Notes: generated from the sequence alone by a model not told the origin. 57,512 nucleotides of DNA from an uncultured Methanosarcinales archaeon (GCA_964517565.1 CAZFEG010000001.1:1-57512), one strand, 5' to 3'; shown: positions 1-57,512, counted from the first letter of the stretch. A program made the numbers and translations.

Positions 1-514
1 TTTCATCAACTGCTCCAAATTTTTTATCAATTAAATCATTATAATCTGAAATACTTGAATTATCACTTCTCTTAAATATAACACTACCAAATGATGTGGT
101 TTTTGTTCCATTATAGAGATACTGCATTGTTGCAATTTGGCTAACATTGTGTCTTACTTCTAAATCAACATATATGGCTGGATTCACAAGAACGAAATCA
201 ACTTCCCCATTTTCAACCATCTCATTTACTTCTTCAAAATCCATCGGTACTATAACAAAAGTATAATCCAACAAATTATTATTAAGATATGTCTCTGTGT
301 CACTCCATCTACTCAATACTTCTGTTGTACCTTGATTCGCAAGAATACCAATTTTGACAACTGTTGGGTCGCTTTCTTCAATCCCGTAATCATGGTAGTA
401 CTCGGAAACTACTTCTTCTTCTCTAATAGTAATAAGGAATACCATTCCTGCTACAAAAATACTGAAAAATAAACTATATACAATCAGTTCTTTAAAAGTC
501 AGTTTTTTCTTCAT
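1..514 (-). CDS. Membrane-anchored sensor protein with an N-terminal PhnD/phosphonate-binding-like solute-binding domain; C-terminal part cut off by the window edge
   Basis: ATG at 512..514 (minus strand) sits behind a GGAGG RBS, and the ORF runs off the window. It has one N-terminal TM helix (LIVYSLFFSIFVAGMVFLI). This is followed by a periplasmic-binding-protein-like segment (VKIGILANQGTTEVLSRW...GEVDFVLVNPAIYV) typical of the sensory domains of kinases and cyclases. It lies next to two response-regulator genes. Confidence 0.7.
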   Translation of the reverse strand, partial: MKKKLTFKELIVYSLFFSIFVAGMVFLITIREEEVVSEYYHDYGIEESDPTVVKIGILANQGTTEVLSRWSDTETYLNNNLLDYTFVIVPMDFEEVNEMVENGEVDFVLVNPAIYVDLEVRHNVSQIATMQYLYNGTKTTSFGSVIFKRSDNSSISDYNDLIDKKFGAVDE

Positions 515-588
515 AGTATACCTCCATAATTAGTCTTCTTATTCTATTATAACATGTAAAAAGAATATGATAAAAAAATAAAAACAAT

Positions 589-625
589 AAAATAAAAGGT
601 TGCTATCAAAATTTGATAACAACCT
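589..625 (-). terminator. Intrinsic terminator after the OmpR-type regulator gene
   Basis: On the gene strand: aggttgttatcaa-att-ttgatagcaacct followed by ttttatttt. This is a 12-13 bp stem with one G-U pair. Confidence 0.75.
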
Positions 626-630
626 CTATA

Positions 631-1349
631 TTATTCGATTCCATTTTGACTTAGAAGCATATCAACTACTTCTTTTCCCAATCGATACCCAAATGCATAA
701 ACAGTTTCTATGACTTCTGGATTTTTTGGATCTACTTCGATTTTATTTCTTAATCTTTTTACATGTACATTTATCGTATTATCCACTGATTCCTCATATT
801 GTTCTCCCCAAACAACTAAGTACAATTGTTTCTAGAGAAGGCTCTCTCAGGATTATCCAGTAGCATCTTTATAATATCAAATTCCTTATTTGTAAGTTCG
901 AGTTCTATATTGTCTCTTTTTACTTTTCTAGATAGAAAATCTATATCTAAATGTTTAAATTTAAATGTTTTACTGCGTTCGTTTTCTTTTTCCCTATCTT
1001 CTAATATAATCTTAATACTTTCAACAATCTCATCTGGTTTTAGTGACTTCTCAATAAAATCACTTGCTCCAACCCCAATAAGTTTTACTCTAGATTTTAC
1101 ATCTGCATGAACAGTATTTATTATCACAGGTACATCAGATTTTTTACGTAGAATTTGTAAAAAAGCATATCCGTTCATTTTTGGTAAATCTAGATCCAAA
1201 ATTATTGCGGAATAATCATGTTTATTAATTTCTAGCAACCCATCCTCGGCGTTAAAACAACAGTCTACAATGTAGTCATTATTTTGAAGTTTACGCTCAA
1301 TTGTTTTACTAACGATTTTATTGTCTTCTACTAGTAAAATTCTTTTCAT
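631..1349 (-). pseudogene. OmpR/PhoB-family response regulator interrupted by a single-base frameshift
   Basis: ORF 816..1385 gives the REC domain and the start of the winged helix (...LTNKEFDIIKMLLDNPERAFSR). ORF 631..825 gives the rest in another frame (LYLVVWGEQYEESVDNTINVHVKRLRNKIE...YAFGYRL). The junction is at the 3-nt homopolymer 829..831. The likely start is MKRILLVEDN (ATG 1347..1349) behind an AAAGGGG RBS. Confidence 0.85.
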
Positions 1350-1520
1350 AATGTAGCCCCTTTGAATACTATATTTTACACACAAGACTATTATATCAAA
1401 TACATCCGCTTTCTACAAGATTGTTAATGAACATTGTCATTAATTTTGATTATATATACAAAATTGTTTTTTATGTCATAAAAAAGAACCAAATTTTTAT
1501 TTGGCTCTTTTGTTGTTTGT

Positions 1521-2285
1521 CTATAATTGATCCATATATTTATGCAATTCTTCTCGTAGCAGGTCATAATTATTAAGTAGTGGCTCTTCTAGAAGTAATA
1601 CATCACTTATTTTGTTTTCTGCGGATAGGTCTAAAATTTGTTGAGTAAGTTTTAGTATTTTTGGAGCATTCAAATAGATAAATGAACCTTTCATATAATG
1701 AAGCGCTTTATATATTAATGCACAATCTTTCGCAAAGAATGCATCGTTTATGTTTTTAAGGTCTTTTTGTTTTTCAGCATAAAATGTATTTATAATTTCT
1801 TTACGTAGAAAATCATCTTCATAAAATAATTCAAATCCGTTTTTATTAAATATTTCCAACTCTTTATCAATCTCTTTTGTATCATTAATGCTACTGCCAA
1901 AATACTCATTCAATAGTTTTTCTAGATTTTCTTTACGAATAGGTTTAGGTAAAACACCATTCATTCCACACTCAGCTATTTTGTTTTGTGTTTCTTCAAC
2001 ATCATTAGCTGTAACTGCAATAATTGGAACGTCTCCATTCGGACCATCTAGTTCTCGAATGTGTCTGCTTGTTTCATATCCATCCATACCCGGCATAAAA
2101 ATATCCATAAAAATCATATCAAAAATTTCTTTTTTTACTAATTCAATTGCTTCAACCCCGTCTTTGGCTTCAGTAACATCTAAATACATTCTCTTAAGTA
2201 ATTCTCCCATTACTCTTCGGTTAATATTATTGTCATCAACGAGTAGTATTTTCTGTTTACTCAGTGATTTATATTTCTCATCCAT
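1521..2285 (-). CDS. Stand-alone receiver (REC) - histidine phosphotransfer (Hpt) fusion protein
   Basis: N-terminal receiver motifs are present (KILLVDDNNINRRV, DMIFMDIFMPGMDG, PIIAVTAN, LPKP). The C-terminal helical region carries the Hpt HxxKGS motif (ALHYMKGSFIYL). An AGGAGG RBS lies upstream. Confidence 0.85.
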   Translation of the reverse strand: MDEKYKSLSKQKILLVDDNNINRRVMGELLKRMYLDVTEAKDGVEAIELVKKEIFDMIFMDIFMPGMDGYETSRHIRELDGPNGDVPIIAVTANDVEETQNKIAECGMNGVLPKPIRKENLEKLLNEYFGSSINDTKEIDKELEIFNKNGFELFYEDDFLRKEIINTFYAEKQKDLKNINDAFFAKDCALIYKALHYMKGSFIYLNAPKILKLTQQILDLSAENKISDVLLLEEPLLNNYDLLREELHKYMDQL

Positions 2286-2680
2286 ATAAATCCTCCTATC
2301 AGTTCCTAGGCGCTATTTACCCCTTATTATTATGCTTCTTAATACTGATTATTCGCTAGTCCATCCTCAATATACAATGTTTACTATTTTAGTCTAATCA
2401 ATATTATTATTTTAATCAACACTTAGGATGTTTTGTTAATATTTATTTAAGATTTAATTAAGATTTGTGATTGCGATTGTTATTTCACGAAGTAAAACCG
2501 CTCAATTTACTACTTCAATTTTTAATGGAAGTATTTCTTTTACTTAGATAGCAATCTCGAAAATCGGGTAATTTCTCTACCATTTTCTCTTGCACTAATC
2601 ACCAATATCTTTGAAGTGGGAGTTATCCTAAACTTATTAGATAAAGTAAACATAAAGATTATCAAATATGGATTTATAAC

Positions 2681-2710
2681 AAAAAACAAAACCTCTCGGT
2701 TTTGTTTTTT
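2681..2710 (-). terminator. Intrinsic (bidirectional) terminator after the 663-aa lipoprotein gene
   Basis: aaaaaacaaaacc-tctc-ggttttgtttttt forms a 13-bp stem flanked by A and T runs, 5 nt after the stop codon. Confidence 0.9.
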
Positions 2711-2715
2711 AACAT

Positions 2716-4707
2716 TTATTCTGATTTATTAATTTCAAACTCTGTAATTTTAACAATGTAACTTGCTCCGGTAGCTGTAACTGTATAATCCGCAAAGACT
2801 TTTATAGTATATTCTGAATCTGGGTTTAAATCATCAATAAATAGTACTGTCCCATCATTCGTAAATCTAATAAGTCCGATGTAATTCGTTCCAGACCATA
2901 GTTCTGCAGAATATATGATGTTAGATTCAAATCCTTCTTCATTCCATTCCGCACTACAAGTTGTTTGAGTTCCTGTAGATGAACAATCTATACTAGTAAG
3001 TATTGGTCTTGGTGCAGCTAGCGTATTAAAATCTAATAGCTCAAGTTCTACATATACTGTATCACTTTCACCTGTTGGAATGTAAGAATACTCAACAACA
3101 AGCTTATAATTTGTGTCTTGAGTTAACCAATCAAACATTATTTCATTATTGCCAACTAATAATCCTGATATATTTGCTTGGTGACCATCAATATCATAAA
3201 CATAAGCTGTCATTGAAACGATTTCTGATTGCGCATCCTCGACATCTATGACCACATTAATATATTCTTTGCCTATTTCATAACTAGTTAATCCAAAATA
3301 ATTATCTTGTACACTAGAGTCTACAACATTAATAGTTCTAGTAACATTAAAAGGTACTCCATCTATAGTCGCACTATAAGTAATTGTATAGGTTCCTACT
3401 ATATTAGGATACAATGACTGCGTAATAACTGCATTAGGATATCCAATTACACTTGCTCCTGGATCAACAAATGGAGTGTTTATTTCTACTTCTACAATAC
3501 TATCTCCATTTAGAACCATATAAGGAGCAAAAACAATATCTGATACTGGCAACGTACTAAATTCTTCCGTATAATCTCCTATAGAAACAAAATTACCATC
3601 ACTCAAATAAAATCCATCTAATATAAAATGATATGTTGTTTCAGCTAATAATCCTTCAAATGTTATTGTAGTTGTTCCGTGAGAATAAACGAACCCAGAA
3701 ACTCTCTCACTTCCAAGATAAAGTGATGCAAGTGGGTTTGTAATTCTCTCTGTTGCATCATCAACAGTAACCGAAATAGTAAGACTATAAGCTTCTGCAT
3801 CAACCAATTCTATTACTACTCCAAAATCAACTTCACCTGGCACATCATCTGGATCATCATTTGGGTCTACATCAACTGCATCAACAATGACAGTTCTATG
3901 TGCATAAATTGAAGCTAAATTAAAGACAATTATATATCTAACAGTGTATGTTCCTGCTATTGCTGTATCTACATCTGATTCAATCGTTATTTCTAATTCC
4001 TGTTGCTCTCCAATGATAGTAACGCCTTGTTCTATATATTCGTCACCAACATTAAGATGCAATTCTTCTTCACCAACAAGTTCTAGTCTTGGATAATCCT
4101 TAGGGTCAGTTAACGTTGTTTTAGCCCCAATTGTATAGTCGTCTAGCGTGTATACTAGCTCATTATCAGTATAAGAACCAATAAATTCTAAACGATAATA
4201 TGTTTGGTTAGCCAGTTCATCAAACTCTAAATATGTCATTCCATTAGCTACAGGAAAGGATTTGATTTTTTCATCAAGATAATACAATATTCCTTCACCA
4301 TCAATTAAATCCCCATCTTGATCATCTATTTCGATTAAGAAAGTAAGTGCATTAGGATCTATAGACTCTACAGACAAGTTTATATTAAAGTCTTTTTCAG
4401 TTTCTGGTACAACTCTAATTTTTCTACCTATTCTAATTTCTTTACCATTATAATCAACACTATAGTCGATAAAATATATACCATATGTTGTAATATCTAG
4501 ATTAGAATCAGTAGTTATTTCAAGATCAAAATCTCCAACTAGTTCTACCCCTGGATCAACGTATTCTTCGTTTAATCCAATAGTCACATCTATCTCACCA
4601 TTAAGCTCTAAAGCAGGTAAATAATCTTTTAAGATTTCTGGTAACTGATCACAACCTGATAAAAATAAAACCAATATTGCCACAATTCCAATAATTACTT
4701 TTTTCAT
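2716..4707 (-). CDS. Modular surface lipoprotein (663 aa) with repeated Ig-like (DUF5011-type) and beta-sandwich units
   Basis: The signal peptide has lipobox LSGC. Three Ig-like modules are present (EEYVDPGVEL..., GDEYIEQGVTI...GTYTVRY, TPFVDPGASV...GTYTITY). They alternate with units ending in NQTYYRLEFIGSY, ETTYHFILDGFY, DTNYKLVVEYSY and DSEYTIKVFADY. A GGAGGG RBS lies upstream. Confidence 0.85.
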   Translation of the reverse strand: MKKVIIGIVAILVLFLSGCDQLPEILKDYLPALELNGEIDVTIGLNEEYVDPGVELVGDFDLEITTDSNLDITTYGIYFIDYSVDYNGKEIRIGRKIRVVPETEKDFNINLSVESIDPNALTFLIEIDDQDGDLIDGEGILYYLDEKIKSFPVANGMTYLEFDELANQTYYRLEFIGSYTDNELVYTLDDYTIGAKTTLTDPKDYPRLELVGEEELHLNVGDEYIEQGVTIIGEQQELEITIESDVDTAIAGTYTVRYIIVFNLASIYAHRTVIVDAVDVDPNDDPDDVPGEVDFGVVIELVDAEAYSLTISVTVDDATERITNPLASLYLGSERVSGFVYSHGTTTITFEGLLAETTYHFILDGFYLSDGNFVSIGDYTEEFSTLPVSDIVFAPYMVLNGDSIVEVEINTPFVDPGASVIGYPNAVITQSLYPNIVGTYTITYSATIDGVPFNVTRTINVVDSSVQDNYFGLTSYEIGKEYINVVIDVEDAQSEIVSMTAYVYDIDGHQANISGLLVGNNEIMFDWLTQDTNYKLVVEYSYIPTGESDTVYVELELLDFNTLAAPRPILTSIDCSSTGTQTTCSAEWNEEGFESNIIYSAELWSGTNYIGLIRFTNDGTVLFIDDLNPDSEYTIKVFADYTVTATGASYIVKITEFEINKSE

Positions 4708-4882
4708 TAAAAAACCCTCCTATTTTCCATTTTGGAAGGTTTCACTCTCTTGAAAGGATTTTGTTCAAGCAATTGATTATATCCCCTAGTAACCTTCCAT
4801 ACACTAACTTAATTTTATCATAATATTTTACTTGTCGCAATATTATTCTAACGATTAGGTTTTAGTTCCGCTTTTCAATAAA

Positions 4883-4913
4883 GAAAAACACCACCTGTAT
4901 CAACAGATGATGT
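4883..4913 (-). terminator. Intrinsic terminator after the ABC exporter operon
   Basis: On the gene strand: acatcatctgt-tgat-acaggtggtgt followed by ttttt. This is an 11-bp stem including two G-U pairs. Confidence 0.8.
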
Positions 4914-4946
4914 CTCTTCAATCACTTTTCAAACTATGTAAGTTTA

Positions 4947-6785
4947 CTATTCTAATGTTTTATTAAACTGTGCATTGTATAGGTTAAAGTAGAACCCTTC
5001 TTTTGCTAGTAACTCACTGTGTGAACCGGTTTCAATAATGTCTCCGTCATTCATAACTAAAATATGATTCGCATTTTTTATCGTTGATAAACGATGAGCA
5101 ATGACAAAGTTAGTACGGCCCTTCATTAGTTTAAGCATTGCGTTTTGAATGTAACTTTCAGTTCTTGTGTCAACGCTTGATGTTGCTTCATCTAAAATTA
5201 GGATACGTGGATTAGCAAGCAACGCACGAGCAATCGTAATTAATTGTTTTTGACCTTGTGAAATATTATTTGCTTCCTCGTTTATAATTGTTTGATATCC
5301 ATCTTTTAGCGTTCTAATAAAGTGGTCTACATTTGCAATTGATGCTGCATTATATACGTCTTCATCAGATGCTTCTAATTTACCATAACGGATATTATCC
5401 ATAATTGTTCCTTTAAATAACCAAGTATCTTGTAGTACCATTCCGAATGCTTGACGAACATCACTTCTTGATGCATCGTAAATAGATTTACCATCAATTC
5501 TAATGTCTCCTGATTGAGCATCATAAAAACGAAGTAATAGATTTACTAGTGTCGTTTTACCAGCACCCGTTGGACCAACAATCGCAATTGTTTCTCCTTC
5601 TTTAACATCAACACTGAAATCTGTGATCAAGTTTTGTCCTTCTTTATATGAAAAAGCGATATGATCGATAGTAACATGTCCAACTACATCATTAAATATA
5701 TTTGAGTCTTCTTGTCTGCTTTCTTCTTCTTCATCAAGTAATTCAAATACACGTTCTGCGGCAGCTACTGTTGATTGGATTAGGTTTGAAACACTTGCAA
5801 CGTTACTAATTGGTTGTGAGAATAGTCTAATATATTGTATAAATGATTGAATATTCCCGATTTCAATTGCTCCATTGATAAATAATATTGCTCCAACAAC
5901 ACTTATTAATACATAGATAATGTTGTTTACAAGGTTTATGATTGGCATAATAATACCACTCATAAATGCTGCACGCCATGCTGCATGTTTTAGTTCTTTA
6001 TTAATACCTGTAAAAGTTTCTATTGAACCTTCTTCTTTTCCAAAAGCTTTTATGATTTGGTGTCCCGAATACATTTCTTCGATATGTCCATTTAAATCTC
6101 CAAGCGTTTTTTGTTGTGCCTTGAAGTATTTTTGGCTTCGTTTTACAATTGGTTTTATTAAGAAGAATGATAATGGCAACGTGATAAGTGCAACCAAAGT
6201 CATTGTTACAGAAATTGTAAGCATCATGTAAAGTACACCAATAATCATTACAATCGCAGTAACCAAGTTATTCAATCCTTGTTGCATTGTAGAACCAACT
6301 GTATCTACATCATTTGTCACACGACTTAGTAATTCACCATGAGTTTTACTATCATAGTATTTTAATGGTAATTTTCTAAGTTTTTCTTTGATATCTTTAC
6401 GCATTCTAAATACTGTGTTTTGTGTTACTCCAACCATAACAAAGTTTTGGATATAAGCAAATAATGCACTTAGCACATATAAGACAGAAAGATATGTAAG
6501 TAAATCATTTATAGGAGCAAAATCTACTCCTTGTGGAGAGAAAAATCCTTTGTATATTTCTGTAGTAATATCCCCAAGTACACGTGGTGATATTATTGTA
6601 AATACCATTGAAGCAATCGAGAAGATAACAACAATAATTATTTTTGGTAAATCTGGTCTTAAGTAATTGATTAAGCGTTTTAATGTCCCTTTAAAGTTCT
6701 TTGCTTTTTGAACAGACATCGCCATTCCCATAGGTCCACCATGAGGTCTAGAACCACGGTTTTGTTGTTTTTTATCGTTACTCAT
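4947..6785 (-). CDS. ABC exporter permease/ATPase fusion, consensus-site partner of a heterodimeric multidrug-type exporter
   Basis: A six-TM domain is followed by an NBD with Walker A GPTGAGKTT, Walker B ILILDEATSSVD and an atypical signature ISQGQKQ. The start is taken at MSNDKK, whose ATG overlaps the upstream stop (ATGAGTAA), rather than the longer ORF-track start. Confidence 0.9.
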   Translation of the reverse strand: MSNDKKQQNRGSRPHGGPMGMAMSVQKAKNFKGTLKRLINYLRPDLPKIIIVVIFSIASMVFTIISPRVLGDITTEIYKGFFSPQGVDFAPINDLLTYLSVLYVLSALFAYIQNFVMVGVTQNTVFRMRKDIKEKLRKLPLKYYDSKTHGELLSRVTNDVDTVGSTMQQGLNNLVTAIVMIIGVLYMMLTISVTMTLVALITLPLSFFLIKPIVKRSQKYFKAQQKTLGDLNGHIEEMYSGHQIIKAFGKEEGSIETFTGINKELKHAAWRAAFMSGIIMPIINLVNNIIYVLISVVGAILFINGAIEIGNIQSFIQYIRLFSQPISNVASVSNLIQSTVAAAERVFELLDEEEESRQEDSNIFNDVVGHVTIDHIAFSYKEGQNLITDFSVDVKEGETIAIVGPTGAGKTTLVNLLLRFYDAQSGDIRIDGKSIYDASRSDVRQAFGMVLQDTWLFKGTIMDNIRYGKLEASDEDVYNAASIANVDHFIRTLKDGYQTIINEEANNISQGQKQLITIARALLANPRILILDEATSSVDTRTESYIQNAMLKLMKGRTNFVIAHRLSTIKNANHILVMNDGDIIETGSHSELLAKEGFYFNLYNAQFNKTLE

Positions 6786-8514
6786 GATCCATCTCCTCCT
6801 CTGTAATTTGACTGGATACAATTTCTTTGTATACGTCACATGATTGTAATAAGGATTTGTGTGTTCCTATTCCAACTATCTTACCTTCATCAAGAACAAT
6901 AATTTGATCAGCATTACTAATTGTTGAAATTCTTTGAGCAACGATAAAAATAGTTGATTCTTTGATATGAGGGTGAAGTGCTTTTCGAAGTTCAAAATCA
7001 GTTGTGAAATCTAATGCTGAAAATGAATCATCAAAAATATATATTTTCGGGCGTTTAACAATAGCTCTTGCAATTGATAAACGTTGTTTTTGTCCACCAG
7101 AAAGGTTTGTACCTGATTGAGAAACTACTCTGTCTAACCCACCATCTTTTTCAGAAACAAATTCTTCTGCTTGCGCGATTTTTATCGCATCCATGATTTC
7201 ATCATCTGTGGCATCTTCTTTTCCTAGATTCAAGTTATCACGAATAGACCCGCTAAACAGTGTCGCTGATTGAGGGATATATCCAATATGAGAACGCAAG
7301 CTTCTTTGCGTAATATCCTTGATATTTACATCATCAAGCAAGATTTCTCCAGATGTTAAATCATAGAATCTTGGGATTAGGTTTATCAATGTTGATTTCC
7401 CAGATCCTGTTCCTCCAACAATTGCAGTAATATTACCTGGTTTTGCAGTAAATGATACTTCACTTAATACAGGCATTTCTGCACCAGGATATTTAAACAT
7501 AACATTTTTAAATGTGATAGCTCCAGTTGTTTCTGTTTGTTCTATAGCATCTTCTTTATCTTGAATAGTTTGTTCCTCATTAAGGACTTGGAAAATTCTT
7601 CTATAAGATGCTTGAGCACGAGGAAACATAACAAAGATCATTGACGCCATTACTAAACTAAACATAATTTGCATTGCGTATTGCAAGAAAGCAAATATAG
7701 ATCCTATTTGCAAAGTTCCCTCATCCACTTTGATTGCTCCAAAATACACAATAGCAAGTGATGTAAAGTTCATAATAATCATCATTACTGGCATAATAGA
7801 TGTCATAATTCGATTCACGCGTTTAGCAATAGTAATATGATTTAGATTTGCTTCACTGAAACGCTCTTTTTCACGTTTAAATCTATTGAAAGCACGAACC
7901 ACGCGAACTCCAATCAAGTTTTCACGAAATACAAGGTTAACTGCATCTAAGCGCTCTTGAAGTTTTTTAAATAGAGGTAGCGCTACAAAAGCGACAACTA
8001 TTATTGTAAACACTAATACTGGTATCGAATACCAAAAGATAAAAGATAACTCAGTACTTTGCATACGAGCCTTAAGAATTCCACCAATTAGCATTAGCGG
8101 TGCCATTACCATTAGACGTAACATCGTATACGTAAAATTTTGAACTTGAATAATATCATTTGTGTTTCTTGTAATAAGTGTAGATGCACCAAATTTATTA
8201 TATTCTTGAGATGAAAAGTTTGAAACTTTTTGAAATACCCAAAAACGTAATTTAGTACCCACACTTACAGCTATTTTTGCAGCAAAGAATGATGCAAAAA
8301 TACTTGCAACGATGCTTGCTAATGAGATTAACAGCATCAGTCCACCTTTTCCATAAATATATGGCAAGTCTTTATTGAAGATACCAATATCAATAATATC
8401 AGCAGTGTATGATGGTAATTCTAATTGAGAATATACTTGTGCTGATACAAGTAAAATAATCAAGAGAACGGTAAATCGTTCTCTTGTAGTTAATAATTTA
8501 TAAGCCTTTTTCAT
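6778..8514 (-). CDS. ABC exporter permease/ATPase fusion, degenerate-site partner of a heterodimeric multidrug-type exporter
   Basis: A TM domain is followed by an NBD with Walker A GGTGSGKST, signature LSGGQKQR and Walker B IYIFDDSFSALD (Asp where the catalytic Glu normally sits). The start overlaps the MarR stop (ATGA). Confidence 0.9.
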   Translation of the reverse strand: MKKAYKLLTTRERFTVLLIILLVSAQVYSQLELPSYTADIIDIGIFNKDLPYIYGKGGLMLLISLASIVASIFASFFAAKIAVSVGTKLRFWVFQKVSNFSSQEYNKFGASTLITRNTNDIIQVQNFTYTMLRLMVMAPLMLIGGILKARMQSTELSFIFWYSIPVLVFTIIVVAFVALPLFKKLQERLDAVNLVFRENLIGVRVVRAFNRFKREKERFSEANLNHITIAKRVNRIMTSIMPVMMIIMNFTSLAIVYFGAIKVDEGTLQIGSIFAFLQYAMQIMFSLVMASMIFVMFPRAQASYRRIFQVLNEEQTIQDKEDAIEQTETTGAITFKNVMFKYPGAEMPVLSEVSFTAKPGNITAIVGGTGSGKSTLINLIPRFYDLTSGEILLDDVNIKDITQRSLRSHIGYIPQSATLFSGSIRDNLNLGKEDATDDEIMDAIKIAQAEEFVSEKDGGLDRVVSQSGTNLSGGQKQRLSIARAIVKRPKIYIFDDSFSALDFTTDFELRKALHPHIKESTIFIVAQRISTISNADQIIVLDEGKIVGIGTHKSLLQSCDVYKEIVSSQITEEEMDHE

Positions 8515-8957
8515 TTTTCTTCTCCTAACTCTTGAAAGTATTTAATAATATCATCGAGAATTGAAATAAAGTCCTTACTTTTTTCTTCTCCAAGATAATT
8601 CGATAATTCGATGAACCTTTCTGTAATAATTCGAAAAGATTCCTCTAAAACTTTTTTTCCTGTTTTTGAAATTTCAATTAACGTTACCCTTCCATCTAGT
8701 GGATCATTCACACGAGAAATATATTCTTTTTTCTCAAGTGCATTAACTGTTTGAGAGATTGTTGGATGGCTTACATTCAACATCGTCTTTAATGTCTTTA
8801 CATTAATGCTTACACCTTTTTTATGTTTCATCATTGAAGTAATGCGCATAATTCTTGTCTCCAATTCTGTTAAAGAAGGTAGAGTATATGAATGCTTTTT
8901 TAGTTTTGTCAACTCATGAAGTTGATTCCAAATAATAATTCCATTATGTTCTTTCAT
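8511..8957 (-). CDS. MarR-family transcriptional regulator (first gene of the ABC exporter operon)
   Basis: A winged-HTH segment is present: VSHPTISQTVNALEKKEYISRVNDPLDGRVTLIEISKTGKKVL. A GAGGTGA RBS lies upstream. Confidence 0.85.
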   Translation of the reverse strand: MKEHNGIIIWNQLHELTKLKKHSYTLPSLTELETRIMRITSMMKHKKGVSINVKTLKTMLNVSHPTISQTVNALEKKEYISRVNDPLDGRVTLIEISKTGKKVLEESFRIITERFIELSNYLGEEKSKDFISILDDIIKYFQELGEEK

Positions 8958-9142
8958 ATGTCACCTCATTTTCTATTTAGGTAAGTTCGTTACATATTTT
9001 ATAATATTCTCATTATAAATGCAACTATAATGAATTAAATCTTTTTATATTCCATTTGCTCCAATAAAAAAGACATATCCAAAATCGCAATATATCTCAT
9101 TAATTCCACTTCTGTTAATGTCTTTTTTAATTATTAAGAAAT

Positions 9143-9889
9143 TTACTTGTCGGTATGTGGATGACCTACCATTGTAGATTGAGGTCTCTTTCGAACTCCA
9201 CTAGGATGGCCCATTCCAGACGTTGGCATCATATCTTTCATATTCCTAGTTTCAAAAACAACATCGAATATCTTGTTAAAGCTATCAATGATTTGATCCT
9301 TTGCATTTTCAATATTGATGTCTTTAACAAAGTCTTGTAATTTCCCAACTTTATAGCCTTTTGGCCAACAATCTTTGATAAATTTATAGTTTGATATATC
9401 CGTTGTTACATCAACTGATAATCCTTGATATGCAACGCCTTTTCTTTCTTTAATACCTATAAAACATATTTTTGTGTTATTAACAAATACACCAGGATAA
9501 CCATTGACTTGAGAAGGAGTTAGGTTGTATTTGCTCACAGTATCATTAATTACTGCTTCAAGTATACTCAGATATTCATCACTTCTAATATTGAAATTTT
9601 TTAGTTTCAAAATAGGATATACCACTATTTGTCCTGGTCCGTTATATGTAATCCCTCCACAACGATCAGTTTTAGATAATTCTATTCCTTGATTTGTGAT
9701 TTCTTCTTCACTTATAAGTAAATCTGTTGTATCAAAGTCTACTCCTGTTGTAAAAACCGGTGTATGTTCCAACACTAATAAAACGCCATCATACTTACCT
9801 GCATTTACCGCAGCAAACATTTGATGTTGCAACATTGCTGCTTCTTTAAAAGAAAGTTGTTTCTCAATTTTCACTACTTTACAATTCAT
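9143..9889 (-). CDS. lipB: Octanoyltransferase (lipoyl(octanoyl) transferase) LipB
   Basis: The protein aligns by eye to LipB hallmarks: VLEHTPVFTTG, TDRCGGITYNGPGQIVVY, PGVFVNNTKICFIGIK and FIKDCWPKGY (candidate catalytic Lys and Cys present). The start is taken at MNCKVV behind an AAGGGTGAG RBS. There is a C-terminal His/Pro/Gly-rich tail. Confidence 0.88.
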   Translation of the reverse strand: MNCKVVKIEKQLSFKEAAMLQHQMFAAVNAGKYDGVLLVLEHTPVFTTGVDFDTTDLLISEEEITNQGIELSKTDRCGGITYNGPGQIVVYPILKLKNFNIRSDEYLSILEAVINDTVSKYNLTPSQVNGYPGVFVNNTKICFIGIKERKGVAYQGLSVDVTTDISNYKFIKDCWPKGYKVGKLQDFVKDINIENAKDQIIDSFNKIFDVVFETRNMKDMMPTSGMGHPSGVRKRPQSTMVGHPHTDK

Positions 9890-9931
9890 AAACTCACCCT
9901 TTTCCATTATTTTTATAAATCTACATTTTCA

Positions 9932-9960
9932 ATTATACAATAACCAACAAAAACTATCAA
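9932..9960 (-). promoter_or_regulatory. SigA-type promoter of lipB (TTGATA-17-TATAAT)
   Basis: On the gene strand TTGATA, a 17-nt spacer and TATAAT lie about 45 nt upstream of the lipB start. Confidence 0.6.
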
Positions 9961-10069
9961 TAGTGTAAAATATTGGTTATCTACACTACTTAGAATTACG
10001 TTAAAATCAAACAATCAATACTGGATATAATACATTATATATGTTTTTTGCTCATTTATTCACTTACTT

Positions 10070-12241
10070 CTATTTCAATAATATATCTTCAATTGATGGT
10101 TTACTTGAATACATTTGAAGAACTAAGAACCCAGCGATTGCAGCGCTCATAGTTGTAAAATAGATATTCTTAAATCCACCATTTAGTGTTTCTTGAAAAG
10201 TGTCTTCAACATTAAGCGCATTATTATCAATATCATTCAAATAATTAGAAACACCAGCATTGAACTGAACACTTACATCTGTTTTAAAAGCAATCATTTG
10301 TGTCCTGAGTGTTTGTATCTCTTGAATTGATGACTCCAATTCTGCTTTTTGTCCTATATATGAAGTAATAAGTTCTTCCAATTCCACTAATGTTGTAAAT
10401 CCTTCTAAAGACTCTAAAGTCATTGGCATCAACCCACTTAATGTTGATGGTTGGAGCAAATCTAATATCTCACTACCATCAAATGCAGTGCTAGGAAGTG
10501 CTTCGAGTTCAGTCTGAATTGATGAAAGCGTCATAATAGTCATATTAATACCAAATAATCCAGAATTCATTCCAGTAATAGCTTCTTCCAAACCATTAAT
10601 TCCTGATTGAACACCGTTTTCAATATTCATAGTAACAATTGGAATAAAGGAATCAAAGATTGCAGTATAGAATGTTTTGGTATTGTCTGAAATCGTTGTA
10701 ATGTCTGAACCTTTAATTAACCCAATAATTTCTGGATCAAGAGATCCATCTGATGTTGTAGATGGTTGTGTTAATGGAATCAAAGTTTCTCCAGAAAATT
10801 CAGGAAATGTAAAATCGGCAAATTTTTCCGCAAAACGAGAATCTTCTTGTAGTTCTGTAAAAGCTGTATTAATTTCTTCTGAATAGATAATTGCAGGAAT
10901 TGTTAAGTTTTCTGGTAAAGCACTTGCTACATTACTCTGTGTTTGCATTCCAGCACTTGCAATAAAAGCAATCATAATTGAAGGAGCTATTGTAGTCCCT
11001 AAAGAGCGAATTAAAGAGAGTGTTGCTAATGCAGAGTTGGACTCTTCTTGTTTTGTATTTTCTAGCATCATGTAGTTAAGTGGAGTTCCTAGTGAGAATC
11101 CCATACCTAACCCCATTAGTATTAGACTTACAATAACTGTAAATATACTTGGAAAAGGAACGACAACAAATATTAAAAATATCGCTGCAAGCGCAGACAC
11201 AGAGAATCCAAATCCAAGAATAGGTTTAACTCCAAACTTATCGATTAAACGTCCAGACAATGGAGCTCCAATACCGGCGAAGACTCCAAGTACAATTACA
11301 AAGTATCCACCACTTCCAGAAGCAATTCCAATATTAATTTCCGCAAATTGTGGAACAAAGATAATCCCCATCAAAATAATACCTGAAATAAAAGATAAAA
11401 TTAACGTAATTACAATTGCTCGTTCATTAAAATACGAAAGGTTTATAACTGGATCTTCTGCTTTCTGTTCAATGAACAAAAATAGCGGGAAAATCACAAT
11501 AGAAACTATTAGGAATGCGTATACTTTCACATTGGCAAATGAATTCCAAAAATCAAGGAAATTGATATTTTTAAGCCCATATAATAATGATAATATCATA
11601 ATTGTTAAAACAAAAATTCCAGCAAAATCAATCTTTTTCACATCTTCATGTTTATTATTTGGAAGAACTATAAATCCTGCTATTAGAATAAATATTGTTA
11701 TTGGTATATTGATAAAAAAGATATAACACCAATTAGATTGCCCAGATATATCAAGTATAAAACTTCCTGCTGAGGCCCCAAAAATATTAGCAATACCATA
11801 AACTCCTCCAACTAAACCAAGTGCAACTCCTCTTTTTTCTTTTGGAAACGTTGTTCCAAATTCCGCAGTTGCAACTGGAATGATTCCTCCTCCACCAATC
11901 GCTTGTATAGCTCGTGAGACAAGCAACATAGTGAAGCTTCCTGTAAACTGGCTTAAGCCAGTTAATAAAGACCCAGCACCAAATAAGAAAATGCTTATTA
12001 AAAATATGTATTTTCGACCGTACTTATCTGCTATTTTACCCATGATTGGTATACTAGCAGCATAAGCCAATGTATAAATAGTTATCATCCATATACCAAG
12101 CTGAGAATCTACACCCATATCGTTTTGGATGATTGTTCTTGCTGGTGTAACAATTCCAGTATCAATAGCACCCATAAATATACCAGCAAGATAAATAATC
12201 ATAATTAATATCAAGTTCGAATGTTTTTGTTTGTTATTCAT
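10070..12241 (-). CDS. MFS drug:H+ antiporter-like transporter (DHA2/EmrB-QacA type, 14 TM) with a ~260-aa soluble insertion before the last TM
   Basis: There are 13 consecutive TM segments with MFS motifs (GKIADKYGRKY, IQAIGGGGIIP). A hydrophilic, partly coiled-coil stretch (about 10166..10948) follows, then a final TM (IYFTTMSAAIAGFLVLQMY). The start is taken at MNNKQK behind an AAGGAG RBS. Confidence 0.85.
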   Translation of the reverse strand: MNNKQKHSNLILIMIIYLAGIFMGAIDTGIVTPARTIIQNDMGVDSQLGIWMITIYTLAYAASIPIMGKIADKYGRKYIFLISIFLFGAGSLLTGLSQFTGSFTMLLVSRAIQAIGGGGIIPVATAEFGTTFPKEKRGVALGLVGGVYGIANIFGASAGSFILDISGQSNWCYIFFINIPITIFILIAGFIVLPNNKHEDVKKIDFAGIFVLTIMILSLLYGLKNINFLDFWNSFANVKVYAFLIVSIVIFPLFLFIEQKAEDPVINLSYFNERAIVITLILSFISGIILMGIIFVPQFAEINIGIASGSGGYFVIVLGVFAGIGAPLSGRLIDKFGVKPILGFGFSVSALAAIFLIFVVVPFPSIFTVIVSLILMGLGMGFSLGTPLNYMMLENTKQEESNSALATLSLIRSLGTTIAPSIMIAFIASAGMQTQSNVASALPENLTIPAIIYSEEINTAFTELQEDSRFAEKFADFTFPEFSGETLIPLTQPSTTSDGSLDPEIIGLIKGSDITTISDNTKTFYTAIFDSFIPIVTMNIENGVQSGINGLEEAITGMNSGLFGINMTIMTLSSIQTELEALPSTAFDGSEILDLLQPSTLSGLMPMTLESLEGFTTLVELEELITSYIGQKAELESSIQEIQTLRTQMIAFKTDVSVQFNAGVSNYLNDIDNNALNVEDTFQETLNGGFKNIYFTTMSAAIAGFLVLQMYSSKPSIEDILLK

Positions 12242-12260
12242 ATGTGATTTCTCCTTAGAT

Positions 12261-12683
12261 TCAATTTGTTTCGATTGCATTTCTAACGTTAACGGTCATT
12301 TTTTGTAATACTTCCTTAAATATCTTAAATTCTTCTTCAGAAACATCTTTCATTACTGATTTGTGCCATTCATCTAACACTTCACGACTTTTTGCGAAGG
12401 TTTTACGACCTATTTTAGAAAGACATATTAAATTTTTACGACGATTGCTTATATCTTCATACTTGTCGACATATTTTTTTAAATACAATTTATGAATAGT
12501 TTTTGAAATACTACCCTTATCAACCGCAAAATGATCAGCAATTTCATCTTGACTAACTCCTTCTTTTTGAAAGAGGTACATAAGTATGTAATGTTCAGCG
12601 GAAGTAATTTTCAAGTCGGAAGAACTACGATTTACAAAAATATTACTATAACGAAAAATTGTTGACATATCATTTAAAAACAT
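12261..12683 (-). CDS. MarR-family transcriptional regulator (upstream of the MFS gene)
   Basis: A winged-HTH segment is present: VSQDEIADHFAVDKGSISKTIHKLYLKKYVDKYEDISNRRKNLICLSKIGRKTF. Confidence 0.85.
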   Translation of the reverse strand: MFLNDMSTIFRYSNIFVNRSSSDLKITSAEHYILMYLFQKEGVSQDEIADHFAVDKGSISKTIHKLYLKKYVDKYEDISNRRKNLICLSKIGRKTFAKSREVLDEWHKSVMKDVSEEEFKIFKEVLQKMTVNVRNAIETN

Positions 12684-12700
12684 TTCATCACTCCTTTATA

Positions 12701-12714
12701 GTTGCACTTGCAAC
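12701..12714. promoter_or_regulatory. Perfect palindrome GTTGCActTGCAAC, candidate MarR operator
   Basis: This 14-nt dyad lies 18 nt upstream of the MarR start codon in the marR/tetR divergent spacer. Confidence 0.45.
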
Positions 12715-12770
12715 AGTTGTAACATCAACAATTATATTACAATTTATTTTATTATGCAAGAAAAAAAATA

Positions 12771-12799
12771 TTGACAGTTTCTGTCGGCTATCGTATAAT
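12771..12799 (+). promoter_or_regulatory. Consensus SigA-type promoter (TTGACA-17-TATAAT) overlapping the GACAGtttCTGTC dyad, upstream of the TetR gene
   Basis: TTGACA is at 12771..12776 and TATAAT at 12794..12799, with an exact 17-nt spacer. The dyad at 12773..12785 overlaps the -35 box. The motif ATTGACAGTTT is repeated at 12803..12813. Confidence 0.7.
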
Positions 12800-12844
12800 G
12801 AAATTGACAGTTTTTTTCGTCGGTTATAAGAAATGAGGGAAATT

Positions 12845-13465
12845 ATGTTAAATGAATTTCAAAACATCGATAGTAGTAACGAAAAAATTGATAGAATAAT
12901 TAATTCAGCTTTAAAAATATTTAGTGAAAACAATTTCGATAAGGCTTCAACAAATCTAGTAATCCAAGATGCCGGGATTTCTAGAGGGTTGTTATATCAT
13001 TATTTTAAAGATAAACAACAGTTATTCGATTTTCTTTTAGAATTTACGTATGATGTTATTTCAGTACATATGTCAAATGATATTGATTGGGATTCCAATG
13101 ATTTATTTGAAAGATTCAGTCAAATAATGAGAGTGAAGTTAGAAACTCACGACAAATACCCTTACATCTTCGATTTCTTTGACAGATGCGGTAGGAAAAA
13201 AGGGTTACAAGATTTTTCAAAATTAAAAACCGAAGGTATGCACAGTATTAAATCAGATTTTTACAAGACAAGTATTGATTACACAAAATTCAAGGATGGT
13301 ATTGATGTTGAGAAGGTAGTTTCTGTATCCAGATATGTAGTTACAGGAATTTTAACCAAAGAATTCAGTATTGGGAAAATCACAAACAAACAGGTGAATA
13401 CCGATGAAATTATGTCCAAAATTGATGATTATCTAGATTTTCTTAGAGAACAATTCTATAAATAA
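12845..13465 (+). CDS. TetR/AcrR-family transcriptional regulator
   Basis: An N-terminal HTH is present: INSALKIFSENNFDKASTNLVIQDAGISRGLLYHYFKDKQQLF. The start is taken at the second ATG (MLNEFQ) behind a GAGGGA RBS. Confidence 0.88.
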   Translation: MLNEFQNIDSSNEKIDRIINSALKIFSENNFDKASTNLVIQDAGISRGLLYHYFKDKQQLFDFLLEFTYDVISVHMSNDIDWDSNDLFERFSQIMRVKLETHDKYPYIFDFFDRCGRKKGLQDFSKLKTEGMHSIKSDFYKTSIDYTKFKDGIDVEKVVSVSRYVVTGILTKEFSIGKITNKQVNTDEIMSKIDDYLDFLREQFYK

Positions 13466-13473
13466 AAATATTT

Positions 13474-13587
13474 AAAAGTCTTTTCAAGTCATTAAAATAT
13501 GACGATGTATTATAGAAAACTTAAAGAGTAATTAACTATTTAAATTAATCTTTAGCACCTCAAAAATACTAATTTGAAAAGACTTTT
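13474..13587. repeat. Pair of perfect 14-bp inverted repeats (AAAAGTCTTTTCAA / TTGAAAAGACTTTT) bracketing 86 bp
   Basis: Read directly in the tetR-lipoprotein spacer, with arms at 13474..13487 and 13574..13587. Confidence 0.8.
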
Positions 13588-13641
13588 TATATAAAACAAT
13601 TCTACAATTATTCAAAAAATAAAAAAAGGGAGAAAAGAAAA

Positions 13642-15891
13642 ATGAAAAAATTTATTTTATTATTTGTAAGTTTTGTACTTGTATTTGCTTTAGCCGCATG
13701 TAATCCGTCTAACAATGAAGAAGCTGATACAACTAGTCCAGTTATCACAGTGGTAACTGCATTAGAAACAACGTTTGATCAAGGTGATTCTGAACCTGTA
13801 TGGGGATCATACTTCACTATTTCTGATGACGTTGATGGTACTATTTATGTAACTAACTCAATGTTAACTGAAAATGTAGACATGAGCACTCCAGGTGAAT
13901 ATACAGTAAGTGTAACTGTATCAGATGAAGCCGAAAATGAAGCAACAAAATCTATAACAATAACAATCGAAGAAGTTATTGTTGCACCTACTGGAGATTT
14001 AATTGCTATTTATGAAGGTGTCGCACCAAAAGGTATGACTGAAGCCGGAACATTCGTAACAATTAATTTCTATGATAATATGACATTTGATTTATGGACA
14101 GCCAGTTTACGTGGTACTGGACCATATGAAATCAATGATGGTGTAATAACACTTTCATACACAGAAGAACATCCTGATGGTGGTGACTGGGTACTTACTG
14201 GTACAATCACTACAACAGATGTTACTGATCCAACTACAGTTCTTGTAATTGATCCTGTAGAATATTCAATCAATATGGGTGGTGGAGCTATCGTAATGGA
14301 TGTTGGTACAACTACTCTTGAATTCGTCAATGGTTGTAAAGCTGAAATAACTTTGGTTGAAGGAACTCAAACAACATTTACTGTTGGAGACGAAGAACCT
14401 GATTGGACTACTTATTTCACAATCACAGATGAAATAGATGGAGATATCCCTGTCACTGAAGAAATGATTATGGATGGAGTAGATTTAACAGTTCTTGGAG
14501 CTGAAATGGGAGTTATAAAAATTACTGTAGTAAATAGTAGTGGAAATTCAACTACATCTACAATTATGATATTTATTAATGATCCAGTTTTAGTTGCTAA
14601 GTATGAAGGAACTGCACCACTAGGTATGACTTCAGCTGGTACATTTGTAACAATTAATTTCTATGATAATATGACATTCGATTTATGGACAGGCAGCTTA
14701 CGCGGTAGTGGTCCTTATGATATCACTGATGGTGTACTGTCACTTACATATACAGAAGAACATCCTGATGGTGGTGACTGGGTACTTACAGGTACAATCA
14801 CTACAACAGATGTTACTGATTTAACTACAGTTATCGTAATTGATCCTGTAGAATATTCAATCAATATGGGTTCAGGGCCTATCGTAATGGATGTTGGTAC
14901 TACTACTTTTGAAAAAGTTGTTGGCTGCAAAGCTGTAATAACAAAAGTTGAAGGAACTCAAACATCATTTACTGTTGGAGAAGAGGAACCTGATTGGACA
15001 ACTTATTTCACAATCTCTGATCAAATAGATGGAGATATCCCTGTAACTCTAGATATGATTACTGATAATGTTGATTTATCAGTTGCTGGTTCTGGTATGG
15101 GAACAATCACTATAAATGTAGTAAATAGCAGTGGAAACGCTACTACAACTACAATTATGATATTTATTGATGCACCAGTTTTACTTTATTCTTACCAAGC
15201 AATTTCAACTTCCGAAGAACCTATGATGGCAGGCGCAGTAGTTAAAGTGTTTATATTTGATAATAATACATTTGAACTTTATGCAAATGATACTTTACGT
15301 GGTGCTGGTAGTTTTGAACTTGTAGGACAAACAATGACATTCACTTATGAAGAACCAATGCAAGATTTCGAAGGGAATTTATTACCTACTATAGAAGCTA
15401 CAATAGATACAGATACTTTAGAAGCAGAAACAATGATTACTACTACTTCTACTAATGTTTATATCTCTATGGGCCCTACATTTGGTGTTTTAGCAGATTA
15501 TGGAGTAATCACTCTTAAAAGAGAAGCTTTATTTACTTACGAAGCAGTTTCAGTAACTGATGAAGAAGCTACTACTGGAATTAACGTACAAATTCAATTA
15601 TTTGATGGTAATGTATTTAATATTTACACAGATGAAGAATTAAAAGGTGTAGGAACTTATGAATTAGTAGATCAAACGATTACATTTACATATGTTACAC
15701 CAATGTACGACTTTGATGGCGTTACATTGTTACCTACTATCGTAGGAACAATTGATACAACAGTGTTAGAAGAATCAACAATTATATCAACAACTGAAAC
15801 TTGGATTTACCTTCCAATGGGACCAATGTTTGGTATGGTCGTAAATTATGGAGCATTTGATTTCGCTGCACAACCTGAACCAATAGAATAA
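13642..15891 (+). CDS. Repetitive surface lipoprotein (749 aa) with Ig-like (DUF5011-type) modules and four copies of a ~100-aa beta-rich module
   Basis: The signal peptide has lipobox LAAC. Ig-like modules are present (e.g. FDQGDSEPVWGSYFTISDDVDG...GEYTVSVTVSD). Repeated modules have the form YEG.AP.GMT.AGTFVTINFYDNMTFDLW...LRG.GPY. A GGGAG RBS lies upstream. Confidence 0.85.
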   Translation: MKKFILLFVSFVLVFALAACNPSNNEEADTTSPVITVVTALETTFDQGDSEPVWGSYFTISDDVDGTIYVTNSMLTENVDMSTPGEYTVSVTVSDEAENEATKSITITIEEVIVAPTGDLIAIYEGVAPKGMTEAGTFVTINFYDNMTFDLWTASLRGTGPYEINDGVITLSYTEEHPDGGDWVLTGTITTTDVTDPTTVLVIDPVEYSINMGGGAIVMDVGTTTLEFVNGCKAEITLVEGTQTTFTVGDEEPDWTTYFTITDEIDGDIPVTEEMIMDGVDLTVLGAEMGVIKITVVNSSGNSTTSTIMIFINDPVLVAKYEGTAPLGMTSAGTFVTINFYDNMTFDLWTGSLRGSGPYDITDGVLSLTYTEEHPDGGDWVLTGTITTTDVTDLTTVIVIDPVEYSINMGSGPIVMDVGTTTFEKVVGCKAVITKVEGTQTSFTVGEEEPDWTTYFTISDQIDGDIPVTLDMITDNVDLSVAGSGMGTITINVVNSSGNATTTTIMIFIDAPVLLYSYQAISTSEEPMMAGAVVKVFIFDNNTFELYANDTLRGAGSFELVGQTMTFTYEEPMQDFEGNLLPTIEATIDTDTLEAETMITTTSTNVYISMGPTFGVLADYGVITLKREALFTYEAVSVTDEEATTGINVQIQLFDGNVFNIYTDEELKGVGTYELVDQTITFTYVTPMYDFDGVTLLPTIVGTIDTTVLEESTIISTTETWIYLPMGPMFGMVVNYGAFDFAAQPEPIE
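14011..15192 (+). repeat. In-frame tandem duplication, 2 x 591 bp (197 aa), inside the 749-aa lipoprotein gene
   Basis: Landmarks recur at a 591-nt offset: tatgaagg at 14011 and 14602, and gaacatcctgatggtggtgactgggtactta at 14167 and 14758. The units are about four-fifths identical at protein level by eye. Confidence 0.9.
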
Positions 15892-15920
15892 TAAAAAAAT
15901 AAAGGAGATTTATAAAAAAA

Positions 15921-16595
15921 ATGAAAAAACATGCAGAAGCAACACCAGTAAAAGAAGAAATGCAAGATGCATCAAATTTCTTTAAATGGTCATTTGAAAC
16001 AAGAGCTAAAAACGTAATGGCAATTTATAATAAAGAAGATATTTCAAGAGACAGATTATTTTTAAACTTTACATCACACAACCCAGCCTTAATTACAAAT
16101 GGTCCTGGTGGATTAAACGGTTCAATAAAAGGTATAGGTTATGTACCTAAGCCTGAATACCTAGAAGAAATTTTCGAAAAATATATGGAACATATTAACT
16201 CTTATGATGGTGATGACGAAGCGTATAGCCAAAGAGGTTTGGCTTTACTTGTTAAAGAATTATACAATGATGATGTTAGACATAGAATTGATTTTTCTTT
16301 ACTCACTACCCTAGAAATGGCAAAAAATCACACATGGGAAAATGTACAGGCTAATAACGAAGCCACTTATATTTTCTATCAACCACCAGTAATTTCTTAT
16401 GAATTACGCGGGAAAGTAGAAATAGATGATGATGGTATTTACAAAAAATTTGTAAATGCACAACACGATGTATACCATGCACCAAATATAGAACGATGGG
16501 TTACAAGACCAGCATTAGTTTTCCATATTGAAGAAGTGTATAATAACTCCGTTTCTAAACAAGGTTTTGGGAAACAAATGAAGTATCCATATTAA
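15921..16595 (+). CDS. Hypothetical cytosolic protein (224 aa), no confident family assignment
   Basis: This is a long ORF with the same codon style as its neighbours and no signal peptide. It is wedged between the lipoprotein and SBP genes of the same operon. The RBS AAGGAG lies somewhat far (13 nt) from the ATG. Confidence 0.7.
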   Translation: MKKHAEATPVKEEMQDASNFFKWSFETRAKNVMAIYNKEDISRDRLFLNFTSHNPALITNGPGGLNGSIKGIGYVPKPEYLEEIFEKYMEHINSYDGDDEAYSQRGLALLVKELYNDDVRHRIDFSLLTTLEMAKNHTWENVQANNEATYIFYQPPVISYELRGKVEIDDDGIYKKFVNAQHDVYHAPNIERWVTRPALVFHIEEVYNNSVSKQGFGKQMKYPY

Positions 16596-16639
16596 AAATT
16601 AGTAAGCTAACTATTTAAGCAAAGAAAGGATAAAATAAT

Positions 16640-18427
16640 ATGAAAAATAATCGTTTCTTATTGCTTTTAATAATCGTTTTAATGTCTATAGTTATGAGTT
16701 CATGTGGTGAAAAAGAGGATAGTGTAACTAGAGACGACGAAGCCTTACACGTAGGATATATTTCAACTGGATTTCCAGCAGTGTTTATGCCTTGGCTTTC
16801 AAACCAAGGCATAGCAACTGAATTATCAAGCATGATCTTTTCGACTTTGTTCGCATATGATAGTGATAACGATGTGTTTGATCCATTATTAGGAGACTCA
16901 TGGGAATACTTAGTTGATCCTACAGAGGTACCGGAAGACCAAGATTATTTAGCAGTAAAAATAAATTTAAACAAAGAAGCAACATGGAGTGATGGAACAC
17001 CAGTAACACCTGAAGATGTCTATTTTTCATTTGATTTAGCATCTGACTTTAGTCGATCATCTCATGCTGGAACTCTAGCATGGACTGGAGATTTAATGCA
17101 TGATTACAATAGTGATTATTCAGGTGAGCTTATTAGACAAGGTATTTTCACAAAGGATCATCCTGGAGATTACACATTTACTGATGAAGATGATCATGTT
17201 GTCTATTTACATGTGAAAAAAGTATTGGGTGGTATCACGCCTTTGTTTACTACTATTTTGATATTACCAGAACACCAATATAATATTATTTCACATGTAA
17301 ACAAACTCAACTCAACAAACCCAACTTCTGCACAATCTACCCTTTACAATAACCCTATGGGTAGTGGACCATTTACATTAGATGTAGACAACTCAGGTCC
17401 AGGTGTAATCATCCTTAATCGAAGAGATGACTACCACTTAAAAGACGATAATGGGGATATTTTATACAAAGTAGAAAGCATTAAGTTTATCAACTACCTT
17501 GATGAAATAGTTGCAATCAACGCTCTTCAAGAAGGAGACATTGATGTTATTGATAATTCAATAAGCAATATCTATATTGACACATTAAATGCTGTAAAAA
17601 ATGTAGAAGTGGATTCTTCAGTTAATGATTTTGTTTCAACACTATGTATAAATCTAAATGTTCCTGAAGAATACAGTACACCTCAAAGAGAATTATTAAA
17701 AGATCCTATTCTAAGAGAAGCTATTATGCTAGCTTTAGACCAAGATTATTTAATAACACAATCTCTTGATGGAGAAGGTTCAAGTGTTCGTGGAGGATTA
17801 TTCACAGAAAATAGTATTTACGTAAATGATTCAATTTCAATGGATGATCACGATTTAGACAAAGCAAACCAAATACTTGAAGACGCTGGATATACTTTTG
17901 AAGCAGGTAGTAAGTTTAGAAGTAAAGATGGAGTACTACTTGATTATAAAATTACTGGTAGTCCAGGTGTAAAAACTACAATTAATTACATTCAAGTTCT
18001 TTTTGAACAAATTGGAATTAAAATAGAATATCATGAGGGTGGTACTAATCCTACAAAAGATTACTTCTATATTGGTAATTTTGATATGACAATTCAAAAT
18101 GTTGTATTCTCAATGGTAAATGTAGATATGATGTTTAGAGCCCAATTTGTTACAATCGGTTATTCATCAAACTATGGAAGATTAGTTGATGAATCATTTG
18201 AAGCAAAAATAAACGAAATGAGAACAACGTTAGATAGAACAAGAAAAATTGAACTTATTTTTGAAATTCAGGAAGATCTCGACAGCATGAATTATAAGAT
18301 ACCATTATATACAGCAAATACATCCTCGGCATATAGAACTGATATTTTCAGTGGATGGGTTCACGTTGATAATGTGTTGATTTTCAATTCGGATTCATTA
18401 CAAAATCTGACATTAAATTCTAAATAA
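16640..18427 (+). CDS. ABC transporter substrate-binding lipoprotein, family 5 (Opp/Dpp/Nik-type)
   Basis: The signal peptide has lipobox MSSC. The family-5 SBP motif ATWSDGTPVTPEDVYFSF is present. The protein is 595 aa and is followed by two permease and two ATPase genes. Confidence 0.9.
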   Translation: MKNNRFLLLLIIVLMSIVMSSCGEKEDSVTRDDEALHVGYISTGFPAVFMPWLSNQGIATELSSMIFSTLFAYDSDNDVFDPLLGDSWEYLVDPTEVPEDQDYLAVKINLNKEATWSDGTPVTPEDVYFSFDLASDFSRSSHAGTLAWTGDLMHDYNSDYSGELIRQGIFTKDHPGDYTFTDEDDHVVYLHVKKVLGGITPLFTTILILPEHQYNIISHVNKLNSTNPTSAQSTLYNNPMGSGPFTLDVDNSGPGVIILNRRDDYHLKDDNGDILYKVESIKFINYLDEIVAINALQEGDIDVIDNSISNIYIDTLNAVKNVEVDSSVNDFVSTLCINLNVPEEYSTPQRELLKDPILREAIMLALDQDYLITQSLDGEGSSVRGGLFTENSIYVNDSISMDDHDLDKANQILEDAGYTFEAGSKFRSKDGVLLDYKITGSPGVKTTINYIQVLFEQIGIKIEYHEGGTNPTKDYFYIGNFDMTIQNVVFSMVNVDMMFRAQFVTIGYSSNYGRLVDESFEAKINEMRTTLDRTRKIELIFEIQEDLDSMNYKIPLYTANTSSAYRTDIFSGWVHVDNVLIFNSDSLQNLTLNSK

Positions 18428-18429
18428 AA

Positions 18430-19431
18430 ATGAAATTTGATTATGTAATAAAACGTATTTCACACACTATTTTAATATTTCTTGCTGTTGTCACAATAAA
18501 TTTCTTCATTCCAAGAATTGGTAACGACGATCCTGCGTCAAGATATTACCCACCACAGATTGGTACTATGACAGATGAAGAATATGATGAAATTAAAGCT
18601 CTAACTAGGGAGCAATATGGATTTGATAAATCCCCAGTTGAGCAGTATCTTATCTATGTCAAAAATCTACTTTCTGGAGACTTAGGGAATTCATTCCAAC
18701 CAGGAAGACCTAAAGTAATGAAGTTAATAACTGAAAGGCTCCCTTGGACGCTAGTTTTATCATTATCTACAATGATGATTTCTTCCATTGTAGGAATTAT
18801 GTATGGAACCTTTGCGGCAAAGAAAAGAGGAAGGCTACCTGATACTTTACTACTAGCTTCTTCTACTTTGCTGACAGCACTTCCCGCATTCATTATCGCA
18901 TTAATTTTATCCATGATTATTGGATTTGAATTAGAATGGTTACCAGGGTATGCTGATCCATCTATGATGACTGCATTCGATTGGTCTTTTGAACAAATAT
19001 TAAATGTAATTAGAAATGCTACACTACCAGTTATCAGTATGAGTATTGGTGGAATAGTTGGTTATGCAGTTAGTACAAGAAATAGTGTAATAGTTGTTTC
19101 TTCTGATGATTATATCCTTACTGCAAGAGCAAAAGGATTATCAAACGGAAGAATATTATATAGACACACATTAACAAATGCTTTATTGCCAATTGTTACA
19201 AGATTTATGATGGGACTAAGTGCCCTTATAGGGGGAGCTGTAGTTATTGAAAAAGTATTTAACTGGAATGGTATGGGAACACTATTCATTAATGCTAATC
19301 TTCAAAATGATTACCCATTAATGATGGGAGTAATGTTATTCTTATCTTCTATAGCACTATTAGCTAACTTAACAGCTGATTTATTATACTTTGTTCTAGA
19401 CCCTCGAATAATGGATGGTGGTAGACGATGA
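18430..19431 (+). CDS. Opp/Dpp-type ABC transporter permease (OppB-like)
   Basis: It has six TM segments and an EAA-loop region: YILTARAKGLSNGRILYRHTLTNALLPIVT. Confidence 0.9.
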   Translation: MKFDYVIKRISHTILIFLAVVTINFFIPRIGNDDPASRYYPPQIGTMTDEEYDEIKALTREQYGFDKSPVEQYLIYVKNLLSGDLGNSFQPGRPKVMKLITERLPWTLVLSLSTMMISSIVGIMYGTFAAKKRGRLPDTLLLASSTLLTALPAFIIALILSMIIGFELEWLPGYADPSMMTAFDWSFEQILNVIRNATLPVISMSIGGIVGYAVSTRNSVIVVSSDDYILTARAKGLSNGRILYRHTLTNALLPIVTRFMMGLSALIGGAVVIEKVFNWNGMGTLFINANLQNDYPLMMGVMLFLSSIALLANLTADLLYFVLDPRIMDGGRR

Positions 19432-20429
19432 ATAATACAATGACCAAAAAAATACTAAATCCTATCATAAATTTCCTTCAAACGATTGGTGGGATTATCA
19501 AGAAAACCTGGAACCATAAAAAGGGTCGTATTGGACTAATATTAGTAGTTTTACTCGCATTAACTGCGATATTTGCACCATTAATAGCACCGTATGATCC
19601 ATATGATGTTCTTCAACGTGGTGAACGTGGAGTAGGTCCGTCATTAGATCATTTACTAGGTACAACATCATTTGGACAAGATATCTTTAGTATGCTTGTC
19701 TATGGCGCAAGAGTATCAATGACGATTGGTATTATAACTGCAATACTCATTTCCTTTACTGGAGCTATTATTGGTATCGCAGCTGGTTATTTAGGAAAAT
19801 TGCCAGATGCAGTTATCATGCGTATAGTAGATGTTATGCTTGTAATACCAACATTGCCAATTACAATCGTTTTAACAAATCTATTTGGGAAAAGCTATCC
19901 AATGCTTATATTTATCTTTACATTATTTGGATGGGCCGGGTTATCACGTGTTGTAAGATCACAAGTACTTACAATTAAAAATACTAACTATGTAAAAAGT
20001 GCTGAGTTATTTGGTGGATCTAAATGGTATATTATGACAAAACATATATTACCAGGTGTATCAAATCAATTAATTATGAATACAGCTATGACAGCTGCAG
20101 GGGTAATGATTGCTGAAGCTGGACTGAGTTTCTTAGGTCTAGGAAATACTGAATTTATCAGTTGGGGGAAAATGCTTGCTGATGCACAATCTAGTGGTGC
20201 TTTTATACTTGGATACTGGTGGTGGATTCTAGCACCTGCTCTTGGAATCTTTCTTTCAGTAAGTTCGTATATGCTCATTGGATTTAGTTTAGAAGAAATT
20301 TTTAATCCAAGAATGAGCTCAAATTCAAGTCAATTCAAAGTACTAAAAACTCTCAGTGGTAAATACATCCAAGAATTATTTGATGAGATGGAAACTATTG
20401 ATAATCAGGGTGGTGAACACAATGACTGA
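19428..20429 (+). CDS. Opp/Dpp-type ABC transporter permease (OppC-like)
   Basis: The start overlaps the upstream stop (ATGA). The EAA-loop region is YVKSAELFGGSKWYIMTKHILPGV. Confidence 0.9.
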   Translation: MNNTMTKKILNPIINFLQTIGGIIKKTWNHKKGRIGLILVVLLALTAIFAPLIAPYDPYDVLQRGERGVGPSLDHLLGTTSFGQDIFSMLVYGARVSMTIGIITAILISFTGAIIGIAAGYLGKLPDAVIMRIVDVMLVIPTLPITIVLTNLFGKSYPMLIFIFTLFGWAGLSRVVRSQVLTIKNTNYVKSAELFGGSKWYIMTKHILPGVSNQLIMNTAMTAAGVMIAEAGLSFLGLGNTEFISWGKMLADAQSSGAFILGYWWWILAPALGIFLSVSSYMLIGFSLEEIFNPRMSSNSSQFKVLKTLSGKYIQELFDEMETIDNQGGEHND

Positions 20430-21417
20430 TAAAATACTAAAAATAAGATCTTTAAAAGTTATATTTCCAACTGAAAGAGGAATTGTAAAAGCGGTTGAAG
20501 GTATTGATTTTGATGTTTATAAGGGAGAATGTGTAGCAATCGTAGGTGAAAGTGGATGCGGTAAAAGTGTTTCATCACTTGCATTTATGAGATTACTTCA
20601 AACGCCACCTGCAATTGTTGATACAAAGGTCCATGAATTTGATGGAGTAGACATACGTAATTATTCAGATAAACAAATGAAAAATATCCTTGGAACTAAA
20701 ATGACAATGATATTTCAAGATGCTTTAAGTGCATTAAATCCGGTTATAAAAGTTGGAAAACAGATAGATGAAATCTATATTAAAAAACTTGGATATTCAA
20801 AAAGCGAAGCTAAAATTGCATCAATTGAAATTTTACGTTTAGTTGGTGTTCCAAGTCCAGAAAAAAGATACAATGATTATCCCCACCAATTATCTGGTGG
20901 AATGCGTCAAAGAGCACTAATTGGGATGTCTTTCGCAAGTGATCCTAAATTGATGATTGCTGATGAACCTACCACTGCTCTTGATGTAACAATTGAAGCT
21001 CAAATTCTTCAACTACTTAAAGACTTACAAAAGAAAAACGATATGGCATTAGTATTAATTACTCATGATTTGTCTGTTGTAAGAAGAGTCGCGGATAGAG
21101 TATATGTCATGTATTGTGGGAAAATCGTTGAAGAAGGTCCAACAAAAGATGTATTTAGGAATCCAAAACACCCATATACACTAGGTCTCATAAATTCAAT
21201 GCCAAAAATAGGGACAGAAAAACAAGAATTCACACAAATTCCTGACAATGTTCCTCATCCACTGCATAAACCTGATGGTTGTTATTTTAGACCTAGATGT
21301 TCAAATACAGATGTAACTATATGTAAGAATTGTATGTCGCCGCTAGTTGATTTAGGCGGGGGACAACGTGTTAGATGTTGGAATCCATTAAAGAATAAAG
21401 TAGGTGGAGATAAATGA
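20422..21417 (+). CDS. Opp/Dpp-type ABC transporter ATP-binding protein (OppD-like)
   Basis: Motifs: Walker A GESGCGKSV, signature LSGGMRQR and Walker B LMIADEPTTALD, plus a Cys-rich C-terminal tail. The start is taken at MTDKIL, overlapping the upstream stop, not the longer ORF-track start. Confidence 0.92.
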   Translation: MTDKILKIRSLKVIFPTERGIVKAVEGIDFDVYKGECVAIVGESGCGKSVSSLAFMRLLQTPPAIVDTKVHEFDGVDIRNYSDKQMKNILGTKMTMIFQDALSALNPVIKVGKQIDEIYIKKLGYSKSEAKIASIEILRLVGVPSPEKRYNDYPHQLSGGMRQRALIGMSFASDPKLMIADEPTTALDVTIEAQILQLLKDLQKKNDMALVLITHDLSVVRRVADRVYVMYCGKIVEEGPTKDVFRNPKHPYTLGLINSMPKIGTEKQEFTQIPDNVPHPLHKPDGCYFRPRCSNTDVTICKNCMSPLVDLGGGQRVRCWNPLKNKVGGDK

Positions 21418-22391
21418 CATATGATGATACTAAAAAAGAAGTCATACTTGAAATAGAAAACTTAGATGTAGATTTCCCAGTTGCCAAAAGCATATTAAAA
21501 AGAAAAAGAGAATATGTGAGTGCAGTCAAAAACGTCTCACTCAAAATTGAAAAAGGGAACTGTGTTGCAATCGTTGGAGAATCAGGTTGTGGTAAAACAA
21601 CCCTAGCAAATACAATGATAGGCCTAGTTTCTCCAACACAAGGTACTGTAAAATACAGAGGAAAAGATATTTATAAAGTATCAAAATCAGAATACAAAGA
21701 AATTAGAACTAGAATGCAATTAATATTCCAAGATCCATATTCTTCAATGAATCCAAGATTTACTGTTAGAGATATTATTGCTGAGCCATATAAAATAAGA
21801 AAAAATATTGATGAATCACAGATAGATTTTCATGTAATTCGCTTATTAGAAACAGTTGGATTAGACAAAGCAGATATGGACCGCCATATCTACAATTTTA
21901 GTGGTGGACAAAGACAAAGAATTGCCATTGCAAGAGCTATTGCTCTAAATCCAGAATTTCTAATATGTGATGAACCAGTTTCAGCACTTGATGTATCTAT
22001 TCATGCTCAAATTCTTAATTTATTAATTGATTTGCAAAAAGAATTGAATTTAACTTATTTATTCATTTCTCACAACCTAGCAGTTATAAGGAATATCAGT
22101 AATTATGTAGCAGTAATGTATTTAGGGGAGATAGTAGAATATGGTGAAGTTGATGATATCTTTAATAATCCAATACACCCATATACAAAAGCACTACTAA
22201 GTACAGTCAAAGATACAGATCCAATCATTTTAGACGGTGAGATTGCATCACCAATTAATCCGCCAAGTGGATGTAGGTTTAGCACTAGATGTTATAATGT
22301 TATACCTTCTTGTCATGAAATACATCCAACACTTCTGGAAATTGAAAAAGGCCATTTTGCTGCATGTAATTTGGTTAAGCCTAAGTTATAA
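21414..22391 (+). CDS. Opp/Dpp-type ABC transporter ATP-binding protein (OppF-like)
   Basis: Motifs: Walker A GESGCGKTT, signature FSGGQRQR and Walker B FLICDEPVSALD, plus a Cys-rich C-terminal tail. The start overlaps the upstream stop. Confidence 0.92.
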   Translation: MTYDDTKKEVILEIENLDVDFPVAKSILKRKREYVSAVKNVSLKIEKGNCVAIVGESGCGKTTLANTMIGLVSPTQGTVKYRGKDIYKVSKSEYKEIRTRMQLIFQDPYSSMNPRFTVRDIIAEPYKIRKNIDESQIDFHVIRLLETVGLDKADMDRHIYNFSGGQRQRIAIARAIALNPEFLICDEPVSALDVSIHAQILNLLIDLQKELNLTYLFISHNLAVIRNISNYVAVMYLGEIVEYGEVDDIFNNPIHPYTKALLSTVKDTDPIILDGEIASPINPPSGCRFSTRCYNVIPSCHEIHPTLLEIEKGHFAACNLVKPKL

Positions 22392-22461
22392 TTATTTCCC
22401 CATCTCTTAACAAAATAACAGGATGGGTATAAGACACTAAGATGGGTGGGGATATATTTAA

Positions 22462-23718
22462 ATGAATGCATATAAAATTCTAAAAGGAAACCTAACAAAA
22501 ACAATGGGTTGCACTGATATTGGTGTAGTAGGGTTTATCGCTTCAATTGGAGCATACGTTTTACGTAACTCAAAAATCAAAAGTGTCAAACTTACTATGA
22601 GTGAAGAATTATATAAAAACAGTGTTAATGTTGGTGTTCCCGGATTACACAAAAGCGGCTTAGATAAAGCATTAGCATTAGGTTTATTACTTAAAAATCC
22701 AAAAAACAAATTATCGGTATTTGAAAGTGTAACAAATGATGACATTGATAAGATAGATGAGTTACTATCTAACACTGATGTGCAAATTAATTATCAAAAA
22801 TTTGAAAATACTGTTCTTTATGAAAAATTACATCTTACATCTTTCACTGGTGATGAAGTGATAATTATTATTGAAGATTTATATGACAATGTTGTTAGTG
22901 TTAAAAGAAACGGCGTTAAATTGTCTGAGTTTGAAAAAGATGCATTAATTGAAAATGTAAACAAATATAAAATCGAAAATTATGATGAAATCCTTGATTA
23001 TGTTGAAGAAGCAAGTTTTGATGAGCTTGAAGAATTGTTTCATATTGCCAAACTACAATATGAAAATGCTAGAGAAGAGATTATGAATCAAAAAGGTAAT
23101 TATTTAGTTGAAAATTTACAAAAACATAGCAAAGATTGCATTTACGATCTTTCAAATTATTTAAGGAAACATATTGAAGTACCAGCATTAAAAAGAATGC
23201 GTGGAGACCTATTTACTGTTTATGGTGTTGCTGGAAGTGGTAATCTTGGTATCGGGACATTGGTAACTCCAATGTTTATTGCAGATGCCCTTGAATTAAG
23301 TGATTTGCTTCGAAGAAAATTAATTGTTTTATCATTCATGACAAGTGTATATGTTAAACAAGAAATGAGTGTTGTAACAGTTTTATGTGGAACAGGTCAT
23401 GCAACCGGATGTAGTGCTGCTGCAGTCATAGCATATGCCAAAAATGCAACACGTGAAGAAGTAAAGGAGTCCATTAATGTATATTTATCTACCTCTATGG
23501 GCTTTGTATGTGATGGTGCTAAATTATCATGTACTGATAAAGTAGCTTTTGCTGCCATGAATGGAACAATCGCCGGCAAGAAAGTTATTGATCACAATTC
23601 CATATATGATGGGACAGGAATCAACAAGATTAGTGTAGATCAAACAATAACTAATCTTGGAAAACTAAATAATGAAATACTTAAATCGGCAAATAATGGA
23701 ATCATTAAACTAATATAG
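22462..23718 (+). CDS. UPF0597 / CyuA(YhaM)-like L-cysteine desulfidase family protein (serine-dehydratase-alpha-like Fe-S enzyme)
   Basis: The N-terminus TMGCTDIGVVGFIASIGAY, KNSVNVGVPG, the Cys-containing segments CGTGHATGCSAAAV and VCDGAKLSCTDKVA, and the length of 418 aa all match my recollection of this family. Confidence 0.75.
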   Translation: MNAYKILKGNLTKTMGCTDIGVVGFIASIGAYVLRNSKIKSVKLTMSEELYKNSVNVGVPGLHKSGLDKALALGLLLKNPKNKLSVFESVTNDDIDKIDELLSNTDVQINYQKFENTVLYEKLHLTSFTGDEVIIIIEDLYDNVVSVKRNGVKLSEFEKDALIENVNKYKIENYDEILDYVEEASFDELEELFHIAKLQYENAREEIMNQKGNYLVENLQKHSKDCIYDLSNYLRKHIEVPALKRMRGDLFTVYGVAGSGNLGIGTLVTPMFIADALELSDLLRRKLIVLSFMTSVYVKQEMSVVTVLCGTGHATGCSAAAVIAYAKNATREEVKESINVYLSTSMGFVCDGAKLSCTDKVAFAAMNGTIAGKKVIDHNSIYDGTGINKISVDQTITNLGKLNNEILKSANNGIIKLI

Positions 23719-23734
23719 TAAAATGGAGGCAAAA

Positions 23735-24112
23735 ATGAAAATTATACATACTGAAAATGCACCAAAAGCCGTTGGTCCATATAGCCAAGGTATCATGGTA
23801 AAAGATACACTCTATGTTTCAGGACAAATACCTTATGATCCAAAGACATCAAAAGCAGCTGGAAATGATATAAAATCACAAACTCTTCAATCCTTAAGAA
23901 ATGTTCTTGAAATAGTTTATGCAGCAGGGTTGGATAAAGAAAACATTATCAAATGTGGTGTATTCTTGAAAGACTTAGGAATGTTTAATGATATGAATGA
24001 AGTTTACGCCGACTTCTTTGGTGAACATAAACCTGCAAGATTTGCGGTCGAAGTAAAAAGATTACCATTAGATGTATTAGTGGAAATAGATGCAGTAGCA
24101 GTAAACGAATAG
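23735..24112 (+). CDS. ridA: RidA-family reactive enamine/imine deaminase
   Basis: The protein shows MKIIHTENAPKAVGPYSQG...YVSGQIP...PARFAVEVKRLPLDVLVEIDAVA. The start is taken at the ATG behind a GGAGG RBS. Confidence 0.92.
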   Translation: MKIIHTENAPKAVGPYSQGIMVKDTLYVSGQIPYDPKTSKAAGNDIKSQTLQSLRNVLEIVYAAGLDKENIIKCGVFLKDLGMFNDMNEVYADFFGEHKPARFAVEVKRLPLDVLVEIDAVAVNE

Positions 24113-24195
24113 AAGGAAAACCAATATCCTAATTAAAATAAAATTTGACATAGGAGACAATGAAAAAAAGGTGCAATTTTTTATTTTGTCCATAC

Positions 24196-24235
24196 AAAAA
24201 GACTATGATGTTTTAAATTTTATCATAGTCTTTTT
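24196..24235. terminator. Bidirectional intrinsic terminator between the convergent ridA and S-component genes
   Basis: aaaaagactatgat-(12 nt)-atcatagtcttttt forms a 14-bp stem flanked by A and T runs. Confidence 0.85.
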
Positions 24236-24300
24236 TACTGCCTATTTTTAATGTAATACTGAAAATAGATATTTTTGTTAAGGTTATGGATCATTAAGAA

Positions 24301-24828
24301 TTACTTATATATATTTACAATTGATTTATTTGTTTCTAATCCGATATCTGATAGTACTTTATACAGTGGTTTAAACATCCATAGTACTGTCAAAAATCCT
24401 GTTGTAGCCATGATCAACTCAAATGGAATATCTGAAATCAAATAAGGAATAAAATTCGGTATACCTGTTTGAATCATATTAAATGGAATAAACATCCATC
24501 CATAAATAAATCCAAATACCATTGCGAATAATGCTAGTTTAAGCTCATTTTTCGTTCTTCTTAATATTGTATGATAGCTAAGTGGTATAAGATACCACGA
24601 CAACATCATTGGAACCATATAGAAAACATTAAATCCTCCCATATATAAACTATCTAAGAAAACATATGAAGTAATCATTATCATACTCTCTTTAAATGAA
24701 AACACGCTAACAAATAGGATAATCAATAAAACAGTTAATTGAACATTTGGTAAAAACATTAACAATTGTTCCTGAGTAAAAAGGATAGCAACAGATAATG
24801 CAATCATTAATAATCTTTTCGTTTCCAT
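24301..24828 (-). CDS. ECF-transporter S-component-like small integral membrane protein (175 aa, ~6 TM); last gene of the B12-riboswitch operon
   Basis: The protein is highly hydrophobic with about 6 TM segments, and its size fits ECF S components. The start overlaps the upstream stop (TAATG). Any B12 link is inferred from operon position only. Confidence 0.65.
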   Translation of the reverse strand: METKRLLMIALSVAILFTQEQLLMFLPNVQLTVLLIILFVSVFSFKESMIMITSYVFLDSLYMGGFNVFYMVPMMLSWYLIPLSYHTILRRTKNELKLALFAMVFGFIYGWMFIPFNMIQTGIPNFIPYLISDIPFELIMATTGFLTVLWMFKPLYKVLSDIGLETNKSIVNIYK

Positions 24829-25262
24829 TAATTACCATCTCCTATTTCTGTGAATTCAAATGTAAATACATCACCATCATTTAATGATATCGAGTCTATT
24901 CCCATTGTTGAATATACATCGTTTTCATATATTCCAATATAATTGTCAGACCAATTAGTTTCTATTGTGTCTATTTTCATAATAACTCTACTTCCAAATA
25001 ACACAGGATCACAATTATCATTTATGTTATATGAGTTATCTGCACACATCAAATTGAAGTCTCCATCTAATATTGAGAATAAAGTATCACTTTCTGTGAA
25101 ACCGTATGTTTTATTAAATGTAGTATCTCCAATTTCATCAACAAGAATAATTGTTATTTCACCAAGTGTATCGTTTTTATTTAGTTGTGAAAATATTATT
25201 AAACTAGCCGTTGTAATTGCTATAACTATGATTGTAATTACTAGTTTCTTCAAATTTCTCAC
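24828..25262 (-). CDS. Membrane-anchored DUF4430-like protein (144 aa)
   Basis: An N-terminal TM anchor (LVITIIVIAITTASLIIF) is followed by a single beta-domain ending in YIGIYENDVYSTMGIDSISLNDGDVFTFEF (DUF4430-like pattern). The exact start is uncertain: GTG at 25262, or TTG 9 nt downstream. Confidence 0.7.
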   Translation of the reverse strand: MRNLKKLVITIIVIAITTASLIIFSQLNKNDTLGEITIILVDEIGDTTFNKTYGFTESDTLFSILDGDFNLMCADNSYNINDNCDPVLFGSRVIMKIDTIETNWSDNYIGIYENDVYSTMGIDSISLNDGDVFTFEFTEIGDGN

Positions 25263-25271
25263 ATCCTTGTT

Positions 25272-26636
25272 TTATTTGAAATTATATGGATTAACTGCTG
25301 AATATGTGTTTGAGTACACTTGATAAGCTACTAACGCTAAGAAAGCTTGCGGTGTACTAAAAGCTAAGTCTTCAGTTTGTTCATCATTCTTTTCCCAATC
25401 AAATGAACCAGTTTCAGTTTGAAAACTTAGTAAACTTGTTATTAAGTTCCCATCAGTTTTTGTATAATTTGGTCCAGTAGGATCAATCCCGTTTGCAAGT
25501 AATCCAAGAATTACTTGAGCAATGCTTGATGCATTTTCCGTTCCAGGATAAGTCGTATCTCCCCAAACTACCTCTCTTGTTAGTAATCCCCCACTTTCAA
25601 GTTGAGAAGTACTAATCCAAGAAATAAAATCATTTACTAAATCTTGAACACCAGGTTCATCAGTGTGATTGCTAAGTGCCATAATACTCACCGCTCCTGC
25701 ATCTAATCCAAGATCATATGGAGTTGTTGTAGATAAGTCATCTAAAGCAGCAGATAAATATGTTGAATAATCAAACATATACGTATAACTATCTAATGCT
25801 AGTAATGCATATGCAGTTTGTCCATAAGGACCTACTGTTGCCATATAATTTAATTCTTCCATTAATGTATATGTGTTATATTCAACACATTTTAGTTTCA
25901 CAATCGCCTTAAAATAATCATTTACAGAGGGTTCATCATCCAATACTACTAATGATTCAACTTCTGAATTTGTAACATAATGATTTACGTTATCTAGCAA
26001 ATATAATGCTGCAATTACATTATAATCGATTATTTCATCATTCACATAATCACTTGCATAGTTGTCTAAAAATAAATTGATAGCGTTGTATACAGCTTCT
26101 TGAACAGGGTCCCACCATACAACCTCAAATGAGAATACGTCTTCATCATCAAATTCAATTGAATCTACTCCAGCACTTGCTGGTTCTCCATTCTCTGAAA
26201 GTTGAATAAATGCTCCTTCCATTGGAGTTAATCCATGCATAGACTTTAAATAAATTCCATAGTCTGTTTCATCATACTCGATTGCATAATTTGAATCCAA
26301 CAGATCAAATAGACTTCCTTGAAAATCGTCATTAAATCCGATAGTCTTGATTCCTACAGAGTCATCCTCATAAACGAGATTCACTGTAATAACATTATCA
26401 AAGGTAAGTTGTTGTAATTCTTTGATTAGTCGTCTTAATGTTTCTTGCATTTCTTCAAGATTATTAGTTTCACCTGGTTCTATTTGAGAAGAAGTCATAA
26501 TTGCAAATATTTCGTCTTCCAACTCATCAATTTGTTGTTGTCTTACTTCTAAATCTTCATCTTTTGCATTTAAATTACATCCAGCTAAAACTAATACAAG
26601 TAAAAACACAGATGCCATAGAGAATAGTTTTTTCAT
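25272..26636 (-). CDS. Surface lipoprotein (454 aa): DUF4430-like domain plus prenyltransferase/transcobalamin-like alpha/alpha-toroid domain; first gene after the cobalamin riboswitch
   Basis: The signal peptide has lipobox LAGC. A DUF4430-like segment is present (GIYLKSMHGL...FIQLSENGEPASAGVDSIEFDDEDVFSFEVVWW). The C-terminal half is helical with repeats of the Q..xGxF/W type (SQLESGGLL, FQTETGSFDW). An AAGGAGG RBS lies upstream. Confidence 0.8.
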   Translation of the reverse strand: MKKLFSMASVFLLVLVLAGCNLNAKDEDLEVRQQQIDELEDEIFAIMTSSQIEPGETNNLEEMQETLRRLIKELQQLTFDNVITVNLVYEDDSVGIKTIGFNDDFQGSLFDLLDSNYAIEYDETDYGIYLKSMHGLTPMEGAFIQLSENGEPASAGVDSIEFDDEDVFSFEVVWWDPVQEAVYNAINLFLDNYASDYVNDEIIDYNVIAALYLLDNVNHYVTNSEVESLVVLDDEPSVNDYFKAIVKLKCVEYNTYTLMEELNYMATVGPYGQTAYALLALDSYTYMFDYSTYLSAALDDLSTTTPYDLGLDAGAVSIMALSNHTDEPGVQDLVNDFISWISTSQLESGGLLTREVVWGDTTYPGTENASSIAQVILGLLANGIDPTGPNYTKTDGNLITSLLSFQTETGSFDWEKNDEQTEDLAFSTPQAFLALVAYQVYSNTYSAVNPYNFK

Positions 26637-26662
26637 AAGTTCCTCCTTCTAAGTATTATGAA

Positions 26663-26916
26663 ATAAAAAAAACCATCCTCCCGGATGATTAAACGTATAA
26701 ATAACTAAAAAAATACCAAAGTTAAATAACGATATACTCATGACCCAGGAGTATTACAATTTATTAGATAGCTAGGTAGGTCTACCGGCTTGAATTCGTC
26801 CTACTATGCACCTTCCCGCTAAATAGCAGTGGTATTTTGCATTTCGTCCTTCGTACGGTTGCTGGGACAGCTTGAGATTTTAACTCAATTCCCTGTTATG
26901 TCTTACGACACCTAAT
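26663..26916 (-). promoter_or_regulatory. Cobalamin (B12) riboswitch with terminator-type expression platform
   Basis: The gene strand carries conserved cores. These are AACAGGGAA..GAGTTAAAATCTCAAGCTGTCCCAGCAACCGTA, CCACTG...GCGGGAAGG and the B12 box AGCCGGTAGACCTACC (26775..26790). P1 is TAGGT/ACCTA. Downstream is the hairpin catcc-ggga-ggatg followed by T8. Confidence 0.9.
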
Positions 26917-26928
26917 ATCTACTCTATA

Positions 26929-26957
26929 ATTCTATGACTAAATAAAGCAGTTGTCAA
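26929..26957 (-). promoter_or_regulatory. SigA-type promoter (TTGACA-17-TAGAAT) driving the riboswitch operon
   Basis: TTGACA, a 17-nt spacer and TAGAAT end about 12 nt before the riboswitch P1 stem. Confidence 0.65.
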
Positions 26958-26970
26958 TGAAAAGAGACAA

Positions 26971-27414
26971 CTATTTTCCAGTACTTCCAAATCCGCCATT
27001 TCTTACTTTAGTTACAACCTCTTCATCAGGGCTTACTAAATATTTTTGAAAGATTCCTTGAGCTACTCTTTCACCTTTTTTAAGGGTTGTAGTTTCCGTA
27101 CCAAAATTATGTAAAGACACAAATATAGCACCATCATTGTCTTTATTACCATAATAGTCTTTATCTATTATCCCAACATTGTTTGGAATCGTTAAATGAT
27201 AGTTTTTAGGTAAGCTAGATCTTGGATAAAGCATTAATACCTCATCATCTTGCATGTAAGCTTTTAATCCAGTAACACTAAGTTTAATTTCTCCAGGTTC
27301 AATTGTAACATCTTCAATAATTGCAATATCATATCCAGCACTATATATAGTGCTTCTTTTAGGTAATTTTATATCTAGATTCTCGTATCCTTTTGCTATT
27401 TTAAAACCTCTCAC
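26971..27414 (-). CDS. dut: dUTP diphosphatase (trimeric dUTPase)
   Basis: Motifs SAGYDI, PRSSL, GIIDKDYYGN and C-terminal RNGGFGSTG are present. The GTG start overlaps the Nudix stop (GTGA) and sits behind an AAGGGGA RBS. Confidence 0.9.
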   Translation of the reverse strand: MRGFKIAKGYENLDIKLPKRSTIYSAGYDIAIIEDVTIEPGEIKLSVTGLKAYMQDDEVLMLYPRSSLPKNYHLTIPNNVGIIDKDYYGNKDNDGAIFVSLHNFGTETTTLKKGERVAQGIFQKYLVSPDEEVVTKVRNGGFGSTGK

Positions 27415-27923
27415 TGTGTCATCCCCTTAAGTAATTTTAAGACATAAAGTTCTCTTTCAGTCCAATGGTATTCACTACCATTATCAAATTTTATTTGGTT
27501 AACTCTTATTGCTTCATCTATTTCTACCCATCTAGGAACAAATCTTAGATTTTGCTCATATATATCTAAATCCTGTTCAAAATCTTCATCAAGCACAGAA
27601 CAAAAATAATAAAATGATCTTAAAAAGAAATACTTTCTATCATCATAAATATCATTATACATTTGATCTACATATCCTAAGGGTTCATTTACGCTATTAA
27701 CTTTTTTTCCTACTTCTTCTAACACTTCTCTTCTTAAAGCAATATGTCTGATTTCATGTTCATTAATCCCACCACCAGGAAACTTATACTCTTTAGATTC
27801 TTCTGAATATACAAGTAGTATCTTATTATTTTTTAATATTATTGCTCGTACACTATCACGATATATTATAGGCTGATGTCCAAGTAGTTTGTCTCTCTTA
27901 TCAAATATCTTTAGTAATTTCAT
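27411..27923 (-). CDS. Nudix-family hydrolase
   Basis: A complete Nudix box is present: GGGINEHEIRHIALRREVLEEVGK (G-x5-E-x7-REVxEExG). The start overlaps the methyltransferase stop. Confidence 0.9.
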   Translation of the reverse strand: MKLLKIFDKRDKLLGHQPIIYRDSVRAIILKNNKILLVYSEESKEYKFPGGGINEHEIRHIALRREVLEEVGKKVNSVNEPLGYVDQMYNDIYDDRKYFFLRSFYYFCSVLDEDFEQDLDIYEQNLRFVPRWVEIDEAIRVNQIKFDNGSEYHWTERELYVLKLLKGMTQ

Positions 27924-28630
27924 TTTAGAACCACAATCAGCGAAGTAGCTGAATCAAATCCATTCTTCTCAATATACATTTTTATTTTCTCAGCCTTTTT
28001 TTCAAAATATTCAAAATTATCCGACTCTTTTACGCTTTCCATAATTCGTTCCAGTGTTTTATATAACCATTCTATTTCTTCTTTAGAGTTTGTCTCTTTT
28101 TTAGGATAATTTAAATCCCAAGCATCTTTTATGGACAAAGCACTTTTTTCTTTTAATAATTTCAGTATCTGCTTACTAGTAAGAGTCTCATCGTGATAAT
28201 TGCCTCTATCTCTATCAATTTCAGCTGCGAAATGGTGTAATAATAGATGGCTTTTTTGACGTTTATCAAGATTGTTATTTACCATCTCACAAAAAACAAG
28301 GGCACCTCCAGGTTTTAGTACTCTTTCCATTTCGGTTAAAGTAGCTTTAATATCTTCTAAATGGTGAATAGAATTTGATAAGCAAACATAATCAAAAGTA
28401 TCATCTTCAAATTCCATACTGAGAGCATCCATATGAAAGAAGTTAATTCTCTCGTCTTTAAAATAGATTTTGCATCCTTCAATTGCTGATTCAATAAGAT
28501 CGATTCCAATTATTTCAGAAAACTTATCTGTAAGCTGAGTTATGATTGTAATAAAGTTTCCATTACCCGTTCCGATATCAAGTATTTTAGAATTGTCTTT
28601 TTCATTGAATAATTCTGTTAATTTATTCAT
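27920..28630 (-). CDS. Class I SAM-dependent methyltransferase
   Basis: The SAM-binding motif ILDIGTGNGNF and the post-I/II motifs (IIGIDL, LKPGGALVF) are present. The start is taken at MNKLTE behind an AAGGGTG RBS. Confidence 0.85.
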   Translation of the reverse strand: MNKLTELFNEKDNSKILDIGTGNGNFITIITQLTDKFSEIIGIDLIESAIEGCKIYFKDERINFFHMDALSMEFEDDTFDYVCLSNSIHHLEDIKATLTEMERVLKPGGALVFCEMVNNNLDKRQKSHLLLHHFAAEIDRDRGNYHDETLTSKQILKLLKEKSALSIKDAWDLNYPKKETNSKEEIEWLYKTLERIMESVKESDNFEYFEKKAEKIKMYIEKNGFDSATSLIVVLK

Positions 28631-28661
28631 TGCAATCACCCTTAATATTATTCGATATTAT

Positions 28662-28670
28662 ATTATACCA
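28662..28670 (-). promoter_or_regulatory. Extended -10 promoter element (TGgTATAAT) of the methyltransferase-Nudix-dut operon
   Basis: TGGTATAAT on the gene strand lies about 32 nt upstream of the start codon. Confidence 0.55.
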
Positions 28671-28739
28671 TAATGTAAAGGTTTACAATAGTGATTTTTG
28701 GCTAACTAACAACATTAAATAAAAAATAGTGAATAGATT

Positions 28740-28773
28740 CACCTTTCGGGCAAATTAATTTGCCCGAAAGGTG
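28740..28773. repeat. Symmetry centre of the palindrome: cacctttcgggcaaatt|aatttgcccgaaaggtg
   Basis: Read directly from the sequence. The axis lies between 28756 and 28757, there are no unpaired loop bases, and the central 10-mer AAATTAATTT is itself palindromic. Confidence 0.97.
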
Positions 28774-28842
28774 AATCTATTCACTATTTTTTATTTAATG
28801 TTGTTAGTTAGCCAAAAATCACTATTGTAAACCTTTACATTA

Positions 28843-28851
28843 TGGTATAAT
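28843..28851 (+). promoter_or_regulatory. Extended -10 promoter element (TGgTATAAT), twin of 28662..28670
   Basis: Exact reverse-complement twin. Confidence 0.55.
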
Positions 28852-28882
28852 ATAATATCGAATAATATTAAGGGTGATTGCA

Positions 28883-29593
28883 ATGAATAAATTAACAGAA
28901 TTATTCAATGAAAAAGACAATTCTAAAATACTTGATATCGGAACGGGTAATGGAAACTTTATTACAATCATAACTCAGCTTACAGATAAGTTTTCTGAAA
29001 TAATTGGAATCGATCTTATTGAATCAGCAATTGAAGGATGCAAAATCTATTTTAAAGACGAGAGAATTAACTTCTTTCATATGGATGCTCTCAGTATGGA
29101 ATTTGAAGATGATACTTTTGATTATGTTTGCTTATCAAATTCTATTCACCATTTAGAAGATATTAAAGCTACTTTAACCGAAATGGAAAGAGTACTAAAA
29201 CCTGGAGGTGCCCTTGTTTTTTGTGAGATGGTAAATAACAATCTTGATAAACGTCAAAAAAGCCATCTATTATTACACCATTTCGCAGCTGAAATTGATA
29301 GAGATAGAGGCAATTATCACGATGAGACTCTTACTAGTAAGCAGATACTGAAATTATTAAAAGAAAAAAGTGCTTTGTCCATAAAAGATGCTTGGGATTT
29401 AAATTATCCTAAAAAAGAGACAAACTCTAAAGAAGAAATAGAATGGTTATATAAAACACTGGAACGAATTATGGAAAGCGTAAAAGAGTCGGATAATTTT
29501 GAATATTTTGAAAAAAAGGCTGAGAAAATAAAAATGTATATTGAGAAGAATGGATTTGATTCAGCTACTTCGCTGATTGTGGTTCTAAAATGA
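28883..29593 (+). CDS. Class I SAM-dependent methyltransferase (twin of 27920..28630)
   Basis: Exact reverse-complement twin with an identical protein. Confidence 0.85.
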   Translation: MNKLTELFNEKDNSKILDIGTGNGNFITIITQLTDKFSEIIGIDLIESAIEGCKIYFKDERINFFHMDALSMEFEDDTFDYVCLSNSIHHLEDIKATLTEMERVLKPGGALVFCEMVNNNLDKRQKSHLLLHHFAAEIDRDRGNYHDETLTSKQILKLLKEKSALSIKDAWDLNYPKKETNSKEEIEWLYKTLERIMESVKESDNFEYFEKKAEKIKMYIEKNGFDSATSLIVVLK

Positions 29594-30102
29594 AATTACT
29601 AAAGATATTTGATAAGAGAGACAAACTACTTGGACATCAGCCTATAATATATCGTGATAGTGTACGAGCAATAATATTAAAAAATAATAAGATACTACTT
29701 GTATATTCAGAAGAATCTAAAGAGTATAAGTTTCCTGGTGGTGGGATTAATGAACATGAAATCAGACATATTGCTTTAAGAAGAGAAGTGTTAGAAGAAG
29801 TAGGAAAAAAAGTTAATAGCGTAAATGAACCCTTAGGATATGTAGATCAAATGTATAATGATATTTATGATGATAGAAAGTATTTCTTTTTAAGATCATT
29901 TTATTATTTTTGTTCTGTGCTTGATGAAGATTTTGAACAGGATTTAGATATATATGAGCAAAATCTAAGATTTGTTCCTAGATGGGTAGAAATAGATGAA
30001 GCAATAAGAGTTAACCAAATAAAATTTGATAATGGTAGTGAATACCATTGGACTGAAAGAGAACTTTATGTCTTAAAATTACTTAAGGGGATGACACAGT
30101 GA
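29590..30102 (+). CDS. Nudix-family hydrolase (twin of 27411..27923)
   Basis: Exact reverse-complement twin with an identical protein. Confidence 0.9.
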   Translation: MKLLKIFDKRDKLLGHQPIIYRDSVRAIILKNNKILLVYSEESKEYKFPGGGINEHEIRHIALRREVLEEVGKKVNSVNEPLGYVDQMYNDIYDDRKYFFLRSFYYFCSVLDEDFEQDLDIYEQNLRFVPRWVEIDEAIRVNQIKFDNGSEYHWTERELYVLKLLKGMTQ

Positions 30103-30542
30103 GAGGTTTTAAAATAGCAAAAGGATACGAGAATCTAGATATAAAATTACCTAAAAGAAGCACTATATATAGTGCTGGATATGATATTGCAATTATTGAA
30201 GATGTTACAATTGAACCTGGAGAAATTAAACTTAGTGTTACTGGATTAAAAGCTTACATGCAAGATGATGAGGTATTAATGCTTTATCCAAGATCTAGCT
30301 TACCTAAAAACTATCATTTAACGATTCCAAACAATGTTGGGATAATAGATAAAGACTATTATGGTAATAAAGACAATGATGGTGCTATATTTGTGTCTTT
30401 ACATAATTTTGGTACGGAAACTACAACCCTTAAAAAAGGTGAAAGAGTAGCTCAAGGAATCTTTCAAAAATATTTAGTAAGCCCTGATGAAGAGGTTGTA
30501 ACTAAAGTAAGAAATGGCGGATTTGGAAGTACTGGAAAATAG
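30099..30542 (+). CDS. dut: dUTP diphosphatase (twin of 26971..27414)
   Basis: Exact reverse-complement twin with an identical protein. Confidence 0.9.
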   Translation: MRGFKIAKGYENLDIKLPKRSTIYSAGYDIAIIEDVTIEPGEIKLSVTGLKAYMQDDEVLMLYPRSSLPKNYHLTIPNNVGIIDKDYYGNKDNDGAIFVSLHNFGTETTTLKKGERVAQGIFQKYLVSPDEEVVTKVRNGGFGSTGK

Positions 30543-30555
30543 TTGTCTCTTTTCA

Positions 30556-30584
30556 TTGACAACTGCTTTATTTAGTCATAGAAT
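30556..30584 (+). promoter_or_regulatory. SigA-type promoter TTGACA-17-TAGAAT (twin of 26929..26957)
   Basis: TTGACA is at 30556..30561 and TAGAAT at 30579..30584. Confidence 0.65.
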
Positions 30585-30596
30585 TATAGAGTAGAT

Positions 30597-30850
30597 ATTA
30601 GGTGTCGTAAGACATAACAGGGAATTGAGTTAAAATCTCAAGCTGTCCCAGCAACCGTACGAAGGACGAAATGCAAAATACCACTGCTATTTAGCGGGAA
30701 GGTGCATAGTAGGACGAATTCAAGCCGGTAGACCTACCTAGCTATCTAATAAATTGTAATACTCCTGGGTCATGAGTATATCGTTATTTAACTTTGGTAT
30801 TTTTTTAGTTATTTATACGTTTAATCATCCGGGAGGATGGTTTTTTTTAT
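30597..30850 (+). promoter_or_regulatory. Cobalamin (B12) riboswitch with terminator (twin of 26663..26916)
   Basis: AGGGAA is at 30619..30624 and the B12 box AGCCGGTAGACCTACC at 30723..30738. The terminator hairpin plus T8 is at 30825..30848. Confidence 0.9.
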
Positions 30851-30876
30851 TTCATAATACTTAGAAGGAGGAACTT

Positions 30877-32241
30877 ATGAAAAAACTATTCTCTATGGCA
30901 TCTGTGTTTTTACTTGTATTAGTTTTAGCTGGATGTAATTTAAATGCAAAAGATGAAGATTTAGAAGTAAGACAACAACAAATTGATGAGTTGGAAGACG
31001 AAATATTTGCAATTATGACTTCTTCTCAAATAGAACCAGGTGAAACTAATAATCTTGAAGAAATGCAAGAAACATTAAGACGACTAATCAAAGAATTACA
31101 ACAACTTACCTTTGATAATGTTATTACAGTGAATCTCGTTTATGAGGATGACTCTGTAGGAATCAAGACTATCGGATTTAATGACGATTTTCAAGGAAGT
31201 CTATTTGATCTGTTGGATTCAAATTATGCAATCGAGTATGATGAAACAGACTATGGAATTTATTTAAAGTCTATGCATGGATTAACTCCAATGGAAGGAG
31301 CATTTATTCAACTTTCAGAGAATGGAGAACCAGCAAGTGCTGGAGTAGATTCAATTGAATTTGATGATGAAGACGTATTCTCATTTGAGGTTGTATGGTG
31401 GGACCCTGTTCAAGAAGCTGTATACAACGCTATCAATTTATTTTTAGACAACTATGCAAGTGATTATGTGAATGATGAAATAATCGATTATAATGTAATT
31501 GCAGCATTATATTTGCTAGATAACGTAAATCATTATGTTACAAATTCAGAAGTTGAATCATTAGTAGTATTGGATGATGAACCCTCTGTAAATGATTATT
31601 TTAAGGCGATTGTGAAACTAAAATGTGTTGAATATAACACATATACATTAATGGAAGAATTAAATTATATGGCAACAGTAGGTCCTTATGGACAAACTGC
31701 ATATGCATTACTAGCATTAGATAGTTATACGTATATGTTTGATTATTCAACATATTTATCTGCTGCTTTAGATGACTTATCTACAACAACTCCATATGAT
31801 CTTGGATTAGATGCAGGAGCGGTGAGTATTATGGCACTTAGCAATCACACTGATGAACCTGGTGTTCAAGATTTAGTAAATGATTTTATTTCTTGGATTA
31901 GTACTTCTCAACTTGAAAGTGGGGGATTACTAACAAGAGAGGTAGTTTGGGGAGATACGACTTATCCTGGAACGGAAAATGCATCAAGCATTGCTCAAGT
32001 AATTCTTGGATTACTTGCAAACGGGATTGATCCTACTGGACCAAATTATACAAAAACTGATGGGAACTTAATAACAAGTTTACTAAGTTTTCAAACTGAA
32101 ACTGGTTCATTTGATTGGGAAAAGAATGATGAACAAACTGAAGACTTAGCTTTTAGTACACCGCAAGCTTTCTTAGCGTTAGTAGCTTATCAAGTGTACT
32201 CAAACACATATTCAGCAGTTAATCCATATAATTTCAAATAA
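30877..32241 (+). CDS. DUF4430-like + alpha/alpha-toroid surface lipoprotein (twin of 25272..26636)
   Basis: Exact reverse-complement twin with an identical protein. Confidence 0.8.
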   Translation: MKKLFSMASVFLLVLVLAGCNLNAKDEDLEVRQQQIDELEDEIFAIMTSSQIEPGETNNLEEMQETLRRLIKELQQLTFDNVITVNLVYEDDSVGIKTIGFNDDFQGSLFDLLDSNYAIEYDETDYGIYLKSMHGLTPMEGAFIQLSENGEPASAGVDSIEFDDEDVFSFEVVWWDPVQEAVYNAINLFLDNYASDYVNDEIIDYNVIAALYLLDNVNHYVTNSEVESLVVLDDEPSVNDYFKAIVKLKCVEYNTYTLMEELNYMATVGPYGQTAYALLALDSYTYMFDYSTYLSAALDDLSTTTPYDLGLDAGAVSIMALSNHTDEPGVQDLVNDFISWISTSQLESGGLLTREVVWGDTTYPGTENASSIAQVILGLLANGIDPTGPNYTKTDGNLITSLLSFQTETGSFDWEKNDEQTEDLAFSTPQAFLALVAYQVYSNTYSAVNPYNFK

Positions 32242-32250
32242 AACAAGGAT

Positions 32251-32685
32251 GTGAGAAATTTGAAGAAACTAGTAATTACAATCATAGTTATAGCAATTAC
32301 AACGGCTAGTTTAATAATATTTTCACAACTAAATAAAAACGATACACTTGGTGAAATAACAATTATTCTTGTTGATGAAATTGGAGATACTACATTTAAT
32401 AAAACATACGGTTTCACAGAAAGTGATACTTTATTCTCAATATTAGATGGAGACTTCAATTTGATGTGTGCAGATAACTCATATAACATAAATGATAATT
32501 GTGATCCTGTGTTATTTGGAAGTAGAGTTATTATGAAAATAGACACAATAGAAACTAATTGGTCTGACAATTATATTGGAATATATGAAAACGATGTATA
32601 TTCAACAATGGGAATAGACTCGATATCATTAAATGATGGTGATGTATTTACATTTGAATTCACAGAAATAGGAGATGGTAATTAA
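32251..32685 (+). CDS. Membrane-anchored DUF4430-like protein (twin of 24828..25262)
   Basis: Exact reverse-complement twin with an identical protein. Confidence 0.7.
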   Translation: MRNLKKLVITIIVIAITTASLIIFSQLNKNDTLGEITIILVDEIGDTTFNKTYGFTESDTLFSILDGDFNLMCADNSYNINDNCDPVLFGSRVIMKIDTIETNWSDNYIGIYENDVYSTMGIDSISLNDGDVFTFEFTEIGDGN

Positions 32686-33212
32686 TGGAAACGAAAAGAT
32701 TATTAATGATTGCATTATCTGTTGCTATCCTTTTTACTCAGGAACAATTGTTAATGTTTTTACCAAATGTTCAATTAACTGTTTTATTGATTATCCTATT
32801 TGTTAGCGTGTTTTCATTTAAAGAGAGTATGATAATGATTACTTCATATGTTTTCTTAGATAGTTTATATATGGGAGGATTTAATGTTTTCTATATGGTT
32901 CCAATGATGTTGTCGTGGTATCTTATACCACTTAGCTATCATACAATATTAAGAAGAACGAAAAATGAGCTTAAACTAGCATTATTCGCAATGGTATTTG
33001 GATTTATTTATGGATGGATGTTTATTCCATTTAATATGATTCAAACAGGTATACCGAATTTTATTCCTTATTTGATTTCAGATATTCCATTTGAGTTGAT
33101 CATGGCTACAACAGGATTTTTGACAGTACTATGGATGTTTAAACCACTGTATAAAGTACTATCAGATATCGGATTAGAAACAAATAAATCAATTGTAAAT
33201 ATATATAAGTAA
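32685..33212 (+). CDS. ECF S-component-like membrane protein (twin of 24301..24828)
   Basis: Exact reverse-complement twin with an identical protein. Confidence 0.65.
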   Translation: METKRLLMIALSVAILFTQEQLLMFLPNVQLTVLLIILFVSVFSFKESMIMITSYVFLDSLYMGGFNVFYMVPMMLSWYLIPLSYHTILRRTKNELKLALFAMVFGFIYGWMFIPFNMIQTGIPNFIPYLISDIPFELIMATTGFLTVLWMFKPLYKVLSDIGLETNKSIVNIYK

Positions 33213-33277
33213 TTCTTAATGATCCATAACCTTAACAAAAATATCTATTTTCAGTATTACATTAAAAATAGGCAGTA

Positions 33278-33317
33278 AAAAAGACTATGATAAAATTTAA
33301 AACATCATAGTCTTTTT
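33278..33317. terminator. Bidirectional intrinsic terminator (twin of 24196..24235)
   Basis: Exact reverse-complement twin. Confidence 0.85.
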
Positions 33318-33400
33318 GTATGGACAAAATAAAAAATTGCACCTTTTTTTCATTGTCTCCTATGTCAAATTTTATTTTAATTAGGATATTGGTTTTCCTT

Positions 33401-33778
33401 CTATTCGTTTACTGCTACTGCATCTATTTCCACTAATACATCTAATGGTAATCTTTTTACTTCGACCGCAAATCTTGCAGGTTTATGTTCACCAAAGAAG
33501 TCGGCGTAAACTTCATTCATATCATTAAACATTCCTAAGTCTTTCAAGAATACACCACATTTGATAATGTTTTCTTTATCCAACCCTGCTGCATAAACTA
33601 TTTCAAGAACATTTCTTAAGGATTGAAGAGTTTGTGATTTTATATCATTTCCAGCTGCTTTTGATGTCTTTGGATCATAAGGTATTTGTCCTGAAACATA
33701 GAGTGTATCTTTTACCATGATACCTTGGCTATATGGACCAACGGCTTTTGGTGCATTTTCAGTATGTATAATTTTCAT
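33401..33778 (-). CDS. ridA: RidA-family deaminase (twin of 23735..24112)
   Basis: Exact reverse-complement twin with an identical protein. Confidence 0.92.
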   Translation of the reverse strand: MKIIHTENAPKAVGPYSQGIMVKDTLYVSGQIPYDPKTSKAAGNDIKSQTLQSLRNVLEIVYAAGLDKENIIKCGVFLKDLGMFNDMNEVYADFFGEHKPARFAVEVKRLPLDVLVEIDAVAVNE

Positions 33779-33794
33779 TTTTGCCTCCATTTTA

Positions 33795-35051
33795 CTATAT
33801 TAGTTTAATGATTCCATTATTTGCCGATTTAAGTATTTCATTATTTAGTTTTCCAAGATTAGTTATTGTTTGATCTACACTAATCTTGTTGATTCCTGTC
33901 CCATCATATATGGAATTGTGATCAATAACTTTCTTGCCGGCGATTGTTCCATTCATGGCAGCAAAAGCTACTTTATCAGTACATGATAATTTAGCACCAT
34001 CACATACAAAGCCCATAGAGGTAGATAAATATACATTAATGGACTCCTTTACTTCTTCACGTGTTGCATTTTTGGCATATGCTATGACTGCAGCAGCACT
34101 ACATCCGGTTGCATGACCTGTTCCACATAAAACTGTTACAACACTCATTTCTTGTTTAACATATACACTTGTCATGAATGATAAAACAATTAATTTTCTT
34201 CGAAGCAAATCACTTAATTCAAGGGCATCTGCAATAAACATTGGAGTTACCAATGTCCCGATACCAAGATTACCACTTCCAGCAACACCATAAACAGTAA
34301 ATAGGTCTCCACGCATTCTTTTTAATGCTGGTACTTCAATATGTTTCCTTAAATAATTTGAAAGATCGTAAATGCAATCTTTGCTATGTTTTTGTAAATT
34401 TTCAACTAAATAATTACCTTTTTGATTCATAATCTCTTCTCTAGCATTTTCATATTGTAGTTTGGCAATATGAAACAATTCTTCAAGCTCATCAAAACTT
34501 GCTTCTTCAACATAATCAAGGATTTCATCATAATTTTCGATTTTATATTTGTTTACATTTTCAATTAATGCATCTTTTTCAAACTCAGACAATTTAACGC
34601 CGTTTCTTTTAACACTAACAACATTGTCATATAAATCTTCAATAATAATTATCACTTCATCACCAGTGAAAGATGTAAGATGTAATTTTTCATAAAGAAC
34701 AGTATTTTCAAATTTTTGATAATTAATTTGCACATCAGTGTTAGATAGTAACTCATCTATCTTATCAATGTCATCATTTGTTACACTTTCAAATACCGAT
34801 AATTTGTTTTTTGGATTTTTAAGTAATAAACCTAATGCTAATGCTTTATCTAAGCCGCTTTTGTGTAATCCGGGAACACCAACATTAACACTGTTTTTAT
34901 ATAATTCTTCACTCATAGTAAGTTTGACACTTTTGATTTTTGAGTTACGTAAAACGTATGCTCCAATTGAAGCGATAAACCCTACTACACCAATATCAGT
35001 GCAACCCATTGTTTTTGTTAGGTTTCCTTTTAGAATTTTATATGCATTCAT
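33795..35051 (-). CDS. UPF0597/CyuA-like cysteine desulfidase family protein (twin of 22462..23718)
   Basis: Exact reverse-complement twin with an identical protein. Confidence 0.75.
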   Translation of the reverse strand: MNAYKILKGNLTKTMGCTDIGVVGFIASIGAYVLRNSKIKSVKLTMSEELYKNSVNVGVPGLHKSGLDKALALGLLLKNPKNKLSVFESVTNDDIDKIDELLSNTDVQINYQKFENTVLYEKLHLTSFTGDEVIIIIEDLYDNVVSVKRNGVKLSEFEKDALIENVNKYKIENYDEILDYVEEASFDELEELFHIAKLQYENAREEIMNQKGNYLVENLQKHSKDCIYDLSNYLRKHIEVPALKRMRGDLFTVYGVAGSGNLGIGTLVTPMFIADALELSDLLRRKLIVLSFMTSVYVKQEMSVVTVLCGTGHATGCSAAAVIAYAKNATREEVKESINVYLSTSMGFVCDGAKLSCTDKVAFAAMNGTIAGKKVIDHNSIYDGTGINKISVDQTITNLGKLNNEILKSANNGIIKLI

Positions 35052-35121
35052 TTAAATATATCCCCACCCATCTTAGTGTCTTATACCCATCCTGTTATTT
35101 TGTTAAGAGATGGGGAAATAA

Positions 35122-36099
35122 TTATAACTTAGGCTTAACCAAATTACATGCAGCAAAATGGCCTTTTTCAATTTCCAGAAGTGTTGGATGTATTTCATGA
35201 CAAGAAGGTATAACATTATAACATCTAGTGCTAAACCTACATCCACTTGGCGGATTAATTGGTGATGCAATCTCACCGTCTAAAATGATTGGATCTGTAT
35301 CTTTGACTGTACTTAGTAGTGCTTTTGTATATGGGTGTATTGGATTATTAAAGATATCATCAACTTCACCATATTCTACTATCTCCCCTAAATACATTAC
35401 TGCTACATAATTACTGATATTCCTTATAACTGCTAGGTTGTGAGAAATGAATAAATAAGTTAAATTCAATTCTTTTTGCAAATCAATTAATAAATTAAGA
35501 ATTTGAGCATGAATAGATACATCAAGTGCTGAAACTGGTTCATCACATATTAGAAATTCTGGATTTAGAGCAATAGCTCTTGCAATGGCAATTCTTTGTC
35601 TTTGTCCACCACTAAAATTGTAGATATGGCGGTCCATATCTGCTTTGTCTAATCCAACTGTTTCTAATAAGCGAATTACATGAAAATCTATCTGTGATTC
35701 ATCAATATTTTTTCTTATTTTATATGGCTCAGCAATAATATCTCTAACAGTAAATCTTGGATTCATTGAAGAATATGGATCTTGGAATATTAATTGCATT
35801 CTAGTTCTAATTTCTTTGTATTCTGATTTTGATACTTTATAAATATCTTTTCCTCTGTATTTTACAGTACCTTGTGTTGGAGAAACTAGGCCTATCATTG
35901 TATTTGCTAGGGTTGTTTTACCACAACCTGATTCTCCAACGATTGCAACACAGTTCCCTTTTTCAATTTTGAGTGAGACGTTTTTGACTGCACTCACATA
36001 TTCTCTTTTTCTTTTTAATATGCTTTTGGCAACTGGGAAATCTACATCTAAGTTTTCTATTTCAAGTATGACTTCTTTTTTAGTATCATCATATGTCAT
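35122..36099 (-). CDS. OppF-like ABC ATPase (twin of 21414..22391)
   Basis: Exact reverse-complement twin with an identical protein. Confidence 0.92.
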   Translation of the reverse strand: MTYDDTKKEVILEIENLDVDFPVAKSILKRKREYVSAVKNVSLKIEKGNCVAIVGESGCGKTTLANTMIGLVSPTQGTVKYRGKDIYKVSKSEYKEIRTRMQLIFQDPYSSMNPRFTVRDIIAEPYKIRKNIDESQIDFHVIRLLETVGLDKADMDRHIYNFSGGQRQRIAIARAIALNPEFLICDEPVSALDVSIHAQILNLLIDLQKELNLTYLFISHNLAVIRNISNYVAVMYLGEIVEYGEVDDIFNNPIHPYTKALLSTVKDTDPIILDGEIASPINPPSGCRFSTRCYNVIPSCHEIHPTLLEIEKGHFAACNLVKPKL

Positions 36100-37091
36100 T
36101 TATCTCCACCTACTTTATTCTTTAATGGATTCCAACATCTAACACGTTGTCCCCCGCCTAAATCAACTAGCGGCGACATACAATTCTTACATATAGTTAC
36201 ATCTGTATTTGAACATCTAGGTCTAAAATAACAACCATCAGGTTTATGCAGTGGATGAGGAACATTGTCAGGAATTTGTGTGAATTCTTGTTTTTCTGTC
36301 CCTATTTTTGGCATTGAATTTATGAGACCTAGTGTATATGGGTGTTTTGGATTCCTAAATACATCTTTTGTTGGACCTTCTTCAACGATTTTCCCACAAT
36401 ACATGACATATACTCTATCCGCGACTCTTCTTACAACAGACAAATCATGAGTAATTAATACTAATGCCATATCGTTTTTCTTTTGTAAGTCTTTAAGTAG
36501 TTGAAGAATTTGAGCTTCAATTGTTACATCAAGAGCAGTGGTAGGTTCATCAGCAATCATCAATTTAGGATCACTTGCGAAAGACATCCCAATTAGTGCT
36601 CTTTGACGCATTCCACCAGATAATTGGTGGGGATAATCATTGTATCTTTTTTCTGGACTTGGAACACCAACTAAACGTAAAATTTCAATTGATGCAATTT
36701 TAGCTTCGCTTTTTGAATATCCAAGTTTTTTAATATAGATTTCATCTATCTGTTTTCCAACTTTTATAACCGGATTTAATGCACTTAAAGCATCTTGAAA
36801 TATCATTGTCATTTTAGTTCCAAGGATATTTTTCATTTGTTTATCTGAATAATTACGTATGTCTACTCCATCAAATTCATGGACCTTTGTATCAACAATT
36901 GCAGGTGGCGTTTGAAGTAATCTCATAAATGCAAGTGATGAAACACTTTTACCGCATCCACTTTCACCTACGATTGCTACACATTCTCCCTTATAAACAT
37001 CAAAATCAATACCTTCAACCGCTTTTACAATTCCTCTTTCAGTTGGAAATATAACTTTTAAAGATCTTATTTTTAGTATTTTATCAGTCAT
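36096..37091 (-). CDS. OppD-like ABC ATPase (twin of 20422..21417)
   Basis: Exact reverse-complement twin with an identical protein. Confidence 0.92.
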   Translation of the reverse strand: MTDKILKIRSLKVIFPTERGIVKAVEGIDFDVYKGECVAIVGESGCGKSVSSLAFMRLLQTPPAIVDTKVHEFDGVDIRNYSDKQMKNILGTKMTMIFQDALSALNPVIKVGKQIDEIYIKKLGYSKSEAKIASIEILRLVGVPSPEKRYNDYPHQLSGGMRQRALIGMSFASDPKLMIADEPTTALDVTIEAQILQLLKDLQKKNDMALVLITHDLSVVRRVADRVYVMYCGKIVEEGPTKDVFRNPKHPYTLGLINSMPKIGTEKQEFTQIPDNVPHPLHKPDGCYFRPRCSNTDVTICKNCMSPLVDLGGGQRVRCWNPLKNKVGGDK

Positions 37092-38085
37092 TGTGTTCAC
37101 CACCCTGATTATCAATAGTTTCCATCTCATCAAATAATTCTTGGATGTATTTACCACTGAGAGTTTTTAGTACTTTGAATTGACTTGAATTTGAGCTCAT
37201 TCTTGGATTAAAAATTTCTTCTAAACTAAATCCAATGAGCATATACGAACTTACTGAAAGAAAGATTCCAAGAGCAGGTGCTAGAATCCACCACCAGTAT
37301 CCAAGTATAAAAGCACCACTAGATTGTGCATCAGCAAGCATTTTCCCCCAACTGATAAATTCAGTATTTCCTAGACCTAAGAAACTCAGTCCAGCTTCAG
37401 CAATCATTACCCCTGCAGCTGTCATAGCTGTATTCATAATTAATTGATTTGATACACCTGGTAATATATGTTTTGTCATAATATACCATTTAGATCCACC
37501 AAATAACTCAGCACTTTTTACATAGTTAGTATTTTTAATTGTAAGTACTTGTGATCTTACAACACGTGATAACCCGGCCCATCCAAATAATGTAAAGATA
37601 AATATAAGCATTGGATAGCTTTTCCCAAATAGATTTGTTAAAACGATTGTAATTGGCAATGTTGGTATTACAAGCATAACATCTACTATACGCATGATAA
37701 CTGCATCTGGCAATTTTCCTAAATAACCAGCTGCGATACCAATAATAGCTCCAGTAAAGGAAATGAGTATTGCAGTTATAATACCAATCGTCATTGATAC
37801 TCTTGCGCCATAGACAAGCATACTAAAGATATCTTGTCCAAATGATGTTGTACCTAGTAAATGATCTAATGACGGACCTACTCCACGTTCACCACGTTGA
37901 AGAACATCATATGGATCATACGGTGCTATTAATGGTGCAAATATCGCAGTTAATGCGAGTAAAACTACTAATATTAGTCCAATACGACCCTTTTTATGGT
38001 TCCAGGTTTTCTTGATAATCCCACCAATCGTTTGAAGGAAATTTATGATAGGATTTAGTATTTTTTTGGTCATTGTATTATTCAT
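37084..38085 (-). CDS. OppC-like permease (twin of 19428..20429)
   Basis: Exact reverse-complement twin with an identical protein. Confidence 0.9.
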   Translation of the reverse strand: MNNTMTKKILNPIINFLQTIGGIIKKTWNHKKGRIGLILVVLLALTAIFAPLIAPYDPYDVLQRGERGVGPSLDHLLGTTSFGQDIFSMLVYGARVSMTIGIITAILISFTGAIIGIAAGYLGKLPDAVIMRIVDVMLVIPTLPITIVLTNLFGKSYPMLIFIFTLFGWAGLSRVVRSQVLTIKNTNYVKSAELFGGSKWYIMTKHILPGVSNQLIMNTAMTAAGVMIAEAGLSFLGLGNTEFISWGKMLADAQSSGAFILGYWWWILAPALGIFLSVSSYMLIGFSLEEIFNPRMSSNSSQFKVLKTLSGKYIQELFDEMETIDNQGGEHND

Positions 38086-39083
38086 CGTCTACCACCATCC
38101 ATTATTCGAGGGTCTAGAACAAAGTATAATAAATCAGCTGTTAAGTTAGCTAATAGTGCTATAGAAGATAAGAATAACATTACTCCCATCATTAATGGGT
38201 AATCATTTTGAAGATTAGCATTAATGAATAGTGTTCCCATACCATTCCAGTTAAATACTTTTTCAATAACTACAGCTCCCCCTATAAGGGCACTTAGTCC
38301 CATCATAAATCTTGTAACAATTGGCAATAAAGCATTTGTTAATGTGTGTCTATATAATATTCTTCCGTTTGATAATCCTTTTGCTCTTGCAGTAAGGATA
38401 TAATCATCAGAAGAAACAACTATTACACTATTTCTTGTACTAACTGCATAACCAACTATTCCACCAATACTCATACTGATAACTGGTAGTGTAGCATTTC
38501 TAATTACATTTAATATTTGTTCAAAAGACCAATCGAATGCAGTCATCATAGATGGATCAGCATACCCTGGTAACCATTCTAATTCAAATCCAATAATCAT
38601 GGATAAAATTAATGCGATAATGAATGCGGGAAGTGCTGTCAGCAAAGTAGAAGAAGCTAGTAGTAAAGTATCAGGTAGCCTTCCTCTTTTCTTTGCCGCA
38701 AAGGTTCCATACATAATTCCTACAATGGAAGAAATCATCATTGTAGATAATGATAAAACTAGCGTCCAAGGGAGCCTTTCAGTTATTAACTTCATTACTT
38801 TAGGTCTTCCTGGTTGGAATGAATTCCCTAAGTCTCCAGAAAGTAGATTTTTGACATAGATAAGATACTGCTCAACTGGGGATTTATCAAATCCATATTG
38901 CTCCCTAGTTAGAGCTTTAATTTCATCATATTCTTCATCTGTCATAGTACCAATCTGTGGTGGGTAATATCTTGACGCAGGATCGTCGTTACCAATTCTT
39001 GGAATGAAGAAATTTATTGTGACAACAGCAAGAAATATTAAAATAGTGTGTGAAATACGTTTTATTACATAATCAAATTTCAT
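38082..39083 (-). CDS. OppB-like permease (twin of 18430..19431)
   Basis: Exact reverse-complement twin with an identical protein. Confidence 0.9.
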   Translation of the reverse strand: MKFDYVIKRISHTILIFLAVVTINFFIPRIGNDDPASRYYPPQIGTMTDEEYDEIKALTREQYGFDKSPVEQYLIYVKNLLSGDLGNSFQPGRPKVMKLITERLPWTLVLSLSTMMISSIVGIMYGTFAAKKRGRLPDTLLLASSTLLTALPAFIIALILSMIIGFELEWLPGYADPSMMTAFDWSFEQILNVIRNATLPVISMSIGGIVGYAVSTRNSVIVVSSDDYILTARAKGLSNGRILYRHTLTNALLPIVTRFMMGLSALIGGAVVIEKVFNWNGMGTLFINANLQNDYPLMMGVMLFLSSIALLANLTADLLYFVLDPRIMDGGRR

Positions 39084-39085
39084 TT

Positions 39086-40873
39086 TTATTTAGAATTTAA
39101 TGTCAGATTTTGTAATGAATCCGAATTGAAAATCAACACATTATCAACGTGAACCCATCCACTGAAAATATCAGTTCTATATGCCGAGGATGTATTTGCT
39201 GTATATAATGGTATCTTATAATTCATGCTGTCGAGATCTTCCTGAATTTCAAAAATAAGTTCAATTTTTCTTGTTCTATCTAACGTTGTTCTCATTTCGT
39301 TTATTTTTGCTTCAAATGATTCATCAACTAATCTTCCATAGTTTGATGAATAACCGATTGTAACAAATTGGGCTCTAAACATCATATCTACATTTACCAT
39401 TGAGAATACAACATTTTGAATTGTCATATCAAAATTACCAATATAGAAGTAATCTTTTGTAGGATTAGTACCACCCTCATGATATTCTATTTTAATTCCA
39501 ATTTGTTCAAAAAGAACTTGAATGTAATTAATTGTAGTTTTTACACCTGGACTACCAGTAATTTTATAATCAAGTAGTACTCCATCTTTACTTCTAAACT
39601 TACTACCTGCTTCAAAAGTATATCCAGCGTCTTCAAGTATTTGGTTTGCTTTGTCTAAATCGTGATCATCCATTGAAATTGAATCATTTACGTAAATACT
39701 ATTTTCTGTGAATAATCCTCCACGAACACTTGAACCTTCTCCATCAAGAGATTGTGTTATTAAATAATCTTGGTCTAAAGCTAGCATAATAGCTTCTCTT
39801 AGAATAGGATCTTTTAATAATTCTCTTTGAGGTGTACTGTATTCTTCAGGAACATTTAGATTTATACATAGTGTTGAAACAAAATCATTAACTGAAGAAT
39901 CCACTTCTACATTTTTTACAGCATTTAATGTGTCAATATAGATATTGCTTATTGAATTATCAATAACATCAATGTCTCCTTCTTGAAGAGCGTTGATTGC
40001 AACTATTTCATCAAGGTAGTTGATAAACTTAATGCTTTCTACTTTGTATAAAATATCCCCATTATCGTCTTTTAAGTGGTAGTCATCTCTTCGATTAAGG
40101 ATGATTACACCTGGACCTGAGTTGTCTACATCTAATGTAAATGGTCCACTACCCATAGGGTTATTGTAAAGGGTAGATTGTGCAGAAGTTGGGTTTGTTG
40201 AGTTGAGTTTGTTTACATGTGAAATAATATTATATTGGTGTTCTGGTAATATCAAAATAGTAGTAAACAAAGGCGTGATACCACCCAATACTTTTTTCAC
40301 ATGTAAATAGACAACATGATCATCTTCATCAGTAAATGTGTAATCTCCAGGATGATCCTTTGTGAAAATACCTTGTCTAATAAGCTCACCTGAATAATCA
40401 CTATTGTAATCATGCATTAAATCTCCAGTCCATGCTAGAGTTCCAGCATGAGATGATCGACTAAAGTCAGATGCTAAATCAAATGAAAAATAGACATCTT
40501 CAGGTGTTACTGGTGTTCCATCACTCCATGTTGCTTCTTTGTTTAAATTTATTTTTACTGCTAAATAATCTTGGTCTTCCGGTACCTCTGTAGGATCAAC
40601 TAAGTATTCCCATGAGTCTCCTAATAATGGATCAAACACATCGTTATCACTATCATATGCGAACAAAGTCGAAAAGATCATGCTTGATAATTCAGTTGCT
40701 ATGCCTTGGTTTGAAAGCCAAGGCATAAACACTGCTGGAAATCCAGTTGAAATATATCCTACGTGTAAGGCTTCGTCGTCTCTAGTTACACTATCCTCTT
40801 TTTCACCACATGAACTCATAACTATAGACATTAAAACGATTATTAAAAGCAATAAGAAACGATTATTTTTCAT
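39086..40873 (-). CDS. Family-5 substrate-binding lipoprotein (twin of 16640..18427)
   Basis: Exact reverse-complement twin with an identical protein. Confidence 0.9.
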   Translation of the reverse strand: MKNNRFLLLLIIVLMSIVMSSCGEKEDSVTRDDEALHVGYISTGFPAVFMPWLSNQGIATELSSMIFSTLFAYDSDNDVFDPLLGDSWEYLVDPTEVPEDQDYLAVKINLNKEATWSDGTPVTPEDVYFSFDLASDFSRSSHAGTLAWTGDLMHDYNSDYSGELIRQGIFTKDHPGDYTFTDEDDHVVYLHVKKVLGGITPLFTTILILPEHQYNIISHVNKLNSTNPTSAQSTLYNNPMGSGPFTLDVDNSGPGVIILNRRDDYHLKDDNGDILYKVESIKFINYLDEIVAINALQEGDIDVIDNSISNIYIDTLNAVKNVEVDSSVNDFVSTLCINLNVPEEYSTPQRELLKDPILREAIMLALDQDYLITQSLDGEGSSVRGGLFTENSIYVNDSISMDDHDLDKANQILEDAGYTFEAGSKFRSKDGVLLDYKITGSPGVKTTINYIQVLFEQIGIKIEYHEGGTNPTKDYFYIGNFDMTIQNVVFSMVNVDMMFRAQFVTIGYSSNYGRLVDESFEAKINEMRTTLDRTRKIELIFEIQEDLDSMNYKIPLYTANTSSAYRTDIFSGWVHVDNVLIFNSDSLQNLTLNSK

Positions 40874-40917
40874 ATTATTTTATCCTTTCTTTGCTTAAAT
40901 AGTTAGCTTACTAATTT

Positions 40918-41592
40918 TTAATATGGATACTTCATTTGTTTCCCAAAACCTTGTTTAGAAACGGAGTTATTATACACTTCTTCAATATGGAAAACTAATG
41001 CTGGTCTTGTAACCCATCGTTCTATATTTGGTGCATGGTATACATCGTGTTGTGCATTTACAAATTTTTTGTAAATACCATCATCATCTATTTCTACTTT
41101 CCCGCGTAATTCATAAGAAATTACTGGTGGTTGATAGAAAATATAAGTGGCTTCGTTATTAGCCTGTACATTTTCCCATGTGTGATTTTTTGCCATTTCT
41201 AGGGTAGTGAGTAAAGAAAAATCAATTCTATGTCTAACATCATCATTGTATAATTCTTTAACAAGTAAAGCCAAACCTCTTTGGCTATACGCTTCGTCAT
41301 CACCATCATAAGAGTTAATATGTTCCATATATTTTTCGAAAATTTCTTCTAGGTATTCAGGCTTAGGTACATAACCTATACCTTTTATTGAACCGTTTAA
41401 TCCACCAGGACCATTTGTAATTAAGGCTGGGTTGTGTGATGTAAAGTTTAAAAATAATCTGTCTCTTGAAATATCTTCTTTATTATAAATTGCCATTACG
41501 TTTTTAGCTCTTGTTTCAAATGACCATTTAAAGAAATTTGATGCATCTTGCATTTCTTCTTTTACTGGTGTTGCTTCTGCATGTTTTTTCAT
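40918..41592 (-). CDS. Hypothetical 224-aa protein (twin of 15921..16595)
   Basis: Exact reverse-complement twin with an identical protein. Confidence 0.7.
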   Translation of the reverse strand: MKKHAEATPVKEEMQDASNFFKWSFETRAKNVMAIYNKEDISRDRLFLNFTSHNPALITNGPGGLNGSIKGIGYVPKPEYLEEIFEKYMEHINSYDGDDEAYSQRGLALLVKELYNDDVRHRIDFSLLTTLEMAKNHTWENVQANNEATYIFYQPPVISYELRGKVEIDDDGIYKKFVNAQHDVYHAPNIERWVTRPALVFHIEEVYNNSVSKQGFGKQMKYPY

Positions 41593-41621
41593 TTTTTTTA
41601 TAAATCTCCTTTATTTTTTTA

Positions 41622-43871
41622 TTATTCTATTGGTTCAGGTTGTGCAGCGAAATCAAATGCTCCATAATTTACGACCATACCAAACATTGGTCCCATTGGA
41701 AGGTAAATCCAAGTTTCAGTTGTTGATATAATTGTTGATTCTTCTAACACTGTTGTATCAATTGTTCCTACGATAGTAGGTAACAATGTAACGCCATCAA
41801 AGTCGTACATTGGTGTAACATATGTAAATGTAATCGTTTGATCTACTAATTCATAAGTTCCTACACCTTTTAATTCTTCATCTGTGTAAATATTAAATAC
41901 ATTACCATCAAATAATTGAATTTGTACGTTAATTCCAGTAGTAGCTTCTTCATCAGTTACTGAAACTGCTTCGTAAGTAAATAAAGCTTCTCTTTTAAGA
42001 GTGATTACTCCATAATCTGCTAAAACACCAAATGTAGGGCCCATAGAGATATAAACATTAGTAGAAGTAGTAGTAATCATTGTTTCTGCTTCTAAAGTAT
42101 CTGTATCTATTGTAGCTTCTATAGTAGGTAATAAATTCCCTTCGAAATCTTGCATTGGTTCTTCATAAGTGAATGTCATTGTTTGTCCTACAAGTTCAAA
42201 ACTACCAGCACCACGTAAAGTATCATTTGCATAAAGTTCAAATGTATTATTATCAAATATAAACACTTTAACTACTGCGCCTGCCATCATAGGTTCTTCG
42301 GAAGTTGAAATTGCTTGGTAAGAATAAAGTAAAACTGGTGCATCAATAAATATCATAATTGTAGTTGTAGTAGCGTTTCCACTGCTATTTACTACATTTA
42401 TAGTGATTGTTCCCATACCAGAACCAGCAACTGATAAATCAACATTATCAGTAATCATATCTAGAGTTACAGGGATATCTCCATCTATTTGATCAGAGAT
42501 TGTGAAATAAGTTGTCCAATCAGGTTCCTCTTCTCCAACAGTAAATGATGTTTGAGTTCCTTCAACTTTTGTTATTACAGCTTTGCAGCCAACAACTTTT
42601 TCAAAAGTAGTAGTACCAACATCCATTACGATAGGCCCTGAACCCATATTGATTGAATATTCTACAGGATCAATTACGATAACTGTAGTTAAATCAGTAA
42701 CATCTGTTGTAGTGATTGTACCTGTAAGTACCCAGTCACCACCATCAGGATGTTCTTCTGTATATGTAAGTGACAGTACACCATCAGTGATATCATAAGG
42801 ACCACTACCGCGTAAGCTGCCTGTCCATAAATCGAATGTCATATTATCATAGAAATTAATTGTTACAAATGTACCAGCTGAAGTCATACCTAGTGGTGCA
42901 GTTCCTTCATACTTAGCAACTAAAACTGGATCATTAATAAATATCATAATTGTAGATGTAGTTGAATTTCCACTACTATTTACTACAGTAATTTTTATAA
43001 CTCCCATTTCAGCTCCAAGAACTGTTAAATCTACTCCATCCATAATCATTTCTTCAGTGACAGGGATATCTCCATCTATTTCATCTGTGATTGTGAAATA
43101 AGTAGTCCAATCAGGTTCTTCGTCTCCAACAGTAAATGTTGTTTGAGTTCCTTCAACCAAAGTTATTTCAGCTTTACAACCATTGACGAATTCAAGAGTA
43201 GTTGTACCAACATCCATTACGATAGCTCCACCACCCATATTGATTGAATATTCTACAGGATCAATTACAAGAACTGTAGTTGGATCAGTAACATCTGTTG
43301 TAGTGATTGTACCAGTAAGTACCCAGTCACCACCATCAGGATGTTCTTCTGTGTATGAAAGTGTTATTACACCATCATTGATTTCATATGGTCCAGTACC
43401 ACGTAAACTGGCTGTCCATAAATCAAATGTCATATTATCATAGAAATTAATTGTTACGAATGTTCCGGCTTCAGTCATACCTTTTGGTGCGACACCTTCA
43501 TAAATAGCAATTAAATCTCCAGTAGGTGCAACAATAACTTCTTCGATTGTTATTGTTATAGATTTTGTTGCTTCATTTTCGGCTTCATCTGATACAGTTA
43601 CACTTACTGTATATTCACCTGGAGTGCTCATGTCTACATTTTCAGTTAACATTGAGTTAGTTACATAAATAGTACCATCAACGTCATCAGAAATAGTGAA
43701 GTATGATCCCCATACAGGTTCAGAATCACCTTGATCAAACGTTGTTTCTAATGCAGTTACCACTGTGATAACTGGACTAGTTGTATCAGCTTCTTCATTG
43801 TTAGACGGATTACATGCGGCTAAAGCAAATACAAGTACAAAACTTACAAATAATAAAATAAATTTTTTCAT
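41622..43871 (-). CDS. Repetitive 749-aa surface lipoprotein (twin of 13642..15891)
   Basis: Exact reverse-complement twin with an identical protein. Confidence 0.85.
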   Translation of the reverse strand: MKKFILLFVSFVLVFALAACNPSNNEEADTTSPVITVVTALETTFDQGDSEPVWGSYFTISDDVDGTIYVTNSMLTENVDMSTPGEYTVSVTVSDEAENEATKSITITIEEVIVAPTGDLIAIYEGVAPKGMTEAGTFVTINFYDNMTFDLWTASLRGTGPYEINDGVITLSYTEEHPDGGDWVLTGTITTTDVTDPTTVLVIDPVEYSINMGGGAIVMDVGTTTLEFVNGCKAEITLVEGTQTTFTVGDEEPDWTTYFTITDEIDGDIPVTEEMIMDGVDLTVLGAEMGVIKITVVNSSGNSTTSTIMIFINDPVLVAKYEGTAPLGMTSAGTFVTINFYDNMTFDLWTGSLRGSGPYDITDGVLSLTYTEEHPDGGDWVLTGTITTTDVTDLTTVIVIDPVEYSINMGSGPIVMDVGTTTFEKVVGCKAVITKVEGTQTSFTVGEEEPDWTTYFTISDQIDGDIPVTLDMITDNVDLSVAGSGMGTITINVVNSSGNATTTTIMIFIDAPVLLYSYQAISTSEEPMMAGAVVKVFIFDNNTFELYANDTLRGAGSFELVGQTMTFTYEEPMQDFEGNLLPTIEATIDTDTLEAETMITTTSTNVYISMGPTFGVLADYGVITLKREALFTYEAVSVTDEEATTGINVQIQLFDGNVFNIYTDEELKGVGTYELVDQTITFTYVTPMYDFDGVTLLPTIVGTIDTTVLEESTIISTTETWIYLPMGPMFGMVVNYGAFDFAAQPEPIE
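42321..43502 (-). repeat. 2 x 591-bp in-frame tandem duplication (twin of 14011..15192)
   Basis: Exact reverse-complement twin. Confidence 0.9.
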
Positions 43872-43925
43872 TTTTCTTTTCTCCCTTTTTTTATTTTTTG
43901 AATAATTGTAGAATTGTTTTATATA

Positions 43926-44039
43926 AAAAGTCTTTTCAAATTAGTATTTTTGAGGTGCTAAAGATTAATTTAAATAGTTAATTACTCTTTAAGTTTTCTA
44001 TAATACATCGTCATATTTTAATGACTTGAAAAGACTTTT
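43926..44039. repeat. 14-bp inverted repeats bracketing 86 bp (twin of 13474..13587)
   Basis: Exact reverse-complement twin. Confidence 0.8.
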
Positions 44040-44047
44040 AAATATTT

Positions 44048-44668
44048 TTATTTATAGAATTGTTCTCTAAGAAAATCTAGATAATCATCAATTTTGGACA
44101 TAATTTCATCGGTATTCACCTGTTTGTTTGTGATTTTCCCAATACTGAATTCTTTGGTTAAAATTCCTGTAACTACATATCTGGATACAGAAACTACCTT
44201 CTCAACATCAATACCATCCTTGAATTTTGTGTAATCAATACTTGTCTTGTAAAAATCTGATTTAATACTGTGCATACCTTCGGTTTTTAATTTTGAAAAA
44301 TCTTGTAACCCTTTTTTCCTACCGCATCTGTCAAAGAAATCGAAGATGTAAGGGTATTTGTCGTGAGTTTCTAACTTCACTCTCATTATTTGACTGAATC
44401 TTTCAAATAAATCATTGGAATCCCAATCAATATCATTTGACATATGTACTGAAATAACATCATACGTAAATTCTAAAAGAAAATCGAATAACTGTTGTTT
44501 ATCTTTAAAATAATGATATAACAACCCTCTAGAAATCCCGGCATCTTGGATTACTAGATTTGTTGAAGCCTTATCGAAATTGTTTTCACTAAATATTTTT
44601 AAAGCTGAATTAATTATTCTATCAATTTTTTCGTTACTACTATCGATGTTTTGAAATTCATTTAACAT
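44048..44668 (-). CDS. TetR/AcrR-family regulator (twin of 12845..13465)
   Basis: Exact reverse-complement twin with an identical protein. Confidence 0.88.
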   Translation of the reverse strand: MLNEFQNIDSSNEKIDRIINSALKIFSENNFDKASTNLVIQDAGISRGLLYHYFKDKQQLFDFLLEFTYDVISVHMSNDIDWDSNDLFERFSQIMRVKLETHDKYPYIFDFFDRCGRKKGLQDFSKLKTEGMHSIKSDFYKTSIDYTKFKDGIDVEKVVSVSRYVVTGILTKEFSIGKITNKQVNTDEIMSKIDDYLDFLREQFYK

Positions 44669-44713
44669 AATTTCCCTCATTTCTTATAACCGACGAAAAA
44701 AACTGTCAATTTC

Positions 44714-44742
44714 ATTATACGATAGCCGACAGAAACTGTCAA
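44714..44742 (-). promoter_or_regulatory. Consensus promoter TTGACA-17-TATAAT with overlapping dyad (twin of 12771..12799)
   Basis: Exact reverse-complement twin. Confidence 0.7.
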
Positions 44743-44798
44743 TATTTTTTTTCTTGCATAATAAAATAAATTGTAATATAATTGTTGATGTTACAACT

Positions 44799-44812
44799 GT
44801 TGCAAGTGCAAC
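44799..44812. promoter_or_regulatory. GTTGCActTGCAAC palindrome, candidate MarR operator (twin of 12701..12714)
   Basis: Exact reverse-complement twin. Confidence 0.45.
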
Positions 44813-44829
44813 TATAAAGGAGTGATGAA

Positions 44830-45252
44830 ATGTTTTTAAATGATATGTCAACAATTTTTCGTTATAGTAATATTTTTGTAAATCGTAGTTCTTCCGACTT
44901 GAAAATTACTTCCGCTGAACATTACATACTTATGTACCTCTTTCAAAAAGAAGGAGTTAGTCAAGATGAAATTGCTGATCATTTTGCGGTTGATAAGGGT
45001 AGTATTTCAAAAACTATTCATAAATTGTATTTAAAAAAATATGTCGACAAGTATGAAGATATAAGCAATCGTCGTAAAAATTTAATATGTCTTTCTAAAA
45101 TAGGTCGTAAAACCTTCGCAAAAAGTCGTGAAGTGTTAGATGAATGGCACAAATCAGTAATGAAAGATGTTTCTGAAGAAGAATTTAAGATATTTAAGGA
45201 AGTATTACAAAAAATGACCGTTAACGTTAGAAATGCAATCGAAACAAATTGA
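44830..45252 (+). CDS. MarR-family regulator (twin of 12261..12683)
   Basis: Exact reverse-complement twin with an identical protein. Confidence 0.85.
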   Translation: MFLNDMSTIFRYSNIFVNRSSSDLKITSAEHYILMYLFQKEGVSQDEIADHFAVDKGSISKTIHKLYLKKYVDKYEDISNRRKNLICLSKIGRKTFAKSREVLDEWHKSVMKDVSEEEFKIFKEVLQKMTVNVRNAIETN

Positions 45253-45271
45253 ATCTAAGGAGAAATCACAT

Positions 45272-47443
45272 ATGAATAACAAACAAAAACATTCGAACTT
45301 GATATTAATTATGATTATTTATCTTGCTGGTATATTTATGGGTGCTATTGATACTGGAATTGTTACACCAGCAAGAACAATCATCCAAAACGATATGGGT
45401 GTAGATTCTCAGCTTGGTATATGGATGATAACTATTTATACATTGGCTTATGCTGCTAGTATACCAATCATGGGTAAAATAGCAGATAAGTACGGTCGAA
45501 AATACATATTTTTAATAAGCATTTTCTTATTTGGTGCTGGGTCTTTATTAACTGGCTTAAGCCAGTTTACAGGAAGCTTCACTATGTTGCTTGTCTCACG
45601 AGCTATACAAGCGATTGGTGGAGGAGGAATCATTCCAGTTGCAACTGCGGAATTTGGAACAACGTTTCCAAAAGAAAAAAGAGGAGTTGCACTTGGTTTA
45701 GTTGGAGGAGTTTATGGTATTGCTAATATTTTTGGGGCCTCAGCAGGAAGTTTTATACTTGATATATCTGGGCAATCTAATTGGTGTTATATCTTTTTTA
45801 TCAATATACCAATAACAATATTTATTCTAATAGCAGGATTTATAGTTCTTCCAAATAATAAACATGAAGATGTGAAAAAGATTGATTTTGCTGGAATTTT
45901 TGTTTTAACAATTATGATATTATCATTATTATATGGGCTTAAAAATATCAATTTCCTTGATTTTTGGAATTCATTTGCCAATGTGAAAGTATACGCATTC
46001 CTAATAGTTTCTATTGTGATTTTCCCGCTATTTTTGTTCATTGAACAGAAAGCAGAAGATCCAGTTATAAACCTTTCGTATTTTAATGAACGAGCAATTG
46101 TAATTACGTTAATTTTATCTTTTATTTCAGGTATTATTTTGATGGGGATTATCTTTGTTCCACAATTTGCGGAAATTAATATTGGAATTGCTTCTGGAAG
46201 TGGTGGATACTTTGTAATTGTACTTGGAGTCTTCGCCGGTATTGGAGCTCCATTGTCTGGACGTTTAATCGATAAGTTTGGAGTTAAACCTATTCTTGGA
46301 TTTGGATTCTCTGTGTCTGCGCTTGCAGCGATATTTTTAATATTTGTTGTCGTTCCTTTTCCAAGTATATTTACAGTTATTGTAAGTCTAATACTAATGG
46401 GGTTAGGTATGGGATTCTCACTAGGAACTCCACTTAACTACATGATGCTAGAAAATACAAAACAAGAAGAGTCCAACTCTGCATTAGCAACACTCTCTTT
46501 AATTCGCTCTTTAGGGACTACAATAGCTCCTTCAATTATGATTGCTTTTATTGCAAGTGCTGGAATGCAAACACAGAGTAATGTAGCAAGTGCTTTACCA
46601 GAAAACTTAACAATTCCTGCAATTATCTATTCAGAAGAAATTAATACAGCTTTTACAGAACTACAAGAAGATTCTCGTTTTGCGGAAAAATTTGCCGATT
46701 TTACATTTCCTGAATTTTCTGGAGAAACTTTGATTCCATTAACACAACCATCTACAACATCAGATGGATCTCTTGATCCAGAAATTATTGGGTTAATTAA
46801 AGGTTCAGACATTACAACGATTTCAGACAATACCAAAACATTCTATACTGCAATCTTTGATTCCTTTATTCCAATTGTTACTATGAATATTGAAAACGGT
46901 GTTCAATCAGGAATTAATGGTTTGGAAGAAGCTATTACTGGAATGAATTCTGGATTATTTGGTATTAATATGACTATTATGACGCTTTCATCAATTCAGA
47001 CTGAACTCGAAGCACTTCCTAGCACTGCATTTGATGGTAGTGAGATATTAGATTTGCTCCAACCATCAACATTAAGTGGGTTGATGCCAATGACTTTAGA
47101 GTCTTTAGAAGGATTTACAACATTAGTGGAATTGGAAGAACTTATTACTTCATATATAGGACAAAAAGCAGAATTGGAGTCATCAATTCAAGAGATACAA
47201 ACACTCAGGACACAAATGATTGCTTTTAAAACAGATGTAAGTGTTCAGTTCAATGCTGGTGTTTCTAATTATTTGAATGATATTGATAATAATGCGCTTA
47301 ATGTTGAAGACACTTTTCAAGAAACACTAAATGGTGGATTTAAGAATATCTATTTTACAACTATGAGCGCTGCAATCGCTGGGTTCTTAGTTCTTCAAAT
47401 GTATTCAAGTAAACCATCAATTGAAGATATATTATTGAAATAG
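45272..47443 (+). CDS. DHA2-type MFS transporter with a soluble insertion (twin of 10070..12241)
   Basis: Exact reverse-complement twin. The insertion is encoded at about 46565..47347. Confidence 0.85.
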   Translation: MNNKQKHSNLILIMIIYLAGIFMGAIDTGIVTPARTIIQNDMGVDSQLGIWMITIYTLAYAASIPIMGKIADKYGRKYIFLISIFLFGAGSLLTGLSQFTGSFTMLLVSRAIQAIGGGGIIPVATAEFGTTFPKEKRGVALGLVGGVYGIANIFGASAGSFILDISGQSNWCYIFFINIPITIFILIAGFIVLPNNKHEDVKKIDFAGIFVLTIMILSLLYGLKNINFLDFWNSFANVKVYAFLIVSIVIFPLFLFIEQKAEDPVINLSYFNERAIVITLILSFISGIILMGIIFVPQFAEINIGIASGSGGYFVIVLGVFAGIGAPLSGRLIDKFGVKPILGFGFSVSALAAIFLIFVVVPFPSIFTVIVSLILMGLGMGFSLGTPLNYMMLENTKQEESNSALATLSLIRSLGTTIAPSIMIAFIASAGMQTQSNVASALPENLTIPAIIYSEEINTAFTELQEDSRFAEKFADFTFPEFSGETLIPLTQPSTTSDGSLDPEIIGLIKGSDITTISDNTKTFYTAIFDSFIPIVTMNIENGVQSGINGLEEAITGMNSGLFGINMTIMTLSSIQTELEALPSTAFDGSEILDLLQPSTLSGLMPMTLESLEGFTTLVELEELITSYIGQKAELESSIQEIQTLRTQMIAFKTDVSVQFNAGVSNYLNDIDNNALNVEDTFQETLNGGFKNIYFTTMSAAIAGFLVLQMYSSKPSIEDILLK

Positions 47444-47552
47444 AAGTAAGTGAATAAATGAGCAAAAAACATATATAATGTATTATATCCAGTATTGATT
47501 GTTTGATTTTAACGTAATTCTAAGTAGTGTAGATAACCAATATTTTACACTA

Positions 47553-47581
47553 TTGATAGTTTTTGTTGGTTATTGTATAAT
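47553..47581 (+). promoter_or_regulatory. lipB promoter TTGATA-17-TATAAT (twin of 9932..9960)
   Basis: TTGATA is at 47553..47558 and TATAAT at 47576..47581. Confidence 0.6.
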
Positions 47582-47623
47582 TGAAAATGTAGATTTATAA
47601 AAATAATGGAAAAGGGTGAGTTT

Positions 47624-48370
47624 ATGAATTGTAAAGTAGTGAAAATTGAGAAACAACTTTCTTTTAAAGAAGCAGCAATGTTGCAACATCAAATGTTTGC
47701 TGCGGTAAATGCAGGTAAGTATGATGGCGTTTTATTAGTGTTGGAACATACACCGGTTTTTACAACAGGAGTAGACTTTGATACAACAGATTTACTTATA
47801 AGTGAAGAAGAAATCACAAATCAAGGAATAGAATTATCTAAAACTGATCGTTGTGGAGGGATTACATATAACGGACCAGGACAAATAGTGGTATATCCTA
47901 TTTTGAAACTAAAAAATTTCAATATTAGAAGTGATGAATATCTGAGTATACTTGAAGCAGTAATTAATGATACTGTGAGCAAATACAACCTAACTCCTTC
48001 TCAAGTCAATGGTTATCCTGGTGTATTTGTTAATAACACAAAAATATGTTTTATAGGTATTAAAGAAAGAAAAGGCGTTGCATATCAAGGATTATCAGTT
48101 GATGTAACAACGGATATATCAAACTATAAATTTATCAAAGATTGTTGGCCAAAAGGCTATAAAGTTGGGAAATTACAAGACTTTGTTAAAGACATCAATA
48201 TTGAAAATGCAAAGGATCAAATCATTGATAGCTTTAACAAGATATTCGATGTTGTTTTTGAAACTAGGAATATGAAAGATATGATGCCAACGTCTGGAAT
48301 GGGCCATCCTAGTGGAGTTCGAAAGAGACCTCAATCTACAATGGTAGGTCATCCACATACCGACAAGTAA
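47624..48370 (+). CDS. lipB: Octanoyltransferase LipB (twin of 9143..9889)
   Basis: Exact reverse-complement twin with an identical protein. Confidence 0.88.
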   Translation: MNCKVVKIEKQLSFKEAAMLQHQMFAAVNAGKYDGVLLVLEHTPVFTTGVDFDTTDLLISEEEITNQGIELSKTDRCGGITYNGPGQIVVYPILKLKNFNIRSDEYLSILEAVINDTVSKYNLTPSQVNGYPGVFVNNTKICFIGIKERKGVAYQGLSVDVTTDISNYKFIKDCWPKGYKVGKLQDFVKDINIENAKDQIIDSFNKIFDVVFETRNMKDMMPTSGMGHPSGVRKRPQSTMVGHPHTDK

Positions 48371-48555
48371 ATTTCTTAATAATTAAAAAAGACATTAACA
48401 GAAGTGGAATTAATGAGATATATTGCGATTTTGGATATGTCTTTTTTATTGGAGCAAATGGAATATAAAAAGATTTAATTCATTATAGTTGCATTTATAA
48501 TGAGAATATTATAAAATATGTAACGAACTTACCTAAATAGAAAATGAGGTGACAT

Positions 48556-49002
48556 ATGAAAGAACATAATGGAATTATTATTTGGAATCAACTTCATGAG
48601 TTGACAAAACTAAAAAAGCATTCATATACTCTACCTTCTTTAACAGAATTGGAGACAAGAATTATGCGCATTACTTCAATGATGAAACATAAAAAAGGTG
48701 TAAGCATTAATGTAAAGACATTAAAGACGATGTTGAATGTAAGCCATCCAACAATCTCTCAAACAGTTAATGCACTTGAGAAAAAAGAATATATTTCTCG
48801 TGTGAATGATCCACTAGATGGAAGGGTAACGTTAATTGAAATTTCAAAAACAGGAAAAAAAGTTTTAGAGGAATCTTTTCGAATTATTACAGAAAGGTTC
48901 ATCGAATTATCGAATTATCTTGGAGAAGAAAAAAGTAAGGACTTTATTTCAATTCTCGATGATATTATTAAATACTTTCAAGAGTTAGGAGAAGAAAAAT
49001 GA
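48556..49002 (+). CDS. MarR-family regulator (twin of 8511..8957)
   Basis: Exact reverse-complement twin with an identical protein. Confidence 0.85.
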   Translation: MKEHNGIIIWNQLHELTKLKKHSYTLPSLTELETRIMRITSMMKHKKGVSINVKTLKTMLNVSHPTISQTVNALEKKEYISRVNDPLDGRVTLIEISKTGKKVLEESFRIITERFIELSNYLGEEKSKDFISILDDIIKYFQELGEEK

Positions 49003-50735
49003 AAAAGGCTTATAAATTATTAACTACAAGAGAACGATTTACCGTTCTCTTGATTATTTTACTTGTATCAGCACAAGTATATTCTCAATTAGAATTACCA
49101 TCATACACTGCTGATATTATTGATATTGGTATCTTCAATAAAGACTTGCCATATATTTATGGAAAAGGTGGACTGATGCTGTTAATCTCATTAGCAAGCA
49201 TCGTTGCAAGTATTTTTGCATCATTCTTTGCTGCAAAAATAGCTGTAAGTGTGGGTACTAAATTACGTTTTTGGGTATTTCAAAAAGTTTCAAACTTTTC
49301 ATCTCAAGAATATAATAAATTTGGTGCATCTACACTTATTACAAGAAACACAAATGATATTATTCAAGTTCAAAATTTTACGTATACGATGTTACGTCTA
49401 ATGGTAATGGCACCGCTAATGCTAATTGGTGGAATTCTTAAGGCTCGTATGCAAAGTACTGAGTTATCTTTTATCTTTTGGTATTCGATACCAGTATTAG
49501 TGTTTACAATAATAGTTGTCGCTTTTGTAGCGCTACCTCTATTTAAAAAACTTCAAGAGCGCTTAGATGCAGTTAACCTTGTATTTCGTGAAAACTTGAT
49601 TGGAGTTCGCGTGGTTCGTGCTTTCAATAGATTTAAACGTGAAAAAGAGCGTTTCAGTGAAGCAAATCTAAATCATATTACTATTGCTAAACGCGTGAAT
49701 CGAATTATGACATCTATTATGCCAGTAATGATGATTATTATGAACTTTACATCACTTGCTATTGTGTATTTTGGAGCAATCAAAGTGGATGAGGGAACTT
49801 TGCAAATAGGATCTATATTTGCTTTCTTGCAATACGCAATGCAAATTATGTTTAGTTTAGTAATGGCGTCAATGATCTTTGTTATGTTTCCTCGTGCTCA
49901 AGCATCTTATAGAAGAATTTTCCAAGTCCTTAATGAGGAACAAACTATTCAAGATAAAGAAGATGCTATAGAACAAACAGAAACAACTGGAGCTATCACA
50001 TTTAAAAATGTTATGTTTAAATATCCTGGTGCAGAAATGCCTGTATTAAGTGAAGTATCATTTACTGCAAAACCAGGTAATATTACTGCAATTGTTGGAG
50101 GAACAGGATCTGGGAAATCAACATTGATAAACCTAATCCCAAGATTCTATGATTTAACATCTGGAGAAATCTTGCTTGATGATGTAAATATCAAGGATAT
50201 TACGCAAAGAAGCTTGCGTTCTCATATTGGATATATCCCTCAATCAGCGACACTGTTTAGCGGGTCTATTCGTGATAACTTGAATCTAGGAAAAGAAGAT
50301 GCCACAGATGATGAAATCATGGATGCGATAAAAATCGCGCAAGCAGAAGAATTTGTTTCTGAAAAAGATGGTGGGTTAGACAGAGTAGTTTCTCAATCAG
50401 GTACAAACCTTTCTGGTGGACAAAAACAACGTTTATCAATTGCAAGAGCTATTGTTAAACGCCCGAAAATATATATTTTTGATGATTCATTTTCAGCATT
50501 AGATTTCACAACTGATTTTGAACTTCGAAAAGCACTTCACCCTCATATCAAAGAATCAACTATTTTTATCGTTGCTCAAAGAATTTCAACAATTAGTAAT
50601 GCTGATCAAATTATTGTTCTTGATGAAGGTAAGATAGTTGGAATAGGAACACACAAATCCTTATTACAATCATGTGACGTATACAAAGAAATTGTATCCA
50701 GTCAAATTACAGAGGAGGAGATGGATCATGAGTAA
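48999..50735 (+). CDS. ABC exporter half, degenerate-site partner (twin of 6778..8514)
   Basis: Exact reverse-complement twin with an identical protein. Confidence 0.9.
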   Translation: MKKAYKLLTTRERFTVLLIILLVSAQVYSQLELPSYTADIIDIGIFNKDLPYIYGKGGLMLLISLASIVASIFASFFAAKIAVSVGTKLRFWVFQKVSNFSSQEYNKFGASTLITRNTNDIIQVQNFTYTMLRLMVMAPLMLIGGILKARMQSTELSFIFWYSIPVLVFTIIVVAFVALPLFKKLQERLDAVNLVFRENLIGVRVVRAFNRFKREKERFSEANLNHITIAKRVNRIMTSIMPVMMIIMNFTSLAIVYFGAIKVDEGTLQIGSIFAFLQYAMQIMFSLVMASMIFVMFPRAQASYRRIFQVLNEEQTIQDKEDAIEQTETTGAITFKNVMFKYPGAEMPVLSEVSFTAKPGNITAIVGGTGSGKSTLINLIPRFYDLTSGEILLDDVNIKDITQRSLRSHIGYIPQSATLFSGSIRDNLNLGKEDATDDEIMDAIKIAQAEEFVSEKDGGLDRVVSQSGTNLSGGQKQRLSIARAIVKRPKIYIFDDSFSALDFTTDFELRKALHPHIKESTIFIVAQRISTISNADQIIVLDEGKIVGIGTHKSLLQSCDVYKEIVSSQITEEEMDHE

Positions 50736-52566
50736 CGATAAAAAACAACAAAACCGTGGTTCTAGACCTCATGGTGGACCTATGGGAATGGCGATGTCTG
50801 TTCAAAAAGCAAAGAACTTTAAAGGGACATTAAAACGCTTAATCAATTACTTAAGACCAGATTTACCAAAAATAATTATTGTTGTTATCTTCTCGATTGC
50901 TTCAATGGTATTTACAATAATATCACCACGTGTACTTGGGGATATTACTACAGAAATATACAAAGGATTTTTCTCTCCACAAGGAGTAGATTTTGCTCCT
51001 ATAAATGATTTACTTACATATCTTTCTGTCTTATATGTGCTAAGTGCATTATTTGCTTATATCCAAAACTTTGTTATGGTTGGAGTAACACAAAACACAG
51101 TATTTAGAATGCGTAAAGATATCAAAGAAAAACTTAGAAAATTACCATTAAAATACTATGATAGTAAAACTCATGGTGAATTACTAAGTCGTGTGACAAA
51201 TGATGTAGATACAGTTGGTTCTACAATGCAACAAGGATTGAATAACTTGGTTACTGCGATTGTAATGATTATTGGTGTACTTTACATGATGCTTACAATT
51301 TCTGTAACAATGACTTTGGTTGCACTTATCACGTTGCCATTATCATTCTTCTTAATAAAACCAATTGTAAAACGAAGCCAAAAATACTTCAAGGCACAAC
51401 AAAAAACGCTTGGAGATTTAAATGGACATATCGAAGAAATGTATTCGGGACACCAAATCATAAAAGCTTTTGGAAAAGAAGAAGGTTCAATAGAAACTTT
51501 TACAGGTATTAATAAAGAACTAAAACATGCAGCATGGCGTGCAGCATTTATGAGTGGTATTATTATGCCAATCATAAACCTTGTAAACAACATTATCTAT
51601 GTATTAATAAGTGTTGTTGGAGCAATATTATTTATCAATGGAGCAATTGAAATCGGGAATATTCAATCATTTATACAATATATTAGACTATTCTCACAAC
51701 CAATTAGTAACGTTGCAAGTGTTTCAAACCTAATCCAATCAACAGTAGCTGCCGCAGAACGTGTATTTGAATTACTTGATGAAGAAGAAGAAAGCAGACA
51801 AGAAGACTCAAATATATTTAATGATGTAGTTGGACATGTTACTATCGATCATATCGCTTTTTCATATAAAGAAGGACAAAACTTGATCACAGATTTCAGT
51901 GTTGATGTTAAAGAAGGAGAAACAATTGCGATTGTTGGTCCAACGGGTGCTGGTAAAACGACACTAGTAAATCTATTACTTCGTTTTTATGATGCTCAAT
52001 CAGGAGACATTAGAATTGATGGTAAATCTATTTACGATGCATCAAGAAGTGATGTTCGTCAAGCATTCGGAATGGTACTACAAGATACTTGGTTATTTAA
52101 AGGAACAATTATGGATAATATCCGTTATGGTAAATTAGAAGCATCTGATGAAGACGTATATAATGCAGCATCAATTGCAAATGTAGACCACTTTATTAGA
52201 ACGCTAAAAGATGGATATCAAACAATTATAAACGAGGAAGCAAATAATATTTCACAAGGTCAAAAACAATTAATTACGATTGCTCGTGCGTTGCTTGCTA
52301 ATCCACGTATCCTAATTTTAGATGAAGCAACATCAAGCGTTGACACAAGAACTGAAAGTTACATTCAAAACGCAATGCTTAAACTAATGAAGGGCCGTAC
52401 TAACTTTGTCATTGCTCATCGTTTATCAACGATAAAAAATGCGAATCATATTTTAGTTATGAATGACGGAGACATTATTGAAACCGGTTCACACAGTGAG
52501 TTACTAGCAAAAGAAGGGTTCTACTTTAACCTATACAATGCACAGTTTAATAAAACATTAGAATAG
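50728..52566 (+). CDS. ABC exporter half, consensus-site partner (twin of 4947..6785)
   Basis: Exact reverse-complement twin with an identical protein. Confidence 0.9.
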   Translation: MSNDKKQQNRGSRPHGGPMGMAMSVQKAKNFKGTLKRLINYLRPDLPKIIIVVIFSIASMVFTIISPRVLGDITTEIYKGFFSPQGVDFAPINDLLTYLSVLYVLSALFAYIQNFVMVGVTQNTVFRMRKDIKEKLRKLPLKYYDSKTHGELLSRVTNDVDTVGSTMQQGLNNLVTAIVMIIGVLYMMLTISVTMTLVALITLPLSFFLIKPIVKRSQKYFKAQQKTLGDLNGHIEEMYSGHQIIKAFGKEEGSIETFTGINKELKHAAWRAAFMSGIIMPIINLVNNIIYVLISVVGAILFINGAIEIGNIQSFIQYIRLFSQPISNVASVSNLIQSTVAAAERVFELLDEEEESRQEDSNIFNDVVGHVTIDHIAFSYKEGQNLITDFSVDVKEGETIAIVGPTGAGKTTLVNLLLRFYDAQSGDIRIDGKSIYDASRSDVRQAFGMVLQDTWLFKGTIMDNIRYGKLEASDEDVYNAASIANVDHFIRTLKDGYQTIINEEANNISQGQKQLITIARALLANPRILILDEATSSVDTRTESYIQNAMLKLMKGRTNFVIAHRLSTIKNANHILVMNDGDIIETGSHSELLAKEGFYFNLYNAQFNKTLE

Positions 52567-52599
52567 TAAACTTACATAGTTTGAAAAGTGATTGAAGAG

Positions 52600-52630
52600 A
52601 CATCATCTGTTGATACAGGTGGTGTTTTTC
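52600..52630 (+). terminator. Intrinsic terminator after the ABC operon (twin of 4883..4913)
   Basis: acatcatctgt-tgat-acaggtggtgt followed by ttttt. Confidence 0.8.
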
Positions 52631-52805
52631 TTTATTGAAAAGCGGAACTAAAACCTAATCGTTAGAATAATATTGCGACAAGTAAAATATTATGATAAAA
52701 TTAAGTTAGTGTATGGAAGGTTACTAGGGGATATAATCAATTGCTTGAACAAAATCCTTTCAAGAGAGTGAAACCTTCCAAAATGGAAAATAGGAGGGTT
52801 TTTTA

Positions 52806-54797
52806 ATGAAAAAAGTAATTATTGGAATTGTGGCAATATTGGTTTTATTTTTATCAGGTTGTGATCAGTTACCAGAAATCTTAAAAGATTATTTACCTGC
52901 TTTAGAGCTTAATGGTGAGATAGATGTGACTATTGGATTAAACGAAGAATACGTTGATCCAGGGGTAGAACTAGTTGGAGATTTTGATCTTGAAATAACT
53001 ACTGATTCTAATCTAGATATTACAACATATGGTATATATTTTATCGACTATAGTGTTGATTATAATGGTAAAGAAATTAGAATAGGTAGAAAAATTAGAG
53101 TTGTACCAGAAACTGAAAAAGACTTTAATATAAACTTGTCTGTAGAGTCTATAGATCCTAATGCACTTACTTTCTTAATCGAAATAGATGATCAAGATGG
53201 GGATTTAATTGATGGTGAAGGAATATTGTATTATCTTGATGAAAAAATCAAATCCTTTCCTGTAGCTAATGGAATGACATATTTAGAGTTTGATGAACTG
53301 GCTAACCAAACATATTATCGTTTAGAATTTATTGGTTCTTATACTGATAATGAGCTAGTATACACGCTAGACGACTATACAATTGGGGCTAAAACAACGT
53401 TAACTGACCCTAAGGATTATCCAAGACTAGAACTTGTTGGTGAAGAAGAATTGCATCTTAATGTTGGTGACGAATATATAGAACAAGGCGTTACTATCAT
53501 TGGAGAGCAACAGGAATTAGAAATAACGATTGAATCAGATGTAGATACAGCAATAGCAGGAACATACACTGTTAGATATATAATTGTCTTTAATTTAGCT
53601 TCAATTTATGCACATAGAACTGTCATTGTTGATGCAGTTGATGTAGACCCAAATGATGATCCAGATGATGTGCCAGGTGAAGTTGATTTTGGAGTAGTAA
53701 TAGAATTGGTTGATGCAGAAGCTTATAGTCTTACTATTTCGGTTACTGTTGATGATGCAACAGAGAGAATTACAAACCCACTTGCATCACTTTATCTTGG
53801 AAGTGAGAGAGTTTCTGGGTTCGTTTATTCTCACGGAACAACTACAATAACATTTGAAGGATTATTAGCTGAAACAACATATCATTTTATATTAGATGGA
53901 TTTTATTTGAGTGATGGTAATTTTGTTTCTATAGGAGATTATACGGAAGAATTTAGTACGTTGCCAGTATCAGATATTGTTTTTGCTCCTTATATGGTTC
54001 TAAATGGAGATAGTATTGTAGAAGTAGAAATAAACACTCCATTTGTTGATCCAGGAGCAAGTGTAATTGGATATCCTAATGCAGTTATTACGCAGTCATT
54101 GTATCCTAATATAGTAGGAACCTATACAATTACTTATAGTGCGACTATAGATGGAGTACCTTTTAATGTTACTAGAACTATTAATGTTGTAGACTCTAGT
54201 GTACAAGATAATTATTTTGGATTAACTAGTTATGAAATAGGCAAAGAATATATTAATGTGGTCATAGATGTCGAGGATGCGCAATCAGAAATCGTTTCAA
54301 TGACAGCTTATGTTTATGATATTGATGGTCACCAAGCAAATATATCAGGATTATTAGTTGGCAATAATGAAATAATGTTTGATTGGTTAACTCAAGACAC
54401 AAATTATAAGCTTGTTGTTGAGTATTCTTACATTCCAACAGGTGAAAGTGATACAGTATATGTAGAACTTGAGCTATTAGATTTTAATACGCTAGCTGCA
54501 CCAAGACCAATACTTACTAGTATAGATTGTTCATCTACAGGAACTCAAACAACTTGTAGTGCGGAATGGAATGAAGAAGGATTTGAATCTAACATCATAT
54601 ATTCTGCAGAACTATGGTCTGGAACGAATTACATCGGACTTATTAGATTTACGAATGATGGGACAGTACTATTTATTGATGATTTAAACCCAGATTCAGA
54701 ATATACTATAAAAGTCTTTGCGGATTATACAGTTACAGCTACCGGAGCAAGTTACATTGTTAAAATTACAGAGTTTGAAATTAATAAATCAGAATAA
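52806..54797 (+). CDS. Modular 663-aa surface lipoprotein (twin of 2716..4707)
   Basis: Exact reverse-complement twin with an identical protein. Confidence 0.85.
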   Translation: MKKVIIGIVAILVLFLSGCDQLPEILKDYLPALELNGEIDVTIGLNEEYVDPGVELVGDFDLEITTDSNLDITTYGIYFIDYSVDYNGKEIRIGRKIRVVPETEKDFNINLSVESIDPNALTFLIEIDDQDGDLIDGEGILYYLDEKIKSFPVANGMTYLEFDELANQTYYRLEFIGSYTDNELVYTLDDYTIGAKTTLTDPKDYPRLELVGEEELHLNVGDEYIEQGVTIIGEQQELEITIESDVDTAIAGTYTVRYIIVFNLASIYAHRTVIVDAVDVDPNDDPDDVPGEVDFGVVIELVDAEAYSLTISVTVDDATERITNPLASLYLGSERVSGFVYSHGTTTITFEGLLAETTYHFILDGFYLSDGNFVSIGDYTEEFSTLPVSDIVFAPYMVLNGDSIVEVEINTPFVDPGASVIGYPNAVITQSLYPNIVGTYTITYSATIDGVPFNVTRTINVVDSSVQDNYFGLTSYEIGKEYINVVIDVEDAQSEIVSMTAYVYDIDGHQANISGLLVGNNEIMFDWLTQDTNYKLVVEYSYIPTGESDTVYVELELLDFNTLAAPRPILTSIDCSSTGTQTTCSAEWNEEGFESNIIYSAELWSGTNYIGLIRFTNDGTVLFIDDLNPDSEYTIKVFADYTVTATGASYIVKITEFEINKSE

Positions 54798-54802
54798 ATG
54801 TT

Positions 54803-54832
54803 AAAAAACAAAACCGAGAGGTTTTGTTTTTT
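54803..54832 (+). terminator. Intrinsic terminator (twin of 2681..2710)
   Basis: aaaaaacaaaacc-gaga-ggttttgtttttt. Confidence 0.9.
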
Positions 54833-55227
54833 GTTATAAATCCATATTTGATAATCTTTATGTTTACTTTATCTAATAAGTTTAGGATAACTCCCACTTC
54901 AAAGATATTGGTGATTAGTGCAAGAGAAAATGGTAGAGAAATTACCCGATTTTCGAGATTGCTATCTAAGTAAAAGAAATACTTCCATTAAAAATTGAAG
55001 TAGTAAATTGAGCGGTTTTACTTCGTGAAATAACAATCGCAATCACAAATCTTAATTAAATCTTAAATAAATATTAACAAAACATCCTAAGTGTTGATTA
55101 AAATAATAATATTGATTAGACTAAAATAGTAAACATTGTATATTGAGGATGGACTAGCGAATAATCAGTATTAAGAAGCATAATAATAAGGGGTAAATAG
55201 CGCCTAGGAACTGATAGGAGGATTTAT

Positions 55228-55992
55228 ATGGATGAGAAATATAAATCACTGAGTAAACAGAAAATACTACTCGTTGATGACAATAATATTAACCGAAGAG
55301 TAATGGGAGAATTACTTAAGAGAATGTATTTAGATGTTACTGAAGCCAAAGACGGGGTTGAAGCAATTGAATTAGTAAAAAAAGAAATTTTTGATATGAT
55401 TTTTATGGATATTTTTATGCCGGGTATGGATGGATATGAAACAAGCAGACACATTCGAGAACTAGATGGTCCGAATGGAGACGTTCCAATTATTGCAGTT
55501 ACAGCTAATGATGTTGAAGAAACACAAAACAAAATAGCTGAGTGTGGAATGAATGGTGTTTTACCTAAACCTATTCGTAAAGAAAATCTAGAAAAACTAT
55601 TGAATGAGTATTTTGGCAGTAGCATTAATGATACAAAAGAGATTGATAAAGAGTTGGAAATATTTAATAAAAACGGATTTGAATTATTTTATGAAGATGA
55701 TTTTCTACGTAAAGAAATTATAAATACATTTTATGCTGAAAAACAAAAAGACCTTAAAAACATAAACGATGCATTCTTTGCGAAAGATTGTGCATTAATA
55801 TATAAAGCGCTTCATTATATGAAAGGTTCATTTATCTATTTGAATGCTCCAAAAATACTAAAACTTACTCAACAAATTTTAGACCTATCCGCAGAAAACA
55901 AAATAAGTGATGTATTACTTCTAGAAGAGCCACTACTTAATAATTATGACCTGCTACGAGAAGAATTGCATAAATATATGGATCAATTATAG
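55228..55992 (+). CDS. REC-Hpt fusion protein (twin of 1521..2285)
   Basis: Exact reverse-complement twin with an identical protein. Confidence 0.85.
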   Translation: MDEKYKSLSKQKILLVDDNNINRRVMGELLKRMYLDVTEAKDGVEAIELVKKEIFDMIFMDIFMPGMDGYETSRHIRELDGPNGDVPIIAVTANDVEETQNKIAECGMNGVLPKPIRKENLEKLLNEYFGSSINDTKEIDKELEIFNKNGFELFYEDDFLRKEIINTFYAEKQKDLKNINDAFFAKDCALIYKALHYMKGSFIYLNAPKILKLTQQILDLSAENKISDVLLLEEPLLNNYDLLREELHKYMDQL

Positions 55993-56163
55993 ACAAACAA
56001 CAAAAGAGCCAAATAAAAATTTGGTTCTTTTTTATGACATAAAAAACAATTTTGTATATATAATCAAAATTAATGACAATGTTCATTAACAATCTTGTAG
56101 AAAGCGGATGTATTTGATATAATAGTCTTGTGTGTAAAATATAGTATTCAAAGGGGCTACATT

Positions 56164-56882
56164 ATGAAAAGAATTTTACTAGTAGAAGACAATAAAATCG
56201 TTAGTAAAACAATTGAGCGTAAACTTCAAAATAATGACTACATTGTAGACTGTTGTTTTAACGCCGAGGATGGGTTGCTAGAAATTAATAAACATGATTA
56301 TTCCGCAATAATTTTGGATCTAGATTTACCAAAAATGAACGGATATGCTTTTTTACAAATTCTACGTAAAAAATCTGATGTACCTGTGATAATAAATACT
56401 GTTCATGCAGATGTAAAATCTAGAGTAAAACTTATTGGGGTTGGAGCAAGTGATTTTATTGAGAAGTCACTAAAACCAGATGAGATTGTTGAAAGTATTA
56501 AGATTATATTAGAAGATAGGGAAAAAGAAAACGAACGCAGTAAAACATTTAAATTTAAACATTTAGATATAGATTTTCTATCTAGAAAAGTAAAAAGAGA
56601 CAATATAGAACTCGAACTTACAAATAAGGAATTTGATATTATAAAGATGCTACTGGATAATCCTGAGAGAGCCTTCTCTAGAAACAATTGTACTTAGTTG
56701 TTTGGGGAGAACAATATGAGGAATCAGTGGATAATACGATAAATGTACATGTAAAAAGATTAAGAAATAAAATCGAAGTAGATCCAAAAAATCCAGAAGT
56801 CATAGAAACTGTTTATGCATTTGGGTATCGATTGGGAAAAGAAGTAGTTGATATGCTTCTAAGTCAAAATGGAATCGAATAA
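56164..56882 (+). pseudogene. Frameshifted OmpR/PhoB-family response regulator (twin of 631..1349)
   Basis: Exact reverse-complement twin. The frame break is at the A3 run 56682..56684. Confidence 0.85.
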
Positions 56883-56887
56883 TATAG

Positions 56888-56924
56888 AGGTTGTTATCAA
56901 ATTTTGATAGCAACCTTTTATTTT
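56888..56924 (+). terminator. Intrinsic terminator (twin of 589..625)
   Basis: aggttgttatcaa-att-ttgatagcaacct followed by a T-rich tract. Confidence 0.75.
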
Positions 56925-56998
56925 ATTGTTTTTATTTTTTTATCATATTCTTTTTACATGTTATAATAGAATAAGAAGACTAATTATGGAGGTATACT

Positions 56999-57512
56999 AT
57001 GAAGAAAAAACTGACTTTTAAAGAACTGATTGTATATAGTTTATTTTTCAGTATTTTTGTAGCAGGAATGGTATTCCTTATTACTATTAGAGAAGAAGAA
57101 GTAGTTTCCGAGTACTACCATGATTACGGGATTGAAGAAAGCGACCCAACAGTTGTCAAAATTGGTATTCTTGCGAATCAAGGTACAACAGAAGTATTGA
57201 GTAGATGGAGTGACACAGAGACATATCTTAATAATAATTTGTTGGATTATACTTTTGTTATAGTACCGATGGATTTTGAAGAAGTAAATGAGATGGTTGA
57301 AAATGGGGAAGTTGATTTCGTTCTTGTGAATCCAGCCATATATGTTGATTTAGAAGTAAGACACAATGTTAGCCAAATTGCAACAATGCAGTATCTCTAT
57401 AATGGAACAAAAACCACATCATTTGGTAGTGTTATATTTAAGAGAAGTGATAATTCAAGTATTTCAGATTATAATGATTTAATTGATAAAAAATTTGGAG
57501 CAGTTGATGAAA
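56999..57512 (+). CDS. Membrane sensor protein with a PhnD-like binding domain, 3' truncated (twin of 1..514)
   Basis: Exact reverse-complement twin. The ATG at 56999 sits behind a GGAGG RBS, and the ORF runs off the window end. Confidence 0.7.
   Translation, partial: MKKKLTFKELIVYSLFFSIFVAGMVFLITIREEEVVSEYYHDYGIEESDPTVVKIGILANQGTTEVLSRWSDTETYLNNNLLDYTFVIVPMDFEEVNEMVENGEVDFVLVNPAIYVDLEVRHNVSQIATMQYLYNGTKTTSFGSVIFKRSDNSSISDYNDLIDKKFGAVDE

Follow-up and report, generated by a model that had tools for sequence, protein, structure and literature searches.

A 57.5-kb mirror-image contig from an uncultured Izemoplasmatales bacterium turns at a hairpin in an IS91-family end and is most probably an artifact

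The stretch of DNA analyzed here, 57,512 nt in length and called the window below, is a perfect palindrome, and as a biological feature this palindrome is not real. We regard it, with a probability of roughly 0.8, as an assembly or library artifact formed at a hairpin in the end of an insertion sequence (IS), not as the native arrangement; the data would have been short reads, and the join would have been made either in silico or through snap-back of library molecules. The earlier note on this DNA, made from the sequence by itself, had likewise preferred a fold-back artifact, and that preference is strengthened by independent contigs in which the arm occurs once and is followed by native DNA both beyond the axis and beyond the outer ends.

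Comparison of the window with its own reverse complement gave 0 mismatches and 0 indels, a symmetry far beyond chance. The axis lies exactly at the midpoint, between positions 28,756 and 28,757, with no spacer and no N; base counts are A = T = 19,666 and C = G = 9,090, and the two arms, although rich in homopolymers and of only 31.6% GC, show no difference over 28,756 nt. Exact self-complementarity means that every open reading frame (ORF) is mirrored. The description given previously, of a spacer-less palindrome of 2 × 28,756 bp with its axis at the window midpoint, identical proteins at mirror positions, 28.7 kb of unique DNA, and doubled gene counts, is thus correct throughout. The features discussed below are collected in Table 1.

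Table 1. Features of the window, in order of their first position; mirror copies are listed where they bear on the argument
Feature	Position	Strand	Description	Basis or remark
Left arm	1..28756		Unique 28.7 kb, by sequence Ca. Izemoplasmatales chromosome; reversed relative to the fetched loci	ORFs, Pfam, 99.8-100% identity to contigs and a MAG
Hybrid histidine kinase, first 171 of 1,024 aa	1..514	-	Mirror at 56999-57512 (+)	Phosphonate-bd domain; cut by the window end
Class I SAM-dependent methyltransferase	27920..28630	-	Mirror at 28883-29593 (+)	Last gene before the axis; Methyltransf_11, 3e-22
Mirror copy of the 37-nt IS end	28720..28756	-	Artifactual	Sits where the IS interior (transposase gene) belongs
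Perfect palindrome, GGGCAAATT left and AATTTGCCC right of the axis	28748..28765		18 nt, 7-bp stem, TTAA loop	Center coincides with the symmetry axis
Right arm	28757..57512		Exact reverse complement of 1-28756; artifactual second copy	0 mismatches
IS91-family end, last 37 nt, upstream of the transposase gene	28757..28793	+	AATTTGCCCGAAAGGTGAATCTATTCACTATTTTTTA	Boundary in the T-run ambiguous by a few bases
Second small hairpin in the IS end	28771-28784		GTGAATCTATTCAC	
Point at which IS-bearing and IS-free forms converge	28787		Insertion-site boundary in the T-run of the fabZ terminator	Alignments of both forms

By its sequence, the arm is ordinary internal chromosome of an uncultured Ca. Izemoplasmatales bacterium (Mycoplasmatota); it is 99.8 to 100% identical to contigs and a metagenome-assembled genome (MAG) of that group. 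Reading inward from position 1, the left arm encodes the partial hybrid histidine kinase, two response regulators, a surface Ig-like protein, and ABC exporters, followed by MarR, a lipoate ligase, an MFS protein, TetR, an Opp-type ABC importer, and an SDH_alpha-family protein, and then, toward the axis, by RidA, a B12-riboswitch operon, a dUTPase, a NUDIX protein, and finally the methyltransferase. Pfam scans of 25 arm proteins identified no telomere resolvase or protelomerase and no partition, replication, phage, or plasmid gene. Differences from Illumina-derived contigs are confined to one strain-specific cluster near the riboswitch; over 8.3 kb the arm is 100% identical to such contigs, and homopolymer indels, sought in this comparison as a sign of long-read data, were absent from the arm. 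A frameshift in a response regulator gene near position 816 was considered as a possible sequencing error, but was rejected as such because all of the independent contigs share it.

The methyltransferase gene served as the anchor for finding independent contigs, and an identical protein is encoded on 17 of them. Six of these run past the position of the axis into a fabZ-fabF-fabG-fabD-fabK-fabH-acc gene cluster, and the order of fabZ followed by the methyltransferase is kept in at least six related species. The arm is present in single copy in independent strain-level assemblies (99.8 to 100% identity), and position 28,756 is followed there by the fab operon in some cases and by an IS91-family element in others. 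At the other extremity, seven contigs with 100% identity pass through the end of the window and on into the remainder of the kinase gene, rpsB, and tsf; no repeat or variant boundary is visible there in other samples, and the outer ends appear to be arbitrary points inside the histidine kinase gene. A search for single-copy contigs continuing past 28,756, which the earlier note had proposed as a check, therefore succeeded, and these continuations past the axis are of the kind that the same note had named as refuting a real palindrome or hairpin end.

Two forms of the locus were recovered. The window and contigs L007 and L009 represent the IS-bearing form, and contigs L001 to L005, L008, and L010 the IS-free ancestral form, here variant A, in which the fabZ terminator is found instead; alignments of variant A begin at arm positions 28 to 31, and that of L006 begins exactly at the insertion-site boundary. 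The empty site thus exists in the same haplotype, which makes the insertion a polymorphism upstream of the methyltransferase gene. L009 crosses the axis, reading CTTAAAAAGGGCAAATT to its left and AATTTGCCC to its right, and the 17 nt that L009 has past the axis match the IS consensus, not the mirror sequence. It departs from the window beyond 9 nt, so that the non-mirror sequence in L009 at the methyltransferase locus amounts to 8 nt only; from other copies of the IS, we infer that the remainder of the native continuation at this locus would follow the same path. L007 starts exactly at the axis. More generally, the other assemblies stop either 0 to 17 nt from the axis (L007 and L009) or about 60 to 210 nt into the IS, which shows that contig tips do end at the hairpin. 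Palindrome folding by MEGAHIT was considered for the start of L007 and set aside; it would be expected to leave an overhang of about 71 nt, and L007 has none. The fold-back junction itself was found in none of about 18 contigs of the locus and in none of 34 matches to the central 18-mer. The 18-mer had no match in viral_contigs; a 44-nt pattern beside the center had none in viral_contigs, and a 44-nt pattern of IS end plus flank had none in metagenome_contigs, collections in which neither the source contig nor the short variant-B contigs are present.

The center of the palindrome was next compared with the other copies of the element. The central 2 × 37 nt consist wholly of natural IS-end sequence, and hence adapter or other foreign sequence is absent from the center. 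The same IS end, followed by different flanks, is found in six contigs from the same lake sample series (L034, L035, L036, L038, L049, and L064), giving seven flanks with that of the window, and all six cross the hairpin natively into the start of the transposase gene. Their flanks match the arm in GC content and tetranucleotide composition; together with the difference between the flanks, this indicates that the IS is multicopy in the host. The 18-nt palindrome, which a folding computation predicts to form a stable hairpin, is subterminal in the element, 37 nt inside the IS end and 48 nt ahead of the ATG of the transposase gene; judged from these contigs, native DNA contains this part of the central palindrome and no other. 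Such perfect 18-nt palindromes occur three times in 28,964 nt, and the axis falls on one of them (p about 1e-4). The contig accordingly does not turn around at a random point; it does so where the natural 18-nt hairpin of a multicopy IS end has its center. No tRNA, tmRNA, or other structured RNA was identified at the center, and the variant-B segment was not found as a repeat within the arm.

We assign the element at the axis to the IS91 family on the strength of its predicted transposase, its subterminal palindrome, and its presence in several copies with unrelated flanks. In the copy on contig L062, the adjacent ORF matches Y2_Tnp (2.5e-26) and Zn_Tnp_IS91 (4e-20), as expected for an HUH/Y2 transposase with an N-terminal zinc-binding domain; the Izemoplasmatales copies, known from a partial gene, are highly similar to L062 over the first 53 residues of the transposase. 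The same pair of domains is found in the rolling-circle transposons IS91, IS801, IS1294, and ISCR, and a subterminal palindrome is likewise described for the IS91-family terIS, the end that precedes tnpA. The element is known from its transposase-upstream end, the opposite (oriIS) end lying on no contig recovered; in the IS91 family that end is distinct and lies beside a target of the GTTC/CTTG type, and members have neither terminal inverted repeats nor a target duplication. It differs from classical members of the family, which carry GTTC and CTCG tetranucleotides, in that inspection of its terminal 46 nt revealed neither, and its host here is a bacterium of the Izemoplasmatales (Mycoplasmatota). 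An alternative reading, in which an ORF left of the axis (ending ...GFIPSPI, followed by the stop) was the C terminus of a TnpB/IS605-type protein with an omega-RNA, was rejected: the real gene, as L062 shows, is on the opposite strand, begins 48 nt from the axis, and encodes an IS91-family transposase.

Given these observations, the explanation that we favor is as follows. A high-accuracy, most likely short-read, assembly would have yielded a 28.7-kb Izemoplasmatales contig whose inner end met the end of the multicopy IS91-family element, a place where repeat-induced ambiguity in the assembly graph would halt contigs. At the natural hairpin, 37 nt into the element, this contig would have been joined to its own reverse complement. 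We infer two possible routes for the join. The assembler may have closed or merged the dead-end tip with its conjugate through the self-complementary 18-nt overlap; alternatively, the self-conjugate link may have come from a few snap-back library molecules, which arise when end repair or amplification extends a single-stranded 3' end that has folded back at the hairpin. The k-mers usually employed (21 and above) are longer than an 18-nt palindrome, and a purely de Bruijn route would therefore need either chimeric reads or a gap-closing or merging step that tolerates short overlaps, such as the SPAdes gap closer, which may accept overlaps of about 10 nt. By either route both arms would be one graph path walked in both directions, which accounts for arms that are identical and that end at the same base.

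Contigs of this kind have been documented. Exact whole-contig palindromes arose in SPAdes-family and JGI short-read assemblies, namely, those of M. bovis isolates (PMC9455707) and of cyanobacterial single-cell genomes (bioRxiv 10.1101/2023.06.06.543983), and in both studies the authors judged them to be artifacts and removed them. The window shares with an artifact of this type the exact reverse-complement halves, the midpoint axis, and independent single-copy continuations at both ends of the arm. Whereas those reports are silent on the center of the palindromes, that of the window maps to the natural hairpin of the IS91-family end. At the level of reads, exact midpoint symmetry is a hallmark of fold-back artifacts, which can tangle assembly graphs (Breakinator, PMC12870357), and two further sources describe chimeric palindromic reads from whole-genome amplification or library preparation (Pacasus, PMC6218980) and palindromic artifacts from end repair (PMC3946424). 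Such reads turn at the midpoint, some without intervening sequence, as the window does; they are, however, single-read events with read-level error, whereas the window is a 57.5-kb consensus with identical arms.

The earlier note had listed several sources for an artifact, and it is the read-level ones, a missed adapter or a nanopore fold-back read, that fare poorly, since the perfection, the equal arms, and the lack of an adapter remnant fit a short-read graph or overlap join better. We consider it unlikely that the window is a polished long-read molecule, in which both strands of a fragment of about 28.7 kb were read as one (by nanopore, or from a SMRTbell missing one adapter). Equal arms that end at an arbitrary base, through which seven assemblies pass, would fit one sheared fragment, and breakpoints at the midpoint without intervening sequence, as in the window, are documented for about 0.6% of Oxford Nanopore (ONT) genomic DNA reads; PacBio HiFi data, however, are virtually free of fold-backs (PMC12870357). 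Neither arm-specific errors nor a central adapter remnant was found, homopolymer-type errors are likewise missing, the match to Illumina contigs is complete over 8.3 kb, and all of the related contigs recovered come from short-read assemblies; moreover, the fragment would have to end exactly at the hairpin. Very unlikely, in our estimate, is a join made in data handling, by a script or scaffolder that concatenated a contig ending at the axis with its own reverse complement. L007 is just such a contig, and its blunt fusion to its reverse complement would recreate the window, 18-nt palindrome included, but we know of no reason for such a step, and the documented cases arise inside assemblers. 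In practice this event is indistinguishable from the join that we favor, and in either case the feature is not real.

The sequence would look the same if the snap-back had occurred in vivo: in part of the cell population, DNA nicked or broken at the end of the IS91 element could have primed synthesis on itself, to give an inverted duplication or a linear fragment capped by a hairpin. Tandem-inversion-duplication junctions in Salmonella and palindromic amplification initiated by short inverted repeats are comparable events. A long palindrome centered on a natural short one is the signature of snap-back priming, the hairpin lies in the end of an HUH rolling-circle transposon, which is cleaved beside its subterminal palindrome and works through single-stranded DNA, and a second assembly, L007, begins exactly at the axis. 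We nonetheless hold this origin to be highly improbable: the junction is missing from the locus contigs and from the matches to the 18-mer, L009 and six other IS copies read through natively, and exact whole-contig symmetry is the mark of an artifact, a real event normally being embedded in flanks or asymmetric. Long perfect palindromes are, in addition, poorly tolerated and unstable in bacteria; in E. coli, SbcCD cleaves the hairpin or cruciform. The specific form in which the IS91-family HUH transposase cleaves beside the hairpin, and 3' snap-back then gives a genuine inverted duplication or hairpin-capped linear copy in a subpopulation, is more doubtful still; if true, palindromic gene amplification from short inverted repeats would have a bacterial counterpart driven by a transposon. 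The idea that the assembly read through the covalently closed hairpin telomere at the end of a linear replicon is effectively refuted by the native continuations. Read-through of protelomerase telomeres (N15 TelN, Borrelia ResT, and TelA of the Agrobacterium linear chromosome) also gives a spacer-less palindrome on a short palindromic site, and in form alone the window resembles it; but the arm encodes no resolvase and none of the partition, replication, or phage genes sought; its native neighbors are fabZ or the IS at one end and the remaining kinase gene, rpsB, and tsf at the other; it is not a replicon end, and its central palindrome is an IS91 end that is read through at six or more other sites. 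The less likely alternative offered by the earlier note, that a linear replicon had been caught at its hairpin end or as a head-to-head replication intermediate, is not borne out, the arm being internal chromosomal DNA devoid of telomere-resolvase, phage, and plasmid genes.

Taken as a record, the window calls for a quality flag: of its 57.5 kb only 28.7 kb is unique, and each gene is counted twice. An "inverted terminal repeat" of 28.7 kb would lead completeness tools that rely on terminal repeats to call a complete linear genome, and the contig could be mistaken for a hairpin-ended replicon. A simple screen may be suggested, in which a contig is first checked for identity with its reverse complement and its axis is then inspected for a short native palindrome; the window offers a worked example of a mirror contig whose turning point is a short natural hairpin at the edge of a repeat. 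What is real here is ordinary, namely, an insertion polymorphism of a multicopy IS91-family element in an uncultured Izemoplasmatales population of an Antarctic lake.

The window is identical to its own reverse complement over all 57,512 nt, without a single mismatch or indel; its base counts are balanced (A = T, C = G), the axis falls between 28756 and 28757, and there is no spacer. Every ORF is consequently mirrored, and the unique sequence amounts to one arm of 28,756 nt. An earlier note, drawn from the sequence alone, had described just such a palindrome, with about 28.7 kb of unique content, and had suggested aligning it with itself; the description holds in every detail. It had also suggested looking for contigs that carry the arm in single copy, and independent database contigs do continue into other DNA, both beyond the axis and beyond the outer ends.

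The window starts and ends 171 codons into the gene for a 1,024-aa hybrid histidine kinase. Seven independent contigs cross this outer end into the remaining kinase gene, rpsB, and tsf, with 99.97 to 100% identity over as much as 8.3 kb. It follows that the arm comes from within the chromosome and that neither outer end of the window is a natural terminus. ORFs and Pfam point to about 25 genes in a single arm, of kinds usual for a chromosome. From the outer end inward, these include the partial kinase, two response regulators, a surface Ig-like lipoprotein, and two ABC exporters; MarR regulators, a lipoate-protein ligase, an MFS transporter, TetR, and an Opp-type peptide ABC importer; an SDH_alpha-family protein, RidA, and a small operon with a cobalamin riboswitch; and, innermost, a dUTPase, a NUDIX hydrolase, and a SAM-dependent methyltransferase. 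A gene scan of the arm, with Pfam, found no tRNA, phage, plasmid, or replication genes and no telomere-resolvase domain. The methyltransferase protein places the host among the uncultured Candidatus Izemoplasmatales (Mycoplasmatota); a species-representative Izemoplasmatales MAG contig matches the arm with 100% protein and 99.8% DNA identity. Coordinates are listed in the table.

Features of the arm and of the region around the axis
Feature	Position	Strand	Remarks
Split OmpR-type response regulator	816-1385 and about 590-815	-	Mirrored in right arm
Predicted lipoprotein, 749 aa	13642-15891	+	Adjoins Opp importer
Direct repeat (300 nt) within the 749-aa lipoprotein gene	13995-14294 / 14586-14885		87% identity, 591-nt spacing
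Variable cluster	26712-26771		Substitutions and 1-nt indels
Cobalamin riboswitch	26758-26929	-	Rfam RF00174, 89.8 bits
Methyltransferase gene	27920-28630 (mirror 28883-29593)	- (mirror +)	Nearest gene to axis
IS end, 37 nt	28757-28793 (mirror 28720-28756)	+ (mirror -)
Native 18-nt palindrome	28748-28765
IS insertion site	Divergence of variants A and B at ~28787		T-run of fabZ terminator, just upstream of methyltransferase promoter region

The OmpR-type regulator is broken by a frameshift: its receiver part is called as a protein of 177 aa, and its Trans_reg_C part, 64 aa long, stands apart. All the independent contigs (L067 to L074) share this break, which rules out sequencing error as its cause and identifies a real pseudogene or frameshifted gene. 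The 749-aa lipoprotein has no Pfam match; it contains further repeated protein modules besides the 300-nt repeat and is a predicted repetitive surface protein. Downstream of the riboswitch lie genes for a 454-aa lipoprotein with a DUF4430 domain and for two small membrane proteins; this set probably serves B12 uptake. The tight variable cluster, which lies across the 3' edge of the matched riboswitch and the spacer that separates it from the lipoprotein gene, sets the window apart from every other contig; the arm is otherwise almost identical to them. Relatives of the methyltransferase occur in MAGs labelled Shewanella sp. (L021, SDWK01000281.1; 53% identity) and Bacteroidales (L022, CAYPLR010000026.1; 41%). 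L021 and a Ca. Izemoplasma MAG come from one study, so L021 may be a mis-binned contig.

Seventeen contigs, from ENA (MEGAHIT), JGI, and Logan assemblies that cover several samples, encode an identical methyltransferase; they have 99.75 to 99.94% identity to the arm, and base-level comparison revealed two native forms upstream of the gene. In variant A (L001 to L005, L008, and L010), the methyltransferase follows the operon for fatty-acid synthesis, made up of acc genes and then fabH-fabK-fabD-fabG-fabF-fabZ, and its fabZ terminator. Six or more further species in the order also have fabZ, the terminator, and the methyltransferase in this arrangement, and variant A is therefore ancestral; the exact NUDIX haplotype of the window also occurs on variant A contigs. 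In variant B (the window, L007, and L009), the sequence from ~28787 leftward reads ...GGGCAAATT|AATTTGCCCGAAAGGTGAATCTATTCACTA in place of the fabZ terminator. L009 reaches 17 nt left of the axis, where it has CTTAAAAAGGGCAAATT against CACCTTTCGGGCAAATT in the window, so that the native palindrome spans only 18 nt, GGGCAAATTAATTTGCCC.

A scan with this 18-mer gave six more contigs (L034, L035, L036, L038, L049, and L064) that belong to the same series of lake samples. They are alike for 61 to 208 nt left and 37 nt right of the axis and then enter six different flanks. All six match the arm in composition (GC 0.28 to 0.32; tetranucleotide r = 0.96 to 0.99), whereas unrelated 18-mer hits do not. 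The shared end, differing flanks, and host-like composition identify the variant B segment as the end of a multicopy mobile element. A diverged copy, L062, carries a 415-aa ORF that starts 48 nt from the axis and runs away from it, with Y2_Tnp (2.5e-26) and Zn_Tnp_IS91 (4e-20) domains; its N terminus, MNPSVSLPVSLNKVYRNEHIKNTNLKVNRESNTIKDIF..., is common to the Izemoplasmatales copies. We conclude that the element is an IS91-family rolling-circle insertion sequence. Members of this family have a subterminal palindrome beside the site of cleavage, with terIS upstream of tnpA, and transpose via single-stranded circles (PMC13181058). The IS end folds as two small hairpins (dG -10.2 kcal/mol, z = -3.3). 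As read from these sequences, the native order is tsf, rpsB, kinase ... methyltransferase, IS91 element, fabZ.

When the L049 IS end and the right arm are put together to rebuild the native sequence (28,964 nt), perfect palindromes lacking a spacer reach at most 18 nt; just three have that length, and the axis lies exactly on one of them. A random point would hit such a palindrome with a probability of ~1e-4, and the turn-around point is not random. The axis is also the repeat boundary at which other assemblies break. L007 (MEGAHIT contig, ERZ27316076 k141_43733) begins at window position 28757, exactly at the axis, which could mean that reads or graphs break repeatedly at the hairpin centre; L009 begins 17 nt past the axis. 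The JGI contig L006 begins at 28787, exactly where IS-present and IS-absent forms diverge, an expected graph branch, and JGI contigs by other IS copies end about 60 to 210 nt into the element.

The native continuations and the position of the axis at the IS hairpin make an artefact, as the earlier note had favoured, the best explanation: a contig whose tip ended in the hairpin became fused with its own reverse complement. In silico, a tip ending inside the 18-nt palindrome would overlap its own reverse complement perfectly, and a gap-closing or overlap-merging step that takes short overlaps would yield exactly the window sequence; the SPAdes gap closer probably takes overlaps of ~10 nt. Alternatively, in a few snap-back molecules a single-stranded 3' end may have folded on the hairpin and been extended in end repair or amplification, giving a self-conjugate link in the graph that would be chosen since the native path leads into an ambiguous multicopy repeat. 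By either route, both arms would be one path walked twice, hence zero arm differences and identical end points. A single long-read fold-back, polished into the contig, would account for the arbitrary outer end, but fits poorly with arms that show no differences despite AT-rich, homopolymer-rich DNA, no homopolymer errors against Illumina contigs, and no adapter remnant at the centre.

The hairpin telomere or linear-replicon intermediate that the earlier note had raised as an alternative is effectively refuted: native DNA runs on at both sides of the arm, the palindrome at the centre is an IS end, which contigs cross at six other sites, and neither a resolvase nor a replicon gene was found in the arm. 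If snap-back at the IS91 end had made a real inverted duplication in vivo, the junction sequence would be the same, yet such an event is very improbable, since the junction is absent from all other assemblies compared and perfect symmetry of the whole contig is what an artefact predicts. Exact midpoint symmetry is the fold-back artefact criterion of Heinz, Meyerson, and Li, who expect a real event to have non-symmetric support as well (PMC12870357). Exact whole-contig palindromes have been reported from SPAdes 3.14 Illumina isolate assemblies (81 contigs; PMC9455707) and from JGI/IMG-assembled Illumina single-cell genomes (bioRxiv 10.1101/2023.06.06.543983), and both author groups regard them as assembly artefacts.

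We conclude that the palindrome is not real as a genome feature and is an assembly artefact of a kind already known. The IS91-family element, seen by one end from copies on the window, L009, L034, L035, L036, L038, L049, L062, and L064, occupies this site in the window, L007, and L009, whereas L001 to L005, L008, and L010, of the same haplotype, lack it there; it is a new but ordinary member of its family, insertion-polymorphic in an uncultured Izemoplasmatales population.
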